This document shows positions 1-64,000 of a DNA stretch of 64,000 nucleotides, piece by piece (positions within the stretch are counted from its first letter, which is position 1; each line of letters begins with the position of its first letter). The position numbers were made by a program, and so were the translations under genes. The notes below the pieces were generated by a model. The model was not told the origin of the DNA. It ran no database searches and worked only from the letters and a program-made list of their open reading frames with translations. The stretch comes from Gemmatimonadales bacterium. Its GTDB lineage: Bacteria; Gemmatimonadota; Gemmatimonadetes; Gemmatimonadales; GWC2-71-9. The DNA is taken from positions 6,266 through 70,265 of the forward strand of contig DASYRJ010000033.1 in the NCBI GenBank assembly GCA_036004525.1, read 5' to 3'.

Positions 1-486
1 ACCGATTCCAGCTACCACGACTACCGGTTGGAGGTCGAGTACCGCTTCGCCGGGGCGCCGGGGAACGCCGGCGTGTTGGTGCACGCGTCGACGCCGCGCG
101 CGCTGTACCGGATGTTCCCGCGCTCCGTCGAGGTACAGATGGAGCACGGTAACGCCGGCGATTTCTGGTGTATCCTGGAAGACATCCATGTTCCCGACAT
201 GGAACGCCGGCGTGGACCACCGGCGCAGTGGGGGACCACCGAGGGCAAGGCGCGGCGCATCCGCAACCTGACCGACGATTCCGAGAAGCCGGTCGGCGCG
301 TGGAACACCATGGTCATCGAGGCCGTGGGCCGCTCGATCAGAGTCTGGGTCAACGGCGACCTGGTGAATGACGGGTCGGACGCGACCGCCGATCGCGGCC
401 GGATCGCGTTGCAGTCGGAAGGGTCCGAGGTCGAGTTCCGGAAGCTCTTGCTGACCCCGATCAGCACGCTGACCACCCCGCGTTGA
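1..486 (+). CDS. DUF1080 / 3-keto-disaccharide hydrolase-like protein, C-terminal part (5' end lies outside the window)
   Basis: The frame is open from base 1 (TDSSYHDYRLEVEYRF...). The C-terminal motifs WNTMVIEAVG..IRVWVNG and GRIALQSEGSEVEFRKLLL resemble the paralog at 49706-50476 (HWLNGRKIVEF, GHIVLQDHGDEVYFRNIKV). Confidence 0.6.
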   Translation, partial: TDSSYHDYRLEVEYRFAGAPGNAGVLVHASTPRALYRMFPRSVEVQMEHGNAGDFWCILEDIHVPDMERRRGPPAQWGTTEGKARRIRNLTDDSEKPVGAWNTMVIEAVGRSIRVWVNGDLVNDGSDATADRGRIALQSEGSEVEFRKLLLTPISTLTTPR

Positions 487-504
487 GTCGGAGAGGCTAG
501 ACCT

Positions 505-915
505 ATGCGAAACCTTCCTCTTGCGATCGCCCTCGCCACCAGCAGCATGCTGGCATGCACCGACCCCACCGGGCCTCGCCTCGTCGCCTTCGAGCGCCTG
601 CAAAACCCGAACCCGCCTCCTACCCCTCAGGTCTTCGGAGTGGACGGGCAGGTGATCATCCAGGCGAGCTTCCCGACGCCGTGCGAGCCCTACGATGCCA
701 CGGCCGCCGTGAGCGTCGACCGCGGCGTTTTTCGGCTGATCGTGCACGGCGACGCCACCGGCGGATGTCCCCTGGACGTCGTCGGGACGTTTTTCTACCG
801 GGCGACGATCGGTGATCCTCCGGTCGGGTCGTACGCCGTTCGCGCAATTCACACCTACGCGGACGCTGCGTGGCCGGCAGACAGTGTCGACTTCGGGACG
901 GTGGTCCTCCCCTGA
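505..915 (+). CDS. Small hypothetical lipoprotein
   Basis: 136-aa ORF with a signal peptide and lipobox (LATSSMLAC). I recognise no domain. Confidence 0.45.
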   Translation: MRNLPLAIALATSSMLACTDPTGPRLVAFERLQNPNPPPTPQVFGVDGQVIIQASFPTPCEPYDATAAVSVDRGVFRLIVHGDATGGCPLDVVGTFFYRATIGDPPVGSYAVRAIHTYADAAWPADSVDFGTVVLP

Positions 916-1030
916 ATATTGGGCGCCGCTACCGCCGGTGAAGGTTGTCGCGACGTCCCTGCTGATCGTCATCTTCGAGACGATCGGCGACGGCTACTTC
1001 GTGCCCATCCGCGAGGAGTGAGATGGCATC

Positions 1031-2143
1031 ATGTCGAAGGTGAGAATCGGGATCGTCGGCTCACGCTTTCAGGCGGATTGCGTCGCGGGGGCGGCGAAAG
1101 CCGTACCGGAGGAAGCAGAAGTCGTGGCCGCGGCCTCGCCGACCAAGGGACACGCGGCCGGCTTCGCGAAGCGGCACGGGATCCCGCGCGCGTATACCGA
1201 CTACCGCGAGCTCCTGCGCGATCCTGACGTCGAGATGATCTGGATCACGGCGCCCAATCGGCTGCACGCACCGATCGCCATCGACGCCGCCAAGGCCGGG
1301 AAGCACGTCGTGTGCGAGAAACCGCTGTGCCTGACGATCGAGGAAGCCGATGCGATGATCGACGCCTGCCGCACGGCGGGCGTGCTGCTCCTCTACGCCG
1401 AGGAGCTGTTCTTTGCGCCGAAGTATGTGAAGGCGAAGCAGATGGCGGACGAGGGCGCATTCGGTCGCGTGCATCTGGTAAAGCAGGGCGAGAAGCACTC
1501 CGGTCCGCACGCGGAGTGGTTCTGGGACGTGGAGCAGTCGGGAGGCGGCGCGGTCATGGACCTGGGGTGCCATGGGGTCGCATTCTGCTGGTGGTTCCTC
1601 GGCAAGCCGCAGATCACGAGTGTCTACTGTCAGATGGCGACGCAAGTGCACCAACAGCGCACGCAGGGTGACGACGAGGCGGTGACGATCATGGAATTCG
1701 ACACCGGCGCCATCGGCATGGTCGAGAGCAGTTGGAACCGGCCCGGCGGGATGGACGATTGCATCGAGGTGTTCGGCGACAAGGGACAGACCTACGCCGA
1801 CCTCCTCATGGGCAACGCCCTGCCGACGTACTCAGACGTCGGATTCGGCTACGCCGTGGAAAAGGCTGCGACGACCAGAGGCTGGACGTATCCCGTGTTC
1901 GAGGAGCACTGGAACTACGGGTTCCCGCAGGAGCTGCGACACTTCGCCCGCTGCGTGCGCGGCAAGGAGACGCCCATCTCCGACGGCGAGACGGGACGCG
2001 TGGTGCAAGAGGTGCTCTATGCCGCCTACGCGTCGGCCGGACTCGGCCGGAAGGTCATGCTGCCCTTCCGCCCGACAGGCATCGCGAAGCCGATTGACCT
2101 GTGGAAGAAGATGAGGGTCACGTCAGACGGGTGCGGATCTTGA
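1031..2143 (+). CDS. Gfo/Idh/MocA family oxidoreductase (cytoplasmic)
   Basis: N-terminal Rossmann motif [10 protein letters not shown]..., EKPL motif ([10 protein letters not shown]), and the typical C-terminal alpha/beta domain. 370 aa. Confidence 0.85.
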
Positions 2144-2558
2144 TCTCCGAGGTGAGCGTCCGGTGGACCGGACAACGGTCCGCGATCTCCCGTAACTTGG
2201 CGCGCTGGTCTTCCGAAAGCTGACCGCCGAGCGAGATCTCCCGCTCGATGACGTCCAGCAATCCCTGCTTCGTCTCGCAGTCGGCGCAGTCCTCGGCGTG
2301 TATTCTGAAATGCCGCAGCCGCACGCTTACGTCACTCAGCGGCCAGCGGTTCCGTCGCGCATACAGCGCGATGGTCATCGACGTTCAGGATCCGAGCGCC
2401 GCCAGCAGCAGGTCGTAGGGGCCGGGGCCCGTATCGGTGCCGCCGTCGGCCACGGGCTCGTCGGCCACGAGGCGATGGCGACCGGCCCTGATCTCCTGGG
2501 CGAACCCCGCCGCGCTCCCGCGCACCAGTACTACGCCCGGCTCCAGCGTCTCGTCCAT
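2118..2558 (-). CDS. OsmC-family peroxiredoxin-like protein with an in-frame TGA (2385-2387) at the first catalytic Cys position; candidate selenoprotein, otherwise a pseudogene
   Basis: The tail of ORF 2385..3497 ([10 protein letters not shown]...[11 protein letters not shown]) and ORF 2118..2378 (MTIALYARR...DRCPVHRTL) share a frame and are separated only by TGA-ACG-TCG. The joined product is 146 codons. The CPV resolving-Cys motif is present, and GGAG lies 9 nt before ATG 2558. Confidence 0.55.
2352..2374 (-). promoter_or_regulatory. Candidate SECIS-like hairpin downstream of the in-frame UGA
   Basis: mRNA CC-a-UCGCGC [UGUAU] GCGCGA-c-GG. The stem starts 11 nt after the UGA, and the apical loop contains GU 19 nt after the UGA. 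Confidence 0.3.
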
Positions 2559-2596
2559 CCCAAGGCTCCGCGTTGGGGACCCCTTCGCCGCGGTGC

Positions 2597-4039
2597 TTAG
2601 TGCAGCAGGCCGAGCGTCTTCAGGTAGTCGGCCACGATGTAGGCGGGCAGCGCAAAAATGATCTTGCCCTGCGACTCCCCCTGGCCGCCGTACAGCACGG
2701 CGATCACCCGGCCTTCGCGATCGAAGATGGGGCTCCCCGACGAACCGGGCGCGCCGTATCCATCCACCTGAACGACGGCCGTCAACACCTTGCTCACGGT
2801 GCCGACGGTGAGGGTGGGCTCGGCGATGGGGCGCTGGCCGACCGCCTCCATCGGCAGGTCGAACCCCAGCGGATAGCCGATGATGGCGACCGGGTCGCCG
2901 CGCTCGATCCCCTGCCGCGAGCGGGCGAGGGCCGTGACCCGCGGCGTCCCGCCCTTGATCCGCACCCGCAGCACGCCGACGTCGGTCTCCGGGGAGACGC
3001 CGACCAGCTCGCCGGGCCAGGCCTGCACGCTCCCCGAAAAGATCACCGCGATGCGGCGAGGCGTGCGCGTGCCGTCCTCGCCCAGCAGGACGTGCTTGTT
3101 GGTCACCAGGGTGCCGTTCGAGTCCACCGCGAACGCGGTGCCGCTGAACCGCTCCCCGTCCGAGAACTCGACGATCACGATCGCCACCGCGTCCTGGTTG
3201 TTGTGGGAGATGGCGCGGTAGTCCACGCCCCCCCCCACGGCGCCCATCAGGGCGCGCTGGCGGCGCTCGGCGTCGTCGAGCTGGTTGCGCAGGCGCGCCA
3301 TGGACGTCGCGTCGCCGCCCGAGCCGGCCAGCTCGCGCCGCAGGCGCGCCGTCTCGGCCTGCGACTCGGCGAGCGCGTCGCGCACCCCCCGCAACTCCGA
3401 CTGAAAGCGCGCCGACAACTGTTGCGCGGAGTGCACCAGGCTGTCGGCGCGCGCCTGCAGCCGGATCAGCTCGCGGGCCCGCTGGCGCGCCTCCCACTGC
3501 AGCCAGCCGAAGGCCCCCGCGGTCACGATGAGTAACCCGATGAGCACCTTGGTGGTCCGGCGCAGCTGCGCCACTTCGATCGCGATCCGCACCGCGGTGC
3601 TGGAGCGGCGGGGCGGGGGAGGGGGCGCGGGCGGGGCAGCGGGCGTGGCACGGAACAGCTCGCGGGGCGTCGAGGCACGTTGCGCCATCCCCTCGGCGGC
3701 AGTCATCGCCGCCTGCTCGCCCGACTCGCCGGCGATCGCGTGGAACTCGAGTGCCGGTCCGGTCGGGCCGAAGCCAATCACGTCGCCGTCCTGCAGGATC
3801 GTGTCGCCGTCGATGCGCCGGCCGTTCACGAAGGTACCGTTGCGGCTGCCGAGGTCCTGCAACACGAACCCCTCCGCCTTGCGCACGATGGCCGCGTGGC
3901 GCGACGACACGTCGAGATCGCGCTCGGTGTCGAAGCGGACGTCGGAGAGGGGATGGCGGCCGAGGCCGATGTAGGCCTTCCGGAAGGCCTCGACTTGCCC
4001 GGCGCGGGCGCCCGACAGGAACCGGAACTGAGCTTTCAC
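2597..4039 (-). CDS. FHA domain - TM helix - coiled coil - trypsin-like (S1) serine protease fusion protein
   Basis: The GTG start overlaps the PP2C stop (GTGA). FHA motifs: GRHPLSDVRF, SRHAAI, DLGSRNGTFVNG. TM helix: VLIGLLIVTAGAFGWLQW. Heptad-rich segment follows. Protease triad contexts: TNKHVL, DVGVLRV, GAPGSSGSPIF. Confidence 0.8.
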   Translation of the reverse strand: MKAQFRFLSGARAGQVEAFRKAYIGLGRHPLSDVRFDTERDLDVSSRHAAIVRKAEGFVLQDLGSRNGTFVNGRRIDGDTILQDGDVIGFGPTGPALEFHAIAGESGEQAAMTAAEGMAQRASTPRELFRATPAAPPAPPPPPRRSSTAVRIAIEVAQLRRTTKVLIGLLIVTAGAFGWLQWEARQRARELIRLQARADSLVHSAQQLSARFQSELRGVRDALAESQAETARLRRELAGSGGDATSMARLRNQLDDAERRQRALMGAVGGGVDYRAISHNNQDAVAIVIVEFSDGERFSGTAFAVDSNGTLVTNKHVLLGEDGTRTPRRIAVIFSGSVQAWPGELVGVSPETDVGVLRVRIKGGTPRVTALARSRQGIERGDPVAIIGYPLGFDLPMEAVGQRPIAEPTLTVGTVSKVLTAVVQVDGYGAPGSSGSPIFDREGRVIAVLYGGQGESQGKIIFALPAYIVADYLKTLGLLH

Positions 4040-5076
4040 CCGTTCCGCGTGAGGTACCAGAGGAGGGCGGCCGCCGCGGCGAGCATGGCGAGCACGGCCG
4101 TGAGCAGCCGGCCGCGGGCCTCCTTCGCGGGCACCGGCGCCCGGCTCCCCTTGTACACGGGGACCGGCTCGGTGCTCGTCTCGGTGTCGATCAACGGATA
4201 CACCTGGTGCCCGACGGCCTCGTGCTCCCCGGAGGACCGCAGGCCCTCGCCGTCGAACCGAGCGATGACGACCGTGATGTTGTCGGGGCCGCCGCGCGCG
4301 TTGGCGAGCGCGATGAGCTTGTCGCACGCGGCGCCGAGCTCCCGCCCCCCTCCCTCACTGACGATCTGCGCGATCTCTTCCTTCTTCACCTGGCCCGAGA
4401 GGCCGTCGGAGCAGAGCACCAGGATGTCCCCGCGCCGCACCTCCTGGTGCGTCAGGTCGACTTTGACCTTGGGGTCGGGGCCGAGCGCCTGGAGGATGAT
4501 GTTGCGTCGCTCGCTGTGGGCGGCCTCTTCCTCGGTCAGCTCGCCGGCCTCGACGAGCCGCTGCATCAGCGACTGGTCCTTGGTGAGCTGGTGGGCCTCG
4601 CCGTGGCGGACGAGATAGGCGCGGCTGTCGCCCACCTGCGTGAGATAGAGATGGTCGGCGAGCACGCCGGCGGCCGTCGTGGTCGTGCCCATCCCGCGCA
4701 CCTCGGGATGCGCCTTGGCGTGCGCGTGGATGCTGGCGTTGGCGACCTCGACCGCCTCCTTGAGGCGGTAGGCGAAGCGCTGCGGCGTCGGCTCGTGCTC
4801 TGCGTTCCACGTCTTGGTGAGGTGCTGGTAAATCGTCTCCGTCGCCATCTGGCTCGCCAGCTCCCCGGCCGCGGCCCCACCCATCCCGTCGGCGACGACG
4901 AACAGCGTGCCGCGGTCGCCCAGGTCGTGCTGGCGCACCTGGGGCTGCAGCGAGGCATCCTGCCGGCTCAGGTCTGCGACGAGGAAGCGGTCCTCGTTGT
5001 GGTCCCGCGTCCGGCCCAGGTCGGTCTTGCCGAAGACCTGGACCCGGATGGCCTTGGGAGAGGAGCGTCCGAACAT
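4036..5076 (-). CDS. PP2C-family Ser/Thr phosphatase with C-terminal TM anchor
   Basis: Motifs GRTRDHNEDRF, VVADGMGG, LCSDGL, GGPDNITVV. C-terminal hydrophobic helix LLTAVLAMLAAAAALLWYL. Start taken at MFGRSS (ATG 5076), just after the kinase stop. Confidence 0.85.
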   Translation of the reverse strand: MFGRSSPKAIRVQVFGKTDLGRTRDHNEDRFLVADLSRQDASLQPQVRQHDLGDRGTLFVVADGMGGAAAGELASQMATETIYQHLTKTWNAEHEPTPQRFAYRLKEAVEVANASIHAHAKAHPEVRGMGTTTTAAGVLADHLYLTQVGDSRAYLVRHGEAHQLTKDQSLMQRLVEAGELTEEEAAHSERRNIILQALGPDPKVKVDLTHQEVRRGDILVLCSDGLSGQVKKEEIAQIVSEGGGRELGAACDKLIALANARGGPDNITVVIARFDGEGLRSSGEHEAVGHQVYPLIDTETSTEPVPVYKGSRAPVPAKEARGRLLTAVLAMLAAAAALLWYLTRNG

Positions 5077-5081
5077 GTCGC

Positions 5082-6641
5082 CTAGGACCCCAACGCGTGA
5101 ACGACGTTTTGACACGACGTGAGCGCCGCGTTGAGGCCGAGCCCGGTGCGAGCCCATTGCAGCGCCGAAGTCCGATTCCCCAGATCCTGCTCCGCCTGGG
5201 CGATCATGCACGCCGCGAAGGCGCGCTCGCCAACGGCGACCCCGGCCGTATTGAACACCTTCGTCGCCGAGTCTCGTTTGATCACCGAGGGACTCTCGAT
5301 CAAGCCATCGAGGATGTCGCCCGCCCGAGCCGGGTCGATGCCGGTCCGCGGGGGCGGGGGTCTCCGCGTTCCCGTGTCTCGGTTCGCCAGCGTCGTGACC
5401 GTGTGAGCCTTCTGAGAATCCCCAGTCTGCATGTTCGCCGGGTTCCCCGCTGTGTTCTGGAGCACGGCGGGGATCGAGTCTGGGCCCCCGGTCTTCGCCC
5501 CGCCGCCCTGCAAGATCACGGCGGCCGCGCCACCCAGCCCCACCACGGCCACGATCCCGGCGATGACCGGCACGCGCGACCGTCTCTTGGGCGCCGCGGG
5601 CTTCGCCACCTCGAGCAGTTGAGTTTTGGCGTCGACGCCGCTCCCTCCCCGGGTCTGGGGAACGACGGCGGTACGGCCGCGGTCCACGCCGGCAGCGGCG
5701 CCGGCGTCGGCCGCGAACTTCGCCACCGTCTGGTAGCGATCCACCGGCGTCCGGCTGAGCGCGGTGTCCAGCACGGCCTGGAGCCCCGCGGGGAACCGCA
5801 GGTCGGGGCGCGCCTGGGCGAGCGGCGTGGGCTCGTCGGTGAGCCGCTTGATCATCGTCTCCTGGACCGTCGTCGCCTCGAACGGCAGCTTGCCGGCGAG
5901 CATGCGATAGAACACGAGCGCCAACGAGTAGAGGTCGCTGCGCCCGTCGAGCTTGTCTCCCGAGAGCTGCTCGGGGCTCATGAATTCCGGCGTCCCCACC
6001 ACGAGTCCGGTCTTCGTGACCTTCTGGCCCGACTCGTCGCCCCCCTCCCCCCCCACCGCCTTGGCGATCCCGAAGTCCACCACCTTCACGACGTCGGCGC
6101 CGTCCTTCCGGCGGGCGAGCATGATGTTGTCGGGCTTCAGGTCGCGGTGGACGATGCCGAGGTCGTGCGCCGCCTGGAGCGCGTCGGCCACCTGGCTGAA
6201 GATGTGAACGGCGCGCGGCACCGGGAGAACGCCCTCCCGCTCCAGCAGGTCGGTGAGCGGCTCCCCCTCGATGAACTCCATCGCCAGATAGATGATGCCA
6301 TCGGCCGTCTCGCCGAAGTCGTAGATGGCGCAGACGTTCGGATGCGTGATGCGGCTCGCGTTCGCGGCCTCGCGGTTGAACCGGGCCACGGCGTCGGGGT
6401 CGTGCACCATCGAGGGGTTCATCACCTTGATGGCGCTGCGCCGGCCCATCTTCACGTGCTCGGCGAGGTACACCTGGCCCATCCCGCCCTCGCCCAGCTT
6501 CTTGAGCACGTGGTAGCGGTCGGCCACCACCTGGCCCACCAGGTTGGAGGCGGGTGCGGCCGCCCGCAGCGTCTGCCCGTCGTTGGGACAGAACTTCACG
6601 TCGTCGGCGTACTCGGTCGAGCAGACGGGGCAGATTTTCAC
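5082..6641 (-). CDS. Ser/Thr protein kinase with N-terminal zinc ribbon, TM helix and C-terminal extracytoplasmic domain
   Basis: CPVC..x..CPNDG zinc ribbon. Hanks kinase motifs GEGGMGQVY, AIKV, HRDLKPDN, DFGIAK, SPEQ. TM helix VIAGIVAVVGLGGAAAVIL. Confidence 0.9.
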   Translation of the reverse strand: MKICPVCSTEYADDVKFCPNDGQTLRAAAPASNLVGQVVADRYHVLKKLGEGGMGQVYLAEHVKMGRRSAIKVMNPSMVHDPDAVARFNREAANASRITHPNVCAIYDFGETADGIIYLAMEFIEGEPLTDLLEREGVLPVPRAVHIFSQVADALQAAHDLGIVHRDLKPDNIMLARRKDGADVVKVVDFGIAKAVGGEGGDESGQKVTKTGLVVGTPEFMSPEQLSGDKLDGRSDLYSLALVFYRMLAGKLPFEATTVQETMIKRLTDEPTPLAQARPDLRFPAGLQAVLDTALSRTPVDRYQTVAKFAADAGAAAGVDRGRTAVVPQTRGGSGVDAKTQLLEVAKPAAPKRRSRVPVIAGIVAVVGLGGAAAVILQGGGAKTGGPDSIPAVLQNTAGNPANMQTGDSQKAHTVTTLANRDTGTRRPPPPRTGIDPARAGDILDGLIESPSVIKRDSATKVFNTAGVAVGERAFAACMIAQAEQDLGNRTSALQWARTGLGLNAALTSCQNVVHALGS

Positions 6642-7642
6642 GACGGCAGCTCGACGCGCAGGAGTTTATCGCCGGCCATGATCCGCGACCCGTGCCGCAA
6701 CACCATGGCCCCGCGGGCCGCGATCGCGACGCCGTTCCGGCTGTGATCGTCGAGCAGGACGAAGTCGGCGTCCTCGGAGCGGACCGTAGCGTGCTGCGCG
6801 CTCATCGACGGGTCGTACGGGAAGATCCAGTCGCCGCGCTCGCGTCCGATGTGGACGTCGCGCCCGGGCGACAGCTGAATCATGTCGCGCGAGCTGCCGT
6901 CGGACCGGAGCTGCGTGAGGCTCGCGATGTCGGCGCTCGGGACCAGGCTTCCCATGCGCCGGGTCGCGTCCGCATCGGGCGCGTGGGGCCCCGGATACCC
7001 GAGCCGGCGGAACCGGATCACCTGCGACCCGATCAGCACCAGGTCGCCGTCCACCAGGCGGTAGGGTTCTTCGAGGAACACCCACGTCCCGTTCCGGCTC
7101 CCCAGGTCGCGCACTTCCAGACGGCCCTCCTCCCACGACACCTTGGCGTGCAGCGGCGAGAGAAAGGCGTCATCCGGGAACCGGATGTCCCCTTCCTGGC
7201 GCCCGATCGTCGTGGACGCGTGCTTGCGCTCGAACCGCTTCACTTCCTTGCCGGCATCGTCCAGCAGGACCAGGGTGAGCGAGTAGTCACCGCGTTTATC
7301 CGGGGTGAGGCGGGAGGGCGCTCCCGTGCCCGCCGCGACGTCGCCGAGCGGGGCGCCGCAGGTGGCGCAGAACCGGGTTCCCGGCGTGACCGGCGAGGCG
7401 CAGCGCGAGCAGGTGGGGCCCGAGCCGGGCGCCGTGAGCCGGCGGCCGCAGTGCGGGCAAAACGGCAGCTGATCGCTGGCGGGCGAGCCGCAGAACGGAC
7501 AGGCGGGAGACTTCCCCGGCGGGGTCGAGATGGGCGGGTCCGCCAGACCTATCGCGGCAGCTTTCGTCAGGGGTTTTCCGCAGTCGGCGCAAAACTGCGC
7601 GCCGGCCTCATTTTGGCGGCCGCAGAAGGTGCAGGCGCTCAC
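6638..7642 (-). CDS. Triple zinc-ribbon / double FHA domain protein
   Basis: The GTG start lies upstream, and the stop overlaps the kinase start (ATGA). Three CxxC-N-CxxC ribbons (CTFCG..CADCG; CPFCG..CPHCG; CSRC..CATCG). Two FHA cores (GRQEGDIRF..LGSRNGTWV; GRERGDWIF..DHSRNGVAI). Confidence 0.85.
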   Translation of the reverse strand: MSACTFCGRQNEAGAQFCADCGKPLTKAAAIGLADPPISTPPGKSPACPFCGSPASDQLPFCPHCGRRLTAPGSGPTCSRCASPVTPGTRFCATCGAPLGDVAAGTGAPSRLTPDKRGDYSLTLVLLDDAGKEVKRFERKHASTTIGRQEGDIRFPDDAFLSPLHAKVSWEEGRLEVRDLGSRNGTWVFLEEPYRLVDGDLVLIGSQVIRFRRLGYPGPHAPDADATRRMGSLVPSADIASLTQLRSDGSSRDMIQLSPGRDVHIGRERGDWIFPYDPSMSAQHATVRSEDADFVLLDDHSRNGVAIAARGAMVLRHGSRIMAGDKLLRVELPS

Positions 7643-7751
7643 GCGCGGGGGTGCTCCACGAGGCGCATAAAGTAAGGTAGGCCAATCTATTGGGGAAACT
7701 CACGCGTCGAAAGGGGCTGCGGCTTCTGACGCAGCGCGAACCTCCCTCGTC

Positions 7752-7781
7752 TCGAACCGCGCTCCGTGGCCAGCGTATAAT
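7752..7781 (+). promoter_or_regulatory. Candidate sigma70-type promoter (perfect TATAAT at 7776-7781) giving a near-leaderless transcript for the GWxTD-like gene
   Basis: TATAAT is an exact match in a 70% GC background and sits 10 nt before ATG 7792. A weak -35 (TCGAAC) lies 18 nt upstream. Confidence 0.3.
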
Positions 7782-7791
7782 GAGGCGAGGT

Positions 7792-10106
7792 ATGTCCCGC
7801 GCGCTCCGCATCGTCCTCGCCGTGCTCGCCGGCGCCGCCGTCCCGCTGGCCGGCCAGTCCCCTGCCGATCGAGCGGCGCTCGGGGCGCTGCGCGACTCGC
7901 TCGCGGGCGTGCAGGACAGCGTCGCGCTGAAGCAGCTCGAGGCCTCGACCATCGTCGTCGCGAGGCAGCGCCGCGACGATCCCCTCATCCACCTGCGCCT
8001 CGGTTTCATCGCCTACCGGCTCGGCGAGCTGACCACCACCAAATCCCACTACGACGACGGCGCGGGGGAATTCGAGTGGGCGACCGAGCTGCGGCCCGAT
8101 TGGCCCTACCCCTGGTACGGGTTGGGATTAGCGGAGCTGGCGATCGGCGAGCACTCGGTGCTCGCGATCGAGAACCTCCGTCAGATGCTCGGCAAGGATT
8201 ACCTCTCGAAGGCGGCGAAGGCGTTTGCGCGCGCGACGGAGGCCGACCCGGCCTTCGCCTCCGCGGTGGTCGACCTCGCGAACACCGCGCTCACCCAGCG
8301 CATCCGCCCCCGGCTCGACGTCGCGCTCGGCGCCGTGCGCCTTGCCGCGGCGTCGCCGGCGGGACGGCACGCCGAGGTACAGCTGGTGCGCGGGCGGGTG
8401 GAGCGCGAGGCGGGCGAGGCCGACTCCGCGCTCGCGGGGTTCACCACCTACCTCGGAGTCGGCGGCGACTCGGGGGTGGGTCTGCTCGAGCTGGCGCGCA
8501 CGTACTACTTTGCCCGCCGCCCGGGGGACGGCTGGCGCGCGTACTTCGCCGGCGCGCGCACCGCCACCTCGGCGCCCGCGCTCACCCTGTACCGCACCGA
8601 CCTCTCCTGGATCGCCGACTCCGCCGAGCTGGCGGCGTTCGACGCCCTCCCCGACCCGGCGACGCGGGTGCGCTGGCTGGAGGAGTTCTGGACGCGGCGC
8701 GACGTGGTCGAGGCACGCGACGTGGGCGAGCGCCTAGCGGAGCACTACCGCCGTTGGTTCTATGCCCGGCGCAGTTTCCGGCTCGTCAGCCGGCACCGGC
8801 ACTACGACATCACCGAGGTCTACCGCCCCAAACAGGTCGAGTTCGATGACCGGGGCGTGATTTACCTGCGCCACGGCGAGCCCGACCGGCGCGCGCGGTT
8901 CACCTGCCCCGAGATCGACCAACCCAACGGCGACGGCTGCGCGGCGAACGAGAGCTGGCTGTACCACCGCGACGCGGGAGCGGGGGGGGGGGGGAGGGGG
9001 GGGACCTGATCTTCCACTTCGCGGCGCGCGGCGACGTGCAGGACTTCAAGCTCGTCGAGAGTCTCGTGGACGTGCTGGGGTTGAGCCGCGCGGTGCGGGC
9101 GGAGGCGCTGGTGGATCCCCAGGTCTCGGAGCTGTACGCGACGCGCGACCAGTTCGGCTCATTGTACGGGCGCGTGGGCCACAGCCCGCGCCCTCCCGCC
9201 GGTCAGCTGGCGCGCGACCGCGCCCTGGGCCGCCGCAGCATCGCCCTCGGTACGACGAGCGACAGCTATGCGCAGCGGTTCGAGCAGTCGCTGGACGTCG
9301 TGGCGAGCGAATTCGTGGTCGGCGGGAAGGGGGCCGAGGGCGGCCAGACGCTCCACGTCGTCTTCGCCATCCCGGGCGACCGGCTCGCGGGCGAGCCCGC
9401 CGCCGACGGCCTGCGCTATTACCCGCTCCGCTTCCGGCTCCTGGTGTCCGACACCGCCGACCACGTGATCGCGCGGCTCGACACGCTGCGCGTGTTCGCC
9501 GCGCGGCAGGCGGTGCGCGGAGGCGCGTATCTCGTCGGACGGCTCGCGCTGCCGGTGCCGCCGGGCACCTACCGCTACCGCCTCTTGGTCGTGACCCCCG
9601 ACGGCACCGCGGGCGACCTGGTGCGGTACGACTCGCTCGCGGTCGACGCGCTGGGCGGCGCGGGGGGCGCAGGGGGAGGGGGGGGGGCGCGATTCGCGGT
9701 GAGCGACGTGGTCGTGGGACGGGAGGGCTCGGGGCTGGTGTGGGCGCCTCCCGGCGACACGGTGCGCCTCAATCCGCTGAACCGGTTCCCCGAGGGGAGC
9801 GCCGCCGAGTTGTATTACGAGATCTACGGGCTGACGCGCGGCGCCCCGTATCACACCGTCGTGCGGCTCGAGCGCGAGGGCGGCCGCTCGGTGTTCGGCG
9901 CGATCGGCCGCCTGTTCGGCGGCGGCCGCGCGCCCGTCCTGCTCGAGTTCGACGCCGCCGCCGACGGGCCCGTCACGCGCGTGCACCGCGCGGTGGAGCT
10001 GCGCGACGTGACGAAAGGCACGTACCGTCTCACGGTGGTCATCACCGATCCCGCGAGCGGCGCCGGCGTCACGCGCGCGCGCCGTTTTCAAGTCGTGGCG
10101 CGTTAG
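7792..10106 (+). pseudogene. Secreted TPR-like / GWxTD-family protein interrupted by a frameshift in a G13 homopolymer (two ORFs: 7792-9009 and ~9006-10106)
   Basis: Signal peptide MSRALRIVLAVLAGAAVPLAG. GWxTD-type block: FWTRRD..EHYRRWFYARRSF..FDDRGVIYLRHGEPD..ESWLYH. The sequence continues in the adjacent frame directly after the G tract (DLIFHFAARGDVQDFKLV...). Confidence 0.55.
8982..9003 (+). repeat. Homopolymeric tract G13-A-G8 at the frameshift point
   Basis: Direct count: G 8982-8994, A 8995, G 8996-9003. A single-G change in tract length would restore one ~770-codon frame. Confidence 0.9.
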
Positions 10107-10110
10107 TCGG

Positions 10111-10140
10111 TTGACACCCGCTCCGACGCGGGCCTAAGTT
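10111..10140 (+). promoter_or_regulatory. Candidate sigma70-type promoter for the second kinase gene
   Basis: TTGACA (10111-10116), an 18-nt spacer, then TAAGTT (10135-10140). GGAG and the TTG start at 10165 follow. Confidence 0.35.
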
Positions 10141-10164
10141 TGACCGGCTCCCTCGGAGACGGGC

Positions 10165-12024
<1,860 letters not shown>

Positions 12025-12687
12025 GCCGCAGCATTCACCCCACCGCATTCATCGCCCCGACCGCCGTCGTGCTGGGGGACGTGACGCTCGGGCCCCGGGC
12101 GAGCGTGTGGTACCAGGCGGTGCTGCGGGGCGACATGGCGCCGATCGTGATCGGCGAGGCGACCAATATTCAGGACGGCACGATCGTGCACGTGGACGAG
12201 GACACACCCGCCCTCATCGGCGCGCGCGTGGGCGTCGGGCACCGCGTCATCCTCCACGGCTGCACCGTCGAGGACGACTGCCTCATCGGGATGGGCAGCG
12301 TGCTGCTGAACGGGGCGCACATCGGCACGGGCAGCGTGGTCGGAGCGGGGGCGGTGCTGCCGGAAGGGCTTCGAGTCCCGCCGGGGTCGCTCGTGCTGGG
12401 CGTGCCCGGGCGCGTGGTGCGGGCGGTGGACGACGCGCTGCGGGCGCGGATTCGGGGGACCTGGGAGCACTACGTCGCGGAGGCCGAGCGGCATCGCGCC
12501 GGGACGTTCCCGCTCGAGCGACCAACTTTGTGATGTGAATAGTCAAGGGCCCTCGCGCGGGCGCGACTTGCTGCGAGACTTGCCCGGTCTCACTCGCGCG
12601 CATACCTTGACCTCTCGCGTTCCGTTAACTTCATCCATTGCACCTGTCAGTAGTGAGATCGCTCTCACCGCAGAGGGACGAGCCAGC

Positions 12688-15162
12688 ATGACCACTGCCA
12701 CGCCCAAAGGCAAGCTCGATCTGAGCGCCAACGCCCTCACCGTTCTGGAGCGCCGGTACCTCGTGAAGGACGATCGCGGGGCGCCGGCGGAGTCGCCCGA
12801 GGATCTGTTCTGGCGGGTGGCTCGGACCGTCGCGGCCCCCGACCGGACGTACGGCGCCTCCGACCGCGCGACGCAAGGCCTCGCCGAGGCGTTTTTCGAG
12901 CTGATGGCCACCCGGGTGTGGATGCCGAACTCCCCGACCCTGATGAACGCCGGCCGGCCGCTCGGCCAGCTGTCGGCCTGCTTCGTGCTCCCGGTCGAGG
13001 ACGCGCTCTCCAACGGCCGCTCGGGCATCTACGACACGCTCCGCGCCATGGCCCTGGTGCACCAGTCGGGGGGCGGGACCGGGTTCTCCTTCTCCCGCCT
13101 GCGGCCCAAGAACGACGTCGTCCGCTCGACCATGGGAGTCGCCTCGGGCCCCGTGTCGTTCATGAAGCTGTACGACGCGTCGACCGACGTCGTGAAGCAG
13201 GGCGGCACCCGCCGCGGCGCCAACATGGGCATCCTGCGCGTGGACCACCCCGACGTGCTGGAGTTCATCACCTGCAAGGACGACCTCACGCAGGTCACGA
13301 ACTTCAACATCTCCGTGGCCGTGACCGATGCCTTCATGGCCGCCCTCGAAGCGGGCACGGCGTATGATCTTATCCACCCGCGCACCGGCAAGGTCGTGGG
13401 GCAGCTCGACGCGCGGGAGGTGTTCCGCAAGATCGTGCACGGCGCGTGGAAGACGGGCGAGCCGGGCGTGTTCTTCATCGACCGGGCGAACCACTACAAC
13501 CCGGTGCCGCACCTTGGCAGCTACGAGGCCACCAACCCGTGCGGCGAGCAGCCGCTGCTCCCCAACGACGTCTGCAACCTCGGCTCCATCAACGTCGGCC
13601 TGTTCGTGCGGGACGGCGGGGTGGACTGGGAGCGCCTACGCACCGCGGTCCACCTGTGCACGCACTTCCTCGACAACGTCATCGACGCCAACAAGTACCC
13701 GCTCGAGGAGATCGACCTCCTCGCCAAGCGGATCCGGCGCATCGGCCTGGGGATCATGGGCTGGGCGGATCTGCTGGTGCGCCTCGGCATCCCCTACAAC
13801 TCCGAGGAGGGGGTCGTGCTGGGCCGGCGCCTGATGGCGTTCATCGACGAGGAGGCCAAGGTGGCGTCGGAGCGCCTGGCGGAGCAGCGTGGCGTGTTCG
13901 CCGAGTGGGAGGGCTCGATCTGGGGGCCCGACGCGACCTGCGCGCGGGACGCCCGCGGGGAGCGCGTCCGCCCGATGCGCCGGCTGCGCAACTGCAACCT
14001 GACGACGGTGGCGCCTACCGGCACGATTTCCATCATCGCCGGCTGCTCCTCCGGGATCGAGCCCCTGTTCGCGGTGGCCTTCATGCGCAACCAGGCCGGC
14101 GTCCTGATGCCGGACGTGAACGAGGAGTTCGTCGCGATCGCCCGGCGCGAGGGATGGTACTCCGAGGCGCTGATGCAGCAGATCGCCGAAGCGGGCCACA
14201 TCCACTTCGACGCGGTCCCGGCGCCATGGCAGCGCGTCTTCGTTACCGCGCACGACGTGACGCCCGAATGGCACATCCGGATGCAGGCCGCGTTCCAGGA
14301 GTTCACCGACTCGGCCATCTCCAAGACCTGCAATTTCCCGAACGCCGCCACCGAGGACGACGTCGAGCAGATCTACCGCCTGGCCTTCCGCCTCGGCTGC
14401 AAGGGCGTGACGGTGTACCGGGACGGCGCGCGCGAGAACCAGGTGCTCTCGACCGGGACGACCGCGAAGAAGGTGCAGGGGCAGGGAGCGGGGCAGGGGC
14501 AGGACCTGCTCGCCGAGGCGCTGGGACGCATCGCGGAGCTCGAAACCGAGCTGGCGCGGACCCGGGCCCAGCTGCATGACGTCGAGGCCGAGAACCTCCA
14601 GCGGCGCGCCAAACGGTCGCGCCCCGACCTCCTCAAGGGCTCCACGCGCCGGGTCGAGACGCCGCTCGGCACCATGTACGTCACCATCACCGAAGACGAC
14701 AAGGGCCAGCCGTTCGAGGTCTTCATCTCCCTCGGCAAGGCAGGCGGCGCGCTCATGGCCGACGTGGAGGCCGTGGGCCGGCTCATCTCCCTCGCGCTAC
14801 GCTCGGGGATCCCCCTCAAGGAGATCTACCGCCAGCTGCGCGGCATCTCGTCGGACCGCGCCGTGGGCCTGGGTCCGAACAAGGTCCTCTCGGTCCCCGA
14901 CGCCATCGGCATCGCGTTCGAAAAGTGGATGCAGGACAAGCAGGGAGTGCAGCAGGACCTGCTCGGTGTGGCGCCGCGGGAGGTGGTCGATGGGGGGGGG
15001 GGCGGGGGCGGGGGCGGGGGCGGGGGCGCCGAAGCGGGCCTGCGCGTGGGCCGCGGTCCCGAGCAGGACTTCATGGGGGCCTGCCCCGACTGCGGCTCCC
15101 AGCTGGCGTTCATCGAGGGGTGCGCCAAGTGCCACGTGTGCGGGTTCTCCGAGTGTGGGTGA
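12688..15162 (+). CDS. nrdJ: Class II (adenosylcobalamin-dependent) ribonucleotide reductase
   Basis: LTVLERRYL, MPNSPTLMNAG, SACFVLPV, GGGTGFSFSRLRP, NPCGEQPL, poly-Gly linker, and a C-terminal CPDCG..CAKCHVCG zinc tail. ATG 12688 has GAGGGA 11 nt upstream. Confidence 0.9.
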   Translation: MTTATPKGKLDLSANALTVLERRYLVKDDRGAPAESPEDLFWRVARTVAAPDRTYGASDRATQGLAEAFFELMATRVWMPNSPTLMNAGRPLGQLSACFVLPVEDALSNGRSGIYDTLRAMALVHQSGGGTGFSFSRLRPKNDVVRSTMGVASGPVSFMKLYDASTDVVKQGGTRRGANMGILRVDHPDVLEFITCKDDLTQVTNFNISVAVTDAFMAALEAGTAYDLIHPRTGKVVGQLDAREVFRKIVHGAWKTGEPGVFFIDRANHYNPVPHLGSYEATNPCGEQPLLPNDVCNLGSINVGLFVRDGGVDWERLRTAVHLCTHFLDNVIDANKYPLEEIDLLAKRIRRIGLGIMGWADLLVRLGIPYNSEEGVVLGRRLMAFIDEEAKVASERLAEQRGVFAEWEGSIWGPDATCARDARGERVRPMRRLRNCNLTTVAPTGTISIIAGCSSGIEPLFAVAFMRNQAGVLMPDVNEEFVAIARREGWYSEALMQQIAEAGHIHFDAVPAPWQRVFVTAHDVTPEWHIRMQAAFQEFTDSAISKTCNFPNAATEDDVEQIYRLAFRLGCKGVTVYRDGARENQVLSTGTTAKKVQGQGAGQGQDLLAEALGRIAELETELARTRAQLHDVEAENLQRRAKRSRPDLLKGSTRRVETPLGTMYVTITEDDKGQPFEVFISLGKAGGALMADVEAVGRLISLALRSGIPLKEIYRQLRGISSDRAVGLGPNKVLSVPDAIGIAFEKWMQDKQGVQQDLLGVAPREVVDGGGGGGGGGGGGAEAGLRVGRGPEQDFMGACPDCGSQLAFIEGCAKCHVCGFSECG
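14992..15027 (+). repeat. G11-C-(GGGGGC)4 microsatellite encoding the poly-Gly linker of NrdJ
   Basis: Direct reading. Translated as GGGGGGGGGGGG. Confidence 0.9.
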
Positions 15163-15228
15163 GGCGACCGGCGCCCGTGTGACAGTTGTCACGCCACCCC
15201 CCGAGCGGCGAGCTTAGTGTAGAGACCT

Positions 15229-15612
15229 ATGGATCCTCGCCCGATCACTCCCACGCGCCTGCAGGTGAAGGGATGGGCCCGCGTCGGCCCGGCGGGCGCG
15301 CACACGTTGCGCCGCGGGGCGTGGTATCCCGTCGTGCGAATCTCCTCGAGCAACATCGTGGTGCTCGACGTCAACCGGCACAACATCCCCGTCGACCGCC
15401 GCTTCCTCGAGATCCGCTATCATCCCCCGGAGCGCTGGACCATCGTCAAGTGCGAGCCGCGGGTGTTCGAGAAACTGGGCCGCACGTTCCCGCTGACGTA
15501 TGCCGTCTGCCCGAGCTGCCGGCACCGCCAGGGCTTCGAAGCCCGCATCGACCAGATGACGTGCGACAAATGCCACAAAGAGGCGGGGCTCGCGTGGGAC
15601 GAGCTGTCATAG
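15229..15612 (+). CDS. Small Zn-ribbon protein of unknown function (paralog 1)
   Basis: 127 aa. Shares LRRGAWYP, PPERW, TYAVCPSC..x..CDKC with the ORF at 16384-16746. Confidence 0.6.
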   Translation: MDPRPITPTRLQVKGWARVGPAGAHTLRRGAWYPVVRISSSNIVVLDVNRHNIPVDRRFLEIRYHPPERWTIVKCEPRVFEKLGRTFPLTYAVCPSCRHRQGFEARIDQMTCDKCHKEAGLAWDELS

Positions 15613-15665
15613 ACCAACCGCGGACCGGCAAAAGCTAGACGCGCAGACGCACCGCGGAAAACAGG

Positions 15666-15703
15666 AAGCCGGGATCAGGAGATGCTTGTCCTGATCCCGG
15701 CTT
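15666..15703. terminator. Bidirectional intrinsic terminator between convergent genes
   Basis: Perfect 15-bp stem AAGCCGGGATCAGGA / TCCTGATCCCGGCTT with an 8-nt loop. TTTT runs lie on the 3' side in both orientations. Confidence 0.7.
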
Positions 15704-15757
15704 TTGACTGTTCACCGCGATGCGTCTGTGCGTCTAGTCGTTGCATTGCCGCGCCGT

Positions 15758-16345
15758 TCAGAGCAGCACGACTTGATCTCCCACTTCGACCGTCCCCGCC
15801 CCCTCACCCACGCAGTAGAATCCCCGCATTCCCCCATCGAGAAACTGCAGGTGTGACTTGAGGACGTCCGCCTCCACCCGGCCGCCCAGCGCCCAGCCGG
15901 TGAACGGGCGGCACGGGTGGGCGACCTGGAGCACGCGCAAACGCACCCGTTCTCCGTTCTCCCTCCCGTCGGTGGCGACGACGGCGACGCCGCCGGCGAG
16001 GTCCTCGTAGGTGAAGGAGCGGTCGGTGGCGACGATGATGTTTTCTCCCGCGCACCCCAGCACGATCCGGTCGCCGAAGTGGTCCCGCATCGCGGCGTAA
16101 TGGGACGTGAACCCGACCGATACGCCGTGCAGGCCGTCCTCGTTCTTGGTCTGGGGATGGGCCCGATGATGGACGTCCACCAGCCACCCGCCATCGGGCC
16201 CCGCGCCCAACACGCCGTCCGGTGTCACGGCAAGGTGCGAGACGGTGAGGAGGGGACCGGGGTCGTAGACGCGGTCCGGCTTGTCCCCGGTCTTGAGCGA
16301 GGAGCGCTGGATCTGCAGCCGAGCGATCGTTCCGATCGTGCGCAT
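15758..16345 (-). CDS. MOSC (beta-barrel) domain protein
   Basis: 195 aa with a MOSC-like layout and a conserved Cys context (VLQVAHPCRPF). Confidence 0.65.
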   Translation of the reverse strand: MRTIGTIARLQIQRSSLKTGDKPDRVYDPGPLLTVSHLAVTPDGVLGAGPDGGWLVDVHHRAHPQTKNEDGLHGVSVGFTSHYAAMRDHFGDRIVLGCAGENIIVATDRSFTYEDLAGGVAVVATDGRENGERVRLRVLQVAHPCRPFTGWALGGRVEADVLKSHLQFLDGGMRGFYCVGEGAGTVEVGDQVVLL

Positions 16346-16383
16346 AACGGAATTTAAGCGTTTGTGCTACATTGGGCCCCCTC

Positions 16384-16746
16384 ATGAACCGTCCGCTGCG
16401 CTGGGCCCGGTGCCTCGACAATGTGGCGGACGTCCTCCGCCGCGGCGCCTGGTATCCCATCCTGGAGGAAACGCCGGACGGCAAAGTCGTGCTCGAGGTG
16501 CGCCACCGGCCCGTCCGGCTGAGCCGTGTGGACGTGCAGATTCGCGAGACCCCACCCGACCGCTGGAGCGTCGTCACCCGCACGGGCGTCCTCCGTCCCA
16601 CCCTCGGGGGAGGGCAGGACGTGATCACCACGTACGCCGTCTGTCCCGCCTGCTACGAGCGCCAGGATTACGAAGGGAAGCCCCTCACCCTCAAGTGCAC
16701 GCGCTGCGGCCGGGTGTCGGAAGTCGACTGGTCGCAGACCTGCTGA
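16384..16746 (+). CDS. Small Zn-ribbon protein of unknown function (paralog 2)
   Basis: Contains LRRGAWYP, PPDRW, TYAVCPAC..x..CTRC. ATG 16384 was chosen by alignment with paralog 1; the track uses TTG 16372. Confidence 0.6.
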   Translation: MNRPLRWARCLDNVADVLRRGAWYPILEETPDGKVVLEVRHRPVRLSRVDVQIRETPPDRWSVVTRTGVLRPTLGGGQDVITTYAVCPACYERQDYEGKPLTLKCTRCGRVSEVDWSQTC

Positions 16747-16748
16747 CG

Positions 16749-16773
16749 CGGCCCTTGCCACGAGGGCCGTTTG
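16749..16773 (+). terminator. Intrinsic terminator after paralog 2
   Basis: CGGCCCT-tgccacg-AGGGCCG hairpin followed by TTTG. Confidence 0.45.
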
Positions 16774-16810
16774 ATATTAGTATGTTAACTATCAACATGT
16801 TAACATTCAC
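16771..16810. promoter_or_regulatory. AT-rich promoter/operator region with overlapping palindromes upstream of the MarR gene
   Basis: TTGATATTAGTATGTTAACTATCAACATGTTAACATTC. It contains ATGTTAAC twice and the palindromes ATGTTAACAT and AACATGTT. This is the lowest-GC stretch of the neighbourhood. Confidence 0.45.
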
Positions 16811-16838
16811 CCCGACGCCGGCCGAGGCCTGATTCCCG

Positions 16839-17300
16839 ATGGCCGATCGCGCCGAGCTATCGCTCCAGCTCACCGAGGCCGTCGCCGCTGCCCACCAGGC
16901 GATCCAACGGGCTGGGGACCGCGCGTTTCGCGCGTTCGGGCTGTCGCACCGGGCGCACGCGGTCGTGGCGGCGGTGGACCAGGGCGGCCCTGATGGGGCC
17001 CGTCCCAGCGACATCGCCCGCCAGTTGAGCGTGTCGCGCGCCGCGGCCACCACGTTCATCCAGCGCCTCGAGGCCAAGGGCCTGGTCGAGACGACGACCG
17101 ACCCCGAAGACGACCGCGGAGTGCGCGTGACCCTCACACGCCACGGCCTGGAGGTGTTGCTGCGCGTCGGGCAACTCGAGCGGCGCCTGGCGGCCCGCAC
17201 GATCGAAGGGATCCCGGCTTCGGCGATGGCGCGCACCATCCATGTGCTGCAGGAATTCCGGCAGCGGCTCGACCAGAAACAGCTCGAGGTGGTGCGCTGA
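16839..17300 (+). CDS. MarR family transcriptional regulator
   Basis: 153 aa with a winged-helix region (PSDIARQLSVSRAATTFIQRLEAKGLVETTTDPEDDRGVRVTLT). Confidence 0.85.
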   Translation: MADRAELSLQLTEAVAAAHQAIQRAGDRAFRAFGLSHRAHAVVAAVDQGGPDGARPSDIARQLSVSRAAATTFIQRLEAKGLVETTTDPEDDRGVRVTLTRHGLEVLLRVGQLERRLAARTIEGIPASAMARTIHVLQEFRQRLDQKQLEVVR

Positions 17301-17495
17301 GCCGCGCGTACCCGCGTATACGGATGTGCGAATCTTTATGCACCGTCGCCGACCGCCGGCGGCAAGCGGCCGGCATCTCACACGTGGCTTGAAGTGCACG
17401 CCATATCCGGCCCGGGAGCAACGCGTTAGCCTCGCGCGAGTGCCGCCGATTTGAGTGCCGCGCGCCGCCGTTTCCCACACGGTGCGGCAGACCAC

Positions 17496-17533
17496 TTTTC
17501 CACATCTCCCGGGCGCCAGGGAATTGTGGAAAA
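17496..17533. promoter_or_regulatory. Inverted repeat TTTTCCACA-N20-TGTGGAAAA in the long pyk 5' region
   Basis: Perfect 9-bp arms with an inner TCCC/GGGA pairing. A related direct copy TTTCCCACA sits at 17471. Confidence 0.3.
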
Positions 17534-17602
17534 CTCCCCTTGCGACACCCAAGAAGGGTGGCGGAGCTATCTTCTGCGACTCCGAGCCATGAGACCCAGC
17601 GC

Positions 17603-19003
17603 ATGATACGCCGGACCAAGATTGTGGCGACGCTCGGCCCCGCCAGCGGGACCGAAGCGGTGATCTCCGCCCTGCTCGACGCCGGCGTCAACGTCGTCCG
17701 GGTCAACGCGTCCCACGGCACGCCGGAGATTCGGGCGGGTTGGATCGCCGCCGTGCGCCGCGTGGCGGAGGCGAAGGGCCTCCCGGTGGCCGTGCTGCTC
17801 GATCTGCAAGGCCCCCGGATTCGTGTGGGCGACCTGCCGGCGCCGCGGGAGCTCGAGCCGGACCAGACCGTCGTCTTCGCTCCCGAAGACGTGGCGCGGG
17901 GGGACGAGCTGCCCACCACCTACGCACGCTTGGCCGACGACGCACGCGTCGGCGCCCGCATCTTGCTGAACGACGGGTTGCTGTCGGTGGAGGTGACGGC
18001 GGTGGACCCGCCGCGGGTCCGCGCTCGCGTCGTGGACGGCGGCACGCTGACGGCCCACAAGGGGATGAACCTGCCCGGTGTGCACGTCTCCGCGCCCGCC
18101 CTCACTGACAAGGACCGCGAGGACGCCCTGGACGGCGTGCGCAACGGCGTGGACTACCTGGGCCTGTCGTTCGTCCGGCGGGCGGAGGACCTCGCCGAGC
18201 TGCGGGGGCTCGTTCCCGCCGGCGTGAAGCTCGTGGCGAAGATCGAGAAGGCGGCCGCCCTCGACGACCTGGAGCGGATCCTCGCGGCCTGCGATGCGGT
18301 GATGGTCGCCCGGGGCGACCTGGGCGTGGAGTTGCCGTTCGAACAGGTGCCCCTCGTCCAGAAGCGTCTGATCCGCGAGGCGAACCGGCACGGCAGGCCG
18401 GTCATCACCGCGACCCAGATGCTCGAGTCCATGATCCAGCATCCCCGGCCCACGCGGGCCGAGGCGTCCGACGTGGCCAACGCGATTCTCGACGGGACCG
18501 ACGCGGTGATGCTCTCCGCCGAAACGGCCGCGGGGGCATACCCCGTCGAAGCCGTGCGCGCCATGGACCGGATTATTCGGGAGATGGAGCGACATTCCAC
18601 GGGGCGGGAGGACCAACGCCGCGTGGCGCCGCGCGAGGAGGTCATGGTCGAGGATGCCATCGCGTGGGGGACGCACGCCGTGGCCCGTTTGCTCAAGACG
18701 CCGCTCATCGTCACGCTCACCAAGGGGGGATTCACGTCCCGCAAGGTGGCGGCGCTGCGGCCGCCCGTCCCGATCCTGGCGGTCACGACGGAGCCCGCGA
18801 CCTACCGCCAGCTGGCGCTGGTGTGGGGCGTGCTGCCGGTGCTGGTGGACCGCGTGCCGAGTTACGACGCGATGCTCGCGGTGGTGCGCGATCTCATTCT
18901 CAAGCGTGAGTTCGCGAAGCCGGGCGACAAGATTGTGATGACGGCCGGCGTGCCCTGGGAGGTGTCCGGCAGCACGAACCTCATCAAGGTCGAGGAAGTG
19001 TGA
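17603..19003 (+). CDS. pyk: Pyruvate kinase
   Basis: MIRRTKIVATLGPAS, NVVRVNASHG, VLLDLQGPRIR, MVARGDLGVE, TATQMLESM, DAVMLSAETA. Confidence 0.9.
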   Translation: MIRRTKIVATLGPASGTEAVISALLDAGVNVVRVNASHGTPEIRAGWIAAVRRVAEAKGLPVAVLLDLQGPRIRVGDLPAPRELEPDQTVVFAPEDVARGDELPTTYARLADDARVGARILLNDGLLSVEVTAVDPPRVRARVVDGGTLTAHKGMNLPGVHVSAPALTDKDREDALDGVRNGVDYLGLSFVRRAEDLAELRGLVPAGVKLVAKIEKAAALDDLERILAACDAVMVARGDLGVELPFEQVPLVQKRLIREANRHGRPVITATQMLESMIQHPRPTRAEASDVANAILDGTDAVMLSAETAAGAYPVEAVRAMDRIIREMERHSTGREDQRRVAPREEVMVEDAIAWGTHAVARLLKTPLIVTLTKGGFTSRKVAALRPPVPILAVTTEPATYRQLALVWGVLPVLVDRVPSYDAMLAVVRDLILKREFAKPGDKIVMTAGVPWEVSGSTNLIKVEEV

Positions 19004-19004
19004 C

Positions 19005-19787
19005 GTGCGGCTGACCTTCCTCGGGACGGGCACTTCGTTCGGCGTCCCGCAGATCGGCTGCCAGTGCCGCACCTGTACCTCGACCGACCCCCGCGACCGG
19101 CGCAGCCGCACCGCGGCGCTGATCGAAACACGCGGCAAGCGCCTGCTCATCGACACGCCTCCCGAGCTGCGGCTCCAGCTGGTGGCGGCCGGTGTGGATC
19201 GCCTGGATGCCGTGCTCTACACCCATGCCCACGCCGACCACGTCCATGGCGTCGACGACCTGCGGGCGATCTCGGTGCGGCAAGGCGCAGGCCTGCCCGC
19301 CTACGGTCCCGCCGAGACGATGGCGGAGCTGGTCGCGAGGTTTCGCTACATCTTCGATCCGGCGATCGTGGCGGCCGCCGGCACCAGCAAGCCGGAGCTG
19401 ATTGCCCACGCGCTGGAGCCGGGGCGGAGCGTGCTGGTGGCCGGCGTGCCGGTGCTGGCCCTGCGGTTGCCGCACGGTGACCACAGCGTCTTCGGCTACC
19501 GGGTCGGGCCCATCGCCTACCTGACCGACGTCAAAGCGATCCCGCCCGAAGCGGCCGGCGAGCTGGCGGGGCTCGACGTGCTGGTGCTGAATGCCCTGCT
19601 GCCGCGGCCACACCCGCTGCACCTCTCGATCCCCGAGGCGGTGTCCGCGGCGCAGCGAATCGGGGCGCGCCGCACCTTTCTCACGCATCTGACGCACGAC
19701 GCGCCGCACGCCGACCTTGCGGCGCAGCTGCCCCGCGGCATCGCGCCAGCGTACGACGGGCTGGTCATCGAGGTGGACGGGGCCTAA
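19005..19787 (+). CDS. MBL-fold metallo-hydrolase (PhnP-like)
   Basis: GTG start 1 nt after the pyk stop. LTFLGTGTSFGVPQIGC, HAHADHVHG. Confidence 0.8.
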   Translation: MRLTFLGTGTSFGVPQIGCQCRTCTSTDPRDRRSRTAALIETRGKRLLIDTPPELRLQLVAAGVDRLDAVLYTHAHADHVHGVDDLRAISVRQGAGLPAYGPAETMAELVARFRYIFDPAIVAAAGTSKPELIAHALEPGRSVLVAGVPVLALRLPHGDHSVFGYRVGPIAYLTDVKAIPPEAAGELAGLDVLVLNALLPRPHPLHLSIPEAVSAAQRIGARRTFLTHLTHDAPHADLAAQLPRGIAPAYDGLVIEVDGA

Positions 19788-19810
19788 ATTGCTCCGGCAG
19801 GGAGGCTTAC

Positions 19811-21142
19811 GTGAGCAAGCAGAGCGCTGATGTAGACCAGCTGGTGCGTCAGGCGGTATTCGGGACCGCGGACGAGAAGGAGCGGGCTCGCTGGCAGATC
19901 TGGGAGATGGGCCAGCGCGCGGGCGTCCGGCCCGCCTCGATCCACGAGCTGTATCTGGCCCGGGGCCGGGGTGAGGTGCCGCCCTTCACGACCCCCGCGA
20001 TCAACGTCCGCGTGATGGCGTACGACACCGGCCGCGCGATTTTCCGGGCCGCCCGGCGGCTCGACGTGGGGGCGGTGATCTGCGAGATCGCCCGCAGCGA
20101 GATCGCCTACACCGACCAGCGGCCCGCGGAGTACGTCGCAGTGATGACCGCGGCCGCGCTGCGCGAGGGGTTCGTCGGGCCGCTCTTTGTCCAGGGCGAC
20201 CACGTGCAGGTGAATGCCAAGAAGTACGCCGCCGATCCGGAGGCCGAGCTGGGAGCGTTGCGGACGCTCATCGAAGAGGAGCTGCACGCCGGGTTCTACA
20301 ACATCGACGTGGACACCTCCACGTTGGTGGACCTCTCCAAGCCCAACCTGGACGAGCAGCAGCGCGACAACTACGAGCGCGCCGCGCAGTTCACCCAGTT
20401 CATCCGGGAGCGCGAGCCGGACGGCGTCACCGTCTCCGTGGGCGCCGAGATCGGTGAGGTCGGCGGCAAGAACTCCGACGTCCACGAGCTGCAGGCCTTC
20501 ATGGACGGGTACAACCGGACGCTCAAGCAGCTCGGCGGGTACGTCGGGATCTCGAAGATCTCGGTCCAGACGGGGACGAGCCACGGGGGCGTGGTCCTGC
20601 CCGACGGCTCGATCGCCAAGGTGCAGCTCGATCTCGAGGCCCTGAAGGCGCTGTCGCGCGACGCGCGCGCCAAGTACGGCTTGGGTGGCGCGGTGCAGCA
20701 CGGCGCCTCGACGTTGCCGGCCGACGCGTTCGGCAGCTTCCCCGCGTGCGAGGCGGTGGAAATCCATCTCGCCACCAACTTCCAGAACATCGTCCTCGAC
20801 CACCCCAAGTTGCCGGCGGACGTGCGCCGCGAGATCAACGACTGGGTCAAGGTCGAGTGCAAGGACGAGTGGAAGAAGGGGGACACCGAGGAGCAGTTCA
20901 TCTACAAGAGCCGCAAGAAGGCGATCGCCCCCTTCAAGCGGCGGCTGTGGGACCTCCCGGCCGAGGTGCGGGCGGCGATCGGCGCCGACCTCGAGAAGAT
21001 GTTCGCGTTCCTGTTCGAGCAGCTGCGCGTGCAGGGGACCCGCGCGGCCACGGACCGCTACGTCAAGCCGCCGCTCGATTCGCATCCCGCGCCGCGCGCC
21101 GCCCTGGTCGCCGCGCCGGACGACGCGGAGGCGGGCGAATGA
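19811..21142 (+). CDS. Class II fructose/ketose-bisphosphate aldolase family protein (long form)
   Basis: GGGAGG RBS plus GTG start. TPAINVR, FVQGDHVQV, FYNIDVDTS, GAEIGEVGG, SVQTGTSHGG, AVQHGASTLP. Confidence 0.8.
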   Translation: MSKQSADVDQLVRQAVFGTADEKERARWQIWEMGQRAGVRPASIHELYLARGRGEVPPFTTPAINVRVMAYDTGRAIFRAARRLDVGAVICEIARSEIAYTDQRPAEYVAVMTAAALREGFVGPLFVQGDHVQVNAKKYAADPEAELGALRTLIEEELHAGFYNIDVDTSTLVDLSKPNLDEQQRDNYERAAQFTQFIREREPDGVTVSVGAEIGEVGGKNSDVHELQAFMDGYNRTLKQLGGYVGISKISVQTGTSHGGVVLPDGSIAKVQLDLEALKALSRDARAKYGLGGAVQHGASTLPADAFGSFPACEAVEIHLATNFQNIVLDHPKLPADVRREINDWVKVECKDEWKKGDTEEQFIYKSRKKAIAPFKRRLWDLPAEVRAAIGADLEKMFAFLFEQLRVQGTRAATDRYVKPPLDSHPAPRAALVAAPDDAEAGE

Positions 21143-21495
21143 GCGAACGGGGCGGAGGGGGCGGGGGCGGGGGCGGGGGCGGATCGGGGTTCGGCGGCTT
21201 CCTGCTCGGCGTGGCGGTGGGGGCGGTCGTGGGCCTGTTGTTCGCCCCGGAAACGGGCGAGGGGACACGGCACAAGCTGTCGCGCCGGCTGCGCGACCTG
21301 CGCGACGCCGCCGAAGAAAAGGCGGAGGAGGTGCGCGGCCTGCTCGACGCCGAGCCGGACGAGGGCGCGGAGCCGCGCTCCACCCGCGAAGAGCTGACCC
21401 GGCGCCTCGAGGCCGCACGGCGCCGGCGCCGCCGCCCGCCCGGCGCGGCGGAGGGGGCGTCGGAGCATGAGGAGGAGGACGAGCCCGTCGCGTGA
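21139..21495 (+). CDS. YtxH-domain protein with poly-Gly N-terminus
   Basis: ATGA overlap with the aldolase stop. GFLLGVAVGAVVGLLFAPETGEGTRHKL, then a charged helical tail. Confidence 0.65.
   Translation: MSERGGGGGGGGGGGSGFGGFLLGVAVGAVVGLLFAPETGEGTRHKLSRRLRDLRDAAEEKAEEVRGLLDAEPDEGAEPRSTREELTRRLEAARRRRRRPPGAAEGASEHEEEDEPVA
21157..21180 (+). repeat. (GGGGGC)4 microsatellite in the YtxH gene
   Basis: Direct reading. Same hexamer unit as in nrdJ. Confidence 0.9.
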
Positions 21496-22349
21496 AGGGC
21501 GAGGGCGGCTGGCACCGATCGGTGACCGGCGTGGTGCGCCGCACCCTCGAAGCGGCCTTCGAAGACAACATCCCCTTTCTCGCCAGCGCGCTCTCGTTCG
21601 ACCTGCTGCTCACGGCCATCCCTTTCGTCGGGCTCGCGCTCGCCGTCGTGGGTTATCTCGCGCAGCACCAGATCACGACGCATCAGGTGGACGTGCACGA
21701 GCTGCTGGCGCGCTTCCTGCCCGCGGCGGCCAGCGACGCGGATGCGTTCGGTCCCGTCGAGCAGGCGCTGAGCCGCGTGGTGGCGCAACGCGCGCGCCTG
21801 ACGCTGTTCGCGGTGCCCCTGTTCTTGTGGTTCTCGACGCGCCTGTTCGGCGGCCTGCGCGCCGCCCTGAACGAGGTGTTCGACACCGACGAGCGCCGCC
21901 CCTGGCCCGTCGCCAAGCTGCTCGATTTGGCGATGGTGCTCGCCACCGGGGCGCTGCTCGTCGCCAACGCCGTGCTCTCCGCCGTCGGCGGCGGCAAGGA
22001 CTCGTTCGTCTGGCGCTTCGGCGCCGAGCTTGCGGCGCTGGGCTTCGGGACCCTGCTGTTCTTCGTCATCTTCAAGTTCCTGCCGAGCCGGCGCATCTAC
22101 TGGCGCACCGGGCTCGTCGCGTCGGTGTTCTGCGCCGTCGGATTCGAGATCGCGAAACGGTTGTACGCCCTGTACGTGACCCGATTCGCCACGTTCGATC
22201 GCGTCGCCTCCGACGCGAACGTCGTCGGCTTCCTGCTGTTCCTGCTGTGGATCTACTACACGGCCTACGTCTTCCTCCTGGGGGGCGAAGTGGCGGAGAC
22301 CTACGACCTGATGCGGATGCGGCGCCAACAGCGGGTGCGGCTCGGATGA
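21492..22349 (+). CDS. YihY/BrkB family membrane protein
   Basis: GTGA overlap with the YtxH stop. ASALSFDLLLTAIP, multiple TM segments, C-terminal YYTAYVFLLGGEV. Confidence 0.8.
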   Translation: MKGEGGWHRSVTGVVRRTLEAAFEDNIPFLASALSFDLLLTAIPFVGLALAVVGYLAQHQITTHQVDVHELLARFLPAAASDADAFGPVEQALSRVVAQRARLTLFAVPLFLWFSTRLFGGLRAALNEVFDTDERRPWPVAKLLDLAMVLATGALLVANAVLSAVGGGKDSFVWRFGAELAALGFGTLLFFVIFKFLPSRRIYWRTGLVASVFCAVGFEIAKRLYALYVTRFATFDRVASDANVVGFLLFLLWIYYTAYVFLLGGEVAETYDLMRMRRQQRVRLG

Positions 22350-22444
22350 GGGTTCCGATCGACCTGCGCGCCGTCACCCACCTCGACGTGAGTCGGTCGG
22401 ACGTGGAGCGCGCCGTGCGGCTCATTGCGGAGGCGCTGCGGTGA
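22346..22444 (+). other. 32-codon ORF resembling only the extreme C-terminus of low-specificity L-threonine aldolase (remnant or micro-ORF)
   Basis: MRVPIDLRAVTHLDVSRSDVERAVRLIAEALR resembles the aldolase C-terminal pattern ..VRLVTH.DVSR.D.E.A. It has an ATGA overlap upstream and a GTGA overlap downstream. Confidence 0.35.
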
Positions 22445-22473
22445 CCACCCAACCTGAGCCCCGGCCTCAGCCC

Positions 22474-23904
22474 ATGCCCATGGCCCGGGCCATCCTCTGG
22501 AACCCCATGAGCCACGAGGGAGGGCCCGGAGCCCGCGTGTCGGGGCGCGCGCCCTACCCGGTGTTCTTCCAGCAAGAGGCCGTGGTGGCGCTGCAAGAAC
22601 ACCTGAAGGCGTCGCCGGAGCAGGCGATCTTCGGCTTCCTGGCGGGGGACGTGTTTCGCGATCCCGAAGCCGGCGTGCTGTACGCCGTGATCGACAAGAC
22701 GCTGCGTTTGAACCAGGCGATCTACGGGGACAAAACCGAGGTGGTCGTGGCGCGGCTGTGGGACCGCATGCAAGAGCAGCTGGCGCGCGCCTCGGGCCGC
22801 CTGCTGGGCTGGTATCACAGCCACCCGGGACACGACCTGTCGCTCTCGACCCACGACGTCGAGACGCACGAGAAGTATTTCACCGACCCGTGGCACGTGG
22901 CGGTGCTGGTGGCCGCGCAGGCCGAAGGGGTCGTGGGTGCGTTCTTCCGCTCGAGCGCCACGGCGTCGTGGGCCGAGACGCCCCTGCCGTTCTACGAGCT
23001 GCTGCAGCCCGACTCGATCCGCAGCGACGGCAAGAAACGGTCGTTCGTCACCTGGAAGAACTACAAGGCGTACAATCCGGTCAGCGCGAAGCGGCCGTCC
23101 GGTTCGGCTGCGGCGCCGCCCCCCCCGGCCCCCCCGCCCCCCCCGCCCCCGCCCCCGCCCCCGCCCCCCCCCCAGCATCCTCCGGCGGCCGCGGCGGCCG
23201 CAGACGATCTGCCCCTGATCCGTACCAGTGCCGACGACGAGCCCGCTCCTCACGCGACGCGGCCGGCGGCGCCGGTGTTCGTCCCCGACGAGCCGCCTGC
23301 GCGGCGCCCATCGCCGCCACCTCCCCCTCATCCTCCTCGTTCTCCGGAGTCGCGGGCGCCGCGGCGGACGCCGGCTCCATCGTTCAAGCTGCTGGACCAG
23401 AAGCCCTCCGCCCGGCGTCGCGGGCGCCGGAGACGCGGACGCTGGCTCACCCGGCTCGTACTGCTGCTGATCGTTGGGGGGGCGGCAGCGGCCGGCTACT
23501 GGTACTTCGTCCTGGGACAGCGGCCGGTTGCGATCCCGGCCGTCGTGCAGCGGCTGTTGGACCGCGTGAAGCCCGCCGGGACGTCTCCGCCCACCCGCCC
23601 GACGGCGCGCGCCCCCCGGTCTGACACGGCGTTCGCGCGATTCGACCGGCTGAGCGACACCCTGTTCCGCGCGGTCCGCAATTACAACGATCGCGCCGTG
23701 ATGTTCGCGAACCGGCAGATCGACTGCGCCGCTCTCGCGCGCGGACTCGTCGCGATCGAGAACCTGTGGATCACCTACAACGACGAGCGGCGGGGCAAGG
23801 TCGCATCGTTCGATGCGCGCCGCGCCGCCCGCGACCAGACGCTGTACGCCGGCGTGGACTCGGTCGAGGGCCAGTTCGAGCGGTCGCGTTGCCGCCGGCC
23901 GTGA
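22474..23904 (+). CDS. Membrane-anchored JAMM/MPN+ metalloprotease-like protein, cassette copy A (alternative start GTG 22441)
   Basis: E motif PEQAIFGFLAGD. JAMM motif GWYHSHPGHDLSLSTHD (HxHx7SxxD). Poly-Pro linker. TM helix LVLLLIVGGAAAAGYWYFVL. Conserved C-terminal domain ending CRRP. The N-terminus MPMARAILWNP aligns with copy B. Confidence 0.7.
   Translation: MPMARAILWNPMSHEGGPGARVSGRAPYPVFFQQEAVVALQEHLKASPEQAIFGFLAGDVFRDPEAGVLYAVIDKTLRLNQAIYGDKTEVVVARLWDRMQEQLARASGRLLGWYHSHPGHDLSLSTHDVETHEKYFTDPWHVAVLVAAQAEGVVGAFFRSSATASWAETPLPFYELLQPDSIRSDGKKRSFVTWKNYKAYNPVSAKRPSGSAAAPPPPAPPPPPPPPPPPPPPQHPPAAAAAADDLPLIRTSADDEPAPHATRPAAPVFVPDEPPARRPSPPPPPHPPRSPESRAPRRTPAPSFKLLDQKPSARRRGRRRRGRWLTRLVLLLIVGGAAAAGYWYFVLGQRPVAIPAVVQRLLDRVKPAGTSPPTRPTARAPRSDTAFARFDRLSDTLFRAVRNYNDRAVMFANRQIDCAALARGLVAIENLWITYNDERRGKVASFDARRAARDQTLYAGVDSVEGQFERSRCRRP
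23119..23173 (+). repeat. C-rich (CCCCCG)n-type microsatellite encoding poly-Pro
   Basis: C8GGC7GC8GC5GC5GC5GC10 read directly. It is the complement of the GGGGGC unit seen elsewhere. Confidence 0.9.
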
Positions 23905-24878
23905 CCTTGCTCGTCGCGGTGCTGCTGGCGAGCCAGGGACTCGCGCCGCTCCGCAAGAGCGACCTGGTGCGGCTACTTTCCGGCTCCGCCATGACGCAGC
24001 AGGAGATCGCCGAGTTGGTGCGCCGCAACTGTCTCACCTTCGATGCGACCGAGCGAGACCGCCAGGACTTGCGCCGGTTGGGTGCGGAGGCCGTGTTGCT
24101 GAGCGCCGTGGATGGGTGTGCGCGCCGGGAGGCGGCGCGGGCCGCGCCGCGTCCTCCCGCCCCCCCACCTTCCGCTGCGCGCGTCGCGCCCCCCCGCCCC
24201 CAGTCCAGGCCTCCTCCCGTTCCCTCCGCGACGTCGCCTCCGGTGATCCGGATCGCGGCGGAGCGGAGCGGCTTCGTCGCCGGGGCGGGGCAGCGCGGGC
24301 CGGCGGGTACCCGGCTCCCGCGGGCGCTCGTCTTCGAGGCCCGCGATTCGGCCGGCTCGCCGGTCGTGGGGCAGACGGTGGAGCTCGTCGCCGTCAACGC
24401 GCGGGTGGAGCCCACCACCGCCGTGACGGATGCGGCCGGACGCGTTCAAGTGGGCGTGACGCTGGGGCAGCGGGTGGGATTCGCCACGGTGATCGTCGCG
24501 GTGGGTGTGATCGAGAAGCAGGCGGCGTTCGCCGTGGCGGTGGGACCCGCGGCGCAGCTCGTCGTGGCGTGTCGCGGCGCGACCCTCGCGGGCCGCGCCG
24601 TGCTGCGCCCCGACACGGTGGTGGGGCTGCGCGTGACCGCGCAGGACGCGTACGCGAACGCGGCACCCCTCACGGGCCTGCGGGCGGCGGTGGCGGACGC
24701 GCGGATCTTCCGCGTGCTGCGGATCGCCGAGGACAGTGGCGGTGGGGAGGGGACCGTGACCCTGAAACCCGATCAACCGGGCACGACCAGCCTGGCGGTG
24801 ATCGCGAACGGGCTGCGGCAGTACCTGACGCTGACCGTGCTGCCGCGAGGCGCCCGCGAGCCGGCGGATTGCCCCTAA
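23901..24878 (+). CDS. Secreted protein: conserved ~55-aa Cys-containing N-domain, Pro-rich linker, Ig-like (Big_1/invasin-type) repeats; cassette copy A
   Basis: The GTG start lies inside the stop of the upstream gene (GTGA). Signal peptide TLLVAVLLASQG. LRKSDLVRLL..EIAELVRRNCLTF..LGAEAVLLSAVDGC. Repeats such as VTDAAGRVQVGVTLGQRVGFATVIV. Confidence 0.65.
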   Translation: MTLLVAVLLASQGLAPLRKSDLVRLLSGSAMTQQEIAELVRRNCLTFDATERDRQDLRRLGAEAVLLSAVDGCARREAARAAPRPPAPPPSAARVAPPRPQSRPPPVPSATSPPVIRIAAERSGFVAGAGQRGPAGTRLPRALVFEARDSAGSPVVGQTVELVAVNARVEPTTAVTDAAGRVQVGVTLGQRVGFATVIVAVGVIEKQAAFAVAVGPAAQLVVACRGATLAGRAVLRPDTVVGLRVTAQDAYANAAPLTGLRAAVADARIFRVLRIAEDSGGGEGTVTLKPDQPGTTSLAVIANGLRQYLTLTVLPRGAREPADCP

Positions 24879-24904
24879 AGCACCGCGGCGCCGCTGTCAC
24901 AGGG

Positions 24905-24932
24905 TTGAAACAGTTGTGTGGGCCGTTGCAAT
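24905..24932 (+). promoter_or_regulatory. Candidate sigma70-type promoter for cassette copy B
   Basis: TTGAAA, a 16-nt spacer, then TGCAAT, in the 300-bp gap between the cassettes. Confidence 0.25.
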
Positions 24933-25181
24933 CGAGAGTCATCGGATCGCGGCCCTCAAGGGTTGCCCCTACTCCCCCCGACCGGTCTAACTGCCCCACG
25001 ATAAGCGACTTGCCCTGCGCCCGTCCGACGCCCGCAGCACGTGCCCGCGGCGAGGAAGTTGCGTGCGCAAAGGGCGATGGACGTCGTCCGGGGCATCCCC
25101 GTGAGGCATCGCGTCCCCGACGCGACCCTTTCGCTGACCGGCGTCATTCCCGCCCGCGGCGGGGATTACGTCGAACGGCCC

Positions 25182-26288
25182 ATGCCCGTCGCCTCCGCCG
25201 TTTTCTGGACGCCGATCGGCCAGCCGGGAGCCGACCCCACCTATCCGATCATGATCACCCGCGCCGCGCTCGCCGCCGTTCACGCCCAGCTCGCGGCGCG
25301 GTCGGAGGGCGCAGCGTCGGTCGGGTTTTTGGTCGGTGGGCTGTATCTGTCTCCCGAGACGCGCATCCCATACATCATCGTGGAGTCTACGATCGACATG
25401 CCGTGGTCGATCGGCGGTGATCATCTGAAGTCCGCGCTACTCCAGGGCCGCGATATCGCGCTCCAAGAACTGCAGCCGGGGGAACAACTCCTGGGTTGGT
25501 ACCACTGCCATACCGCGCTGCGCGCCCGGCTCTCCGCCCCGGACGTGGAGGCCCACCTCGCCTGCTTCGAGGAGCCGTGGCACGTCGCGCTGGTCGTCGC
25601 ACGGGGCCTCGATGTCACGGGGGGCGTCTTTCGTACCGGGTTGGACGGGACGAGGTCCAACGAGTACTTGCCTTTCTACGAGTTGCCCGAGCCGGCGGGA
25701 CGCGGTGCGAACAGCGACACCGGATTGCCCTGGGCAAACTACCGGCCGCAGGCGCTGGCCCTCTCTCTGGAGGGCGTGGCGCAGCCCGCCGGTGCTCCGC
25801 CGCCGCGCGTGTTCCTGCCCGAGGATGCTGAAGTCGACGATGCCGAGGTCGAGGCGAAGGCGCTCCCGGCGCGCCCGCTCGCCCGCCTGGCGAGTCCTTG
25901 GGTGCTGGCCCTGGCGGCGGCCGGGGTGCTGTTCGGGGCGTACCGAGCGCTCGCGTCGGGCAGGGGAGGCGGGGGAGGCGCGGCCGCGGTCGAGGGAAAC
26001 GCCGTGACACCGGATCGGGTCCAACGCCTCGCCGACAGTACGGCCTTTGCCGTCGCCGCGTTCGGGATCCGCGCGCGCCTGTTCGACGGCCGCAAGATGG
26101 CGTGCGCCGATCTGGGGCGGGGCCTGGTCGAGGTGGAGGATCGGTGGACGGCGTACAGCGCCGCGCGGGGCGTGGCCGGGGGAGCGGGAACGCTCGACGC
26201 GGCGCAGGTGGTGAGGGATCGTCGCTTGCATGCCGACGTGAACGCGGTCGAAGATCGGTTCGCGAGCACGGGGTGCCCGCGGCCATGA
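25182..26288 (+). CDS. Membrane-anchored JAMM/MPN+ metalloprotease-like protein, cassette copy B
   Basis: MPVASAVFWTP.. E motif SEGAASVGFLVGG. GWYHCHTALRARLSAPD (HxHx7SxxD retained). TM helix WVLALAAAGVLFGAY. C-terminal domain paralogous to copy A, ending CPRP. Confidence 0.65.
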   Translation: MPVASAVFWTPIGQPGADPTYPIMITRAALAAVHAQLAARSEGAASVGFLVGGLYLSPETRIPYIIVESTIDMPWSIGGDHLKSALLQGRDIALQELQPGEQLLGWYHCHTALRARLSAPDVEAHLACFEEPWHVALVVARGLDVTGGVFRTGLDGTRSNEYLPFYELPEPAGRGANSDTGLPWANYRPQALALSLEGVAQPAGAPPPRVFLPEDAEVDDAEVEAKALPARPLARLASPWVLALAAAGVLFGAYRALASGRGGGGGAAAVEGNAVTPDRVQRLADSTAFAVAAFGIRARLFDGRKMACADLGRGLVEVEDRWTAYSAARGVAGGAGTLDAAQVVRDRRLHADVNAVEDRFASTGCPRP

Positions 26289-27829
26289 ACGCCTGGCGTC
26301 ACGGGATGCGGGCGGTGGTGCTTCTGGGCGCGCTCGCCGGCGTCGCGTCGGCCCAGCGCGGCGCGCCCCTCCTCAAGACGGATCTGATCGAGCTGCTCTC
26401 GAGCCCGGTGATCCCCGGCCGGGAGATCGCCGACCTGGTGCGCCGCAACTGCCTGGCGTTCCGCCCGACCCAGCGCGATCTCGCGGACTTCCGGAGCCTC
26501 GGCGCATCGGCCGATCTCGTGGCGAGCATCGCCGGATGTGCGGCGCCGCCGCCGGCGGGTGTCGTGGAGAGCGCTCGCCCCGTCGCGGCACCGGCCGCGT
26601 CCGCGCCCGCGACGCTGCAGGTCGTGGTGCGCCAGCGGCGCATCGTCGCCGCGGCCGGCGGCCAGGAGCGCCTGGTGGTGCTCGCGGCGCAGGGCGGGAT
26701 GCCGCAAGCAGGCGTGGCGATCGTGCTGCGGGGCAGTGGGAGCATCGAGGGCGGCTCCGGCCGCGACGTTACGGTCGCCACGGACGACAGCGGATTTGCC
26801 GTCTTCTCGCTGAACGTGGGCCGGCGTCTCGCCACGTACCGCCTCGAGGTCGCGCCGGCGTCCGGGGGGACGTTGCCGGGCCGGCCGGTTGTCGAGCTTG
26901 TCGTACGGCCCGGCCCCCCCGCGTCGGTGTACGCCGAGCCGCGGGAGGTGGTGTTCGACCAGGGACTGGACTCCATCGTGCCGGTCCTCGCGACGGTTCG
27001 CGATTCGATCGGCCATCCCGTGGCCGGGGAGCCGGTCGTGCTGGGGGGCAATCCGGAGGGCGCGGGCTTCCGGCCCGACACCGGCGTGACCGATTCGCTC
27101 GGGCGCGCGCGGCTGTTCCTCGCCTGGGGCGGCGTCCGCCGGGGTGGAACGCTCCAGATCAGGGTGCGCGGGCGCCAACTCGCCTGGGTGGACGTGATCG
27201 TGGGGACGCCGGTGCTTGCAGGCGCCACCGGCTTCCTGCCGACGCCGCTGTCGGGCGGCGCGGTCCACACCGACCTCGGCGCGCCCCTCGTGTTCGAGGC
27301 GCGCACGCGGCTCGGTCGTCCGGCCGTGGGGCGCCCCGTGTCGTTCCGCGCCCTGAACGCGACCGTGTCGCCGGCCACGGCGAACACCGACGCGGACGGG
27401 CGGGCGCGCGTCGAGGTCACGCTGGGGGATCGAGTGGGCCCTGCGGTGATCGTGGCGACGATCGATTCCATCGAGAAACAGGTGACCCTGCAGGTCGAGC
27501 CCGGGCCTCCGACGGAGTTGATCCTGGAGCGCAACGGCGCTCGCGTGGACGGCCGTTGGCTGACGGTGGGGCTCGATTCGACGTTCGTGCTCCGCGTGCG
27601 GGCGCGGGACGCGGACGGCAACTCGATGGGGGTAGCGAGCCTCGCGCGCATGTTGCGCGCGACGCCGTTCGACTCGCGGATTCCGATCGCGCATCTCGTC
27701 AGCATCCAGGAAGAACCGTCGGCGGTGGCCCTCACGTTCCGGGCGATCCGGCCCGGTCGCGCCAACGTCAAGCTGCGCACGGCCGACATCAGCACCTTCG
27801 TGTGGCTGGAGGTCGTGCAGGTGCGCTAG
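26285..27829 (+). CDS. Secreted protein: conserved N-domain, linker, about four Ig-like (Big_1-type) repeats; cassette copy B
   Basis: ATGA overlap with the upstream stop. Signal peptide MRAVVLLGALAGVASA. LLKTDLIELL..EIADLVRRNCLAF..LGASADLVASIAGC. Repeats such as NTDADGRARVEVTLGDRVGPAVIVA. Confidence 0.7.
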   Translation: MNAWRHGMRAVVLLGALAGVASAQRGAPLLKTDLIELLSSPVIPGREIADLVRRNCLAFRPTQRDLADFRSLGASADLVASIAGCAAPPPAGVVESARPVAAPAASAPATLQVVVRQRRIVAAAGGQERLVVLAAQGGMPQAGVAIVLRGSGSIEGGSGRDVTVATDDSGFAVFSLNVGRRLATYRLEVAPASGGTLPGRPVVELVVRPGPPASVYAEPREVVFDQGLDSIVPVLATVRDSIGHPVAGEPVVLGGNPEGAGFRPDTGVTDSLGRARLFLAWGGVRRGGTLQIRVRGRQLAWVDVIVGTPVLAGATGFLPTPLSGGAVHTDLGAPLVFEARTRLGRPAVGRPVSFRALNATVSPATANTDADGRARVEVTLGDRVGPAVIVATIDSIEKQVTLQVEPGPPTELILERNGARVDGRWLTVGLDSTFVLRVRARDADGNSMGVASLARMLRATPFDSRIPIAHLVSIQEEPSAVALTFRAIRPGRANVKLRTADISTFVWLEVVQVR

Positions 27830-27869
27830 CCCGCTTGGCGCGGCTCCCTCCCCGGAGTATCTTTCCCTC

Positions 27870-27970
27870 GCCCCAGGTCCGCAGGCTTTCCGCTCGTGAA
27901 TCGCGTCAGGCCCCCGCAGGGAGCAGCGCTAAGCGATGCCGGGATTCGTTGCGGGGAGCCTGGGGCATTT
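27870..27970 (+). ncRNA. ffs: Probable signal recognition particle RNA (small 4.5S type)
   Basis: Closing helix GCCCCAGG (27870-27877) / CCTGGGGC (27959-27966). Domain IV-like core GCGUCAGG-CCC..GGG-AGCAGCGC and GCCGGGAU match the E. coli 4.5S motifs GGUCAGGUCC..GGAAGCAGCC and GCCGGGAU. It sits immediately upstream of dnaX, as in many bacteria. Ends are approximate. Confidence 0.6.
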
Positions 27971-27971
27971 T

Positions 27972-28012
27972 ACGTGCGGCGTGAAGCACGCCGCACGCCC
28001 CACGCCGCACGT
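27972..28012 (+). promoter_or_regulatory. Stem-loop with two alternative 3' arms between ffs and dnaX
   Basis: ACGTGCGGCGTG can pair with CACGCCGCACG (27987-27997) or with the second copy CACGCCGCACGT (28001-28012). Confidence 0.3.
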
Positions 28013-28028
28013 CATTAGATTCCCCTCC

Positions 28029-29681
28029 ATGATTGCCTTGGCTCGCAAATACCGCCCCAAGCAGTTCGCCGACCTCATCGTCCAGGACCACGTCGCGGCG
28101 GCGCTGCGGGGCGCCGTGGCGTCGGACCGCGTCGCGCACGGCTACCTGTTCGCCGGTCCGCGCGGGGTGGGGAAGACGACTGCGGCGCGCATCCTCGCGA
28201 TGGCGTTGAATTGCGAGCGGCGCACGCCCGCCGGCGAGCCCGACGGCGAATGCGATTCGTGCCGCCGCATCTGGAACGGCGCCGCGAACCTCGACGTGGT
28301 GGAGCTCGACGCCGCGTCGAACCGCGGCGTGGACGACGCCCGCGACCTGCGCGAGCGCGCGATGTATGCCGCGAGCGGTGAGTCGCGGTCCAAGGTCTAC
28401 ATCGTCGACGAAGCCCACATGCTGACGCGCGAGGCGTGGAACGCGCTCCTCAAGATTCTCGAGGAGCCGCCGCCGCGCGTGGTGTTCGTCTTCGCCACCA
28501 CCGAGCCGCAAAAGATCGCCCAGACCGCGGCGCCGATTCTGTCGCGCCTCCAGCGCTTCGACTTCCGGCGCATCGGCCCGCACGCGATCGTGGCGCGGCT
28601 CCGGGACGTGCTGCAGGCGGAGCGCCTGGCCGCGGACGACGACGCGCTCCATCTCATCGCCAAGAGCGCCGACGGTGGGATGCGCGACGGCCTGTCGCTG
28701 CTCGATCAGGTCCTGTCCTTCGGCGAGGGACCCGTCACCGCGGCGCGGGTGCGCGAGGTGCTCGGCCTCATCCCGGACGACCTGTACGGCGAGATGCTGC
28801 GCCTCATCGCCGAGGCGGACGCCCCCGCCGTGTTTCCCCTCGTGGACCGCCTCGTCGAATCCGGCGCCGACCTGGGTGAGTTCGTGAGCGGGGCGGGCGA
28901 GACGTTGCGCGCCTTGCTGCTCGCCGGCGTGGGAGGGCAGCCCGAGGGGTTGACCGAGGGCATGCAGGACGTGATTCGCCGGCACGGTTCCCGCCTTCCG
29001 CCTCCCGACGTCCTCCGCCTCCTCACGATTCTCGGCGAGTCCGAGGAGCGGATCCGTCGCGGCGGCAACACCCGCCTCGCCGTCGAAGTCCTCCTGTTGC
29101 GGTGGGCGATGGCGGACCGGACGGTGGAGCTGGGGCAGGTGTTGCAGGCGCTCGGGCAGGGGACCGGGGACCGGGGCCAGGGGCTGAGCGAGCCGCCGTC
29201 CGCGCGTGCTCCGAACCCCCCGCCGCAGCTCCGCGATTCCGTCCCGTCGGTGCCGGTCCCCGGTCCCCAGGCCCCAGGCCCCGCCTCCAAGGGTCCCCTC
29301 TCCCTCGACCACCTCCGCGCCGCCTGGCCCCAGATCGTCTCCGACGCCCGCGCCAGGACGCCGCTCCTCGGGAGCCTGCTCGCCGAAGCCGAAGTCACGG
29401 CAGTCGCCGGGACCACGGTGACGCTGCGGCCGGGGACGGCCGGCCATGCCGAGGGGCTCGAGCGCCAGCGCGACCAGATCGGGCAGCTCATCGGGCGCTA
29501 CGTGACGGATCCTGTCCGGGTCACCGTGACCGGGCCGCCCGGGGAGCGGGGCGCGGCGCCGGAGCGGCCCGTGCGCCTGACGGAGGAGCGCGCCAACGCG
29601 GAGCGCCTCCGGGCGCTGCGTGCCAAAGACGCCGGTCTGAACGCGGCGGTCGATGCCCTGGATTTGGAGCTGCTCGAGTAG
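28029..29681 (+). CDS. dnaX: DNA polymerase III subunit gamma/tau
   Basis: ARKYRPKQFADL, GPRGVGKTT, four-Cys zinc module CERRTPAGEPDGECDSCRRI, YIVDEAHML, SRLQRF. Confidence 0.9.
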   Translation: MIALARKYRPKQFADLIVQDHVAAALRGAVASDRVAHGYLFAGPRGVGKTTAARILAMALNCERRTPAGEPDGECDSCRRIWNGAANLDVVELDAASNRGVDDARDLRERAMYAASGESRSKVYIVDEAHMLTREAWNALLKILEEPPPRVVFVFATTEPQKIAQTAAPILSRLQRFDFRRIGPHAIVARLRDVLQAERLAADDDALHLIAKSADGGMRDGLSLLDQVLSFGEGPVTAARVREVLGLIPDDLYGEMLRLIAEADAPAVFPLVDRLVESGADLGEFVSGAGETLRALLLAGVGGQPEGLTEGMQDVIRRHGSRLPPPDVLRLLTILGESEERIRRGGNTRLAVEVLLLRWAMADRTVELGQVLQALGQGTGDRGQGLSEPPSARAPNPPPQLRDSVPSVPVPGPQAPGPASKGPLSLDHLRAAWPQIVSDARARTPLLGSLLAEAEVTAVAGTTVTLRPGTAGHAEGLERQRDQIGQLIGRYVTDPVRVTVTGPPGERGAAPERPVRLTEERANAERLRALRAKDAGLNAAVDALDLELLE

Positions 29682-29718
29682 CTTGCCACCCATTCCGGCG
29701 AGGGGTAACTTTCGACGT

Positions 29719-30039
29719 ATGGCGGATTTATCCAGCCTGCTCCAGCTGAGCCAGCAGATGCAGGGGCGGTTGTCGGAGATTCAATCGCAGCTGGCGCAGC
29801 AGACGGTGACGGTGTCGGCCGGTGGGGGGATGGTGCAGGCCACCGCCGACGGGCGCGGGCAGATTCGCGCCATCAAAATCGACCCCCAGGCGGTCAGCCA
29901 GGGCGACGTCGAGATGCTGGAGGATCTCGTGCTCGCCGCGGTGGCGGAGGCGCAGAAGCGCGCGTCCGAGCTGTACCAGGCGGAGGTGCGGAAGCTGGCG
30001 TCGGGCCTGCCGTTCCCGTTTCAGTTGCCGCCGCCGTAG
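29719..30039 (+). CDS. ybaB: YbaB/EbfC nucleoid-associated protein
   Basis: 106 aa. QQMQGRLSEIQSQL..GGGMVQATADGRGQIRAIKIDP..DVEMLEDLVLAAV. Confidence 0.85.
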   Translation: MADLSSLLQLSQQMQGRLSEIQSQLAQQTVTVSAGGGMVQATADGRGQIRAIKIDPQAVSQGDVEMLEDLVLAAVAEAQKRASELYQAEVRKLASGLPFPFQLPPP

Positions 30040-30047
30040 GACACGCC

Positions 30048-30650
30048 GTGTCGGCCATCGAGGAGCTCGTGGCGGAGCTCGCCAAGCTCCCCGGCATCGG
30101 GCGGAAGACGGCGCAGCGGCTCACGTTTTACCTGCTGAAGCAGCCCGCCGAGGCGGCGGAGCGGTTGGCGGAGGCCCTGCGGCGCGTCCGTGGGCAGGTC
30201 ACCGCCTGCGGGGTGTGCGGGAACCTCGCGGAGGAGGACCCGTGCCCCATCTGCCGCGATCCGCGCCGCGACGCCGCCCTGTTGTGCGTGGTGGAGGAGT
30301 CGGCCGACGTCGGGGCGATCGAACGCGCCGGCCGCTACCGCGGCCGATACCATGTACTGGGCGGCCGGATCTCGCCCCTGGATGGCGTGGGTCCGGATGA
30401 TCTGCATGTGGACCGCTTGCTCGCGCGGTTGGGGAACGGCTCCGGCGTCCGCGAGGTGATCGTGGCGACCAATCCCTCGATGGAGGGAGAAGCCACCGCG
30501 ACGTACCTGCAGCAGGTGCTGCGGCCGACCGGCGTGCGCGTCACGCGGATCGCGCGCGGCCTGCCCGTGGGCGGCGACCTCGAGTACGCCGACGCGGTTA
30601 CCATCGCCCAGGCCCTGGCGGCGCGGCGCGACATGTCCGAGACCGAGTGA
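30048..30650 (+). CDS. recR: Recombination protein RecR
   Basis: LPGIGRKTAQRL, C4 zinc finger CGVCGN..CPIC, Toprim segment. Confidence 0.9.
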   Translation: MSAIEELVAELAKLPGIGRKTAQRLTFYLLKQPAEAAERLAEALRRVRGQVTACGVCGNLAEEDPCPICRDPRRDAALLCVVEESADVGAIERAGRYRGRYHVLGGRISPLDGVGPDDLHVDRLLARLGNGSGVREVIVATNPSMEGEATATYLQQVLRPTGVRVTRIARGLPVGGDLEYADAVTIAQALAARRDMSETE

Positions 30651-30662
30651 GCGAGGAGGCGC

Positions 30663-31148
30663 ATGGCGGGGGCGGCGAGCTGGTCGTTTAACGAGAACGA
30701 CTTCAAGCAGATTCAGGCCCACCTGCAGGCGTTCCTCCGGGACTGCAACGCCCGCTGCGCCCTGCTCGTGGACCGGAACGGCCAGCTCGTCGCCACGGTG
30801 GGGGAGACGCCGCAGTTCGACCCCACAGCGTTCGCCTCGCTCACCGCCGCCGACTTCAGCGCCAACGACCAGCTCGCCAAGATGATCGGCGAGCCGGAAT
30901 TCGCGTCGCTCGTCCACCAGGGCGAGCGCGAATCCATGTATCTCGCCGACGTCGCGAAACGCGTCATTCTCGTGGTGCTGTTCGATCAGCGCGCCACGCT
31001 CGGCCTCGTGAAGATCAAGGCCAGGGGCGTGGTGGAGAATCTCAACAAGGTGTTCGAGGAGATGTTCAATCGGGTGGGTGCCGGGCCGACCCAGAAGAAG
31101 GGTCTGCTCGAAGGGGCGGAAGACGAAATTGACAAACTCTTCGGGTAA
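30663..31148 (+). CDS. mglB: Roadblock/LC7 domain protein, MglB-like GTPase-activating protein
   Basis: Collinear similarity to Myxococcus MglB (LVDRNGQLVATVG, SLTAADFSAN, LGLVKIK). It lies directly upstream of mglA. Confidence 0.8.
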   Translation: MAGAASWSFNENDFKQIQAHLQAFLRDCNARCALLVDRNGQLVATVGETPQFDPTAFASLTAADFSANDQLAKMIGEPEFASLVHQGERESMYLADVAKRVILVVLFDQRATLGLVKIKARGVVENLNKVFEEMFNRVGAGPTQKKGLLEGAEDEIDKLFG

Positions 31149-31160
31149 GGGGACGCGCCC

Positions 31161-31835
31161 ATGTCGATGATCAACTACGCGTCCCGCGAGATCAACTGCA
31201 AGCTCGTGTACTACGGGCCCGGCCTCGGCGGCAAAACGACCAACCTGGAGCACATCTACGGGAAGGTCTCGCCCAACACGCGCGGCAAGATGATCTCGCT
31301 CGCCACCGAGACCGAGCGCACCCTCTTCTTCGACTTTCTCCCCGTGGACCTGGGCACGATCCGGGGCTTCAAGACGCGGTTCCACCTCTACACCGTGCCC
31401 GGCCAGGTGTACTACAACGCGAGCCGCAAGCTCATCCTGAAGGGCGTGGACGGCATCGTGTTCGTGGCCGACAGCCAGATCGAGCGGATGGAAGCGAACG
31501 TCGAATCGATGCAGAACCTGTACGACAACATGGCCGAATACGGCTACGACCTCACCAAGATCCCGTTCGTGATCCAGTACAACAAGCGGGACCTCCCCAA
31601 CGCCGCCCCGATCAGGGAGCTCCAGGCCGCGCTCAATCCGGGGTGGCCGATCGAAGACGCCGCGCAGCAGAAGGTGACCCCCGACCCCGCGCACCCGGGC
31701 GAGAACCTGATCGAGAAGGCCGGCGCCGAGTGGGTCGGCCACGCGGCCTACCACGAGGCCGTGGCGGTGCGCGGGGACGGCGTGTTCGACACGCTGAAGG
31801 CGGTCAGCAAGTTGGTTCTGAAGACCCTGAGCTGA
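31161..31835 (+). CDS. mglA: MglA-type Ras-like GTPase with ~30-aa C-terminal insertion
   Basis: [67 protein letters not shown] are nearly identical to Myxococcus MglA. An extra segment [37 protein letters not shown] is present. Confidence 0.9.
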
Positions 31836-31849
31836 AAGGCGCCGGTCCC

Positions 31850-32491
31850 GTGCGCTGGACCCTGCCGAACATCATCACCCTGGCCCGCATCTGCCTCACG
31901 CCGGTCATCGCGCTGCTCCCGTTCATCGAAGGGCTCTGGCCGAAGGTGATCGCGTTCGTGATCTTCCTCGTCGCGGCGTTTTCCGACGCCGTGGACGGCT
32001 GGCTCGCGCGCCGCTACAACACCGTGAGCGAGCTGGGCCAGCTCCTCGATCCCATCGCCGACAAGCTGCTGCTGTTCGCCACCCTGATCCCGATCTTCTG
32101 GATCACCCGGCATCCGACGATCCTCGTGGATTACCGCATCCCCTGGTGGGGGAGCTTCCCGGTCTGGGTCGCGCTGTTGCTCGTGGGACGCGAGGTGCTG
32201 ATCACCGCATTCCGCTTTTTTGCGCGACGGCGCGGCGTCGTGATCCCGGCGGTGGGCGCGGGAAAGGCCAAGGCGCTGGTGCAGAACATCTTCATCGGCG
32301 CCACGATCGCGTGGTTCGCCTGGAAGGACGCCATCGCCGCCCACAAGTTTGCCGGGACGTTCCGCAACTTCTGGGACCAGTTCCACGGGATCTTCGTGGC
32401 CGTGACGCTGGCCGGCGCGATCGTGCTGACCGTGTACTCCCTCGGCGTCTACCTGTACCGCTACCGGGCCCTCTTCACCGCCGGCAAGTGA
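31850..32491 (+). CDS. pgsA: CDP-alcohol phosphatidyltransferase (PgsA-like)
   Basis: GTG start. Motif DAVDGWLARR..x..G..LDPIADK. Multiple TM helices. Confidence 0.75.
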   Translation: MRWTLPNIITLARICLTPVIALLPFIEGLWPKVIAFVIFLVAAFSDAVDGWLARRYNTVSELGQLLDPIADKLLLFATLIPIFWITRHPTILVDYRIPWWGSFPVWVALLLVGREVLITAFRFFARRRGVVIPAVGAGKAKALVQNIFIGATIAWFAWKDAIAAHKFAGTFRNFWDQFHGIFVAVTLAGAIVLTVYSLGVYLYRYRALFTAGK

Positions 32492-33738
32492 AGCTCGAGG
32501 TCGTCACCATCGGCACCGAGCTGGTGCTGGGCCTCACGCCCGACACCAATGCCGCGGAGCTGGGCCGGGGCCTCGCCGCCGCCGGGGCCGAGGTCGCGCG
32601 CCACGTCGCCGTCCCCGACCGTCCCGACGCGATCCGCGCCGCCGTGGCCGAGGCGCTCGCGCGGACGGGCTTCGTCGTCGCCACCGGCGGCCTGGGCCCG
32701 ACGCGCGACGACATCACCAAGCACGCCGTCGCCGCCCTGTTCGGGATGCCGCTCCGGCTGAACGAGGAAGTGCTCCGCACCCTCGAGGCCCGGTTCCGCC
32801 GCCTCGGCCGACCCATGCCGGCGGTGAACCGCAGCCAGGCGGAAGTCCCCGAAGGCGCCACCGTGCTGCCGAACCCACGGGGCACCGCCCCGGGGTTGTG
32901 GCTCGAGGACGGGCAGGGTCGCGTCGCCGTCTTGCTGCCCGGCGTACCGTCCGAAATGCGCGGGCTGCTGGTCGAGGAAGTGCTGCCCCGCCTGGTGCGG
33001 CGCGCCGGCGACCCCACGCGCGTCGTCCTGTCACGGATGCTCCGGACGACCGGCGTCCCCGAGTCGGCGCTGGCGGAGCGGATCGGGCCGATCGAAGAGG
33101 CGATCGCGCCCCTCACCCTGGCCTACCTGCCTTCAGTGGACGGCGTGGACCTGCGGGTGACGGCGTGGGCGCTGCCGCGGCAGGACGCCGAGCGGCAGCT
33201 CGCCGCCGCCGTCGAGAACCTCCGCGGGCGCCTCGGCGACCACTGCTACGGGGAAGATGGCGCCGATCTCGCCGCGGTCGTGCTGGAGGTGCTGCGCGCG
33301 CGCGGCGGCAGGCTCGCGGTGGGAGAGTCGTGCACCGGCGGGCTGCTCGCGGGGCGCCTGACCGCCATCCCCGGGGCATCGGACGTCTTCGTCGGCGGCA
33401 TCGTGGCGTACGACGACGCGGTCAAGACCGAGCTGCTCGACGTGCCGCGGGCGACGATCGAGGCGCACGGCGCCGTCTCCGAGGAAACCGTTCGCGCCAT
33501 GGCCGAGGGCGCCCAGCGCCGCTTCGAATCCTGGGCCGCGCTGGCGGTCACGGGGATTGCGGGGCCGACGGGCGGGACGACGGACAAACCGGTGGGCACG
33601 GTCTGGCTCGCGGCGCGGCTCGGCGCCGAGACGCGCGCCCTGAGGCGCGTCTTCCCCGGGGACCGCGCCGAGATCCGGGCCCGCTCGGCGCAGGCGGCGC
33701 TCGATCTGCTGCGCCGCCTGCTGCACGAGTCCCCGTGA
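32488..33738 (+). CDS. cinA: CinA family protein (competence/damage-inducible; MoCF-binding domain plus nicotinamide-nucleotide amidase domain)
   Basis: GTGA overlap. VKLEVVTIGTELVLG, TGGLGPTRDDIT, C-terminal ESCTGGLLAGRLT..GASDVF. Confidence 0.85.
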   Translation: MKLEVVTIGTELVLGLTPDTNAAELGRGLAAAGAEVARHVAVPDRPDAIRAAVAEALARTGFVVATGGLGPTRDDITKHAVAALFGMPLRLNEEVLRTLEARFRRLGRPMPAVNRSQAEVPEGATVLPNPRGTAPGLWLEDGQGRVAVLLPGVPSEMRGLLVEEVLPRLVRRAGDPTRVVLSRMLRTTGVPESALAERIGPIEEAIAPLTLAYLPSVDGVDLRVTAWALPRQDAERQLAAAVENLRGRLGDHCYGEDGADLAAVVLEVLRARGGRLAVGESCTGGLLAGRLTAIPGASDVFVGGIVAYDDAVKTELLDVPRATIEAHGAVSEETVRAMAEGAQRRFESWAALAVTGIAGPTGGTTDKPVGTVWLAARLGAETRALRRVFPGDRAEIRARSAQAALDLLRRLLHESP

Positions 33739-34571
33739 ACCGCTTCAACGCCCCCGACGGGACTCCCCTCGTCTTCGACGCGTACGAGCTCCCGTCATCC
33801 TCTCCGGGCCCCAGAGCGGCCGTGCTCTTCCTGCACGGCTGGTCGGACCACGCCGGCCGGTGGACGGCGACGGCCCGGCGGTTGCGCGACGCCGGCTTCG
33901 CCGCCTACCTCCTCGACCAACGCGGCCACGGGCGCTCGGGCGGCCGGCGCGGCCACCTGTCGCGCTTCAGCCAGCTGCTCGGCGACCTCCAGGCATTCCG
34001 GCGCGCGGTGCGCCTCGGGACCACCGCACCGCAAGTGCTGGTCGGCCACTCGTTCGGCGCGCTGGTCGTGCTGCGCTATCTCGAGACCCAGCCGGGCGAC
34101 CCGCCGGCCGCTGCGGTGGTATCGAGCCCGTGGCTCGGTCTCGCGACGCCCGCGCCGGCGTGGAAGCGCCTCGTCGCGCGGCTCCTGGCCGACCTGTGGC
34201 CCACCCTGACCTTGCGCGCCGGCGTGGACGCAGACCACCTCTCCCGCGACCCGGCGGTCAACGCCGCGTGGGCGGCGGACCCCGCGTGCCACGACGTGAT
34301 GACGCCGGGCGCGTGGGCCGAGATTCGGTGGGCACAACGCGCCGTCGTCGCGGATGGCCGGCGCATCGACTGTCCGCTGCTCTTCCTCCTCGCGGGAGAG
34401 GATCGCGTCGCGGACGCACACCTGGCGCGCGCCTTTGCCGACGGGCTCAAGGCAGGGGGCGCCGTCGAAATGCGCTGGTACGCGGAAATGCACCACGAGG
34501 TGCTGAACGACCCCCAGGGGAAGCGCGTCGTCGCGGATGTGGTGGAGTTCCTGGGGAGGCGGGGGCTGTGA
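33735..34571 (+). CDS. Alpha/beta hydrolase (lysophospholipase / monoacylglycerol-lipase-like)
   Basis: GTGA overlap. LFLHGWSDHAGRW, nucleophile elbow VGHSFGA, C-terminal HHEVLND. Confidence 0.8.
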   Translation: MNRFNAPDGTPLVFDAYELPSSSPGPRAAVLFLHGWSDHAGRWTATARRLRDAGFAAYLLDQRGHGRSGGRRGHLSRFSQLLGDLQAFRRAVRLGTTAPQVLVGHSFGALVVLRYLETQPGDPPAAAVVSSPWLGLATPAPAWKRLVARLLADLWPTLTLRAGVDADHLSRDPAVNAAWAADPACHDVMTPGAWAEIRWAQRAVVADGRRIDCPLLFLLAGEDRVADAHLARAFADGLKAGGAVEMRWYAEMHHEVLNDPQGKRVVADVVEFLGRRGL

Positions 34572-34808
34572 ACCGAGGTTGGAACTGAGCCATCTCGTGC
34601 TCCGTTATGTCCGTGGCTTGAATCCTTTAAGGACCCGCGTATTGGCCGAGCCGGCGCTTCAGCGCACGGACCGGGCGGACCTCGACACGTTCTTTGCATC
34701 GGTCTATCTTGTTGCCAAACCGAAAGTTCCGGTGCCGCACCTGACCCGCTGACTCCGCCAAAACGGCGGGCTTCAGGCGGCACGCTGGTTGCTAACCCAG
34801 CGGAGACC

Positions 34809-35417
34809 ATGACCGACAGGAAGCACCGTCCCACCGAACCGGAGCCCATGGAGCCGGTGGGTGATGCCGGGGAGGAGGCCGCCGCCGCCCCGCCCCCCCC
34901 GGGCGCCGAGGCGCTCCCCGTCGAGCCGCCCGATCAGGCGATCGCGCGGCTGGAGGGGGAGCTGGCGGCGCTCCAGGACAAGTACCTCCGGCTTGCCGCC
35001 GAGTACGACAATTTCCGCAAGCGCACGACGAAGGAGCGTGCCGACGCCTGGATGCGGGCGCAGGCGGAGGTGGTGCAACGGCTGGTGGACGGGCTCGACG
35101 ACCTGGCGCGGTTCGCGCACGTGGACCCGGCGCAGACCGACGCCAAGACGATCCACGACGGCGTGGACCTGGTGGAGCGCAAGCTGTGGAAGGAGCTGGA
35201 AGCCCTCGGGGTGACCCGCGTAGATCAGATTGGCGTGCCGTTCGATCCCAATCTCCACGAGGCGGTGACGACGCAGCCGGCCGATCACCCGGCCAAGGAC
35301 CATACCGTCGGCGCCGTGCTCCAGGCGGGCTACCGGTTGCGCGATGCGTTGCTCCGGCCGGCGCGCGTCGTGGTGCTGCAGTGGCAGGGGATCGACCGGC
35401 CGATGGCTGACAGCTGA
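34809..35417 (+). CDS. grpE: Nucleotide exchange factor GrpE
   Basis: LRLAAEYDNFRKR, DLARF, FDPNLHEAV. Confidence 0.9.
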   Translation: MTDRKHRPTEPEPMEPVGDAGEEAAAAPPPPGAEALPVEPPDQAIARLEGELAALQDKYLRLAAEYDNFRKRTTKERADAWMRAQAEVVQRLVDGLDDLARFAHVDPAQTDAKTIHDGVDLVERKLWKELEALGVTRVDQIGVPFDPNLHEAVTTQPADHPAKDHTVGAVLQAGYRLRDALLRPARVVVLQWQGIDRPMADS

Positions 35418-36529
35418 TGGCTCAACAGCGCGATTACTACCAGGTGCTCGGCGTCGCCGAGACCGCCACGACCGACGAGATCAAGAAGGCGTTTCGCCGG
35501 CTGGCGAAGCAGCACCATCCCGACCGCAATCCCAACAATCCGCAGGCGGCCGAGCGTTTCAAGGAGATCAACGAGGCGCACGACGTGCTCAGCGACGCCG
35601 ACAAGCGCCGGAAATACGATCAGCTGCGCCGGTACGGGGCGTTCGCGGGAACAGGGGCAGGCGGATGGCGCGGTCCCACGGCCGGTGACGCCGACAGCGG
35701 CGTGGACTTCGACCTCTCCGACTTGGGCTCGTTCGGGGGTCTGGGCGACCTGTTCTCCTCGATTTTCGGGCGCCGCGGGGGGGCCGGGGGGGGGGGTGGG
35801 GGGGGGGCGGCCACCCGCGAGCCGGAGATCGAGGAGATCGAGACGACGGTGTCGATCCCGTTCCGGACGGCGGCGCTGGGCGGGAAAGTGCCCATCACGC
35901 TGACCATGTCGGAGGTGTGCCCCACCTGCGGCGGGAAGGGTGCGGCGCCCGGGGCGACGATCTCGACGTGTCCCGAGTGCAAGGGGCGCGGCACGATCTC
36001 GTTCGGGCAAGGCGGGTTCGCGGTGAACCGGCCCTGCCCCGTGTGCCGCGGGAAGGGCACCGTTCCGTCCCAACGCTGTGGCACCTGCCAGGGCAGCGGG
36101 GAGGTGCGGGTCGAGAAACGGATCAACGTCACCATCCCCGCGGGCACGGACGAAGGAACGAAGGTGCGCCTCAAGGGGCAGGGCCCCAAGGGCAAGGGCG
36201 ACGTCGTGGTGGAGATCCGCATCGAGCCCGACCGCTTTTTCCGGCGCGACGGGCTGGACGTGATCTGCGTCGTCCCGATCAACCTCGCTCAGGCGATGCT
36301 CGGCTCGCGCATCAAGGTGAAGACGCTCGACGGCAAGCGCGTGGTGCTCAAGGTGCCGTCCGGCACGCAGCACGGGCAGAAGTTCCGGATTCCGGGGCAG
36401 GGGATCGAAAAGAACGGGCGCCGCGGCGACCAGTACGTCGAGGTGCACGTCGAAATCCCCGAGCACCTCACGGCGGAGCAAGAGGAAGCGATCCGGGCGT
36501 TTGCCGACAAGACGGGGCTGAAATACTAG
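35417..36529 (+). CDS. dnaJ: Molecular chaperone DnaJ
   Basis: TGATG junction with grpE. J domain DYYQVLGV..HHPDRN. G-rich region. Four CxxCxGxG zinc motifs. Confidence 0.9.
   Translation: MAQQRDYYQVLGVAETATTDEIKKAFRRLAKQHHPDRNPNNPQAAERFKEINEAHDVLSDADKRRKYDQLRRYGAFAGTGAGGWRGPTAGDADSGVDFDLSDLGSFGGLGDLFSSIFGRRGGAGGGGGGGAATREPEIEEIETTVSIPFRTAALGGKVPITLTMSEVCPTCGGKGAAPGATISTCPECKGRGTISFGQGGFAVNRPCPVCRGKGTVPSQRCGTCQGSGEVRVEKRINVTIPAGTDEGTKVRLKGQGPKGKGDVVVEIRIEPDRFFRRDGLDVICVVPINLAQAMLGSRIKVKTLDGKRVVLKVPSGTQHGQKFRIPGQGIEKNGRRGDQYVEVHVEIPEHLTAEQEEAIRAFADKTGLKY
35777..35810 (+). repeat. G7-CC-G11-T-G10 tracts in the DnaJ G-rich linker
   Basis: Direct reading. Encodes GGAGGGGGGGAA. Confidence 0.85.
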
Positions 36530-37536
36530 AATACCAGCACAACCTTCCCGACGTTGCGTCGCTCGTGAATGTAGTGGTGGGCGCCTGCGGCGTCCGCCAG
36601 CGGGAAGGTGCGGCCCACTCGGGGCGTGAGCTTCCCCTCCCGCGCGTACCCGAGTAGCGCCGCGATCTGCGGCTCGAGCAACGCCCGCTCATTCCAGAGA
36701 TGGCCCAGGTTCACGCCGGCCACGCTCCGGTTGTCGTCCATGAGCGCGCGCGGGCCGAAGCGCGGAAAGCGGAGCACCCGCCAGAGCGTTTTCACCAGGT
36801 TCCGCCCCGATCCCTCGGAAAGCGCCGACGCGCCGTAGCACACCAACCGGCCGGCCGGCGCGAGCAGCCGGTAGCCGTGCCGCCACGAGTCGCCGCCCAC
36901 GGCGTCGAGCACGACGTCCACGCCATTTGGCGCGACGGCACGGACGGCCTCGAACCAGCGCGGGTCCCGGCTGTCGAGGGGCTCGACGCCGTACTGGCGC
37001 AGGATATCGTGCTTGCCCGTGGACGCCAGCCCGAGCACTCGGAAACCCAGCAGGCGCCCCAGCTCCGCGACGGCGAGCCCCACTCCACCGGCGGCGGCGT
37101 GTACGAGCACCGTCTCGCCGCGCTGAGCGGCGGCCACGCGGACGAGCATGTGGTGTGCGGTGAGATACACGACCGGGAAGGCGGCTCCCTGCTCGAAGCT
37201 CCATCCCGTTGGAAGCGGGAACGCGGCGGCGGCGGGGACGACCACGAGCTCGCTCTGGCCGCCGAACTTCGTCGTGGCGACGACCAGTTCCCCGCGGCGC
37301 AGCGTCGTGACCCCGTCGCCCACGGCGTCGACCGCGCCCGCCACCTCGTAGCCGACGGTACAGGGGGGGCGCGGGGCGTCGGGGTAGAGCCCTTGGCGGG
37401 CGAGGAGATCGGAGAAGTTGACGCCGGCGGCGTGCACGCGGATCCGCACGGTACCGGGCTCGACGGGCGGGTCCGGCGCCTGCCGCACCTCCAGGACTTC
37501 GGGAGGGCCGTAGCGCGGGATGACGAGCTGCTTCAC
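36526..37536 (-). CDS. Zinc-type alcohol dehydrogenase-like quinone oxidoreductase
   Basis: MDR fold. VRIRVHAAGVNFSDL, VLVHAAAGGVGLAV. 336 aa. Confidence 0.85.
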   Translation of the reverse strand: MKQLVIPRYGPPEVLEVRQAPDPPVEPGTVRIRVHAAGVNFSDLLARQGLYPDAPRPPCTVGYEVAGAVDAVGDGVTTLRRGELVVATTKFGGQSELVVVPAAAAFPLPTGWSFEQGAAFPVVYLTAHHMLVRVAAAQRGETVLVHAAAGGVGLAVAELGRLLGFRVLGLASTGKHDILRQYGVEPLDSRDPRWFEAVRAVAPNGVDVVLDAVGGDSWRHGYRLLAPAGRLVCYGASALSEGSGRNLVKTLWRVLRFPRFGPRALMDDNRSVAGVNLGHLWNERALLEPQIAALLGYAREGKLTPRVGRTFPLADAAGAHHYIHERRNVGKVVLVF

Positions 37537-38969
37537 GTGCGCAAGGCCGCCCGCATCGCGAGCGCGCTCGCCGGGCAGGCCCCGCGCAGCTCCGCCGAGC
37601 GCTCCAGCGCCGGGTCCATCTCCTTCCGGTCGATCCGCTGGAAGCCGAACCGTGGAAAGAAGTCTCCCGCCGTCGTGGTCAGCAGGTAGACGTTCTCGAC
37701 GCCGCGCGCGACGGCCAGCTCGAGCGCCGCTTCGGTGAGCCGGTGACCCAGTCCCTCGCCCCGTCGCCTGGGGTCAACGGCCACCGACCGCAGCAGGCCC
37801 GCCCTGCCGTAGACCTCGACCGCCGCGCACCCCACGATCCCGCCGGCGTCCCGCGCGACAAGCGTGGTCGCCAGATGGTCCGCGAGCCCATCCGTGGGGA
37901 GCTTGCTCTGTTCGAGCAGCGCGACGATCTCCGGCAGGTCGCGGCTGGTCGCCGGAGCGATGCGGCTCGGGATGCAAGACGCGGGATGCGGGATGCGTTG
38001 CAGCTCGTGCTGCAGCGTTTCCCTCAGGCCGTCCTCGAGCGGACGCACCCTGAATCCCAGCTCCTGCTGGGCCTTCTCGCTGCTCGCGAGGTAGGTGACC
38101 CCGGCAGCGATCCGCAACGTCTCAGCGCTGTAGGTCTGGGGCAGGGGGACCACCCTTTCCACCACGCCGGCCGCCGCCGCCATCGCGCGCAGCAGCATCG
38201 CCGGCGGACGGAGCCGTGGAGGGCGGATCCCGGTGATGCGCTCCGCGATTTCCAGAGCCTCCTCGAGCGTGTGCGGGGGGCCCGCGAGGATATAGCTCTC
38301 GCCGGGGCGTCCCTTCTCCATGGCGAGCACGTGCCCGTGCGCCGTGTCGTCCACATGGCCCCAGCAGAACGCGGCGCCGTGCGGCCGGATGGGCAGGTTG
38401 CGCTTCAGGTACTGGCGCAGCAGGTTGCCGATCACACTCGGATCGCCCGGGCCGTACACGACGCCCGGCAGGACGATCACGAGCGGCAGCCCGTCCCGCA
38501 TCATCGGCAGCGCGACCTGGTAGTGGGCCGCCCACTTGGTTCGATCGTACTCGGAGAGCCAGGGGCCGTCGAAGCGATAGGACTCGTCGCCGACCCAGCC
38601 GTGGGTGTCGGAGAAGACGGCAACGGTGCTGGTGTACACCCCTTTCGGGATGTGCAGCTCGCGCATCAGCTCGAGGACGTGGCGGGTGCCCTGCACGTTG
38701 ATCCGTTCGGCGTCGCCGCGGGCCCGCGCGGGCCCGCCGATCTTGTACCAGGCGGCCAGATGGAAGACGCCGTCCACGCCGTGCATCGGCGTGCGCATGG
38801 AATCCTTGTCCGTGATGTCGCCGGTATGGAGCGAGGCGCCGAGGGCGGCGAGTTCCGAGGCGTGGGCGGGGGAGCGGACCAGGGCGCGGACCTCGTGGCC
38901 GGCGGCGCGGAGCTGGCGCACCAGCCGCCCGCCGATGAACCCGGTCGCCCCGGTCACGAAGTAGCGCAT
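37533..38969 (-). CDS. Fusion protein: NAD-dependent epimerase/dehydratase (SDR) N-domain plus GNAT acetyltransferase (ArsN2-like) C-domain
   Basis: MRYFVTGATGFIGGRL, YxxxK region (YDRTKWAAH). C-terminal RRRGEGLGHRL GNAT motif A and an ACPASALAM tail. Confidence 0.8.
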   Translation of the reverse strand: MRYFVTGATGFIGGRLVRQLRAAGHEVRALVRSPAHASELAALGASLHTGDITDKDSMRTPMHGVDGVFHLAAWYKIGGPARARGDAERINVQGTRHVLELMRELHIPKGVYTSTVAVFSDTHGWVGDESYRFDGPWLSEYDRTKWAAHYQVALPMMRDGLPLVIVLPGVVYGPGDPSVIGNLLRQYLKRNLPIRPHGAAFCWGHVDDTAHGHVLAMEKGRPGESYILAGPPHTLEEALEIAERITGIRPPRLRPPAMLLRAMAAAAGVVERVVPLPQTYSAETLRIAAGVTYLASSEKAQQELGFRVRPLEDGLRETLQHELQRIPHPASCIPSRIAPATSRDLPEIVALLEQSKLPTDGLADHLATTLVARDAGGIVGCAAVEVYGRAGLLRSVAVDPRRRGEGLGHRLTEAALELAVARGVENVYLLTTTAGDFFPRFGFQRIDRKEMDPALERSAELRGACPASALAMRAALRT

Positions 38970-39045
38970 CGGCGTAAGCTAGCTAGTTTGGAACACATGG
39001 CGCCCTTGGCGTCTGAGCGTCTCGGCGCCTCGGCGTCTAGTCTTT

Positions 39046-39118
39046 TGGGGTGTAGGTCAACTGGCAGACCGCCCGGCTGTTAACCGGGAAGTTGGAGGTT
39101 CGAGTCCTCCCGCCCCAG
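39046..39118 (+). tRNA. tRNA-Asn (anticodon GUU)
   Basis: Hand-folded cloverleaf. Acceptor TGGGGTG/CGCCCCA. D arm GGTC-AACTGGCA-GACC. Anticodon arm CCCGG-CTGTTAA-CCGGG. T arm GGAGG-TTCGAGT-CCTCC. Discriminator G. No CCA is encoded. Confidence 0.85.
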
Positions 39119-39120
39119 TC

Positions 39121-40278
39121 TCACCCACCCGTCGCGGGCGTGATCCGCACCATCACCACGCCGTGCGCGGGAACGGTCGCATTGAAGCGGCCCGTGACCG
39201 TGCCGACGTCGGTGTGCGTCCAGAGATCCCGCACCCGCGCGGGGCCGCTGATGCCGATCGCCCGCCAGGAAGCGGCGATCACCGTTTGTAGGCCCGATCG
39301 GTTGAGCAGCACGACGGCGCGCGAGCCGTCGGCCAGCGGCTTCGACCACACCTGGAGATCGATCCCGGGTTCCTGGACCAGCATCCCCTGCACGCCGAGC
39401 GAGTCCTGGTCCACCGCGATCACCTCTTTGTTAGCGAGGATCTCGCGAGTCGCGGGTGGCATCGCGCGGACGTCGTTCCCCGCCATGAGCGGCGCGGCCA
39501 TCACGGCCCAGAGACTGAAGTGGGCGCGGTACTCGTCGTCGGTCATCCCGCCGTTGCCCACCTCCAGCATGTCGGGATCGTTCCACGCGCCCGGACGGGC
39601 GGCGAGCGCATACTGGCTCGAGAGATCGAGGATGGCGATCATGCTGGCCCAGCGGTCGCCGATGTCGCCGGTAGTGCGCCACAGATTGCCGGTGCGCGGG
39701 CCCCACTCCCACGGGTGGTTCGAGCCCCATTCGCAGATGCTGAAGACGATGGGCCGGCCCGCCTTGGCGAGCGCGTCACGGAACTTGGCGTACTGCGTGG
39801 GCCCGTCGAGCCCCTCCGAGTTGCACCAGTCCTCCTTCACGTAATCGACGCCCCATTCCGCGAACGTGCGGGCGTCGATCTCCTCGGAGCCGTAGGTGCC
39901 CGGGCGGCCCTGACAGGTGCGACGCCCGGCGTCGGTGTAGATCCCGAACTTGAGTCCCTTGGCATGGACGTAATCGGCGAGCGGCTTGATGCCGCCCGGG
40001 AATCGGGCCGAGTCGGCCACGAGGCGGCCGGCGCGGTCGCGCGCCACCTGCCAGCAGTCGTCGATGACGACGTACTGGTAGCCTGCGTCGCGCATTCCGC
40101 TCGCGACCAGCGCGTCGGCGGTCTCCCTGATCAGCTGGGCGCTCACGTCGCAGTGGAAATGGTTCCAGCTGTTCCATCCCATCGGGGGCGTGCGGGCCAG
40201 GCCGTTGTCGAGTGCGGGGCGGCCCTCAAAGGAGAGGGCGAGGGCGAGGCAGAGTAGCGTCGGGAATCGCGCGGACAT
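39121..40278 (-). CDS. GH27 alpha-galactosidase (secreted)
   Basis: Signal peptide. LARTPPMGWNSWNHF, YVVIDDCW, DYVKEDWC. Confidence 0.85.
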   Translation of the reverse strand: MSARFPTLLCLALALSFEGRPALDNGLARTPPMGWNSWNHFHCDVSAQLIRETADALVASGMRDAGYQYVVIDDCWQVARDRAGRLVADSARFPGGIKPLADYVHAKGLKFGIYTDAGRRTCQGRPGTYGSEEIDARTFAEWGVDYVKEDWCNSEGLDGPTQYAKFRDALAKAGRPIVFSICEWGSNHPWEWGPRTGNLWRTTGDIGDRWASMIAILDLSSQYALAARPGAWNDPDMLEVGNGGMTDDEYRAHFSLWAVMAAPLMAGNDVRAMPPATREILANKEVIAVDQDSLGVQGMLVQEPGIDLQVWSKPLADGSRAVVLLNRSGLQTVIAASWRAIGISGPARVRDLWTHTDVGTVTGRFNATVPAHGVVMVRITPATGG

Positions 40279-40546
40279 GGCCGGGCTTGAACGTGAGGTC
40301 CACGTGACGCGGCCGCAAGACGCACGTGCTTGTTGGGGAGGGTGTGGCGTTTGTTCAGCAGGTGTCGCGTCCGCGCCACTCGCGGCCGCGGCCTACACCG
40401 ATCCGTCGCTGGTGATCCACTTCACAGCCGGAAGGCTTCAGTCGGAAACGGGGGGCACGCGGTTTGCCGCGACCTCTCACCGCAGCAAGCTCCCGAGTCT
40501 AGCCAGCCGCTTCATCCACGCCGTCACCCCTTGCCCGGGGGGTTTC

Positions 40547-43500
40547 ATGACACGCTCCGTCGTTCTATTCGCTTTCACTTTGGTGGCGGTCCCGATGGCT
40601 CGCGCCCAGGACGCGGGCACGATTGCCGGGACAGTCAAGGGTCGCGAGACCGGCGCTCCCTTGCCCGGCGCCAGCGTCACGGTCCTCGGGACGCGGTTCG
40701 GCACCAACACCGGGCCGGACGGCCGGTACACCATCGCCGGCGTCCCCGCCGGCAGCTACCGCGTGCGGGCCCGATTCATCGGCTACAAGACCCTGGACGA
40801 CAGCGCCGTCGTCGTGGTCGCGGGCCAGGTGACCACCGCCGACTTCCAGCTCGCCGCGCAGGCGATCGAGCTGCAAGCGGTCGTGGCCGTCGGCTACGGC
40901 ACGCAGACGAAGGCGACGTTGACGGGGGCGGTCAGCGCCGCCCCGGGCGAGGAGCTCGAGGCGGTGCCCACCGTCAACGTGGCGAACACGCTCGCCGGCA
41001 AGCTGCCGGGGGTGATCACGATCAACCAGAGCGGCGAGCCCGGGTACGACGGGGCGACGATCCGGATCCGGGGCAGTCACACCCTGAACAACAACGACGC
41101 GCTCGTCGTCATCGACGGCGTCCCCGATCGTGCCGGCGGCCTGGAGCGGCTCGACCCGCGGGAGATCGAAAGCATCAGCGTCCTGAAGGACGCCACGGCG
41201 GCCATCTACGGCTCACGCGCGGCCAACGGCGTCATCCTGATCACGACGAAGCGCGGGGAGGGCACGGCCCCGAAGGTCACGGCGAGCTTCAACCAGGGCG
41301 TGATCCACCCCACGCGGCTTCCCCAGATGGCCGACGCAGCGACGTACATGACGATGCTCAACGAGATCGACTTGTACCGGAACCGGACCCCACGCTACTC
41401 CGAGGACCTGATCCAGAAATTCCGGGAAGGCGCCGACCCCTGGCTGTACCCGAACACCGACTGGTTCGGCGAGGTCATCAAGCCCATCTCGCTGCAGAGT
41501 GTGGGACATGTGGCCCTCACCGGCGGCGCCGACCGGATCGGGTACTATCTCTCCCTGGGCGGTCTGACGGAGGACGGCTATTACCGGAACAGCGGGACCC
41601 GGTACAACCAGTACAGCTTCCGGAGCAACATCGACGGCCGGCTGAGCCAAAACGTCAGCGTGCAGTTCGACGTCTCCGGACGCCTCGAGGACCGCAACTT
41701 CCCGGCCCGAAGCGCGGGCTCGATCTTCCGGGCGCTCATACGCGGCAAGCCGAACCTCCCGGGGTATTGGCCCAACGGGCTCCCCGGACCCGACATCGAG
41801 TTCGGCGACAATCCCGTGGTGACGTCGACGCAGGCGACGGGATACGACAACGACGAGCGGTATTACCTGCAGGGCAACCTGCGCGTGGACCTGAAGGTGC
41901 CGTGGGTGAGCGGCCTGACGCTCCGCTACAATGGGGCCTACGACCTGCGCATGTTGAACCGGAAGTCGTGGCGGACCCCTTGGACGCTGTACACCTGGGA
42001 CGGGACGCGCGGCGCGGACAGCCAGCCGGTGCTGAAGCCTGCGACGCGGGGCTACAGCGCGCCCGAGCTCACCGACTATGACCAGCAGTCCACCGGTATC
42101 CTGCTGAACTTGATCGCGGAATACCGGCGGAACATCGGCGAGCACACCGTCGGCATCCTGGGCGGCATCGAACGACAGAAGGCGGACAGCGCGTATTTCA
42201 GCGCTTTCCGGAAGAACTTCATCTCGGACCAGCTCGACGAGATCTTCGCCGGCGGCGATGCTGAAAAGACCAACGACGGCCGCGCCTACGTTGGAGCGCG
42301 GCAGAACTACTTCACCCGCCTCAACTACGCCTTCCGGGACAAGTACCTGCTCCAGTTCGTCGGGCGCTCCGACGGGTCGTATATCTTCGCGAAGGATACG
42401 CGCTTCGGCTTCTTCCCGGGCGTCTCGGCGGGATGGCGTATCTCGGAAGAGCCCTTCTTCCGCGACCACGTGCCGCTCTTCAACGAGCTGAAGCTGCGGG
42501 CGTCGTGGGGCAAGACCGGCAACGACCGGATCGAAGAATGGCAGTACTTGGCCACCTATGGATTCGGCGGCGGTTATGTCTTCGGCGGCGACCGGGAAGT
42601 GAAGAGCATCTTCCCCACCCGGACCCCCAATCCCGCGGTGACCTGGGAGGTCGCGACCCAGCGCGACCTCGGTCTCGAGGGCATCCTGTTCGACAACCGG
42701 CTCTCGTTTGTATTCGACGTCTTCAAAGAGCAGCGGAACAACATTCTCCTGCGCCGGAACGCCTCGGTGCCTCGGACCACCGGGCTGAGCCTGCCGCGCG
42801 AGAACATCGGCGTGGTCTCGAGCTGGGGCTACGACGGATCGCTCACCTGGCGGCAGCGGCTGGCGAGCGGCGTGTCCTACGATGTGACGTTCACCGGCGG
42901 CTATGCCCAGAACAAGATCCTGTTCTGGGACGAGCCCCCGGGAGCGCCGCCGTGGCAGCGTTCGACGGGCCACCGGATGAACACCGGCCTGTATTACCGG
43001 GCGATCGGCGTGTTCAAGGACCAGGCCGCCGTGGACGCCTACCCCCACTGGGACGGAGCGCGCCCGGGCGACATCATCTTCGAGGACGTGAACCACGACG
43101 GCCGGATCAACGGAGACGACCGCGTCCGTAACGATAGGAACGGCGATCCCACCTTCACCGGCGGCCTCAAGCTCGGCGCGCAAGCGAGGAGTTTCGAGGT
43201 CACCGTGTTCTTCCAGGCCGCCTTCGATGCCGTGCAGTACTTCCGGACGGAATCCGGCGACATCGGCAACTTCACCCGGGAATTCGCCGAACATCGTTGG
43301 ACGCCGGAGCATCCGAGCGACAAATACCCGCGAACGTTCAACCGGCTCGACGAGTACTGGGTCGCGAACGCGAACACCTATTTCCTGCGCGATGCGAGCT
43401 ACATCCGCCTGAAGTCCGTCGAGGTCGGGTACCGGCTGCCGGATCGCCTGGCGCGCGCCATGGGTGTGGGGAACATGCGGATATACGCCAGCGGATACAA

Positions 43501-43612
43501 TCTCTTCTTGTGGGACCAGTTCAAGGTGGTGGACCCCGAGACGCGGGACTCACAGGGCCAGTACTACCCCCAGCAGCGCGTCATCAACATCGGCGCGTCT
43601 GCCGGGTTCTAA
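40547..43612 (+). CDS. SusC/RagA-type TonB-dependent outer-membrane transporter
   Basis: Signal peptide. Carboxypeptidase-regulatory-like domain (GTIAGTVKG..TGAPLPGASV). Plug region (IRIRGSHTLNNNDALVVIDG..VLKDATAAIYGSRAANGVILITTKRG). C-terminal barrel ending NIGASAGF. Confidence 0.9.
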   Translation: MTRSVVLFAFTLVAVPMARAQDAGTIAGTVKGRETGAPLPGASVTVLGTRFGTNTGPDGRYTIAGVPAGSYRVRARFIGYKTLDDSAVVVVAGQVTTADFQLAAQAIELQAVVAVGYGTQTKATLTGAVSAAPGEELEAVPTVNVANTLAGKLPGVITINQSGEPGYDGATIRIRGSHTLNNNDALVVIDGVPDRAGGLERLDPREIESISVLKDATAAIYGSRAANGVILITTKRGEGTAPKVTASFNQGVIHPTRLPQMADAATYMTMLNEIDLYRNRTPRYSEDLIQKFREGADPWLYPNTDWFGEVIKPISLQSVGHVALTGGADRIGYYLSLGGLTEDGYYRNSGTRYNQYSFRSNIDGRLSQNVSVQFDVSGRLEDRNFPARSAGSIFRALIRGKPNLPGYWPNGLPGPDIEFGDNPVVTSTQATGYDNDERYYLQGNLRVDLKVPWVSGLTLRYNGAYDLRMLNRKSWRTPWTLYTWDGTRGADSQPVLKPATRGYSAPELTDYDQQSTGILLNLIAEYRRNIGEHTVGILGGIERQKADSAYFSAFRKNFISDQLDEIFAGGDAEKTNDGRAYVGARQNYFTRLNYAFRDKYLLQFVGRSDGSYIFAKDTRFGFFPGVSAGWRISEEPFFRDHVPLFNELKLRASWGKTGNDRIEEWQYLATYGFGGGYVFGGDREVKSIFPTRTPNPAVTWEVATQRDLGLEGILFDNRLSFVFDVFKEQRNNILLRRNASVPRTTGLSLPRENIGVVSSWGYDGSLTWRQRLASGVSYDVTFTGGYAQNKILFWDEPPGAPPWQRSTGHRMNTGLYYRAIGVFKDQAAVDAYPHWDGARPGDIIFEDVNHDGRINGDDRVRNDRNGDPTFTGGLKLGAQARSFEVTVFFQAAFDAVQYFRTESGDIGNFTREFAEHRWTPEHPSDKYPRTFNRLDEYWVANANTYFLRDASYIRLKSVEVGYRLPDRLARAMGVGNMRIYASGYNLFLWDQFKVVDPETRDSQGQYYPQQRVINIGASAGF

Positions 43613-43626
43613 CGGGGACAACGACC

Positions 43627-45426
43627 ATGAGACTCCACATCCGCAGGACCTTGACGGCGGCGCTCGTTCTCCTCGGACTCACGGGCTGCAACGGGATCCT
43701 CGACCTGAGCCCGAAGGATCAGCTGTCGGACCAGGCCGTCTTTAACGACCCCAATCTGGCCGAAGCCTTCCTGAACGACATTTATCGGGGCTTGGGGCAC
43801 GGGCTCTACGAGATCATGTTGAGCTCCATCAGCGACGAGTCGCATTTCATCCACAACTACAACACCGAACCGGTCGTGCAGTCGCTCATCACCTCGAGCG
43901 ACCGGGGCGCCATCGACGACGACCGGTTCAATCACTTCGACTGGAACGATAACTACTCCCGCATCCGGCAGGCGAACATCTTCCTCAGTCACATCGACGC
44001 GACTGACTTCGACCCGGCATGGAAGCAGCGGATGAAGGGAGAAGCGTTCTTCCTGCGGGCGTACTTCTACCACAACCTGATGCGGATGTACGGCGGCGTG
44101 CCGCTGATCACGAAGGTCTACGGCCTGAACGAGGACTATCAGGTCGCGCGGAACAGCTTCAAGGAGACGGTCGACTTCGTCGTCGCCGATGCCGACTCCG
44201 CAGCCGCCCTGCTGCCGCTCGTGCACACCGCCAGCAACCTCGGCCGCGCGACCAAAGGGGCCGCACTGGCGCTCAAGGCGCGGGTGCTGCTCTACGCGGC
44301 GAGCGACCTGTACAACGTGAACCCCAGCGGCCAGCCGGAGACGGGGTATACCAGCCCGCAGGATCGTACCGCCCTCTGGAGGGCCGCGAAGAACGCCGCC
44401 AAGGCGGTGATGGACCTCGGGATCTACAGCCTGTTCCGGCCCGCCCCGGCGAGCCCGCAGGAGGCGGCCAAGAACTACGCCGACCTGTTCCTGCAGCAGA
44501 CCAGCCCGGAAGCGATCATGAGCCGCTTCTTCCTGACCAGCCGGGGCGGGGCCGACGGCTACCATCCCGGCCGGGACAACGGCCCGAACGGCTACCACAC
44601 CTGGGGCGGGAATACGCCGATCCAGAATCTGGTGGACGACTATCGCATGGCTGACGGCTCGAAGTTCGACTGGGCCAACCCCGTGGAAGCCGCGGCGCCC
44701 TACGCGAACCGGGATCCTCGGTTCTATGGATCCATCCTGTTCGATGGCGCCCAATGGCGGGAGCGTCCCACCGACGTGAAGGCGCTCGACCCGTACGGCA
44801 TCATCCAGGGGTTCCGGGAGCTCAAGGTCCCCGACTCAACGGCGGTGGGCGGCTTCCGCGTGGTGGGCGGCCTCGATACGCGCGACGGCCCGATCGAGGA
44901 CTGGAACGGCAGCTACTCCGGCTACTACATCCGGAAGTTCATCGATCCGTCCTACAACGCCCAGTTCACCAGGCAGCAGGTGCCGTGGATTTTCTTCCGG
45001 TACGCCGAGATCCTGTTCCATTACGCCGAGGCATCGATCGAGCTGGGGGAACTGGGAGACGCGCTCGGCGTCCTGAACCAGATCCGGCGCCGCGCCGGCA
45101 TGCCGGAGTTCTCGACCAGCCTCGATCAGGCGACCCTGCGGGATGAATACCGCAACGAGCGGCGTGTCGAGATGGCGTTCGAAGAGCAGCGCTTCTTCGA
45201 CGTGCGCCGCTGGATGATCGCGCCCCAGGTGCTGAGCAAGAACGCCGTCGGCATCAACATCTTCCTCGAGGGTGATAACCGGATCGACCGGTCGACCTGG
45301 CGGAACTACCGCTACGACACGCTGAAGATCCAGGACCGGGCATGGAACGACAAGATGTACTTCATGCCGATTCACCGGGACGAGTTGAACCGCAACAGCC
45401 AGCTCAGGCAGAATCCTGGATACTAG
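43627..45426 (+). CDS. SusD/RagB family lipoprotein
   Basis: Lipobox LLGLTGC. RAYFYHNLMRMYGGVPL. C-terminal NPGY. Confidence 0.85.
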   Translation: MRLHIRRTLTAALVLLGLTGCNGILDLSPKDQLSDQAVFNDPNLAEAFLNDIYRGLGHGLYEIMLSSISDESHFIHNYNTEPVVQSLITSSDRGAIDDDRFNHFDWNDNYSRIRQANIFLSHIDATDFDPAWKQRMKGEAFFLRAYFYHNLMRMYGGVPLITKVYGLNEDYQVARNSFKETVDFVVADADSAAALLPLVHTASNLGRATKGAALALKARVLLYAASDLYNVNPSGQPETGYTSPQDRTALWRAAKNAAKAVMDLGIYSLFRPAPASPQEAAKNYADLFLQQTSPEAIMSRFFLTSRGGADGYHPGRDNGPNGYHTWGGNTPIQNLVDDYRMADGSKFDWANPVEAAAPYANRDPRFYGSILFDGAQWRERPTDVKALDPYGIIQGFRELKVPDSTAVGGFRVVGGLDTRDGPIEDWNGSYSGYYIRKFIDPSYNAQFTRQQVPWIFFRYAEILFHYAEASIELGELGDALGVLNQIRRRAGMPEFSTSLDQATLRDEYRNERRVEMAFEEQRFFDVRRWMIAPQVLSKNAVGINIFLEGDNRIDRSTWRNYRYDTLKIQDRAWNDKMYFMPIHRDELNRNSQLRQNPGY

Positions 45427-45444
45427 GGCTACAGGAGGAAAGCG

Positions 45445-45936
45445 ATGAGCAGCAAAGGGCTGGGGGAGATCGGGCTCGCGCTGCTGATCGGCTGCGGCGG
45501 CGGCACGGCGCGCCAGGACGCTCCGGCGCCCGACGAAGGGGCGGGGGCGGCGGGCGTCGCCGTGGGCTACGGCACCAAGGCGCCCGAAGAGGTGGCGGGG
45601 TCGGTGGCGTCCTTGTCGCCCGAGGACGCGGACGCCCGCGTGGCGCGGGTCGTGGACATGCTGGAGGGGCGCGTGGCGGGCCTCGCCGTGATCCGGCTGC
45701 CCAACGGGGAGGTCTCCCTGCGGATCCGCGGCGAGCACTCGACCAGCGGGGACAACGAGCCCCTGCTCGTGATCGACGGCGTGCCTGTGCGGGGCGCGAT
45801 CGGGGCCGCGCTCGCCGGCCTCGCCCCGCGCGACATCGCGCGGATCGACGTCTTGAAGGACGCCGGGTCCACCGCGATCTACGGCATGCAGGGCGCCAAC
45901 GGCGTGATCCTCATCACGACCCGGCGGGGCCGCTAG
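45445..45936 (+). CDS. Stand-alone TonB-dependent-receptor plug-fragment lipoprotein 1
   Basis: Lipobox LLIGC. VAVGYGT..LRIRGEHSTSGDNEPLLVIDGVP..VLKDAGSTAIYGMQGANGVILITTRRG aligns with the N-terminal plug region of the adjacent SusC. No barrel is present. Confidence 0.65.
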   Translation: MSSKGLGEIGLALLIGCGGGTARQDAPAPDEGAGAAGVAVGYGTKAPEEVAGSVASLSPEDADARVARVVDMLEGRVAGLAVIRLPNGEVSLRIRGEHSTSGDNEPLLVIDGVPVRGAIGAALAGLAPRDIARIDVLKDAGSTAIYGMQGANGVILITTRRGR

Positions 45937-45949
45937 GCTGGCGCGTGCG

Positions 45950-46393
45950 ATGAACCCGCACCATGCTTCCCGCCTGGCCGTCGCCGGCGCGCTCGCCTGC
46001 GGGGGGACGGCCGTGCCGCCGCCGGGGAGTTCCACGCCCGGGACCGCCGCCGTGACCACGATCGTCCCGAGCGAGACCGATGCGCGGGTACCGCGGGTGG
46101 AAGAGATGCTGCGCGGCGTGCCGGGTCTCGAGGTGACGCGGCTGCCGAACGGGAACTATCAGCTGCGCATCCGGGGCCCGCGCAGCATCAGAGGGAACCC
46201 GGGCGACGACAATCCGTTGCTCGTGATCGACGGGATTCCGATCCCGAACGAATCCATCGGCAGCATGCTGGCCGACCTGGCGCCGCGCGACGTCGCGCGG
46301 ATCGAGGTGCTCAAGGATGCATCGGCGACGAGTATGTACGGATCACGCGGCGCCAACGGCGTGATCGTGATTACCACCAAGCGGGCACGATAG
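45950..46393 (+). CDS. Stand-alone TonB-dependent-receptor plug-fragment lipoprotein 2 (paralog)
   Basis: Lipobox GALAC. LRIRGPRSIRGNPGDDNPLLVIDGIP..VLKDASATSMYGSRGANGVIVITTKR. Confidence 0.65.
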   Translation: MNPHHASRLAVAGALACGGTAVPPPGSSTPGTAAVTTIVPSETDARVPRVEEMLRGVPGLEVTRLPNGNYQLRIRGPRSIRGNPGDDNPLLVIDGIPIPNESIGSMLADLAPRDVARIEVLKDASATSMYGSRGANGVIVITTKRAR

Positions 46394-46404
46394 GAGGGAT
46401 CGTC

Positions 46405-47001
46405 ATGACGTCTCGCATCAGTCGGCTGGTGGCGGCCGCGGCGCTGCTCTGCGCCGCTCCCGCGGCGGCACAGGGGGCCGGCGGGGCCGGCGCCGTCGAA
46501 GTCGGCGCGTTCGCGCGCCGCACGCATTTCGACAACAGCCTGGGGATGAAGAGCACCATCGGGGTGGGTGGATGGGCATCGGTCGCCATCCGGCCCGGGC
46601 TCGCGTTCGAGCTGGACCTCTCCCACACGTCCGCCGACTACAAGAGCGGGAGCGGCTCGGCGACCTACACGCCGATGCACGCCCGGCTGGTCGGGACGTT
46701 CACGGCCGGCCCACGGGTGGAGGCCGCGTTGGGCGGGGGGTACGTGCACAACTCGTACGGGGGCTCGCTGGACGCGAGCGACGGCGGCTTGTCCGCGCTC
46801 CTGGGCCTGCGCTACCAGGCGACCAACCGGGTGTGGATGCGGCTCGGCCTCGACCTCGACGTCATGTTCCACCCGTCGAGCGACAGTCCATTCGTGTTTT
46901 ACACGGGTAACTGGGCCCTCACGCTCGGCGCCGCCGCGCGGTTGCACGGCGGCGGAGGCGGGGGCGCCGCGTCGTCACAGTCGGTAGGTCTGCTTCGCTA
47001 G
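46405..47001 (+). CDS. Small outer-membrane beta-barrel protein (OmpA-barrel/porin-like)
   Basis: Signal peptide LLCAAPAAAQG. Alternating amphipathic strands (AFELDLSHT, ALLGLRYQA, WMRLGLDLDVMF, WALTLGAAARL). The 3' end overlaps convergent uxaC by 27 nt. Confidence 0.55.
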   Translation: MTSRISRLVAAAALLCAAPAAAQGAGGAGAVEVGAFARRTHFDNSLGMKSTIGVGGWASVAIRPGLAFELDLSHTSADYKSGSGSATYTPMHARLVGTFTAGPRVEAALGGGYVHNSYGGSLDASDGGLSALLGLRYQATNRVWMRLGLDLDVMFHPSSDSPFVFYTGNWALTLGAAARLHGGGGGGAASSQSVGLLR

Positions 47002-48432
47002 ATCGTACGCGAGCGCGCGCGCCATCGGGCGCGCGTCGCTCTCGTCGATCACGTGGCGCGCCACCAGCCCCGCCAGATAGTTGGCATCCATGCGCCGCGC
47101 CAGGTCGTGCCGCGCCGGGATCGAGCAAAACGCCCGCGTGTCGTCGTTGAACCCCGCCGTCTTGTAGATCCCCGCCGTCTCCGTCGTCCGCTCGCGGAAC
47201 CGCCGCATTCCTTCCATCGAATCGAAGAACCACCACGGCGGCCCGAGCCGGACCGCCGGATAATGCCCCGCGAGCGGCGCCAGCTCCCGGCTGTAGGTGG
47301 ACTCATCGAGGGTGAAGAGCACCAGGGAGAGCCGCGCGTCGTTGCCGTAGGCGTTCAGCAGCGGGCGCAGGTTGCGCGTGAATTCGGTGGCGACGGGCAT
47401 GTCGCCGCCCCGGTCGGGACCGAACCGCTCGAACACCAGGCGGTTGTGGTCGCGCAGCGCGCCGGCATGGATCTGCATCACCAACCCGTCCTCCAGCGAC
47501 AGCCGGGCCATCTCCATGAGGAGATGCGCCGTGAAGCGGCGCTCGTCGGCGGGCGTGACTTCGCCCTGGCACGCCAGGTGAAACAGGCGCTCCGCCTCCT
47601 CGCCCCCCCCCTCGAGGGCCCCGGTAAACGGCTCGAGCACGGCGTGGTCGGTCGCCGTGGCGCCCAGGCTCTTGAAATAGGCCCGGCGATCGGCCAGCGC
47701 CCGCACGAACCCGACGTAGTCGCGCACCGGCTCACCGTCGGCACGCCCCAGGGCGTCCAGCGCTTTGGACCAGCCGCGCGCCGCGATCCGAAACAGGGCG
47801 TCCGGCCGGAAGGTCGGGACCACGCGCCCCTTCCATCCCGATTCGCGGATCGCCCGGTGGTGGTCGAGCATGTCGCTCGCCGCATCGGTCGTGGCCAACA
47901 CCTCGATGTTGAAGCGCTCGAACAGGGCCCGCGGGCGGAACTCGGGCGAGCGGAGCTTCTCCCGGATTTCGTCGTAGATGCGCGGCGCCGTTTCGCCCGA
48001 CAACCGGGTGCCGATGCCGAAGACCTCGTGCAGCTCGTAATCGAGCCAGGCGCCGGTCGGCGTGCCGTGAAACAGGTGGTAATGGTCCGCGAAGCGCTGC
48101 CACACCTTGCAGGGATCGGCCTCCACCGGGGCGCCGTCGCGGCGCGGGACGCCCAGCGCCTCGAGCGGGACGCCGTGCGCGTACAACAGTCTCAGGATGT
48201 AGTGGTCGGGCTGAACGATGAGCGCCGCCGGCTCGGGGAAGGGTGTGTCCTCCGCCAGGATGCGGGGATCGACGTGGCCGTGCGGGGAGATGATAGGCAG
48301 GCCGCGCGTCTCCTCGTACAGCGCGCGCGCGACCCGACGAACCGAAGGGTCGGGATCGAAGCAGCGATCCTCGGAGAGGACGCCGGCGTCTAGACGGCCG
48401 GCGTCCAGCCCGGAGCGTACTCGCGTTGCCAC
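46975..48432 (-). CDS. uxaC: Uronate (glucuronate) isomerase
   Basis: RRVARALYEETRGLPIISPHGHVDP.., IVQPDHYILRLL, and family-typical length. The start is uncertain: GTG 48432 or CTG 48408, with no ATG near the conserved N-terminus. Confidence 0.8.
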   Translation of the reverse strand: MATRVRSGLDAGRLDAGVLSEDRCFDPDPSVRRVARALYEETRGLPIISPHGHVDPRILAEDTPFPEPAALIVQPDHYILRLLYAHGVPLEALGVPRRDGAPVEADPCKVWQRFADHYHLFHGTPTGAWLDYELHEVFGIGTRLSGETAPRIYDEIREKLRSPEFRPRALFERFNIEVLATTDAASDMLDHHRAIRESGWKGRVVPTFRPDALFRIAARGWSKALDALGRADGEPVRDYVGFVRALADRRAYFKSLGATATDHAVLEPFTGALEGGGEEAERLFHLACQGEVTPADERRFTAHLLMEMARLSLEDGLVMQIHAGALRDHNRLVFERFGPDRGGDMPVATEFTRNLRPLLNAYGNDARLSLVLFTLDESTYSRELAPLAGHYPAVRLGPPWWFFDSMEGMRRFRERTTETAGIYKTAGFNDDTRAFCSIPARHDLARRMDANYLAGLVARHVIDESDARPMARALAYDLAKQTYRL

Positions 48433-49709
48433 AAGGCCATGGCCTGTTCGTCGCCCTGAATGTGCCCGGACTGGGGGTCGGTGCGGAGCGCCCGGCCGGT
48501 CCACTGCGCGATATTGCCGAGGTGACACAGCAGCACGCTCTTCGCCCCCTCCGCGATCGGCTGGGTCACCGGCGCGCCCGTGCGGATCGCCTCGACAAAA
48601 TTCGCGATGTGGAGCGTGGTGAGCAGGTCGTCCCCGCTCGGCGCCAGGGGATCGGCGACCGCGGGCGCGATCGATTCCTTCACGACCTTGCGGTCCAGAT
48701 CGTACACCGTGTAGCCGTCCTGGTCCATCACGACCGTCCCGGTCGTCCCGTGCACGATGGTGCCGCGGCCGCGATTCTCCGTGGGGAACGGATTGCAGCT
48801 CAAGCCCTGCCACACGATCGCACGCTGACCCTCGAACTCGAAGCCGGCTTCCTGGGTATCGGTGAACTCCCAATCGTCTTCGAAATGATACCGACCGCCC
48901 ACCGACGTCACGCGCACGGGGTAGTCGACACCCAGGGCCCAGCGGGCGACGTCGATCTCGTGGGTCCCGTTGTTGCAGATCTCGCCGGTGCCCCAGCGCC
49001 GGAACCAATGCCAGTTGTAGTGGATGACGTTGTCCCGGTACGGCGTGCGGGGCGCCGGTCCCTGCCACAGCTCGTAGTCTAGGCCCGACGGGACGGGCAC
49101 GGCCTTGCCGCGGCCGATCGAGCGGCGCCGGTTCGCGTACCAGGCACGGGCCAGATAGGGACGTCCGATCGCCCCTTCCCGGACAGCCTGGACCGCCTCC
49201 TGGGCGCGGGGGGAAGACCGGCGCTGCGTGCCCATCTGGACCACGCGCTTGGCCTTGCGCTGCGCCTCCACCAGCAGCTCGCCTTCGCGCGGATTGTGGC
49301 CGCAGGGCTTCTCGACGTACACGTGTTTGCCCGCCGAGAGCGCCAGGATCGCCGCGGGCGCGTGCCAATGGTCGGGGGCGGCGATCACCAGCGCGTCGAT
49401 CGTCTTGTCCTCGAGGGCGCGGCGGAAGTCGACCAGCCCCTTGGGGGGGGCGCCTTTCGCCTGGGCTGTGCCGACGGCCGCCACGCCCTTGGCGAGCACC
49501 TGCGCATCCACGTCGCACACACAGGCGACTTCGGTGTTGGGCGTCTTGGCGAACACGCGGGCGAGGACGGTGCCGCGGCCGTTCAGGCCCATGACCGCGA
49601 CGACCACCTTCTCGGCCGGCGAGCCGCGGAGCGCGAGCAAGGGTGCGCGGGCGGCCGCGAGCCCGAGGCCCGTCGCCGAGACGGTCTTCACGAAGTGGCG
49701 GCGCTTCAC
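48390..49709 (-). CDS. Gfo/Idh/MocA oxidoreductase with Tat signal (periplasmic)
   Basis: VKRRHFVKTVSATGLGLAAA twin-arginine leader. VAVMGLNGRG Rossmann motif. YVEKPCGH. Confidence 0.85.
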   Translation of the reverse strand: MKRRHFVKTVSATGLGLAAARAPLLALRGSPAEKVVVAVMGLNGRGTVLARVFAKTPNTEVACVCDVDAQVLAKGVAAVGTAQAKGAPPKGLVDFRRALEDKTIDALVIAAPDHWHAPAAILALSAGKHVYVEKPCGHNPREGELLVEAQRKAKRVVQMGTQRRSSPRAQEAVQAVREGAIGRPYLARAWYANRRRSIGRGKAVPVPSGLDYELWQGPAPRTPYRDNVIHYNWHWFRRWGTGEICNNGTHEIDVARWALGVDYPVRVTSVGGRYHFEDDWEFTDTQEAGFEFEGQRAIVWQGLSCNPFPTENRGRGTIVHGTTGTVVMDQDGYTVYDLDRKVVKESIAPAVADPLAPSGDDLLTTLHIANFVEAIRTGAPVTQPIAEGAKSVLLCHLGNIAQWTGRALRTDPQSGHIQGDEQAMALWQREYAPGWTPAV

Positions 49710-50476
49710 AGCGGTCTCACTTTGATGTTGCGGAAATAGACCTCATCGCCGTGATCCTGCAAGACGATGTGTCCCCGGCGGCGGTCGGCAAAGCCGGGGA
49801 TCGAGCGGTACTTGCTCTTCGCGAGGAGGGAGTCCATGCGCGCGGTGCCCAAATCGAACTCGACGATCTTCCGGCCGTTGAGCCAGTGCTCCCCGTGGTT
49901 GCCGCGGAAGATGACGGCGGCCCGGTTCCATTCGCCCACGGGACGCAGCTGCTTCGCGTCGCTCGGCGCGATCAGGTCGTACAACGCGCCGGAGCGGTGG
50001 GTGGGCAGCTTCCCGTCCTCGTGCCGATCGTCGTCGATCATCTGGTACTCGAACCCCAGGGCCGAGTGGTTCGGAGCGATGGCGCCGCGGGCGACGGCCG
50101 TGGGGGTCATCGCGCCGTTCTGGGCGATCGACATTTCCTCGGAGACGTTGTACTTGACGCCGCTGTTCGCCCCCGGCGTAACCTTCCACTCCCAGGTCAG
50201 CTCGAGGTCTCCGAACGTCTCCACGGTCATCAGGTCGCCGCCGTTGAGGGGTCGCCCGTCTGCGACCCGGGGGATGTCGCCGCTCGCGATCTTCTTGATG
50301 GCGCCGTCCACCACGACCCAGTGCCCGGTCGGCACGGTGTCGTAGCCCAGCCCGCGCCAGCCGGCCAGCGTGCGTCCATCGAACAACAGCTGCCAGCCGG
50401 CGGCACGTTCGGGGGCGGTCAGTTCATTGGGCCCGCTCGTTTGGAAAGCGAGGACGAGGATGAGTGGCGTGATCAT
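49706..50476 (-). CDS. DUF1080 / 3-keto-disaccharide hydrolase-like protein (secreted)
   Basis: ATGA overlap with the MFS stop. GWQLLFDGRTLAGWRG, FGDLELTWEWKV, ANSGVKY, HIVLQDHGDEVYFRNIKV. Confidence 0.8.
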   Translation of the reverse strand: MITPLILVLAFQTSGPNELTAPERAAGWQLLFDGRTLAGWRGLGYDTVPTGHWVVVDGAIKKIASGDIPRVADGRPLNGGDLMTVETFGDLELTWEWKVTPGANSGVKYNVSEEMSIAQNGAMTPTAVARGAIAPNHSALGFEYQMIDDDRHEDGKLPTHRSGALYDLIAPSDAKQLRPVGEWNRAAVIFRGNHGEHWLNGRKIVEFDLGTARMDSLLAKSKYRSIPGFADRRRGHIVLQDHGDEVYFRNIKVRPL

Positions 50477-51768
50477 GGCGTCTCCTTCAGCCGGGCGGGC
50501 TCGAGCCTCGGGGCGAGAATGTGGATGATCGTCCAGGCGGTCACGTAGGCGAGCCCGCAGACAATGAAGATGGGTGTGTAGTCGTTCCCGTTGGCGTCGA
50601 GGATGCGGCCGGTGACGCGCTGGAACGCCCAGCCGCCGATGCCGCCGGCGAACGCCCCGATACCGACCACCGAGCCCACCGCCGCGCGCGGGAACATGTC
50701 GCTGGCCAGCGTATAGACGTTGGCGGACCACGCCTGGTGCGCCGCGGCGGCGACGCTGACGATCAGGACGGCGGTCCACATGCTCCCCGCCAGGGGCGCC
50801 AGGACCGTGGGCAATATCAGGAGCGCCATGGCGAGCATGGCAGTTTTGCGCGCCCGGTTGACCGTCCAGCCCCGCTTGATCAGCGCGCTCGAGAGCCACC
50901 CACCGCCCACCGAGCCTACGTCCGCGATCACATACACGACGATGAGCGGCAGCGCGACCTGCGCCAACTTGATGCCGTACTTGGCGTCCAGAAACTTCGG
51001 CAGCCAGTACAGATAGAACCACCACACCGGATCGGCCAGCAGCTTCCCGACGGCGAACGCCCAGGTCTGGCGATGGGTCAGGAGGTGGGCCCAGGGCACG
51101 CCGGCCACCGGCGCGTCCGGCGGATCGCTCAGGATGTGCGCGCGCTCGGCCTCCGACACGCGCGGATGCTGCTCGGGGTTCCGGTACACGGCCAGCCAGA
51201 AGACCAGCCACAGGAAGCCGAGTGAGCCCGTCGCGATGAAGGCCCACTGCCAGCCCCAGGTCAGCGCGATCCAGGGGACGATGAGCGGCGTGAGGATCGC
51301 GCCCGTGTTCGTGCCGGCGTTGAAGATGCCGGTCGCGAGCGCCCGTTCGCGCTTCGGGAACCACTCGGCGACGGTCTTGATCGCGCCGGGAAAATTGGCC
51401 GACTCGGCGACGCCCAGGAACGCCCGCGCGGCGGAGAACGCGGCGGTGGTGCGGGCAAAGGCGTGCGCCATGGCCGCCAGGCTCCACGCGACGACCGCCG
51501 CCGCGAACCCGCGCCGCACGCCGATCCGGTCGAACAGCCGCCCGGCCGCGAGGAAGGCGAACGCGTAGGGCAGGCTGAACCACGACACGACGTCGCCGTA
51601 CGCGGCCTCGGACCACCCGAGTTCGCGTTGCAGCGTCGGCGCCAGAATACCGAGCACCTGCCGGTCCACGTAATTGATCGTGGTGACGACGAACAGCAGG
51701 GCGCAGATCGTCCAGCGGTACCCGAAGAGGCGGGTACGGACCGGCGCCGGAGCGGCGGTCCACGTCAC
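50473..51768 (-). CDS. MFS transporter, hexuronate transporter (ExuT)-like
   Basis: 12 predicted TM segments. INYVDRQVLG. GRLFDRIGVRRG loop motif. Confidence 0.8.
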   Translation of the reverse strand: MTWTAAPAPVRTRLFGYRWTICALLFVVTTINYVDRQVLGILAPTLQRELGWSEAAYGDVVSWFSLPYAFAFLAAGRLFDRIGVRRGFAAAVVAWSLAAMAHAFARTTAAFSAARAFLGVAESANFPGAIKTVAEWFPKRERALATGIFNAGTNTGAILTPLIVPWIALTWGWQWAFIATGSLGFLWLVFWLAVYRNPEQHPRVSEAERAHILSDPPDAPVAGVPWAHLLTHRQTWAFAVGKLLADPVWWFYLYWLPKFLDAKYGIKLAQVALPLIVVYVIADVGSVGGGWLSSALIKRGWTVNRARKTAMLAMALLILPTVLAPLAGSMWTAVLIVSVAAAAHQAWSANVYTLASDMFPRAAVGSVVGIGAFAGGIGGWAFQRVTGRILDANGNDYTPIFIVCGLAYVTAWTIIHILAPRLEPARLKETP

Positions 51769-53327
51769 AACGTCACGCCTTCCTTCCAGATGGCGATCTC
51801 GCGATAGCCGTGCTTCTCGTTGTTGGCCAGCTCCCGTCCCGAGGCCACGTCGAGGATCAATGCGAACAGGTCATCGGCGAGCCGGTCCATGGTGGCCGAG
51901 CCGTCGAGCAGCGCCCCGGCGTTGAGATCGATCCAGTGCGGTTTCTTCTCGGCGATCGCGGTGTTGGACGAGATCTTGAGCGTCGGCACCGGAAAGCCGA
52001 GCGGGGTGCCACGGCCCGTCGTGAAGAGGAGCAGCGTCGCGCCGCTCGCGACCAGCGCCGTCGACGACACGCCGTCGTTGCCCGGCGACTCGAGCAGCGC
52101 CAACCCTCCCGCCCGCATCACCGCCGGCTCGCCGTAGCGCAGTACGTGAGTCACCGGCGCCCGGCCGCCCTTCTGGATCGCGCCCAGCGATTTCTCCTCG
52201 AGCGTGGTCAGGCCCCCTGCGACGTTGCCCGGCGACGGGTTCTCGTAGATCGGCTGCCCGTGGCGCAGGAAGTATCCCTTGAAATCGTTGACCAGCGCGA
52301 CGATGCCCTCGAACACGCGCTCATCGGCCGCCCGGTTCATCAGCACCCGTTCGGCGCCGAACATCTCCGGGACCTCGGTGAGGATCACGCCGCCGCCCAG
52401 CGCCGTCAGCCGGTCGGCGATGCGCCCGACGAGGGGATTGGCCGTGATGCCGCTCAACCCGTCCGACCCGCCGCACTTGTGGCCGAGGATCAGATCGGCG
52501 GCGGAACACTCCTCGCGCCGGTCGCGCTCCATCACGGCGACGAGCTGCCCCAGGGCCTCGAGCCCCGCCTCGACTTCGTCCGTGACGTCCTGCGAGTTGA
52601 AGAACCGGAGCCGCTCGCGCTCGACGTTCCCCGCGAGGTGGACCAGCTCGTCCATCTGATTGTTCTCGCAGCCGAGGCCGAGTACCAGGACCGCGCCGGC
52701 GTTCGGGTGGCGCATCAGGCCGGCCAGGGCGCGCTGCGTGTTGCGGAGATCGTCGCCGAGCTGGCCGCAGCCGTAGGGGTGCGAGAAGCTGTACACCCCG
52801 TCGATCCGGCTGCCGAACAGCGCCGCGCCCTCGCGGGCGATCCGCTCCGCCGCATGGTTCACGCAGCCGACGGTGTTGAGGATCCACACCTCGTTGCGCG
52901 TGCCCACGCGGCCGTTGGCGCGGCGGTACCCCATGAACGTCGCCCTCACCCCCTGGCCCCCGCTCCCCTTCGCTGCGCTCAGGGCAGGCTCTTCGGGAGA
53001 GGGGGAACGTGGGGGTGAGGACGGCTCGTATGTGTACTCCAGCACCCCTTCCAGGCACGTCTTGAGATTGTGCGAATGGACCCAGGCGCCGGGGGCGATC
53101 GCGGCGGTGGCGGCCCCGATCGGGAAGCCGTACTTGACGACCACTTCGCCCCGCGCGAGCGCGCGCAGCGCGACCTTATGGCCGGCGGGGACGTCCTCCA
53201 GGAGGGGTAACGCGCGCGTTGCCCCTGCCCCCTCGACCACGACCTCGCTCCCCGCGGTGAGCGCCCGAATCGCCACCGCGACGTCGTCCGCCGGGTGGAT
53301 TTTGAGCGCCTGTGCGGCCACGCTCAC
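51765..53327 (-). CDS. uxaA: Altronate/galactarate dehydratase family (UxaA-like) with an extra repeat-derived linker segment
   Basis: SAF N-domain (IHPADDVAVAI, AGHKVAL). TFMGYRRANGRVGTRNEVWI, GCVN, HPYGCGQ, LGCE. Insert SSPPRSPSPEEPALSAAKGSGGQGVRA. Confidence 0.85.
   Translation of the reverse strand: MSVAAQALKIHPADDVAVAIRALTAGSEVVVEGAGATRALPLLEDVPAGHKVALRALARGEVVVKYGFPIGAATAAIAPGAWVHSHNLKTCLEGVLEYTYEPSSPPRSPSPEEPALSAAKGSGGQGVRATFMGYRRANGRVGTRNEVWILNTVGCVNHAAERIAREGAALFGSRIDGVYSFSHPYGCGQLGDDLRNTQRALAGLMRHPNAGAVLVLGLGCENNQMDELVHLAGNVERERLRFFNSQDVTDEVEAGLEALGQLVAVMERDRREECSAADLILGHKCGGSDGLSGITANPLVGRIADRLTALGGGVILTEVPEMFGAERVLMNRAADERVFEGIVALVNDFKGYFLRHGQPIYENPSPGNVAGGLTTLEEKSLGAIQKGGRAPVTHVLRYGEPAVMRAGGLALLESPGNDGVSSTALVASGATLLLFTTGRGTPLGFPVPTLKISSNTAIAEKKPHWIDLNAGALLDGSATMDRLADDLFALILDVASGRELANNEKHGYREIAIWKEGVTL
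52944..53020. repeat. GC-rich nested palindromic repeat, copy 1 (inside uxaA)
   Basis: CCTCACCCCC-TGG-CCCCCGCTCCC-[27 nt]-GGGAGAGGGGG-AACGT-GGGGGTGAGG. Confidence 0.8.
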
Positions 53328-54379
53328 CGGGTGAAGTCCCGGTAGTACGTCTCGATCTGGTCCGGTGTGGCGGTGCGGGAAAGGATCAGCACACGATAGC
53401 GGAACGTGGTGGACTGTCCCCGCGCGAGCCGGAAGTTCAGCTCCTCCTTCCCGTTCGTGAACACCTTGCGGCCGAGCGGGTTGGCGGCGAACAGACCGTA
53501 GCCGCGCGCGTGCCAGTACGTCGGGAACCCGACATTCTGCGGGTGGTCCAGGATGGCGAGGGTCACGGGCTCACCCTCCACGGTGCCGGTGAGCATCGTC
53601 CAGCGACCGCGCGTGCCCCACACGGAGTCGCCCTCGAGGCCTTCGGAGCTGCGATAGCGGCCGGTGACGCCGTCGTTGTTGAGCATCGGCACCGTCGTGG
53701 CGTGGCCGGCGGCGTCGGTAAACACCTCGGGCGTATTGGACGGCTGCTCGAGCGCCCGCGCCACGCGCATGCCGATCAGCCCTTCCTTGTTGTCGGTGAA
53801 GGTCACGGGACCTCCGACGGCCGTGAGCGTCGTGATGCGGTCGACCTCGCGCAGGCCTTCGGCCGCACGGAAGATGAAGCGCGTGTCCTCGCGCAGCAGC
53901 GCCTTGCCCTGGGAGTCGACCCACTCCGCCGTCACGTCGAGCGTGCCTTCTCCCTCACCGCTGTGGACGCGGCGCACCGAGCGCTGGACGATGGTCCCCA
54001 TCTTGTCCGCGCGCGCCGGGGGGATGGCGTCGGAGTTGTTCCAGAAATCGAGCCCGCCGACGTCCCCGTGGTTGAACCACAGACCGACTTGATGCGGGTG
54101 ATCCACGCGCTCGCCGGGCCTGGGCTCGAGGGGCCAGCCGCGCGTGACCACCACCCCAGACGCCGCCCGCAGCGGGTAGAGCGTGGGCTTCTTGAGCGTC
54201 GTCGGCCAGATGTACGACGTAAAGGGTTTGCCGTCGACCGTGACGTCGACGCGGCGGTCGGCCTCGCGTGCCACGACGTCTACGCGAGGCTGCCTCACCC
54301 CCTGACCCCCTCTCGACTCCGTGGAGAGGGGGAACAAGGGGACGAGAGTCACGCACAGCAGCAACCAAGCCTTGCGCAT
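53324..54379 (-). CDS. PmoA-family / DUF6807-like secreted protein
   Basis: Signal peptide. DHPHQVGLWFNHGDVGGLDFWN motif. It neighbours Gfo/Idh/MocA genes, as I recall is typical of this family. Confidence 0.6.
   Translation of the reverse strand: MRKAWLLLCVTLVPLFPLSTESRGGQGVRQPRVDVVAREADRRVDVTVDGKPFTSYIWPTTLKKPTLYPLRAASGVVVTRGWPLEPRPGERVDHPHQVGLWFNHGDVGGLDFWNNSDAIPPARADKMGTIVQRSVRRVHSGEGEGTLDVTAEWVDSQGKALLREDTRFIFRAAEGLREVDRITTLTAVGGPVTFTDNKEGLIGMRVARALEQPSNTPEVFTDAAGHATTVPMLNNDGVTGRYRSSEGLEGDSVWGTRGRWTMLTGTVEGEPVTLAILDHPQNVGFPTYWHARGYGLFAANPLGRKVFTNGKEELNFRLARGQSTTFRYRVLILSRTATPDQIETYYRDFTR
54293..54348. repeat. GC-rich nested palindromic repeat, copy 2 (inside the PmoA-like gene, signal-peptide region)
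   Basis: CCTCACCCCC-TGA-CCCCCTCTC-[9 nt]-GAGAGGGGG-AACAA-GGGGACGAGAG. Confidence 0.75.
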
Positions 54380-54386
54380 GTGTGCC

Positions 54387-55727
54387 TCAACCCATCACGA
54401 TGTCTTGCTTGCCGTCGTCGAACGTAACCTTCCGTCCGGTGTGGATCGCGGCGACCGTCATGCACAGCGCCACGGAATGACTGTAGCCGGCGTCAATGGA
54501 CGCGTTGGGCTGCTTGCGCGAGCGCACGCACTCCATCCAGTTCCGCACGTTGGCGGTGGTGGACGAGTCGCCCCCCGTGTTCGCCGCGGTCTCCGTCGGC
54601 GCCACCTCGGACAGCTTCATCGTGGGCAGCTGATTGGCCTTCATGCCCATCTCCGCCGCGTAGCGCTCGGTGAGCCCGCCGTTGGGGGAGATCTCGTTCG
54701 TGTCGAGGTTCAGCATGCCGGCGTTCGAGTAGTACAGCTCCTTGGTGCCGCCGGCCCCGTTGGTCATGCGCGACGCGTACACGACCTGGAAGCCCTTTGA
54801 GGGATCGTCCAGCGGCCCGTACTCGAACACGATCGTGGCGGTGTCCCAGTTCTTGCGGCCGTCCTTCCACAGGTAGACGCCGCCGTTGGCCACGACGCTG
54901 CGGGGATGCGGGAAGCCCGTGAACCAGTGCACGGTGTCGATCTGGTGCACCATCCACTGGTCGGGGATGCCGGACGAGTACGGCCAGAAGAGCCGGTACT
55001 CGAGGTACTTGCGCGGATCCCACGCCTCGTACGGCATGTAGGCGAGGAAGCGCTTCCAATCGGTGTCCGTTTCCTTGATGGTGGAGACGAGCTGGGGCCG
55101 GCGCCAGCGGCCCGGCTGGTTCACGTTCCACGTCATCTCGGCCATGACGATATCGCCGAACTTGCCCGACCGGATGAACTCGTTGGCGGCCTGGTAATTG
55201 GCGGCGCTGCGGCGCTGGGTGCCGATCTGCACGACGCGGTCGGACTTCTTCACCGCGTCGCGGATCGCGACGGCCTGGTCCATGCTGTGCGCCAGCGGCT
55301 TCTCGATGTAGGCGTCCTTCCCGGCCCCGATCGCCTCGACGCCGTGGTAGGCGTGCAGGAAATCGGGGGTCGAGATCATCACGGCATCGGTCAGCTTCGC
55401 GGCGTACATCTCCTCGTTGTTGCGGAACGCGCGCGGCTTCGCGCCCATCACGCGCTCGATCTCCGCTACGCCCTCGTCGCGCCGCCGGTTCCAGATGTCC
55501 GACACGGCGACGATCTCGAAGTTGAGCGCGGGGCCGGCCGCCTTGAACGCGGGGAGCAGGGCCTGCCGGAACCGGTCGGAGAAGCCGACGATCCCGACCC
55601 GCACGCGGTCGTTCGCGCCCAGGATCCTGGCATAACCGGCGGCGGGCAGCGAGCTGAGGGCGGCGCCGGCGACGCCGGCTGCGGTACGCTTCACGAAGTC
55701 GCGCCGGGGCATTTTGCGTTTGGACAT
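54387..55727 (-). CDS. Gfo/Idh/MocA oxidoreductase with Tat signal (periplasmic)
   Basis: MPRRDFVKRTAAGVAGAAL leader. VGIVGFSDRF. YIEKPLAH. Confidence 0.85.
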   Translation of the reverse strand: MSKRKMPRRDFVKRTAAGVAGAALSSLPAAGYARILGANDRVRVGIVGFSDRFRQALLPAFKAAGPALNFEIVAVSDIWNRRRDEGVAEIERVMGAKPRAFRNNEEMYAAKLTDAVMISTPDFLHAYHGVEAIGAGKDAYIEKPLAHSMDQAVAIRDAVKKSDRVVQIGTQRRSAANYQAANEFIRSGKFGDIVMAEMTWNVNQPGRWRRPQLVSTIKETDTDWKRFLAYMPYEAWDPRKYLEYRLFWPYSSGIPDQWMVHQIDTVHWFTGFPHPRSVVANGGVYLWKDGRKNWDTATIVFEYGPLDDPSKGFQVVYASRMTNGAGGTKELYYSNAGMLNLDTNEISPNGGLTERYAAEMGMKANQLPTMKLSEVAPTETAANTGGDSSTTANVRNWMECVRSRKQPNASIDAGYSHSVALCMTVAAIHTGRKVTFDDGKQDIVMG

Positions 55728-55764
55728 CTCCCCTCCTCTATGAGTAGTGGACGCTGCATGTCGG

Positions 55765-56643
55765 TCAACCCGCCGCTCCCGCCCTGCGGCGGCCGGCGGC
55801 GGCGAGCCCGGCGATCACGCCGCGCATGTAGGCGAACGACCGCTGCATTCCCGGCGACGGGTCGTCGGCGTCGATCTCGTACTCGAGGTTGACGTACCCC
55901 GCGTAGCGGATCGCCTGGAGCTGCTGGAAGATCGCGGCGATGGGCATCGCGCCCTCGCCGACGATGCACTGGCTCCCTTTCGCGGTCAGGTCGCGCAGAT
56001 CCTTGGCGTGCATGTCCAGCAGCCGGGGCCCGGCATCCGCGATCGCACGCACGACGTCGGTGCCCGTCCGCGCGGTGTGACCGATGTCGATGCACAACCC
56101 CATGCGGGCGTCCATCGTCCGGACCTGCTTCAGCACATCGTACGGGGACGGGAAGCGCTTGTCCTCCGGACCGTGGTTGTGAATCGCGACCTTGATGTCG
56201 TACTCCCGGGCGAGCCGCTCGATGCGTGGCAGGATGGGGGGGTCCGCCGTCGCGACGATGAGCGGCATCCCGGCGCCCCTGGCGTAGTCGAAGTACTTCC
56301 GCACGCCCGCATCGGTATCCTGGTCGAAGGTGATCGTGCCGCCGCCCACGATCTCGAGGCCGGCGGCCTCGATCTCGCGCCGCGCGGCGGCCAGCTCGTC
56401 CGCCGACAGCTCGTACGGCAGGTGCACGGACTTGAGGTTGATATACCGCGTCCCGAGCGCTTTGACCATCTCGATGGCCTGCGCGCGCGTGAACTTGCGG
56501 AGCGAGTAGCTGGCCACGCCGAGCTGGATCTCCCCGCCACGTTCCCCCTCTCCACGTAGTGGAGAGGGGGCCAGGGGGTGAGGCACGAGGACCGCCGCCA
56601 CGCCCGCGGCGCTCGTCGCCAGAAAGGTCCGGCGGTCGGGCAC
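55765..56643 (-). CDS. Xylose-isomerase-like TIM-barrel protein (sugar phosphate isomerase/epimerase family) with Tat signal
   Basis: GTG start gives VPDRRTFLATSAAGVAAV. IQLGVASYSL, VAIHNHG, CIDIGH, VNLEYE. Confidence 0.8.
   Translation of the reverse strand: MPDRRTFLATSAAGVAAVLVPHPLAPSPLRGEGERGGEIQLGVASYSLRKFTRAQAIEMVKALGTRYINLKSVHLPYELSADELAAARREIEAAGLEIVGGGTITFDQDTDAGVRKYFDYARGAGMPLIVATADPPILPRIERLAREYDIKVAIHNHGPEDKRFPSPYDVLKQVRTMDARMGLCIDIGHTARTGTDVVRAIADAGPRLLDMHAKDLRDLTAKGSQCIVGEGAMPIAAIFQQLQAIRYAGYVNLEYEIDADDPSPGMQRSFAYMRGVIAGLAAAGRRRAGAAG
56530..56583. repeat. GC-rich nested palindromic repeat, copy 3 (inside the TIM-barrel gene just after the Tat signal; opposite orientation)
   Basis: The reverse complement reads CCTCACCCCC-TGG-CCCCCTCTCC-[7 nt]-GGAGAGGGGG-AACGT-GGCGGGGAG. 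Confidence 0.75.
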
Positions 56644-56645
56644 GC

Positions 56646-58292
56646 TCAGTATCCCGGGTTCTGCGGGTAGACGTTGCTCGTCCGGTCGATCTGTCGCTGC
56701 GGGATCGGCCGCAGCACGTGGAACGGCTTGATACTGTTCGAGCCCGTGGACTCCATCCAGTTGTATGCCTTCACGCGGGCCAGCAGGGTGTGTGTGCGCA
56801 CCAGGTCGAACCATCGCTGCATCTCGCCCGCCAGCTCCCGCGCCCGCTCGTTGAGAACCTCGGAGAGGGTGAACTGGGCAGGCGTCAACTCCATCTCCAG
56901 CTCGTGCCCGGGAATAGCGGCGCGCCGCCGCACCGCGTTGATGTACGGGAGCCCCTCCGCCGCCCGGCCGTCCCGCAGGAGCGCTTCGGCGGCGATCAAG
57001 TAGGTATCGGCCAGCCGCGCCACGAAGAAGTCACGAGAGCCGCGCTCGTCGTTGACGCTGAGGCGGAAGGGGTCGTGAAACTTGTTCAGCGACGGGAATA
57101 TCTTGTTGAAATACGACTTCGGGGTGTAGACGCGGTACGGCTTGGTTCGTGCCAATACCGTGTCGGCATCCGTCGGCGAGATGTAGACCGCGGTGTCGCC
57201 GAGCCGGAACTTGGGGACGCCCAGCGAGTCTCTCGGGATCGTCGCTGCGTTGTTGCTGTACCAGACGCGCGTGAACTGCGCGTCGTAGCGCGAGTCCTTG
57301 GTCCGGTCGTACAGGTTCAAGAAGAAGGTCGTGGGACGGAAGCGTTTGAACGGGCGGCCGTTGGCGATGTCGCGCGTCATCCCGGGGAGCACGTCGTATT
57401 CCGCCAGGAAGTACAGGTGCCCCTTGTTCCCGTTCCCCGTGGTGAGGGGATCGGGGGTGAACTGGACCGACCAGATGACCTCCCCGTTCCGCTCGTTGGC
57501 GAAGTCGAACACGTCCTTGAACCGCGACAACAAGGTGTACTGCCCGGAGTTGATGACCCGCTGCGCGTAATCGGCGGCGTTCGCGAAGTCGCCGGCCGCG
57601 AGCTTCGCGGCTTCGTCGGCGGTGGAGTCGGCGTCGCGGATGCGCGTCAAGTACACCTTGGCCAGCAGGTGCTGCGCCGCGCCCTTCGTCGCCCGCCCGT
57701 AGTCCTTCGCGACCGCCGGCAGGTTGGCCTCCGCATAGCGCAGGTCGCTGATGATCGCCTCGTACACCGAGTCGACGGGCGCCCGGGCCGCCTCGGTGCT
57801 GGGCGTGAGCGTCGGGTGCAGGCTGAGCGTTATGGGCCCGAACATCTGCACCAGGTCGAAGTAATAGAGGGCTCGCAAGAAGCGCAATTCGCCCACGCGC
57901 TGGGCCTTGAGCGTCGAATCGATCTGGACGAGCGGGGCCTGGTCGATCGCCGTGTTGGCGGTGTTGATCGCCCGATAGAAGTCGCCCCAGGTGTCCTGGA
58001 AGAACGACTCGGTGGGGTTCAACCCCGCCGTGTAATCGTTGATCACCTTGTGGCTCCCGTCGGACCCCTTGGTGTAGATGTCGGTCCCGAACTCGGTCAC
58101 CGTGAAGCCGCGCTCCTGCGCGTAGAAGCTGCGCAGCGGCTCGTAGGTGGCGTTGACGAGCGCGTTGAACGCCGCGGGCGTGCCGTACGCGCCGGGCGTG
58201 AGTCCGCTGATGGGGTCTTCATTCAGGTCCACGCAGCCGGGAAGGGCGGCCAGCAGTGCGGCGCCCAGCATCATGGCAGTGTGCTTGGTCAT
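56646..58292 (-). CDS. SusD/RagB family lipoprotein
   Basis: Lipobox LAALPGC. FLRALYYFDLVQMFGPI. C-terminal QNPGY. Confidence 0.85.
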   Translation of the reverse strand: MTKHTAMMLGAALLAALPGCVDLNEDPISGLTPGAYGTPAAFNALVNATYEPLRSFYAQERGFTVTEFGTDIYTKGSDGSHKVINDYTAGLNPTESFFQDTWGDFYRAINTANTAIDQAPLVQIDSTLKAQRVGELRFLRALYYFDLVQMFGPITLSLHPTLTPSTEAARAPVDSVYEAIISDLRYAEANLPAVAKDYGRATKGAAQHLLAKVYLTRIRDADSTADEAAKLAAGDFANAADYAQRVINSGQYTLLSRFKDVFDFANERNGEVIWSVQFTPDPLTTGNGNKGHLYFLAEYDVLPGMTRDIANGRPFKRFRPTTFFLNLYDRTKDSRYDAQFTRVWYSNNAATIPRDSLGVPKFRLGDTAVYISPTDADTVLARTKPYRVYTPKSYFNKIFPSLNKFHDPFRLSVNDERGSRDFFVARLADTYLIAAEALLRDGRAAEGLPYINAVRRRAAIPGHELEMELTPAQFTLSEVLNERARELAGEMQRWFDLVRTHTLLARVKAYNWMESTGSNSIKPFHVLRPIPQRQIDRTSNVYPQNPGY

Positions 58293-58308
58293 GGCTGTCT
58301 CTCCGCCT

Positions 58309-61300
58309 CTAGATGCCCAGGGTGACGCCCATCATCACCGTCCGGTAGCTCGGCACGCCGGGATTGGTGCGGGACTCGGGGTCCAGCCCCTTGAACTTGG
58401 TGAACAGGAACGGATCGAGCGCCGTCGCGTAGATCCGCAAGGACCGGGCACGAAACAGGCCTGCGCGGCCATCGGGCACGGTATACCCGACGGTGATGTT
58501 GCGGACACGGACGAACGATCCTTCCTCGTAGCCCCGCGCGTCGCCGTACAGCGGGAATTCCTGGTCGGCGTTGGGTCGGGGATCGGTGTTGGACGGGTTG
58601 GTCGGGGTCCAGTAGTCCGTGAGGATGTTGTTGTAACGGCCGAAGAGCTGGTTCTGGCCGGTGCGGAACTCGTCGTGCACCATGAAGTCCAGCCGCGCGA
58701 CCGCCATGACCGACAGGTCGATCCCCTTCCAGTCGAGCCGGCTCGTCAGGCTCCCCGTCCAGCGGGGGAAGGGCGTGCCGAGAATGACGCGGTCCGCGCC
58801 GTCGATCTTGCCGTCGCCGCGCCACTGTCCGGTGACGCTGTCGTAGACCGTCGGCTGGTCGACCACGCGAATCTGTCCGGGTTTCTGCGCGTACCCCAGG
58901 GCGGTGAGCGAGTCCTGATGCTGCCAAATGCCGGCGAACTGGTAGTCGTAGTACACGTCGATCGGCTGACCCACGAACCAGCCGTTGCCGATGTCGCGCT
59001 GCAAGCCGCTCGACAGCCGGACGATCCGGTTGCGATTCGAGGCCCCGTTGACGTCGACGTTCCAGCGCAGCCCATGCCAGTCCTGGACGAGCAGCGTGGA
59101 GAAGGCCACCTCGATGCCGGTGTTGCGCGTCGCCCCGACGTTCTCGAGAATGCTCGAATAGCCGGTGGTCGGCGGGAGCTGCCGCTCCATGATCAGGTCG
59201 CGGGTGTCGGCGCGGTAGTAGTCCACCGATCCCGACAGGCGGTTGTTCAGCGCCGTGAACTCGAGCCCCACGTCCATTTGGCCGGTCCGCTCCCACTTCA
59301 AGTTCGGGTTGGGCAGCCGGCCGGGCCGGTAGCCGACGGCCGCCTGACCGGCGAAGGAGTAGATCGTCCGGGTCAATGAGCCCTCGGTCTGATAGGGACT
59401 GATCGACGTGTTTCCGGTGACCCCGTAGCTGGCGCGCAGCTTCAGGTCGGAGAAGATCCGGGTGCGCCGCACGAGGTCTTCCTCGGACAGGCGCCACGCG
59501 ACGGCGACCGAGGGAAACAGCCCGTACTTCCGCCCGGGCGCCAAGCGCGAGGATCCGTCCCGGCGCGTGGTCACGGTAAACAGATAGCGGTCTTTGAGCG
59601 TGTAGTTGACGCGCGCCATCACGGACAGGAGTGACCACTCCTCCAGGCTGCTGTAGGGGGGGTCGACGTTGGTGGCCGACCCGATGTCGTAGAACAGTTG
59701 ATGCTCGTTGGCCACCCCGGTGACGTGCACCGTGTCGTCTTCGGTTCGCTGCTGCTGGATACTGTACAGGAGCGTGGTCGTGAGCCGATGGTCGTTGCCG
59801 AGCCGTCCGTGGAAGGTGAGGATATTGTCCAGCGTGTAGGCGAACGTCCGACTTTGCCACAATCCCGCGTCGGCGCCGCTCCCCTGCATCGCCTGCGTCT
59901 CGGCGCCGCGGAACACGCCCCGGCGATAGAACGTGAGGTCGGGGCCGAAGTTCAGGCGCCAGTTCAGCGCCGGCGCCAGATCGTAGTCGGCGAACAGCGT
60001 GCCGAACACCCGGGTGCGCTGGCGTTCGTCCATCCAATTCCGAATGTCGGAGAGCGGGTTGACCCGCTGCCCGTCGGGCGTGGGCTTGAACAGGATCTTG
60101 CCGGTGCTGTCGTAGGGCACGCCCAGGGGATTGTTGCCGAGCGCCTCACTGTAGACGCCATCGCCGCGGCCCAGGTTCTGGTCGGTGCGGATCAGGGACG
60201 TCGAGCTGCCGACCCGCAGCCGCGGGTTCAGCTCGTGGTCGAAGTTCAGGCGCATCGACCGCCGCCTGAAGTCCTGCGCGGTGATGATCCCATCCTGCTG
60301 CAGCTGGCCCAGCGTGAGGGCGAATCGGGTCCGCTCGTCGCCGCCCGTCACGCCCACCTCGTTGCTGACCTGCATGCCCTCCCGCAGCACGAGGCTCTGC
60401 CAGTCGGTCGAGAGCCCCGCCCGCATCGCCGCCAGCTCCTGGGGCCAGAACAGCTTGGCGTCGCCCGAGTCACAGACCGCGACGGTGCTCGGACACTTGT
60501 AGTTTCCCGTGGTCCGGTTCGCTTCCCGCTTGTGCTCGGCGAACTCCGGGCCGTTCATCATCCGGACGCGCCGCACCGGCTCCTGATAGCCGGCGTACGT
60601 GTCGTAGGTGATGTTGGTCGTCCCCGCCCGGCCCTGCCGGCTGGTGATGAGCACCACGCCGTTCGCCCCGCGCGAGCCGTAGATCGCCGTGGCCGACGCG
60701 TCCTTCAGCACCTCGATCGACTCGATGTCCCTCGGATTCAGATCGCCGATGCCCCCGGACATCGGAATGCCGTCGAGCACGTAGAGCGGATCGTTCGACG
60801 CGTTGAGGGACCGCGTCCCCCGCAGGCGGACGCGCACGCCGTCGCCGGGCTTGTTGCCGGTCGTCACGATGTCCACGCCGGGCACGCGCCCTTTGATCGC
60901 CTCGATGGCGTTCACCTTGGGCACCTCGTGCACGTCGTTCCCACCCACCGACGCCACCGATCCCGTGATGTCGCGGCGCACCTGCGTGCCGTAGCCGATG
61001 ACGACCACTTCCTGCAGCGCGACGGCCAGCTGCTGCAGACGGAAGTCCGCGGTCACGGTCTGCCCCGCCGTCACGACCACGTTCGGGACTTGCCAGAGTC
61101 CGTAGCCGATGAGTTGGGCCTGCACACGGTATGTCCCGGACGGCACGCCGCGGATCGTGTACCGGCCGTCAGGGCCGGCCTCCGCACCGAGCTTCGTGCC
61201 GACCACGGCTACCTGAGCGCCCTGCAGCGGCGTCCCGGTGGCCTGGTCCTGCACCATCCCGGTAATCGTGCCCCTGGCACCTGTGGTGTCCTGAGCGAGG

Positions 61301-61386
61301 GCGGTCTGGATTGGTACCAGAGCGAGCAGCGGTAAGAGAAGCGAGAGACGGAACGGAGCGACTGGGGACGACGTGGAGGCGGACAT
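58309..61386 (-). CDS. SusC/RagA-type TonB-dependent outer-membrane transporter
   Basis: Start at MSASTSS... Signal peptide ..IQTALAQD. GTITGMVQDQATGTPLQGAQV. VRLRGTRSLNASNDPLYVLDGIP..VLKDASATAIYGSRGANGVVLITSRQG. C-terminus MMGVTLGI. Confidence 0.9.
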   Translation of the reverse strand: MSASTSSPVAPFRLSLLLPLLALVPIQTALAQDTTGARGTITGMVQDQATGTPLQGAQVAVVGTKLGAEAGPDGRYTIRGVPSGTYRVQAQLIGYGLWQVPNVVVTAGQTVTADFRLQQLAVALQEVVVIGYGTQVRRDITGSVASVGGNDVHEVPKVNAIEAIKGRVPGVDIVTTGNKPGDGVRVRLRGTRSLNASNDPLYVLDGIPMSGGIGDLNPRDIESIEVLKDASATAIYGSRGANGVVLITSRQGRAGTTNITYDTYAGYQEPVRRVRMMNGPEFAEHKREANRTTGNYKCPSTVAVCDSGDAKLFWPQELAAMRAGLSTDWQSLVLREGMQVSNEVGVTGGDERTRFALTLGQLQQDGIITAQDFRRRSMRLNFDHELNPRLRVGSSTSLIRTDQNLGRGDGVYSEALGNNPLGVPYDSTGKILFKPTPDGQRVNPLSDIRNWMDERQRTRVFGTLFADYDLAPALNWRLNFGPDLTFYRRGVFRGAETQAMQGSGADAGLWQSRTFAYTLDNILTFHGRLGNDHRLTTTLLYSIQQQRTEDDTVHVTGVANEHQLFYDIGSATNVDPPYSSLEEWSLLSVMARVNYTLKDRYLFTVTTRRDGSSRLAPGRKYGLFPSVAVAWRLSEEDLVRRTRIFSDLKLRASYGVTGNTSISPYQTEGSLTRTIYSFAGQAAVGYRPGRLPNPNLKWERTGQMDVGLEFTALNNRLSGSVDYYRADTRDLIMERQLPPTTGYSSILENVGATRNTGIEVAFSTLLVQDWHGLRWNVDVNGASNRNRIVRLSSGLQRDIGNGWFVGQPIDVYYDYQFAGIWQHQDSLTALGYAQKPGQIRVVDQPTVYDSVTGQWRGDGKIDGADRVILGTPFPRWTGSLTSRLDWKGIDLSVMAVARLDFMVHDEFRTGQNQLFGRYNNILTDYWTPTNPSNTDPRPNADQEFPLYGDARGYEEGSFVRVRNITVGYTVPDGRAGLFRARSLRIYATALDPFLFTKFKGLDPESRTNPGVPSYRTVMMGVTLGI

Positions 61387-61576
61387 GGAACGACACCCCC
61401 GAGCGGCGTGACGGCCAACAAGCCACATGGGATCCTCCGAGTGGGCGCACTTCTCGTCTCGTTGGGGCGCGCAAAGCTCATGCCCTCACTGGTCGTCAGT
61501 GGTCGTCGCCAAGTGATTGGTGCGCCGATGTACCGGCGCGCACCGCTGCGCCGTCCAGGTGTCCGGTGTGGCGTGA

Positions 61577-62884
61577 GTGCAGCAGCGAGGTGCATGGACG
61601 CAACACCACCTTGCCGCCGCCGCCATCAGCGCGATCTTCAGCGTCATGCTCGCTGCCCTCGTCGCGTTTTCTCTCGGCTGTGCCGCGCAATCATCGCTCG
61701 ACAACGCACCCGGTGCCGCGGCGTCCGCGCACCCGGCCCCCCCGAGGGTCTACTCGTTGCGCGCGGACGCGTTGGAGCGGGCAAAACAACGGATCCACGG
61801 CGGCGGCGCGAGCATGACGGCGTACGAGCGGCTCGTGGGCGAGGCCGACGCGGCGCTCCAGGCCGGCCCGTTCTCGGTGATGGACAAACATCGCGTCCCG
61901 CCCAGCGGCGACCGTCACGATTACGTGAGCATGGGCCCGTACTGGTGGCCCGATTCCAGCAAGCCGAACGGCCTGCCGTACATCCGTCGCGACGGCGAGC
62001 GCAATCCCGAGATCGCGAGCGACTACGACGCGCCGCGGTTCGGCGCGCTGACGGGCGCGGTCACGACGCTCTCGCTCGCCTATTACTTCACCGACGACGA
62101 GAAGTACGCGGCGCGGGCGGCGCTCCTGCTGCGCGTGTGGTTCCTCGATCCCGCCACGCGCATGCATCCGCACCTGCGGTACGGGCAGCGCATTCCGGGC
62201 ATCACCGAAGGCCGCGCGGCGGGGATCATCGAGACCCGGCGGCTCGTGGATATCGTCGACGCCATCGGCATGCTCGAGCGCTCGCCGGCCTGGACCGACG
62301 CGGACGCCCGGGGCATGCGCGCCTGGATGGCCGCGTACCGCGAGTGGCTGCTGACGAGCCAGATCGGGAAAGACGAGCAGCGCGCCCGGAACAACCACGG
62401 CAGCTGGTACGACGCGCAGGTCGCGGCGCTCGCCCTGTTCACCGGCGACACGGCGCTGGCGCGGTCCACGATCGAGGCGAGCAAGACGCGCCGCATCGCC
62501 ACGCAGGTCACCCCGGATGGACGGCAGCCCTACGAGCTGGCCCGCACGCGGTCGCTCGGATACAGCGTCATGAACCTCGAGGCCCTGTGCCGGCTGGCGG
62601 AGCTGGGGCGGCACGTGGGCGTGGACCTCTGGTCGTACGAGTCGCCGGGCGGTGGAAGCATTCGCAAGGCGCTGGACTACGTGGCACCCTACGCCGACAC
62701 GACGCGGAAGTGGCCCGGCCTCGAGATCGCGCGGAATGCGCCGGATTTTCTGGTGCTCATGCTCGAGCGTGCCCGCATCGCGTACGGCGATGAGTACGGA
62801 GACCTGTTGCGCAAGATTCCGCGAGACCTGGTCCTATCGCACCGGGCGCAGTTACTCTATCCGGATCCGAACCCTGCGCCCTAG
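61577..62884 (+). CDS. Alginate-lyase-family (PF05426-like) polysaccharide lyase lipoprotein
   Basis: Lipobox FSLGC. PSGDRHDYVSMGPYWWPD..NGLPYIRRDGERNPE, NNHGSWYDAQV. Confidence 0.65.
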   Translation: MQQRGAWTQHHLAAAAISAIFSVMLAALVAFSLGCAAQSSLDNAPGAAASAHPAPPRVYSLRADALERAKQRIHGGGASMTAYERLVGEADAALQAGPFSVMDKHRVPPSGDRHDYVSMGPYWWPDSSKPNGLPYIRRDGERNPEIASDYDAPRFGALTGAVTTLSLAYYFTDDEKYAARAALLLRVWFLDPATRMHPHLRYGQRIPGITEGRAAGIIETRRLVDIVDAIGMLERSPAWTDADARGMRAWMAAYREWLLTSQIGKDEQRARNNHGSWYDAQVAALALFTGDTALARSTIEASKTRRIATQVTPDGRQPYELARTRSLGYSVMNLEALCRLAELGRHVGVDLWSYESPGGGSIRKALDYVAPYADTTRKWPGLEIARNAPDFLVLMLERARIAYGDEYGDLLRKIPRDLVLSHRAQLLYPDPNPAP

Positions 62885-62888
62885 GCCC

Positions 62889-63470
62889 ATGACCCCGCCT
62901 GTACCCGACGCGCCACATATGATCGACCGGCGCGAGGCGCTGCGGCGCGCCACCCTCATCTTGGGCGGCGTGCTCTCGGCGCCCCTGGCTGCCGGTGTCC
63001 TCGCCGGCTGCGAGGCGCGCCGCGCCCCGGCTGGAGCGTGGCAGCCCCGCGCGCTTACCGCGGACCAGGCGGAGCTGGTCGCGACGATCGCCGAGCACAT
63101 CCTGCCCGAGACCGACACGCCGGGGGCCCGCGCCGTCGGAGTGCACCGCTTCATCGACGCGATGCTCGCCGAGGCGTACCCGGCCGAGGAGCGACGGCGC
63201 TTCCTGGCCGGGCTCGAGGGACTGGACGACCAGGCGCGCCGCGCGCACGGTCGTGCTTTCGCCGCGTGTGCGGGGCAGGAGCAGTTCGCCCTACTCGACG
63301 TGCTGGACCGGGAGGCGCAGCCCTTCGTTCGTACCGTGAAGGAGCTGACGCTCATCGGCTACTACACCTCGGAGGCGGGCGCCACGCGCGAGCTGCGGCA
63401 CGTCCCGGTCCCGGGCCGTTTCGAGGGATGCGTCCCCCTGACCCAGATCGGCCGGGCGTGGGCGGTGTGA
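62889..63470 (+). CDS. Gluconate 2-dehydrogenase subunit 3 family protein (Tat signal)
   Basis: IDRREALRRATLILGG, LPETDTPGA, LIGYYTSE. It lies directly upstream of a GMC oxidoreductase. Confidence 0.65.
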   Translation: MTPPVPDAPHMIDRREALRRATLILGGVLSAPLAAGVLAGCEARRAPAGAWQPRALTADQAELVATIAEHILPETDTPGARAVGVHRFIDAMLAEAYPAEERRRFLAGLEGLDDQARRAHGRAFAACAGQEQFALLDVLDREAQPFVRTVKELTLIGYYTSEAGATRELRHVPVPGRFEGCVPLTQIGRAWAV

Positions 63471-64000
63471 ACGAACCGTACGACGCCATCGTCATCGGCT
63501 CCGGCATCACCGGCGGCTGGGCCGCCAAGGAGCTGTGCGAGCAGGGGCTGGGGACCCTCGTGCTCGAGCGCGGGCGGCACGTGGAGCACGGCAAGGACTA
63601 CGTCACCGAGTGGTGGCAGCCCTGGCAATTCGCCCACCGCGGCCGCGGCGAGCCGGAGCTGTACGAGCGCGACTACCCGATCCAGAGCAAGAACTACGCG
63701 TTCGGCGAGGCGACCCGGCACTTCTTCGTGAGCGACCGGGAGCACCCCTACGTCACGCCGGAGGACAAGCCGTTCCGCTGGATTCGCGGCTATCAGCTCG
63801 GCGGGCGCAGCCTCATCTGGGGCCGGGCCTCGTGGCGTTGGAGCGACCTCGACTTCGAGGCCAATCTGCGCGACGGGCACGGCGTCGATTGGCCCATCCG
63901 GTACCGGGACCTCGCGCCCTGGTACGCGTACGTGGAGCGGTTCGTCGGCGTGAGCGGCGAGCGGCTCGGCCTGCCGCATCTCCCCGACGGCGAGCTCCTG
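63467..64000 (+). CDS. GMC family FAD-dependent oxidoreductase, N-terminal part (3' end lies outside the window)
   Basis: This ORF is not in the track because it has no stop in the window. GTGA overlap with the upstream stop. My translation reads VNEPYDAIVIGSGITGGWAAKELCEQGLGTLVLERG.. and WIRGYQLGGRSLIWG. Confidence 0.75.
   Translation, partial: MNEPYDAIVIGSGITGGWAAKELCEQGLGTLVLERGRHVEHGKDYVTEWWQPWQFAHRGRGEPELYERDYPIQSKNYAFGEATRHFFVSDREHPYVTPEDKPFRWIRGYQLGGRSLIWGRASWRWSDLDFEANLRDGHGVDWPIRYRDLAPWYAYVERFVGVSGERLGLPHLPDGELL

Follow-up and report, generated by a model that had tools for sequence, protein, structure and literature searches.

Organization of the locus

The window analyzed here, a 64 kb stretch of DNA, carries an OsmC-like gene on its minus strand that appears in the open reading frame track as two pieces. 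The first-pass annotation had joined these pieces, and inspection of the sequence confirms that they lie in the same frame and are separated by a single TGA. The joined gene comprises 146 sense codons, the normal OsmC size that had been claimed for it, and both its start and its length agree with those of Cys homologues of 146 amino acids. The N-terminal sequence MDETLE is common to the window protein and its homologues in the alignment. A GGAG motif precedes the start codon as described earlier, at a spacing of 7 nt instead of the 9 nt originally given. The features of the locus are collected in Table 1.

Table 1. Features of the OsmC-like gene and of the genes upstream of it (positions in the window).
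Feature	Position	Strand	Description
OsmC-like selenoprotein gene (candidate)	2118..2558	-	146 sense codons, Sec at codon 58 (proposed); basis: translation, Pfam OsmC
Start codon ATG	2558-2556	-	Start and length as in Cys homologues
GGAG Shine-Dalgarno-like motif	2566..2569	-	5' of the ATG; read from the sequence
In-frame UGA, codon 58	2385..2387	-	Proposed selenocysteine codon; on the first conserved (peroxidatic) Cys position
Full hairpin CC-a-UCGCGC[UGUAU]GCGCGA-c-GG	2352..2374	-	Core, A/C mismatch and outer CC:GG; outer part clade-specific
Conserved core of the candidate SECIS hairpin	2355..2371	-	Arms UCGCGC (2371-2366) and GCGCGA (2360-2355), loop UGUAU (2365-2361)
C-A-D-C, codons 91-94	2277..2288	-	Inside D-C-x-x-C-E-T; extra Cys pair typical of the subfamily
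Cys129 (TGT)	2172..2174	-	In R-C-P-V-H-R-T-L; second conserved OsmC/Ohr Cys, presumed resolving; alignment-invariant
Terminal TGA	2118-2120	-	Stop of the OsmC-family gene
FHA and trypsin-like protease gene	2597..4039	-	Upstream, with 38 nt between its end and the OsmC start; Pfam
PP2C gene	4036-5076	-	Upstream of the FHA-trypsin gene; Pfam
Ser/Thr kinase gene	5082-6641	-	Further upstream; Pfam
FHA/zinc-ribbon gene	6638-7642	-	Further upstream; Pfam

The OsmC-like gene had been described as the last cistron of a kinase/phosphatase/FHA operon. It does share a strand with the FHA-trypsin gene, across a gap of 38 nt, and co-transcription with the upstream FHA, PP2C and kinase genes is possible. 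Conserved linkage does not hold, since the arrangement is confined to this species (the window and five near-identical contigs, L001–L005), and neither an FHA-trypsin nor a PP2C gene adjoins the OsmC gene at any other Sec or Cys locus examined.

An OsmC/Ohr protein with TGA at the first conserved cysteine

The window protein belongs to the OsmC/Ohr family and has its fold. The joined translation matches the Pfam OsmC profile (PF02566) with 61.7 bits (cutoff 27.5) and an E value of 9.7e-17 over profile positions 1–99 of 100, and its closest solved relative is PDB 9wo1, 'Osmotically inducible protein C' (E value 4.7e-34). A Cys orthologue that is 87% identical (P0001) yields an AlphaFold model with a pLDDT of 77.5 and a pTM of 0.73, and the top 50 PDB matches of this model are all OsmC/Ohr proteins (TM 0.47–0.60, normalized to query length). 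Residue 58 lies within a helix formed by residues 47–69 in the model, which is that of the orthologue and not of the window protein.

In an alignment of the 21 closest full-length homologues (70–87% identity), the TGA column corresponds to the invariant Cys of the G-x-C-T-S-M-T motif, which is Cys in all 21 sequences. The alignment thus agrees with the earlier placement of the TGA on the first conserved Cys. The Cys of the C-terminal CPV motif, C129, is intact, as had been read from the sequence, and invariant. D90, C91, C94, E95 and T96 are also invariant across the homologue alignments, and a motif of the D-C-x-x-C-E-T type is likewise seen in the alignment to 9wo1.

Reproducibility and distribution of the TGA

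An error in sequencing or assembly is the first thing to suspect when a lone in-frame stop is seen, and nothing specific speaks for it here. The same TGA is found in the five further contigs, which come from five samples processed by three assembly pipelines (JGI x3, Logan x2), show only two differences over 501 aligned bases, and all have the split into 57 and 86 amino acids. Read support at this codon had been raised as a concern; five independent assemblies reproduce the TGA, and an error is effectively refuted, with negligible probability.

The distribution of the TGA form was examined with a back-translated pattern, L-G-x-TGA-T-S-M-T...Y-A-R-R. The pattern matches 106 stretches of GTDB species-representative genomes, of which, by record title, about 37 are from Gemmatimonadota, 36 from Methylomirabilota, 17 from Acidobacteriota, 11 from Chloroflexota and 5 from others, together with at least 120 metagenome contigs. 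TGA-bearing copies amount to 233 in total, L001–L005 included, and the TGA falls on the Cys column in every one of them. The first-pass annotation had left open which codon relatives carry at this column; many have TGA, and others have TGC or TGT. Scans of viral contigs with TGY and TGA versions of the pattern gave no matches.

TGA is the commonest stop in the window, where it terminates 26 of the 47 genes, the OsmC-like gene itself included. A general reassignment of TGA (codes 4 or 25) was therefore rejected. The OsmC-like gene is the only selenoprotein candidate in the 64 kb window; one other same-frame TGA junction, at 30648, was considered and rejected, as it lies between recR and the neighboring gene.

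Coding constraint downstream of the TGA

The interrupted frame might represent a pseudogene, in which a TGC- or TGT-to-TGA mutation inactivated the OsmC gene, leaving either the 57-residue N-terminal fragment as its sole product or none at all. Such a nonsense allele requires a single nucleotide change from Cys, all of the closest full-length database homologues have Cys at this position, and gene callers divide the locus into two. The downstream frame is complete within the contig in 217 of the 233 copies, and about 8 of these show a frameshift or a truncation 3' of the TGA. Against inactivation, however, the 88-codon frame is open, with exactly 88 codons 3' of the TGA in 162 of the 217 complete copies, and the C-terminal Cys-Pro motif is kept in 208 of them. 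The occurrence of the same TGA in 106 species-level stretches from several phyla also argues against it.

The dN/dS ratio 3' of the TGA is 0.11–0.18 for the window gene against its nearest Sec relatives, and the medians of 178 random pairs are 0.22 downstream and 0.20 upstream of the TGA. A dead gene would approach 1, whereas the downstream ratio of about 0.2 equals the upstream one. The sequence comparisons indicate that translation continues past the TGA and that the region 3' of it is under purifying selection.

The searches for Sec machinery count in favor of the pseudogene and against Sec insertion: Pfam, tblastn and ARAGORN gave no sel genes in the searched loci. Neither selA, selB, selD nor tRNA-Sec occurs within the 64 kb window (Pfam on 47 genes, the window being the part of the genome searched); the fetched loci, 1.54 Mb in all, gave no tblastn match to E. 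coli SelA, SelB or SelD, and ARAGORN found no tRNA-Sec in any of the fetched loci, with a UCA anticodon in 0 of 23 tRNAs. A literature search on Sec use in Gemmatimonadota gave nothing usable; large selenoproteomes have been reported for Methylomirabilota. The pseudogene leaves without explanation the synonymous constraint on the hairpin just 3' of the TGA, described below, and we regard it as very unlikely.

The two pieces could also be made as separate polypeptides, of 57 and 86 amino acids (the latter from the ATG at 2378), that together adopt an OsmC-like fold. An ATG is indeed found three codons 3' of the TGA, and the 86-residue product is predicted by gene callers. The Met concerned, M61, is nevertheless the near-invariant Met of T-S-M-T that is also found in the uninterrupted Cys forms, and it is therefore a structural residue rather than a start signal. 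An assembly of this kind would delete the catalytic residue itself, and the junction lies on the Cys column in every case, which makes two polypeptides extremely improbable.

A conserved hairpin follows the UGA

The hairpin that the first-pass annotation had drawn begins at the 11th nucleotide after the UGA and places its loop 19 nt from it; the sequence and both spacings are as claimed. The core is encoded by codons +5 to +10 (I-A-L-Y-A-R). Bacterial SECIS (bSECIS) elements are defined by a loop of 3–9 nt, a stem of 4–16 bp, a G in loop positions 1–2, a distance of 16–37 nt from the UGA and an MFE of −7.5 or below (PMC13188914). The window hairpin lies within all of these limits (UGUAU loop, 6 + 2 bp, 19 nt, −12.5 kcal/mol), as do those of 168 of 179 unique Sec sequences, with the core form UCGCGC[UGUAY]GCGCGA. 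The 76-nt fold (2320–2395) is no better than that of shuffled sequences (z = +0.52), and the energy of the hairpin is therefore not relied on. A hairpin that passes the same limits follows 12.5% of random in-frame positions in the window genes; in a 70% GC genome, the hairpin alone is weak evidence. No SECIS-type family was found with Rfam, either in a gathering scan of the window or in a permissive scan of 2250–2450.

The variation among homologues is more informative with respect to selection on the RNA. Synonymous-codon entropy is 0.0–0.6 bits at the hairpin codons (0.09, 0.00, 0.28, 0.32 and 0.61 bits at +5, +6, +7, +9 and +10), compared with 1.1–2.1 bits elsewhere. The rare codon CGA is used by 89% of sequences at +10 and by only about 5% at the next Arg (+11). 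Explicit pair counts in 138 sequences show the six core pairs to be paired in 93–100%. Compensatory replacements consist of U-A to C-G in 8–9 sequences and UUG/CAA in one variant. The Dehalococcoidia have an entirely different stem in the same place (CCUCCUCC/GGAGGAAGG), with no G in loop positions 1–2, which may be a structurally equivalent SECIS of non-consensus sequence. Changes on both sides affect only 2 of the 8 pairs, and the covariation score is 0.082, a value that one slid control (−2) exceeds with 0.088; classical covariation is thin because the core stem hardly varies.

About half of the sequences form the outer CC/GG pairs; the rest have a different register, in which ACG...CGC sequences are able to pair C13-G34 and G14-C33 instead, with a bulge. 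A third-position C in Thr(+4) is associated with a third-position G in Arg(+11) (odds ratio 10.7, p = 1.6e-12, uncorrected for phylogeny). The earlier drawing thus stands for the 6-bp core and the UGUAY loop, which are conserved, and not for the outer CC/GG pairs. Conservation of the hairpin in TGA-bearing homologues, on which the first reading depended, is evident from the synonymous-site constraint and the compensatory changes, and these patterns indicate that the hairpin is under selection at the RNA level.

The hairpin in Cys forms

The DNA of Cys forms comprised the results of 10 exact-protein look-ups plus 7 plasmid loci, a small sample. A perfect core stem is present in 131 of 141 Sec sequences versus 5 of 12 soil Cys forms (Fisher p = 3e-5, uncorrected for phylogeny), and all six core pairs are found in none of the 7 proteobacterial Cys forms. 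The same hairpin is still present in close Cys orthologues and decays in distant Cys forms. Because of its retention in the close orthologues, the hairpin alone is no marker of Sec use. A crude UPGMA tree of an 86-residue block gives at least about 24 switches between Sec and Cys, a number that is only indicative.

Proposed function of the UGA codon

We consider it very probable that the gene encodes a Sec-containing peroxidase of the OsmC/Ohr family, in which the UGA at codon 58 is decoded as Sec by means of the downstream hairpin. The SelB/SECIS mechanism, the presence of the Sec machinery and the incorporation of selenium are what we infer from it. In such a scheme, the UGA at codon 58 would not be taken as a stop during translation. 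The hairpin 11 nt 3' of it would act as a bacterial SECIS and recruit SelB·GTP·Sec-tRNA(Sec) to the ribosome, so that Sec would be inserted and 88 further codons translated. On the long central helix, Sec58 would stand where the Cys forms have the peroxidatic Cys. A hydroperoxide would oxidize it to a selenenic acid, which Cys129 of C-P-V-H would resolve to a selenenylsulfide, and a thiol reductant would then reduce the latter.

Both the peroxidase chemistry and the roles given to the peroxidatic and the resolving residue are presumed, because they draw on what is known of E. coli OsmC and of Ohr, the redox Cys pairs of which are Cys59/Cys125 and Cys60/Cys124, respectively. Sec peroxiredoxins and glutathione peroxidases also place Sec at the peroxidatic position, where it is resolved by Cys or another thiol; they have the thioredoxin fold, to which the OsmC/Ohr fold is unrelated.

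The UGA might instead be read through without Sec, by a tRNA-Cys(UCA) together with a SelB paralogue (selC*/selB*), by an opal-suppressor allo-tRNA or by near-cognate Trp. SECIS-dependent insertion of Cys would leave the same sequence signatures as that of Sec. The selC* tRNA-Cys and selB* occur in anaerobic delta-proteobacteria, Firmicutes and Nitrospirae, and soil Acidobacteria have allo-tRNAs that are possible stop-codon suppressors (PMC5389517). Nevertheless, selC* is reported only in anaerobes with a full Sec system (PMC5389517), and it has not been reported in Gemmatimonadota; the tRNAs of the fetched loci lack a UCA anticodon, as stated above, and the hairpin fits the Sec-specific bacterial SECIS consensus. 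The retention of a costly UGA as a Cys codon is hard to explain if TGC does an equal job, given how readily Cys alleles appear among these genes. We accordingly leave only a small probability to read-through of this kind and retain Sec insertion as the preferred interpretation.

Relation to known OsmC-like selenoproteins

The first-pass annotation had placed Sec forms of OsmC-like proteins in metagenomic surveys only, which understates their standing, as both reviews and NCBIfam treat the family as established. Its record goes back to 2005, with 3 reads from the Sargasso Sea (Zhang et al., PMC1088965), to which GOS added 5 in 2008 (PMC2398784), and its motif is written UxxT; the OsmC-like protein is listed as a prokaryotic selenoprotein family in reviews (PMC9312934, PMC13188914). 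The candidate has in common with the published family the PF02566 domain, Sec in place of the first redox Cys with a bacterial SECIS hairpin just 3' of it, and widespread Cys homologues. Compared by description, it differs in having U-T-S-M-T, in which T occupies +1 and +4 but not +3, and an invariant D-C-x-x-C-E-T. The published family is a handful of marine reads, whereas the clade found here is abundant in soil and groundwater phyla.

The best NCBIfam match is NF041052 (OsmC_like_Se), to which residues 21–145 align over profile positions 16–140 of 144. The window protein scores 57.1 bits, below the cutoff of 95, and six other members of the TGA clade from five phyla score 35.7–65.7 bits. 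By these scores, the curated NF041052 model does not include the TGA clade, which is a sister subfamily, and the gene has probably been left split in annotation because the clade falls below the cutoff. The JGI labels on the Cys homologues are presumably of the COG1765 type. The kind of protein is therefore already known, and its soil-bacterial branch is large and is split by gene callers.

A comparison with the C-terminal OsmC domain of the 'bifunctional alpha/beta hydrolase/OsmC family protein' (PDB 9wo1) shows that both have G-A-C-T-x-M-T-like, D-C-x-x-C-E and K-C-P-V-H-K-T-L-like motifs. The bifunctional proteins, encoded by proteobacterial plasmid genes, are fusions of about 400 residues with Cys, whereas the window protein is a stand-alone domain of 146 residues. 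Their DNA lacks the conserved hairpin, with Arg at +6 and the codons GCC and CGC. Elements of the E. coli fdhF type, as sought by bSECISearch, resemble the window hairpin in their location in the coding region directly 3' of the UGA and in their stable upper stem. The window hairpin, with a 5-nt apical loop that has G-U at positions 2–3 and a spacing of 19 nt, fits the consensus; by contrast, it has no sequence similarity to the fdhF element, and a clear lower stem is not conserved here.

Implications for soil selenoproteomes

We tentatively propose, as a reading that falls somewhat short of probable, that the clade with U-T-S-M-T, D-C-x-x-C-E-T and C-P-V-H is an unrecognized and very abundant soil selenoprotein subfamily outside NF041052, with repeated Sec/Cys toggling and relic SECIS elements in Cys alleles. 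If the relics in these alleles decay slowly, Sec-to-Cys reversions would be common here; the current view is that such reversions are rare in bacteria. Known principles of Sec decoding are unchanged by the OsmC-like case.

The predicted antioxidant enzyme is probably missing from many soil-genome inventories, because gene callers split the gene and NF041052 falls short of it; the 200-odd sequences collected would suffice for a model able to recover the clade. Its carriers belong largely to phyla regarded as mostly aerobic, namely Gemmatimonadota, Methylomirabilota, Acidobacteriota and Chloroflexota. There is evidence that Sec use extends beyond anaerobes (PMC5029168), and the present case would add to it. 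The case would also support a sizeable selenoproteome in the dominant soil phyla, a point of relevance to the way in which the selenium available in soil shapes microbial defense against oxidative stress. The Sec/Cys pairs, which are found at varied divergence, form a natural series for the gain, loss and decay of SECIS elements.

The interrupted OsmC gene

Reading of the minus strand bears out the first-pass annotation, in which one frame is broken by a single in-frame TGA; the ORF listing and the public gene calls cut the gene into pieces of 57 and 86 aa. With the TGA decoded, the joined product has 146 sense codons (MDETLE...LLLAALGS-[TGA]...DCADCET...RCPVHRTL...RLT). The window protein, with Cys placed at codon 58, scores 61.7 bits against PF02566 (Pfam OsmC; threshold 27.5) and hits the PDB 9wo1 OsmC domain with E 4.7e-34. 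Homologues number thousands among 5.8 billion proteins, the best 120 being full-length with 70–87% identity. In an alignment with 21 of the best homologues, the TGA column is the invariant Cys of G-x-C-T-S-M-T, and the second family Cys is intact as C129 of C-P-V-H-R-T-L, both as had been proposed.

The redox Cys pairs of the E. coli proteins are Cys59/Cys125 in OsmC and Cys60/Cys124 in Ohr, from which we take the first family Cys to be peroxidatic and the second resolving. An AlphaFold model of a Cys orthologue 87% identical to the window protein adopts the OsmC/Ohr fold, with residue 58 on the long central helix, and its top 50 PDB matches are all OsmC/Ohr. A second Cys pair, C91 and C94, exists in addition to the catalytic pair, in an invariant D-C-x-x-C-E-T motif shared with PDB 9wo1, for which a metal site or a second redox centre are candidate roles.

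The TGA is reproduced by independent data. Five further contigs, each from a different sample (three JGI metagenomes, two Logan assemblies), encode the 86-aa C-terminal fragment without any change and differ from the window at 2 of 501 aligned bases, one intergenic and one synonymous (ATC to ATT). All five carry the TGA, and the probability that it is an assembly error is negligible. Nor is TGA generally recoded: it is used as an ordinary stop across the window (GC 69.6%), where it is the commonest one (26 of 47 genes, OsmC included), and no second gene among the 47 is broken by an in-frame TGA.

Features of the window and of retrieved loci (L handles)
Feature	Position	Strand	Remark
GGAG	2569-2566	minus	7 nt 5' of ATG
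Start codon ATG	2558-2556	minus	read from sequence
In-frame TGA	2387-2385	minus	codon 58; sole interruption of frame
Hairpin CC-a-UCGCGC[UGUAU]GCGCGA-c-GG	2374-2352	minus	
D-C-x-x-C-E-T	2277-2288	minus	codons 91-94 (the C-x-x-C)
Terminal stop TGA	2120-2118	minus	read from sequence
Two ORFs	7690-10106, 10165-12024	plus	439 and 356 aa; no Pfam match
MglB/MglA-like pair	30663-31835	plus	
TonB-dependent receptor	40190-43612		1140 aa
Region after receptor	43612-47001	plus	
TonB Plug-only ORF	45445-45936	plus	short
TonB Plug-only ORF	45950-46393	plus	short
OMP beta-barrel ORF	46405-47001	plus	
TGA-bearing copies	L121:807-850, 1704-1747		
TGA-bearing copies	L139:620-663, 3196-3239		
Dehalococcoidia/Chloroflexota-type hairpin	L022:7594-7641	minus	
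Same type	L037:2915-2962	minus	
Same type	L044:361-408	minus	
Same type	L064:5247-5294	minus	
Same type	L083:1184-1231	plus	
Same type	L086:7173-7220	minus	
Same type	L097:4049-4096	minus	
Cys orthologue close to Sec clade	L232:1277-1717		TGC/TGT
Cys orthologue close to Sec clade	L234:10001-10441		TGC/TGT
Cys orthologue close to Sec clade	L235:5001-5441		TGC/TGT
Cys orthologue close to Sec clade	L236:3001-3444		TGC/TGT
Cys orthologue close to Sec clade	L237:2754-3197		TGC/TGT

Distribution and selection of TGA-bearing orthologues

A DNA pattern back-translated from L-G-x-TGA-T-S-M-T-x-x-x-Y-A-R-R matched 106 stretches in GTDB representatives (one genome per species) and at least 120 metagenome contigs. 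By record label, the genome matches belong to Gemmatimonadota (about 37), Methylomirabilota/Rokubacteria (about 36), Acidobacteriota (about 17), Chloroflexota/Dehalococcoidia (about 11) and other groups (about 5). The window OsmC has its closest relatives in MAGs of Gemmatimonadota, with identities of 92% and 90% across an 86-aa block. Orthologues of a neighbouring gene, at 86–90%, occur in a metagenome contig and in a MAG of Gemmatimonadales, the most probable origin of the window.

Among 217 TGA-bearing copies free of contig-end cuts, the downstream frame is exactly 88 codons in 162, and 208 retain the C-terminal Cys-Pro motif. Comparison of the window with the Sec relatives closest to it (TGA at the first conserved Cys) gives a post-TGA dN/dS of 0.11–0.18, and 178 random pairs have median values of 0.22 past the TGA and 0.20 before it. 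Since the frame is kept open and dN/dS is alike on both sides, the region past the TGA is translated and under equal protein-level selection, which argues decisively against a pseudogene; the wide spread of TGA orthologues, together with the synonymous constraint and conserved pairing of the hairpin after the TGA, also stands against this highly improbable reading. That the gene is split into two polypeptides is exceedingly improbable, as the ATG after the TGA corresponds to the near-invariant Met of T-S-M-T in uninterrupted homologues too.

About eight of the 217 copies (loci L076, L093, L104, L137, L143, L170, L189 and L223) are frameshifted or truncated downstream and may be true pseudogenes or assembly errors. 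Some genomes or contigs hold two or three TGA-bearing copies, in two cases within 1–3 kb of each other; L025, L033 and L053 all come from one Methylomirabilota MAG, SMAG_U5944. Sec-OsmC also occurs on a 2.6-kb contig labelled 'uncultured Clostridia bacterium' (L009, CAZOOE010000791.1); the sequence downstream of the gene there matches an Acidoferrales (Acidobacteriota) MAG (L032), and the contig is probably misbinned.

The hairpin downstream of the TGA

The hairpin is present exactly as first described, and passes all criteria of the bacterial SECIS model (PMC13188914; loop 3–9 nt, upper stem 4–16 bp, G within the first two loop positions, 16–37 nt from the UGA, MFE at most -7.5 kcal/mol), with a UGUAU loop, 6 + 2 bp, a spacing of 19 nt and -12.5 kcal/mol. 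Judged on the window sequence alone, it is weak evidence: 12.5% of random in-frame positions in window genes have a downstream hairpin passing all criteria, 2.7% one of equal or better energy, and folding of the 76-nt region gives z = +0.52 relative to shuffled sequences. Across the 47 called genes, the model's four published criteria have little discriminating power in a 70% GC genome without comparative data.

The comparative evidence for the predicted element is strong. The SECIS criteria are passed by 168 of 179 unique Sec sequences. Synonymous-codon entropy, computed on 203 unique Sec forms, ranges from 1.1 to 2.1 bits for codons of four- or six-fold degeneracy outside the hairpin and collapses at all but one of the six codons from +5 to +10 downstream of the TGA (ATC at +5, 0.09 bits; GCG at +6, 0.00; CTG at +7, 0.28; GCG at +9, 0.32; CGA at +10, 0.61), while codon +8 (Tyr, in the loop) is free to vary (0.95 bits). 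The low-entropy codons are precisely those encoding UCGCGC[UGUAY]GCGCGA, and the normally rare CGA is found in 89% of sequences at +10 versus about 5% at the adjacent Arg codon.

Conservation of pairing, examined on 138 distinct sequences, holds for the six core pairs (93–100%) but not for the two outer ones drawn in the first-pass annotation, which are kept in only about half; where they are lacking (ACG...CGC), a bulge and a shifted register make pairing possible. Thr(+4) and Arg(+11) are associated at their third positions (odds ratio 10.7, p 1.6e-12, phylogeny ignored). Compensatory events are few, comprising U-A to C-G in 8–9 sequences (Ala GCC at +5 together with CGG at +10) and one UUG...CAA double change. 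Counted with these is a wholly different, stable stem in Sec forms of Dehalococcoidia/Chloroflexota, CCUCCUCC...GGAGGAAGG, at equal UGA distance (-10 to -16 kcal/mol), which fails the consensus model for lack of a G at loop position 1 or 2.

Control comparison with Cys forms

The sample of Cys-form DNA is small (12 soil sequences and 7 proteobacterial alpha/beta-hydrolase–OsmC fusion genes). The core stem is perfect in 131 of 141 Sec sequences and in 5 of the 12 soil Cys forms (p 3e-5), and none of the seven fusion genes has all six core pairs. Soil Cys forms nearest the Sec clade (dS 0.2–0.58 to the closest Sec form) retain the core codons, and these resemble the remains of a SECIS after Sec has been converted to Cys; in remoter ones (dS about 0.54–1.6) one to four of the pairs are broken, GCG having become GCC or GCA and CGA having become CGC. 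On a crude tree the Sec forms do not separate from the Cys forms but alternate with them, in at least about 24 switches. The simplest reading, suggestive on these sequences, would be that Sec and Cys have replaced each other repeatedly and that the SECIS decays after Cys has become fixed. The five closest Cys orthologues have the core codons GCG CTG TAY GCG CGA unbroken, and the hairpin decays stepwise in remoter loci (L239, L241, L251, then L242, L243, L252, L254).

Decoding and relation to known selenoproteins

The comparative data support the window OsmC well as, very probably, a genuine selenoprotein gene, and we infer that its product would incorporate selenium and act as a peroxidase. 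Decoding would proceed by the ordinary bacterial mechanism; tRNA-Sec, SelA, SelB and SelD are encoded neither in the 64-kb window nor in 1.54 Mb of retrieved loci. Our literature searches turned up nothing on the use of Sec by Gemmatimonadota; a Methylomirabilota MAG has been reported with 63 predicted selenoprotein genes. Read-through with a non-Sec amino acid, such as Cys via a selC*/selB*-type system or acidobacterial allo-tRNAs (PMC5389517), is very unlikely, as nothing in the present data favours it.

As a selenoprotein gene, it is one of a known kind. Lists of prokaryotic selenoprotein families have included 'OsmC-like protein' from the Sargasso Sea survey (PMC1088965; three sequences, motif UxxT, COG1765) onwards; the family was met again in GOS (PMC2398784) and is tabulated in recent reviews (PMC9312934, PMC13188914). 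Beyond the metagenomic surveys mentioned in the first-pass annotation, it is thus established in reviews and in NCBIfam, which has the model NF041052, 'OsmC-related (seleno)protein'. The window protein (57 bits) and six other members of the TGA clade (36–66 bits) fall below the 95-bit cutoff of that model, and the clade is therefore a sister subfamily. It is marked by U-T-S-M-T, D-C-x-x-C-E-T and C-P-V-H-R-T-L, and among solved structures the OsmC domain of PDB 9wo1, an alpha/beta-hydrolase fusion, is nearest to it. The moderate interest of the clade lies in its being abundant in soil, split by gene callers and missed by the curated model, and in its unusually rich Sec/Cys series.

Gene neighbourhood

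Placement of OsmC as the last cistron of a kinase/phosphatase/FHA operon agrees with the shared strand and a 38-nt gap, but the arrangement occurs in this species only. The gene directly before OsmC encodes an FHA and trypsin-like protease protein, and further upstream lie PP2C, a Ser/Thr kinase and an FHA/zinc-ribbon gene. Co-transcription is plausible; at the remaining Sec and Cys loci the neighbouring genes are unrelated, and a functional link to the signalling genes should not be assumed.

Elsewhere in the window, the two ORFs without a Pfam match separate the FHA/kinase cluster from a second Ser/Thr kinase with zinc ribbon and PEGA domain. The MglB/MglA-like pair, a Roadblock/LC7 protein and then a small Arf-like GTPase, is encoded directly 3' of SRP RNA–dnaX–ybaB–recR. 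The TonB-dependent receptor is followed by about 1.8 kb without a confident gene call, and the Plug-only and beta-barrel ORFs after this gap may be broken or duplicated receptor genes.

Follow-up and report, generated by a model that had tools for sequence, protein, structure and literature searches.

Barrel-less SusC-type plug proteins with predicted lipid anchors and a small OmpA-like barrel encoded beside a SusCD pair in Gemmatimonadales

According to the textbook, a plug domain lives inside the barrel of a TonB-dependent transporter, and TonB boxes belong to transporters and a few parasitic toxins. In a 64,000-nucleotide stretch of Gemmatimonadales DNA, hereafter the window, a SusC/SusD pair is followed by two short open reading frames, ORF1 and ORF2, which an earlier note had described from the letters as lipoproteins corresponding to a plug without its barrel, and by ORF3, a putative small beta-barrel. 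Are these genes the debris of a transporter or functional proteins, and what might a plug do outside a barrel? The locus is laid out as follows (window coordinates).

39121..40278, minus strand: alpha-galactosidase (melibiase) gene, divergent, the upstream boundary of the unit
40547..43612, plus strand: SusC-type TonB-dependent transporter, complete, with NTE domain, TonB-box region, plug and 22-strand barrel
43624..45426, plus strand: SusD-family lipoprotein, the lid of SusC (PF07980, E 5e-60; PF14322, E 4e-30)
45445..45936, plus strand: ORF1, plug lipoprotein with a TonB box and without a barrel, 163 aa
45445..45495, plus strand: predicted lipoprotein signal peptide of ORF1, lipobox LLIG-C (Cys17)
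45553..45579, plus strand: TonB-box region of ORF1, G-V-A-V-G-Y-G-T-K (family consensus E-V-S-V-G-Y-G-T-Q)
45586..45906, plus strand: plug domain of ORF1 (Pfam residues 48-154)
45950..46393, plus strand: ORF2, plug lipoprotein without a TonB box and without a barrel, 147 aa
46405..47001, plus strand: ORF3, 8-stranded OmpA/OmpW-like outer-membrane barrel, 198 aa
46975..48393, minus strand: uronate isomerase (UxaC) gene, convergent, bounding the unit

SusC, SusD, ORF1, ORF2 and ORF3 follow one another in this order on the plus strand with intergenic gaps of 11-18 nt; an RBS-like AGGAGG lies 7-8 nt 5′ of ORF1, and the 3′ ends of ORF3 and UxaC overlap by 27 nt. A promoter and terminator scan of 40.0-47.4 kb was uninformative, and the absence of an internal terminator between SusD and ORF3 is weakly consistent with a single operon. 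The same five-gene arrangement was found again in two independent metagenome contigs. From the genomic context, glycans containing galactosides or uronates are the likely substrate of the PUL. The SusC gene scores 835 bits over the full length of TIGR04056 and encodes a CarboxypepD_reg domain, a TonB-box region reading AVVAVGYGTQ and a plug at residues 122-229 (E 6.9e-20), and the N-terminus of SusD contains LLGLTGC. No TonB or ExbBD gene was present among the scanned genes of the window.

Domain content and integrity of the three small genes

Residues 48-154 of ORF1 and 33-138 of ORF2 match the Pfam Plug profile PF07715 almost from end to end (profile positions 3-107 and 7-107 of 107; E 1.5e-13 and 6.7e-16; 51.6 and 59.2 bits against a cut-off of 23.9), bearing out the plug assignment of the earlier note. 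Both pass the SusC/RagA signature TIGR04057 (59.9 and 64.0 bits; cut-off 46.2), whereas their matches to the SusC model TIGR04056 are confined to positions ~82-207 of 981 and, with 131 and 110 bits, stay below its cut-off of 368. They stop 2-9 residues past ITT(R/K)R and have no 22-stranded barrel; the C-terminus of ORF1 lies nine residues past its plug domain, at the SusC plug/barrel junction. ORF1 and ORF2 share 58% identity with each other, and the plug of the adjacent SusC shares 45% with ORF1 and 50% with ORF2. An AF2 model of ORF1, of moderate confidence overall (pLDDT 72.5; core 70-92), predicts a plug fold, with SusC and RagA plugs as its best PDB matches (8aa4_A, 8ypu_C, 6sml_B). Furthermore, the IRIRG arginine and the VLKDA lysine were invariant in a 73-sequence alignment; we take them to be the counterparts of the FepA 'lock' residues R75 and R126, which pair with barrel glutamates, and their invariance could mean that there is still a barrel partner.

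The N-termini of ORF1 and ORF2 have the sequence features of signal peptidase II substrates and are predicted to be acylated, in each case at Cys17 (LLIG-C in ORF1; GALA-C in ORF2, whose signal peptide has a short h-region and an Arg at -9). The lipobox Cys is invariant in the 73-sequence alignment and 100% conserved in 114 ORF1-type sequences, and a lipobox-like motif occurs in 113 of the 120 best ORF1 matches and 107 of the 120 best ORF2 matches. From the lipid Cys, each protein continues through a Pro-rich tether of 15-25 residues into one complete plug and stops at the plug/barrel junction.

A simpler account, which the earlier note had itself raised, would be that the ORFs are what is left of a degraded SusC gene and have no function. 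Xanthomonas provides a precedent: its truncated single-domain 'Ps-TBDR' genes, which like ORF1 and ORF2 retain one of the two TBDT domains, are pseudogenes, halves produced by frameshifts in genes whose counterparts in sister strains are intact (PMC1790865). For the present locus this account is refuted, and we leave it next to no probability. Unlike the Xanthomonas genes, ORF1 and ORF2 each have their own export signal with the invariant Cys, keep a constant length in hundreds of homologues and >1,000 clusters, and are under purifying selection, with dN/dS well under 1 (0.28-0.37 for ORF1; 0.18-0.31 for ORF2). A tblastn search of the window with SusC barrels matched two intact SusC genes only and found no barrel remnants. 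The hundreds of homologues of ~145-165 aa end uniformly 0-7 residues past ITTKR, as do all Gemmatimonadales homologues, and synteny is kept. GC3 values of 0.97, 0.86 and 0.90 for ORF1, ORF2 and ORF3 are of the coding type. The two stand-alone, lipid-anchored plugs reported with the SusCD pair are thus genuine genes under selection.

The small beta-barrel that the note had placed after the plug genes was also recovered. ORF3 passes PF13505 OMP_b-brl (46.3 bits; cut-off 28.7), has a Sec signal peptide at residues 1-22 (AAPAAA before Q) and strands over residues 31-181; its AF2 model has 8 strands (pLDDT 77), with the OmpA TM domain (1bxw), OmpW and NspA as top Foldseek matches. The tail is Gly-rich and disordered (...RLHGGGGGGAASSQSVGLLR) and lacks the terminal Phe, Tyr or Trp of an aromatic beta-signal; homologues end in ...RLNGGG. 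The predicted extracellular loops L1 and L4 are highly conserved. With only 8 strands the barrel is too small to house a plug, and ORF3 was rejected as the plug housing.

Two subtypes, their TonB boxes and their gene neighbours

A profile search retrieved 1,342 clusters (50% identity) at E<=1e-30, chiefly short lipoproteins; among the best 150 clusters, 126 are <=210 aa, and 117 of these 126 have a lipobox. Homologues of ORF1 measure ~160 aa, and ORF2 has 982 homologues, the best 120 of which are nearly all ~145 aa. Our search of the literature for stand-alone, plug-only or plug-domain lipoproteins returned no description, and this large family of barrel-less plug lipoproteins is undescribed in the literature searched. 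Sequence databases contain barrel-less plug modules in very large numbers, and the earlier note's premise, by which plugs are normally confined to 22-strand barrels, has to be qualified.

The subtypes represented by ORF1 and ORF2 differ in their TonB boxes. ORF1-type sequences have a box with the consensus DEVSVGYGT ~17 residues past the lipid Cys; xVxVGYGT is present in 109 of 120 sequences, with column identities of 86 (V), 90 (S), 86 (V), 98 (G), 99 (Y), 94 (G) and 95% (T). Mean column identity is 85% in the TonB-box segment, compared with 76% in the plug core and 38% in the tether. The consensus aligns with the validated boxes VDEVVV (Bt1763), DEVVV (SusC) and DAVVV (ButC); in Bt1763, the box VDEVVVTGY was validated experimentally (PMC7782687). 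Conversely, the motif occurs in none of the 120 best ORF2-type homologues. The VGYGT motif ascribed to both lipoproteins in the earlier note is present in ORF1 and missing from ORF2. The note's proposal of TonB-box proteins or competitors for TonB gains support for the ORF1-type sequences, but ORF2-type proteins, having no box, cannot be TonB-box decoys.

In the window's ORF1, the stretch that reads DDEVSV in the family consensus is AAGVAV and lacks the acidic residues. The box is better conserved in the ORF1-type branch than in its own neighbouring SusC. Plug-only proteins read D(E)VSVGYGT and the neighbouring SusCs (N/Q)(P/A)VVA(V/I)GY, and no co-variation was found between the plug-only box and that of the adjacent SusC. 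In every SusC examined beside a homologue, a complete plug and a TonB box are present, and several of these SusCs have an STN domain too. We therefore rejected a split transporter formed with the adjacent SusC, one of the possibilities first suggested for this locus.

Gene linkage, counted over 51 non-redundant loci, separates the same two subtypes. TonB-box-bearing ORF1-type plugs directly follow SusD in 18 of 24 loci. ORF2-type plugs have the small barrel as a neighbour in 11 of 17; the partner that is conserved for ORF2 is this barrel, not SusCD. Most relatives have the ORF2-type plug and barrel pair at the same chromosomal site without SusC/SusD, with the melibiase gene directly adjoining it. 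Collectively, our findings lead us to conclude with confidence that ORF1 and ORF2 belong to a functional family of barrel-less SusC-type plugs, that ORF3 is an 8-stranded OmpA-like barrel, and that the window joins two recurrent modules: a SusC-SusD-plug cassette with a TonB box (ORF1) and a resident plug and small-barrel pair without one (ORF2 and ORF3). A 137-aa ORF between two plug genes at one other locus was considered as a small barrel and rejected, having no similarity to the ORF3 family.

Fusions bear on the location of the plugs. The ORF2-type pair is twice fused, as barrel-linker-plug, in two orthologues that are 83% identical to each other and both lie after SusC-SusD. An outer-membrane barrel with an even number of strands has its C-terminus in the periplasm, and such a fusion therefore places the plug there. 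In other bacteria, plug repeats are fused to M56/BlaR1 sensors and to TonB_C domains, which likewise points to the periplasm and to the Ton system; in relatives with M56 and/or TonB_C domains, the C-terminal half of the plug is repeated in tandem, in 3-6 copies. One multi-plug protein from another phylum has a T9SS sorting domain, suggesting that some free plugs may be surface-located. Distant plug-only lipoproteins stand after Bat operons, unrelated to SusCD.

Possible roles of a free plug

We tentatively favour a mechanism in which the free plugs are periplasmic and tethered to the outer membrane, with ORF1 as a TonB-engaging accessory or decoy of SusCD and with ORF2 and ORF3 as the two parts of an OmpA-like protein. 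Both plugs would hang into the periplasm from the inner face of the outer membrane, and ORF1 would offer a canonical SusC-type TonB box near the membrane, to which the TonB C-terminal domain could bind by beta-strand pairing, as it does with a transporter. As an accessory TonB dock, decoy or recruiter, ORF1 might then tune the energisation, or the signalling, of the co-encoded SusCD. ORF2 would not bind TonB in this way; a predicted ORF2-ORF3 complex would be the two-gene equivalent of an OmpA-type protein, with a membrane barrel and a periplasmic globular domain. Several observations count against this mechanism. Conservation is just as high in the ORF2-type proteins, which have no TonB box, and the plug core must therefore have a function that is independent of the box. 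The AAGVAV sequence of ORF1, the moderate confidence of its AF2 model, the invariant 'lock' residues, the absent co-variation with SusC and the multi-plug protein with the T9SS domain also weigh against it. Moreover, according to the passage of PMC11658791 that cites Usher 2001, the isolated FepA plug was unfolded in vitro.

The conservation of ORF2-type proteins could also be explained without TonB. Here the free plug would be a periplasmic binding or scaffold module anchored to the outer membrane, with an imported oligosaccharide, peptidoglycan or another envelope protein as example ligands, and it would recall OmpA_C-like domains, which come in three formats, as a lipoprotein (Pal), a barrel fusion (OmpA) and an inner-membrane fusion (MotB). 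We hold this to be possible, if rather unlikely. The plug module does appear as a lipoprotein, as an 8-strand-barrel fusion and as an M56 membrane-sensor fusion; ORF2-type proteins keep their length under purifying selection; the plug and barrel pair lacks an adjacent SusCD in many genomes; and the lipoproteins after Bat operons fit as well. Such a module leaves unexplained why, outside the core, ORF1-type proteins are best conserved in their TonB-box segment and why plug repeats co-occur with TonB_C domains, and the sequence suggests no ligand. A further reading, which we consider unlikely, takes the TonB-box-bearing lipoproteins as a new class of non-transporter clients of the Ton system. 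They would serve as a Tol-Pal-like envelope tether or mechanosensor, or else stop or regulate in trans those SusC barrels that have ejected their own plug; PMF-driven TonB would pull on the outer-membrane-anchored plug, alone or docked on the 8-strand barrel.

A trans-acting plug inside a 22-strand barrel, either as a spare or regulatory stopper for a SusC that has ejected its own plug or as the missing half of a plug-less barrel encoded elsewhere, a split transporter, seems to us distinctly improbable. The domain boundaries do enclose an entire plug, with no variation at the barrel-contacting 'lock' residues; FhuA cork and barrel expressed separately reportedly reassemble in vivo, in work by Braun et al. 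from 2003. Cryo-EM states of SusC-type transporters without plug density additionally support complete plug ejection (bioRxiv 10.64898/2026.09.16.752182; PMC7782687). Against this, none of the neighbouring SusCs examined lacks a plug or a TonB box of its own, a covalently tethered plug in cis would out-compete one in trans, the sole co-encoded barrel has 8 strands, and about 150 loci yielded no SusC barrel without a plug. A location on the cell surface, with the plug lipoproteins as accessory subunits of SusCD and ORF3 as an extra outer-membrane subunit, is in our view very unlikely. The genes lie directly 3′ of SusD in an apparent operon, the position of surface glycan-binding lipoproteins in Bacteroidota PULs; SusD is itself evidence of lipoprotein export to the surface in these bacteria, and the T9SS sorting domain and the conserved loops L1 and L4 of ORF3 would suit such a location. 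Nevertheless, fusion to the C-terminus of an 8-strand barrel puts the plug in the periplasm, the TonB_C and M56 fusions are periplasmic, and a conserved TonB box would be meaningless on the cell surface.

Relation to known systems and wider meaning

With >1,000 sequence clusters of lipid-anchored plugs that are released from the barrel and under selection, the locus contradicts both textbook ideas with which we began, and it reveals a free-plug family hard-wired into the SusCD operons of a soil phylum. Use of the TonB box would give the Ton system non-transporter clients at the outer membrane; this would bear on how limiting TonB is shared among many transporters, on the regulation of SusCD transport and signalling, and on a question now debated from cryo-EM 'no-plug' states, namely whether the SusC plug folds autonomously and can leave its barrel. 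Should the client reading be true, the Ton system would reach beyond 22-strand transporters in Gemmatimonadota and, through proteins with plug repeats and TonB_C domains, in Bacteroidota. Being small, the free plugs also lend themselves to studies of TonB-plug mechanics in which no membrane barrel is present.

The closest relatives are the plugs of SusC/RagA-type transporters (Bt1763, SusC, RagA, ButC), with which ORF1 and ORF2 share the fold, the TIGR04057 signature and the motifs IRIRG, PLxVIDG, VLKDA and YGxRGANGVIxITTK, ORF1-type proteins also keeping the DEVxV-GYGT TonB box. They differ from these transporters in lacking the 22-strand barrel and the NTE, in being lipoproteins with their own signal peptides, in scores far under the TIGR04056 cut-off and, for the ORF2-type, in the loss of the TonB box. 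With OmpA and Pal the family shares the same three formats (lipoprotein, C-terminal fusion to an 8-strand barrel, inner-membrane fusion), and ORF3 structurally matches the OmpA transmembrane domain; however, the periplasmic domain here is a TBDT plug instead of the peptidoglycan-binding OmpA_C, a resemblance of design, not homology. Outer-membrane lipoproteins with a disordered tether past the lipid Cys are paired, genetically or physically, with beta-barrels in LptE-LptD and in RcsF-OmpA/OmpC. A comparable complex of ORF2 and ORF3 is predicted from gene adjacency and the two fusions, with the difference that LptE plugs a 26-strand barrel and ORF3 has 8 strands. Finally, the M56/BlaR1-type TonB homologues of Bacteroidota, e.g. 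TonB1 and TonB10 of B. thetaiotaomicron, were described without mention of plug repeats (PMC10350073); the relatives with half-plug repeats found here represent another barrel-less, Ton-linked use of the plug, in inner-membrane multi-domain proteins, whereas ORF1 and ORF2 are single, whole, lipid-anchored plugs.

Plug-only lipoproteins behind SusC and SusD

The window, with a G+C content of ~68%, carries a run of five genes separated by gaps of 11-18 nt.

Five-gene run in the window
40547-43612, + strand, SusC transporter
43624-45426, + strand, SusD lipoprotein
45445-45936, + strand, ORF1, plug lipoprotein
45950-46393, + strand, ORF2, plug lipoprotein
46405-47001, + strand, ORF3, small beta-barrel protein

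ORF1 and ORF2 each aligned with Pfam Plug over the entire model and carried the SusC/RagA signature TIGR04057; of the SusC model TIGR04056 (981 positions) they spanned no more than ~82-207. Their mutual identity is 58%, and their identity to the plug of the adjoining SusC is 45-50%. In both, a short N-terminal signal peptide runs up to a lipobox cysteine at residue 17. ORF3 passed PF13505 and shows 100% identity to a protein from a genome that NCBI places as a Gemmatimonadales MAG. Given these matches, the earlier note had correctly described two barrel-less, lipid-anchored SusC-type plugs, whose domain boundaries it proposed to check by HMM, followed by a beta-barrel protein; of the plug motifs it assigned to both lipoproteins, VGYGT alone failed, being present in ORF1 and absent from ORF2.

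The earlier note had also considered that these ORFs might be fragments of a degraded SusC gene, with barrel remnants downstream. A tblastn search with SusC barrels detected no remnants in the window outside its two intact SusC genes. GC3 values were of the coding type (0.97, 0.86 and 0.90 for ORF1, ORF2 and ORF3), and pairwise dN/dS against orthologues was 0.28-0.37 for ORF1, 0.18-0.31 for ORF2 (together 0.18-0.37) and 0.22-0.55 for ORF3. At E<=1e-5, ORF1 had 1,844 database homologues and ORF2 982; among the best 120 of each, nearly all were 140-175 aa long with Plug alone. When truncation points were scanned with one genome per species, all matches from Gemmatimonadales/Gemmatimonadaceae stopped 0-7 residues past the ITTKR strand, and those from Bacteroidota ran on for 660-870 residues as normal SusC, except for a few cut by a contig end or lying in an apparently interrupted gene; one truncated Planctomycetota contig was a further exception. 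Collectively, composition, dN/dS, constant length, uniform end point and the tblastn result refute the pseudogene explanation, which does fit the likewise single-domain 'Ps-TBDR' genes of Xanthomonas (PMC1790865).

Furthermore, a family profile built from 73 members and searched against 1.84 billion cluster representatives retrieved 1,342 representatives at E<=1e-30. Among the 150 best matches, 126 were <=210 aa; 117 of these short proteins carried a lipobox, 73 had a TonB-box-like xVxVGYGT a median of 17 residues past the cysteine, and most stopped 1-5 residues past ITTKR. The lipid cysteine was invariant across family alignments. The family ends exactly at the SusC transition from plug to first barrel strand, and each member is therefore a precise excision of the whole domain. 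In the AF2 model of ORF1, residues 16-44 formed a disordered tether ahead of a plug core modelled at pLDDT 70-92; the closest PDB matches of the model were the SusC, ButC and RagA plugs, with which a PDB-sequence profile search concurred.

Two subtypes and their genomic linkage

A search for the TonB box, as the earlier note had suggested, divided the family. ORF1-type proteins (~160 aa) have a variable Pro-rich tether followed by (D/E)-E-V-S-V-G-Y-G-T-Q. In 114 sequences, mean column identity was 85% for this segment (V86, S90, V86, G98, Y99, G94 and T95%), versus 38% in the tether and 76% in the core of the plug. In contrast, ORF2-type proteins (~145 aa) open with the first strand of the plug and showed xVxVGYGT in 0 of 120 sequences. 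The ORF1-type consensus aligns with VDEVVV-TGY of Bt1763, in which deletion or alanine substitution of VDEVVV abolished levan uptake (PMC7782687); the equivalent functional boxes are DEVVV in SusC and DAVVV in ButC. ORF1 of the window itself reads AAGVAV where the family has DDEVSV. Moreover, no co-variation was seen between the boxes of plug-only proteins and the TonB-box region of the adjoining SusC, which reads ELNPVVA(V/I)GYA, systematically unlike DEVSVGYGT (L069, L070, L091, L102, L105, L109, L111).

Short plug-only genes beside SusC/SusD, which the earlier note proposed to seek elsewhere, were found. Among 51 non-redundant plug-only genes, SusD lay immediately upstream at 18/24 TonB-box-positive versus 2/17 TonB-box-negative loci, and a small barrel was adjacent at 9/23 versus 11/17. 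In relatives, orthologues of ORF2 (83% identity) and ORF3 are flanked by the melibiase and uxaC genes that also flank the run in the window, with no SusC/SusD or second plug in that interval; a pair of this kind also occurs in another sugar-acid neighbourhood. SusC-SusD-plug-barrel with one plug only was found in two genomes (L014, L015), and small barrels lie downstream of many ORF1-type genes (L076-L087). The five-gene layout recurs in two independent metagenome contigs. Because TonB-box-positive plugs mostly follow SusD and TonB-box-negative plugs mostly adjoin the small barrel, the window looks like a SusC-SusD-ORF1 cassette placed before a resident ORF2-ORF3 pair.

Some ORF1-type SusC-SusD-plug operons open with ECF sigma and FecR genes (L069 and L070, upstream examined), and a SusC N-terminal STN-like segment was judged by eye at L078, L091, L102, L105, L109 and L111. 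The second SusC/SusD pair of the window (- strand; SusC 58309-61428, SusD 56646-58292), divergent from an alginate-lyase gene (61577-62884, +), is followed, past its SusD, by neither a plug-only gene nor a small barrel; such genes are therefore not attached to every SusCD of the genome. A hexuronate/sugar-acid catabolism cluster syntenic with relatives (46975-56814, -) encodes UxaC, GFO_IDH_MocA oxidoreductases, a 3-keto-disaccharide-hydrolase-like protein, an MFS transporter, altronate-dehydratase-like GD_AH, DUF6807 and a xylose-isomerase-like TIM barrel; with the melibiase (39121-40278), its gene content gives a hint of what class of substrate the PUL handles. A signalling cluster (2597-12024) comprises an FHA-trypsin-like protease, a PP2C phosphatase, two Ser/Thr kinases (one PEGA), an FHA/double-zinc-ribbon protein, and ORFs 7690-9009 and 9036-10106, which lack Pfam matches.

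SusCD tandems were already known in Gemmatimonadetes (PULDB, PMC5753385). Full-text literature searches returned no description of stand-alone plug lipoproteins, and databases name them generically 'TonB-dependent receptor plug domain-containing protein' or, wrongly, SusC. What is new is a known plug domain in a conserved stand-alone lipoprotein format, with the TonB box retained and a dedicated small-barrel partner.

The small barrel and a possible mechanism

AF2 modelled ORF3 with eight strands (pLDDT 77), and its structural matches were the transmembrane domain of OmpA, OmpW, OprG and NspA. An eight-strand barrel cannot take a plug inside, and ORF3 was rejected as its housing. Its two longest predicted extracellular loops (residues 42-46 and 154-170; FDNSLG and MFHPSS.SPF.FY.GNW) are its most conserved parts; such high conservation is unusual for outer-membrane protein loops. 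ORF3 has no C-terminal aromatic beta-signal and closes with a Gly-rich tail.

Two fusion genes, P0297 (L074:5230-6162) and L111:6404-7348, are 83% identical orthologues, each directly after SusC-SusD. In both, a single polypeptide runs from an 8-strand OMP_b-brl barrel through a linker of ~20 residues to an ORF2-type plug that has cleanly lost its own signal peptide and lipobox; at L097 and L112 the barrel gene stands before the gene of a separate plug. Such a Rosetta-stone fusion speaks for a joint function of barrel and plug. An even-stranded outer-membrane barrel has a periplasmic C-terminus, and fusion past that point argues for a periplasmic plug.

Domain content, lipobox, selection, TonB-box conservation, fusions and linkage to SusCD and the small barrel were observed directly. 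In the inferred mechanism, the outer membrane would hold the plugs on the periplasmic side, suspended from its inner leaflet. ORF1 may offer its TonB box to a TonB paralogue and thereby serve the SusCD encoded beside it as accessory dock, decoy or recruiter, and ORF2 with ORF3 would form a two-part, OmpA-like protein. Several observations speak against this mechanism or do not settle it: ORF2-type proteins manage without a TonB box, ORF1 has its divergent AAGVAV, and the boxes of plug and neighbouring SusC do not co-vary. In addition, candidate 'lock' residues (Arg of IRIRG, Lys of VLKDA), which we take to be equivalents of plug-barrel lock residues, are invariant in the 73-sequence alignment, and PMC11658791 describes the isolated FepA plug as unfolded in vitro. 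A free plug could possibly act in trans as the plug of a SusC barrel, for cryo-EM SusC states without plug density support full plug ejection (bioRxiv 10.64898/2026.09.16.752182); however, all neighbouring SusCs examined are plug-complete.

Wider relatives of the free plug

Repeat-bearing, CarboxypepD_reg-containing and Bat-linked relatives indicate that the barrel-less plug is a general, unrecognised use of the domain. The profile search retrieved proteins with 3-6 tandem C-terminal plug halves fused to M56/BlaR1 membrane and/or TonB_C domains; the plug half appears to act as a self-contained repeat unit associated with TonB-like proteins. These low-G+C, Bacteroidota-like proteins (P0280, P0343, P0361, P0282, P0290, P0283, P0300, P0310, P0287) repeat the C-terminal ~65 residues, PLYVVDG...VLKD.SATALYG.RG.NGVI.ITTK, and P0287 adds a T9SS sorting domain (Por_Secre_tail). 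The M56 domain is shared with known, uncharacterised TonB homologues of B. thetaiotaomicron (PMC10350073).

The search also retrieved lipoproteins combining CarboxypepD_reg, a TonB box and a plug without a barrel. P0359, P0383 and L117:6632-7390 (~250 aa) comprise the entire SusC N-terminal part, CarboxypepD_reg (NTE), TonB box and plug; P0359 and P0383 have a lipobox, and the protein of L117 (41% G+C) carries a Sec signal, with a complete SusC/SusD pair encoded downstream of it. Distant plug-only lipoproteins, 35-40% identical to ORF1 and encoded singly or in tandem pairs on metagenome contigs of ~60% G+C (for example L133:4832-5272 and L126:2810-3668), carry a TonB-box-like V(E/N)(V/I)GYGT (L119, L126, L131, L133, L142). 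At the five loci examined (L119, L126, L132, L133, L142), the plug directly follows a conserved ~874-aa BatD/TPR/SH3 gene, a setting unrelated to SusCD; at L133, the sole locus scanned further upstream, BatA-type VWA and TPR genes precede the BatD-family gene in a Bat-type operon.

Follow-up and report, generated by a model that had tools for sequence, protein, structure and literature searches.

How a SusC/SusD locus whose operon encodes no glycoside hydrolase could break glycosidic bonds is the question raised by this window, a 64,000-nucleotide stretch of Gemmatimonadales DNA. The lack of such a gene, claimed in a preliminary description, was upheld by family annotation of all ten genes of the operon. 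The answer to which we would give about an even chance is that the locus is a SusC/SusD polysaccharide-utilisation locus (PUL) of soil Gemmatimonadales whose periplasmic enzymes would use keto-sugar chemistry in place of Koshland glycosidases. It draws on gene content, export signals, conservation, and family and active-site homology. A precedent for such chemistry, the oxidation-elimination-hydration route through 3-keto-glycosides, comes from BT2156-2160 and AL1-AL5 (Nasseri et al., bioRxiv 10.1101/2024.03.25.586180; Liou et al. 2020; Liu et al. 2021). Glycosides are cleaved there by C3 oxidation, elimination and hydration, and a glucuronide-specific cluster was included in the same work (Nasseri et al., bioRxiv 10.1101/2024.03.25.586180).

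Organization of the locus

Pfam and NCBIfam searches with all ten products placed the genes, from SusC to UxaC, on the minus strand between 46975 and 61386, in the order that had been described: SusC, SusD, TIM barrel, Gfo1, DUF6807, UxaA, MFS transporter, DUF1080, Gfo2 and UxaC. The preliminary description had counted five 4-nt overlaps between neighboring genes; only four were found (DUF6807/UxaA, UxaA/MFS and DUF1080/Gfo2, each GTGA, and MFS/DUF1080, ATGA). The gaps of 2-37 nt were recovered as 16 nt, between the SusC stop and the SusD start, and 2, 37 and 7 nt. The uxaC junction does hinge on an uncertain start, as had been stated: the nearest in-frame canonical start, GTG at 48432, gives a 43-nt overlap with Gfo2, and uxaC orthologues begin exactly at the Gfo2 stop.

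The SusC/RagA-type TonB-dependent outer-membrane transporter (58309-61386) scores 737 bits against TIGR04056 (cutoff 368), has the SusC signature, and carries CarboxypepD_reg and Plug domains by family annotation. Direct reading of the sequence revealed a signal peptide, and an ATG at 61428 is a second possible start. The SusD-family outer-membrane lipoprotein (56646-58292) matches PF07980 and PF14322 and has the lipobox LPGC. With SusC and SusD adjoining, co-oriented and accompanied by carbohydrate-active genes, the locus is a SusC/SusD PUL.

The boundaries first drawn around the ten genes proved too narrow, as the locus continues into a divergent unit on the plus strand that starts ~260 nt upstream of the operon, or 190 nt counted from the first in-frame GTG. 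Its first gene (61646-62884) encodes a lipoprotein of the PL38 type of polyuronate (alginate/glucuronan) lyase, with a score of 321 bits against PF05426 and PDB matches to 3NFV (2e-93) and BoPL38 (8BDQ/9FHT-series, about 2.4e-67). All three catalytic residues, Y91, H243 and Y298, are kept in the alignment to BoPL38, and by this homology the protein is a predicted PL38 enzyme. The lyase is accessory: among loci covering that position, only this window and L085 have the gene. Next comes a Gluconate_2-dh3-type small subunit (62889-63470; PF13618, 114 bits) with a Tat signal, read directly as MIDRREALRR, and a lipobox; it was labelled the putative "hitch-hiker" partner of the GMC enzyme that follows. 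This FAD-dependent sugar dehydrogenase of the GMC family (63467-64000), whose start overlaps the small-subunit stop (GTGA), runs into the window end and is represented by its N-terminus, which is 88% identical to the orthologue in L005. In the PDB, the L005 protein comes nearest to fructose dehydrogenase and FAD-glucose dehydrogenase, in both cases to the large subunit.

Conservation among relatives

The same gene order was found in six genome or long-contig loci and ~20 further metagenome contigs, and dozens of soil Gemmatimonadota contigs share it; chance adjacency is unlikely because the order recurs in this way. L085 has the identical ten-gene order together with the divergent unit, and repeats the junction pattern; its DUF6807 product, P0025, is 83% identical. 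Variant versions occur in L005, L006, L086, L087 and ~20 soil contigs. The invariant core consists of SusC-SusD-TIM-Gfo1-DUF6807 with the GMC enzyme and its small subunit, and UxaA comes next in nearly all loci. Core order and even junction lengths are kept over many contigs, with products 64-94% identical. The accessory parts are the MFS transporter, DUF1080-Gfo2, UxaC and the lyase. DUF1080-Gfo2-UxaC and the MFS gene are missing from close relatives and thus fall outside the core; DUF1080-Gfo2 is missing from L089, L098, L102 and L104. Pfam annotation of L085, L086 and L087 turned up no glycoside hydrolase gene, and L006 has only a sub-threshold GHL10 match in a truncated ORF.

Exported enzymes of the predicted keto-sugar route

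Evidence for lyase/hydratase chemistry came from the DUF1080 protein (49706-50476; PF06439, 152 bits), which has a short Sec-type signal. The family is typified by BT2157 and comprises 3-keto-glycoside lyase/hydratases (Nasseri et al., bioRxiv 10.1101/2024.03.25.586180). The window's protein matches PDB entries 4JQT (7.5e-54) and 8TDA (BT2; 6e-35), and alignment to 8TDA showed that seven of the eight BT2 active-site residues are kept (N134, E164, Q166, Y190, K245, Q273 and H275); the eighth, E103, falls in an ambiguous loop. Judged by these BT2 channel residues, the protein is a predicted lyase/hydratase.

Two Gfo/Idh/MocA proteins carry Tat motifs. Gfo1 (54387-55727; PF01408, motif RRDFVK) belongs to the NAD-dependent sugar dehydrogenases, and its top PDB relatives are 8TDH, 8TDF and DgpA (E ~1e-12). 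Gfo2 (48390-49709; motif RRHFVK), which is only distantly related to the BT2158/AL3 type, has 8TDF as its top relative (E 1.8e-20) and matches 8TDI, from the P2B11 system, only marginally (E 2.5e-5). 8TDF and 8TDH are dehydrogenase structures from the study of the 3-keto-glycoside route (Nasseri et al., bioRxiv 10.1101/2024.03.25.586180). The best NCBIfam model for Gfo2 is NF058561, the BT_2158 glycoside 3-dehydrogenase, at 124 bits; Gfo1 reaches 72 bits. Both scores are far under the cutoff of 750, so the two proteins were rejected as equivalogs of the BT_2158 family and regarded only as homologues. In the PDB search they match inositol, levoglucosan and other dehydrogenases almost equally well, and they are 27% identical to each other.

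The third exported protein, a xylose-isomerase-like TIM barrel (55765-56643; AP_endonuc_2, PF01261), has a TAT_signal hit and an RRTFL motif, from which Tat export is predicted. It is best placed with PDB 3LMZ (E 1e-40), which suggests membership of the uncharacterised 3LMZ clade. AL1/BT1 was absent from the sequence and profile search results, even at E<=10; with Foldseek, AL1 ranked 37th at a TM of ~0.6, no better than epimerases, and the structural neighbors are mostly ketose 3-epimerases and isomerases. Profile matches to the DgpB/CarB-type chains 7BVR, 7XRF and 9M3A were marginal (E 0.014-0.05). The DgpB/CarB type was rejected on these matches, and the searches lend no support to the AL1/BT1 type. 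When compared by eye, unaligned, the protein's invariant residues H155-x-H157, D186-x-x-H189, H212 and E254 match the AL1 site in order and spacing, and its weak relatives YcjR, IolE and the C-glycoside deglycosidases all act beside a sugar ketone. The protein is a candidate keto-sugar lyase, isomerase or epimerase.

The gene previously called "PmoA-like" (53324-54379) belongs to PF14100 (273 bits against a cutoff of 27), since renamed DUF6807 from "PmoA", and encodes a protein with a Sec signal peptide. The family comprises ~3,400 clusters at 50% identity. A PDB sequence search detected no solved relatives, and the one paper found on the family does no more than name its number. In Foldseek the AF2 model (pLDDT 95) is remotely like beta-sandwich domains of carbohydrate enzymes, galactose mutarotases among them. 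Of 80 genome loci from Acidobacteriota, Bacteroidota and Ignavibacteria, 27 have a Gfo1-type gene immediately upstream of DUF6807, and 22 have DUF1080 no more than 10 kb away. DUF6807-DUF1080 fusions are recurrent, in either order, and one of them, directly after TIM-Gfo1, unites the window's own orthologues (77% and 74% identity). DUF6807 is a candidate for a missing component of the keto-sugar pathway.

Uronate genes

A link to uronate catabolism, proposed in the preliminary description, is borne out by three genes of the operon, which are the members of the hexuronate isomerase pathway found in the window. UxaC, the glucuronate/galacturonate isomerase (46975-48432 from the uncertain start), scores 515 bits against NF002794, above the equivalog cutoff of 387. 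UxaA (51765-53327), a cytoplasmic D-altronate dehydratase homologue with SAF, GD_AH_second and GD_AH_C domains, shares 50% identity with E. coli UxaA versus 33% with GarD, although its sole NCBIfam match is galactarate dehydratase. The MFS transporter of the anion:cation symporter (ACS) family (50473-51768) scores 263 bits against TIGR00893, under the cutoff of 395; it falls within the galactonate/glucarate transporter family of NCBIfam but is nearer to ExuT (30% identity, 195 bits) than to GarP (27%, 155 bits). No uxaB gene is present in the 64-kb window, the locus included. The uronate link may be specific to this lineage, because in L001 a TIM-Gfo-DUF6807-MFS cassette adjoins fucose catabolism genes.

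A proposed pathway

In the proposed pathway, SusC/SusD would import uronate-containing oligosaccharides, most likely of galacturonate. An exported dehydrogenase would then oxidise the non-reducing-end sugar, presumably at C3; this could be Gfo1 or Gfo2, each with NAD already bound on export through Tat, or the GMC enzyme, carried out on its Tat small subunit. The acidified C2 proton would permit elimination of the aglycone, followed by hydration, and these steps may be shared among the metal-dependent TIM barrel, DUF1080 and probably DUF6807, of which DUF1080 is placed by its active-site residues and the other two more tentatively. A Gfo enzyme with bound NADH could reduce the 3-keto-monosaccharide back, making the cycle redox-neutral. 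The free uronate would be imported by the ExuT-like MFS transporter and converted to 2-keto-3-deoxygluconate by UxaC, UxaB (encoded elsewhere) and UxaA.

Comparison with known systems

The window resembles BT2156-BT2160 of Bacteroides thetaiotaomicron and AL1-AL5 of Alistipes in its periplasmic Tat-Gfo/Idh/MocA proteins, DUF1080 and xylose-isomerase-like TIM barrel, in the position of DUF1080 directly upstream of Tat-Gfo2, as in BT2157-BT2158, and in the absence of a classical glycosidase from the operon. It differs in that these enzymes sit within a SusC/SusD operon of a Gemmatimonadota host, the Gfo proteins are remote, the TIM barrel appears to be of a different clade, and a cytosolic BT2159-type Gfo and a DUF6377 regulator are lacking. 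The oxidation-assisted cleavage first suggested for this operon is partly supported: by the enzyme set of Nasseri et al. and the retained DUF1080 residues, but not by the type of the TIM barrel or by Gfo scores set against a cutoff of 750. The locus, which has as additional components DUF6807, a flavo-dehydrogenase of the GMC family and genes for uronate catabolism, would be a variant on the known 3-keto-glycoside pathway.

The P2B11 glucuronide-3-dehydrogenase cluster (Nasseri et al. 2024) applies a keto-sugar route to uronides, and the chemistry thus tolerates a C6 carboxylate; that cluster differs in its Gram-positive source, its two TIM "isomerases" and its lack of DUF1080. LacABC of Caulobacter crescentus, a lactose/glycoside 3-dehydrogenase that occurs with DUF1080, offers a precedent from genetics (Arellano et al. 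2010; Price et al. 2022). Its parallels with the window are the GMC enzyme and small subunit (here putatively of the LacAB type), DUF1080, "sugar epimerases", a sugar reductase, a transporter and periplasmic oxidation. Unlike LacABC, the window's cluster is coupled to SusC/SusD and UxaA/UxaC, and a cytochrome c subunit is not visible in the window, though L086 has one after UxaC.

DgpA/DgpBC and CarA/CarBC follow the general logic proposed for the locus, in which a Gfo or GMC enzyme oxidises C3 and a metal-dependent TIM-barrel enzyme then cleaves. That much of the earlier comparison with C-glycoside systems holds, but the likeness is at the superfamily level only. Membership of the DgpBC/CarBC type was rejected on the marginal TIM matches and the absence of a gene for the small C subunit, and the window gives no hint of C-glycoside substrates. 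Canonical Bacteroidota pectin and alginate PULs, which use the hexuronate isomerase pathway (UxaC-UxaB-UxaA, ExuT), likewise combine SusC/SusD import with UxaC, UxaA, an ExuT-like transporter and, as this window does, a PL-family lyase. Unlike them, the locus lacks GH28/GH105/GH88, PL1/9/10, CE8/12 and KduI/KduD/DehR, and has exported oxidoreductases instead and no uxaB. The earlier idea of a uronate-glycan PUL that works without hydrolysis is consistent with the GH-free operon and the uronate genes; the polysaccharide lyase adjoining the operon here speaks against it.

Alternative explanations

Further points count against keto-sugar cleavage at this locus: some close relatives are without DUF1080-Gfo2, which of all its modules most resembles BT2157-BT2158, and the glycan taken up through SusC/SusD could be one that is cut by enzymes with genes outside the locus. 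On a rival explanation, which we consider doubtful but deserving of weight, the periplasmic enzymes interconvert free monosaccharides or oxidised sugars before uptake; they might, for instance, epimerise, isomerise or reduce keto-sugars and uronates, with the glycan depolymerised by the lyase or by glycosidases encoded elsewhere. The epimerase and isomerase neighbors of the TIM barrel, the resemblance of the DUF6807 model to galactose mutarotase, a monosaccharide enzyme, the PL38 lyase beside the operon in this window, and the monosaccharide (fucose) genes beside the L001 cassette are all consistent with it. However, the lyase is confined to this window and L085 among orthologous loci covering the upstream side, no clear GH gene was found in the orthologous loci, and DUF1080 enzymes with these residues are 3-keto-glycoside lyase/hydratases. 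Moreover, SusC/SusD systems import oligosaccharides, and some periplasmic glycosidic cleavage is therefore needed. A GFOR-like scheme of periplasmic C1 oxidation or dismutation, which seems improbable, would have the Gfo and GMC enzymes turn aldoses or uronates into lactones and then aldonates or aldarates, with DUF6807 as a mutarotase supplying the anomer, the ACS-family MFS transporter importing the acid and the UxaA/GarD-family enzyme dehydrating it. The fusion of DUF6807, in other organisms, with lactonases of two kinds, the mutarotase-like fold, the C1-oxidising FAD-glucose dehydrogenase among the solved relatives of the GMC enzyme, and the NCBIfam assignments of the dehydratase and transporter fit this scheme. 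The closer identity of both proteins to UxaA and ExuT argues against it, as do the presence in the full operon of UxaC, an isomerase-route enzyme, and the absence of a lactonase from the locus; DUF1080 and the SusC/SusD link would also be left unexplained.

It is quite improbable that Gfo1, Gfo2 or both work on their own as NAD-dependent glycosidases of the GH109/GH4 mechanistic type, with oxidation, elimination and re-reduction in a single active site and the other proteins as accessories. The Gfo/Idh/MocA fold is common to GH109 enzymes, and the GH109 chains 6T2B and 2IXA are among the PDB matches, but at E values of 7e-6 to 4e-4 versus 1e-12 to 2e-20 for AL3-type dehydrogenases; membership of GH109 was rejected on these values. 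The conserved co-occurrence of the TIM barrel, DUF1080 and DUF6807, and their fusions, favor a multi-enzyme route. We find it hardly credible that the locus is a mosaic of unrelated neighbors whose tight junctions reflect genome compaction and not a shared pathway. The 3' half of the operon does vary between close relatives, and a search for promoter and terminator signals at the operon resolved none. Against this stand the conserved order and junction lengths of the core, the adjacency of Gfo1 and DUF6807 across phyla, and the joining of components by domain fusions.

Organization of the SusC/SusD operon

Ten co-oriented minus-strand genes, delineated from six-frame open reading frames (ORFs) with a third-position G+C filter, extend from position 46975 to 61386/61428 of the window, which belongs to a Gemmatimonadales metagenome-assembled genome and has a G+C content of ~70%. 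In order, they encode SusC, SusD, a TIM-barrel protein, a Gfo/Idh/MocA dehydrogenase (Gfo1; 54387..55727), DUF6807, UxaA, an MFS transporter, a DUF1080 protein, a second Gfo/Idh/MocA dehydrogenase (Gfo2; 48390..49709) and UxaC. Every family named in the preliminary description of this operon was recovered by Pfam and NCBIfam searches, with the “PmoA-like” protein belonging to PF14100, now called DUF6807. The DUF1080 gene corresponds to PF06439, the MFS protein is of the anion:cation-symporter type, and the dehydratase belongs to the UxaA family. SusC scored 737 bits against TIGR04056 (cutoff 368), and UxaC passed its NCBIfam equivalog model with 515 bits (cutoff 387). Gfo1 and Gfo2 share 27% identity. 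Three of the operon gene products are identical to HEV8303944, HEV8303947 and HEV8303948.

Reading of the N-termini revealed twin-arginine motifs in the TIM barrel (RRTFL), Gfo1 (RRDFVK) and Gfo2 (RRHFVK), Sec-type signal peptides on DUF6807 and DUF1080, and a lipobox on SusD; no export signal was seen in the N-termini of UxaA and UxaC. The genes are tightly packed, with junction gaps of 16, 2, 37 and 7 nt and four 4-nt overlaps (three GTGA and one ATGA), one fewer than originally counted. The start of uxaC, already flagged as doubtful in the preliminary description, is genuinely uncertain because its orthologues begin with TTG or GTG exactly at the Gfo2 stop, where the window, unlike the orthologues, has no canonical start codon (48330-48470, minus strand). 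The nearest in-frame canonical start is a GTG at 48432, which gives a 43-nt overlap with Gfo2 and ~15 extra residues. This anomaly could reflect an error in the local sequence, the use of a non-canonical start or a true extension. A scan for promoters and terminators was uninformative at 70% G+C.

Parallels with characterized keto-sugar systems

The gene families of two groups of characterized systems are all present in the window locus. Nasseri et al. (bioRxiv 10.1101/2024.03.25.586180) showed that the Bacteroides thetaiotaomicron BT2156-2160 and Alistipes AL1-5 clusters hydrolyze alpha- and beta-glycosides, thioglycosides and acarbose. C3 is oxidized by a Tat-exported Gfo/Idh/MocA enzyme that carries its NAD tightly bound. 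The aglycone is then eliminated from beta-anomers by a TIM-barrel “sugar phosphate isomerase” (AL1/BT1), or from alpha-anomers by a DUF1080 protein (AL2/BT2) that also hydrates the glycal, and the 3-keto-sugar is reduced back by the C3-oxidizing dehydrogenase itself. The same study described equivalent chemistry on glucuronides by the P2B11 cluster, and noted that drift of 3-ketoglucose to a furanose form limits turnover. This oxidize-eliminate-hydrate route was established only in 2024, for gut Bacteroidales, with distant variants of other architectures predicted (Nasseri et al.). In the other group of systems, LacABC, which consists of a GMC flavoprotein, a small subunit and a cytochrome, has been tied genetically to DUF1080 proteins and, in Caulobacter, also to neighboring “sugar epimerases”, a reductase and a transporter (Price et al.).

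Direct comparison of the proteins supports the parallel for the dehydrogenases and DUF1080. The best solved-structure matches of Gfo1 and Gfo2 are the dehydrogenases of Nasseri et al., 8TDF and 8TDH. The best curated family for Gfo2 is the BT_2158 glycoside 3-dehydrogenase (124 bits; cutoff 750), for which Gfo1 reached 72 bits. DUF1080 aligns with BT2 (8TDA, 6e-35) and retains N134, E164, Q166, Y190, K245, Q273 and H275, and the DUF1080-Gfo2 gene pair mirrors BT2157-BT2158.

The TIM barrel, in contrast, is unlike the characterized lyases. It groups with three uncharacterized Parabacteroides structures, 3LMZ (1e-40), 3P6L and 4KW2, and by sequence and profile has only marginal similarity to YcjR (a 3-keto-D-glucoside 4-epimerase), IolE and subunits of C-glycoside deglycosidases. 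Neither sequence nor profile searches matched it to AL1/BT1, and in a fold search with its AlphaFold model (pLDDT 83) AL1 came 37th, on a par with ketose 3-epimerases. All three kinds of search argue against a TIM barrel of the AL1/BT1 or DgpB/CarB type. The weak relatives of the protein all deprotonate beside a sugar carbonyl, in keeping with the general chemistry, and it is a putative lyase.

At the uronate end of the pathway, the dehydratase shares 50% identity along its entire length with E. coli D-altronate dehydratase and 33% with galactarate dehydratase. The MFS protein is closer to ExuT (30%, 195 bits) than to GarP (27%, 155 bits). A galactarate route, raised by the sole NCBIfam match of the dehydratase, lost ground once the protein was compared with UxaA and GarD of E. 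coli. Only the galacturonate branch of uronate catabolism passes through altronate, which makes galacturonate the likeliest monosaccharide product, most likely with uxaB encoded elsewhere. In UxaA (51765-53327, minus strand), a Pro/Ser-rich insertion, PSSPPRSPSPEEPALSAAKGSGGQG, at residues ~102-128 separates the SAF domain from the second domain; the equivalent segment of E. coli UxaA is shorter and aligns poorly with this stretch.

A divergent unit upstream of SusC

The locus extends past the limits originally set for it: a second, divergent three-gene unit lies beyond SusC on the plus strand. Its first gene (61646-62884) encodes a PF05426 lyase lipoprotein that matches 3NFV (2e-93) and the 8BDQ/9FHT series (2e-67). 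Structures 9FHT-9FHX are complexes of BoPL38, for which Y91, H243 and Y298 are key residues (BoPL38 preprint), and all three are kept in the window lyase. PL38 enzymes act on alginate and beta-1,4-glucuronan. The second gene (62889-63470) encodes a Gluconate_2-dh3-type small subunit with a Tat signal and a lipobox, and its stop overlaps, as GTGA, the start of a GMC flavoprotein gene that runs from 63467 to the window end. The GMC protein is 88% identical to its full-length orthologue in L005, a related Gemmatimonadota locus, and the best solved relatives of that orthologue are the large subunits of membrane-bound fructose dehydrogenase and FAD-glucose dehydrogenase. These are periplasmic flavo-dehydrogenases that are exported with a Tat small subunit.

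Conservation across Gemmatimonadota

L085, from a soil metagenome, has exactly the architecture of the window locus, including the divergent lyase-small subunit-GMC unit and equal junction lengths, and the DUF6807 proteins of the two loci (P0025 in L085) share 83% identity. Four further Gemmatimonadota loci (L005, L006, L086 and L087) retain SusC-SusD-TIM-Gfo1-DUF6807, DUF1080-Gfo2-UxaC and the divergent small subunit-GMC pair around a variable middle, where the MFS gene has either shifted to the divergent unit or been replaced by a second small subunit-GMC pair (L005 11058-13360, L006 12522-14806 and L087 12612-14896). In L086, a cytochrome c gene lies 3' of uxaC (16175-16828). The second GMC pairs and this cytochrome suggest that electrons from periplasmic sugar oxidation can pass to the respiratory chain.

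A metagenome scan yielded 80 contigs, with the same gene order in ~20 of the longer ones. The operon ends after Gfo2 in L097, after MFS in L089 and L104, and after UxaA in L098 and L102, with the same convergent Plug-only gene coming next each time. Given this progressive shortening of the 3' end, the invariant core consists of SusC-SusD-TIM-Gfo1-DUF6807 together with the GMC and small-subunit genes. UxaA comes next in all loci except L005 (the same locus as L127) and L130; the accessory genes are those for MFS, DUF1080-Gfo2, UxaC and the PL38 lyase. The last was rejected as the key depolymerase in general, being present only in the window and L085 among orthologous loci that cover the upstream side; in these two it would open up polymers of the glucuronan or alginate type. 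No GH genes were found among the Pfam-annotated genes of L085-L087, and the sole GH trace in L006 is a sub-threshold GHL10 match in a truncated ORF.

Association of DUF6807 with keto-sugar enzymes

DUF6807 comprises ~3,400 clusters at 50% identity. A search found no literature on the function of the DUF6807/PmoA family, and no solved relative was detectable by sequence in the PDB. Three independent lines tie the family to keto-sugar enzymes: its gene neighborhood, its domain fusions, and a fusion of the window orthologues themselves. A search with a 14-sequence alignment gave 80 genome loci across Gemmatimonadota, Acidobacteriota, Bacteroidota and Ignavibacteria. In 27 of the 80, a Gfo1-type gene lies directly upstream on the same strand, and within 10 kb there are Gfo genes at 44 and DUF1080 genes at 22, with UxaC (4), the TIM barrel (4) and the lyase (2) as rarer neighbors. 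Related cassettes are present in Acidobacteriota and Bacteroidota. Several distinct clusters contain fusions of DUF6807 with DUF1080, in both orders. Moreover, P0067 from locus L088 is a fusion of orthologues of the window proteins (77% identity for DUF6807 and 74% for DUF1080), encoded immediately after TIM-Gfo1.

The AlphaFold model of DUF6807 (pLDDT 95) has remote structural matches (TM ~0.38) to galactose mutarotases and to beta-sandwich domains of GH36, GH94, OpgD, PL17 and PL26. A number of His, Asp, Arg and Trp positions show little or no variation, as would be expected of a site for sugar binding or catalysis. DUF6807 could be a lyase or hydratase that acts with DUF1080 or in its stead, or an isomerase of ring form or anomer that returns the 3-keto-sugar to NADH-loaded Gfo1. 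Further fusion partners in other organisms are a 7-bladed-propeller lactonase, SMP-30/gluconolactonase, a metallo-beta-lactamase-fold domain and peptidase S51 (P0163, P0264, P0127 and P0224). A connection with sugar-lactone chemistry, hinted at by the lactonase fusions, is not accounted for by the favored model.

Proposed mechanism and alternatives

We infer the substrate, the site of oxidation and the assignment of proteins to steps, building on the observed gene content, export signals, conservation, homology and active-site residues. In the mechanism considered likeliest, oligosaccharides would enter via SusC/SusD, and the terminal sugar would be oxidized at C3 by Gfo1, Gfo2 or the GMC enzyme. 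Elimination and hydration would fall to the TIM barrel, DUF1080 and DUF6807, and a Gfo enzyme would re-reduce the product; the uronate would then be imported and catabolized via UxaC, UxaB and UxaA. That a periplasmic keto-sugar route feeds uronate catabolism in this way is a proposal with about even prospects of being correct. Considerably more tentative, and on balance doubtful, is the full proposal that DUF6807 is an unrecognized catalytic component of periplasmic keto-sugar glycan breakdown, working as lyase, hydratase or ring-form isomerase with Gfo1 and DUF1080, and that the SusC-SusD-TIM-Gfo1-DUF6807 core with GMC is a complete glycosidase-free depolymerization machine for galacturonate-containing glycans in soil Gemmatimonadota.

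Four alternatives to the keto-sugar route were considered, given here from the more to the less likely. The enzymes could remodel free sugars only, with cleavage occurring elsewhere. Oxidation might instead take place at C1, in the manner of GFOR, to yield sugar acids, a model weakened by the same UxaA/GarD comparison that disfavors galactarate. The Gfo proteins might also be single-enzyme glycosidases resembling GH109, but their similarity to that family is weak, and membership was rejected for both Gfo1 and Gfo2. Lastly, the cluster could be a meaningless mosaic, an explanation contradicted by the conservation of the locus and by the fusions.

The type of pathway proposed here is already known. 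What is new is its embedding in a SusC/SusD locus in Gemmatimonadota, its coupling to galacturonate catabolism, a different TIM-barrel clade, a conserved GMC partner and, above all, the link to DUF6807. If the locus works as proposed, the route would extend to SusC/SusD import, acidic (uronate) glycans and a soil phylum that is abundant yet little studied, and polysaccharide-utilization loci without a CAZy-listed glycosidase could still be degradative. This would matter for annotation pipelines in which GH or PL genes are the defining feature of such loci. The pairing of DUF6807 with a Tat-exported Gfo enzyme and its DUF1080 fusions offer a concrete hypothesis for a family without an assigned function, and the finding would be of clearly greater interest were DUF6807 a new catalytic component.

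Surroundings of the operon and related cassettes

A carbohydrate island occupies the window from ~39 kb to its end. Convergent with uxaC on the plus strand are two tandem Plug-only ORFs (45445-45936, 163 aa; 45950-46393, 147 aa) and a small OMP beta-barrel gene (PF13505; 46405-47001). A Plug-only gene marks the operon 3' end in every orthologous locus, wherever the operon stops, with examples at L085 17275-18278, L003 8377-8874 and L087 18494-19195. Beyond these genes lies a second SusC/SusD pair (40082-43612 and 43297-45426, plus strand), adjoined by a divergent GH27 alpha-galactosidase gene (39121-40392, minus strand). Since DnaJ directly adjoins the Plug gene in L085, this second locus and its neighbors at 36.5-39 kb (ADH and epimerase/GNAT genes) appear to have been inserted in the lineage of the window.

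A cassette of TIM-Gfo-DUF6807-MFS also occurs in L001, a 111-kb metagenome contig, at 593-20043. It is flanked on one side by a 924-aa fusion protein (DUF1080-PQQ-cytochrome c), ThuA and a GH95 fucosidase, and on the other by a complete-looking L-fucose oxidative catabolic set and a GH29 fucosidase. Given this fucose context, the cassette may be broad in specificity, with the uronate link confined to the lineage studied here.

Positions 1-37 kb of the window hold no further pathway genes (uxaB, kdgK or eda) and encode housekeeping and signaling functions, including ribonucleotide reductase, pyruvate kinase, DnaX, DnaJ, and Ser/Thr kinases with FHA proteins. The segment at 2597-12024, unrelated to the operon, encodes two Ser/Thr protein kinases, two ORFs with no Pfam match and two FHA-domain proteins, one fused to a trypsin-like protease and the other to double zinc ribbons.
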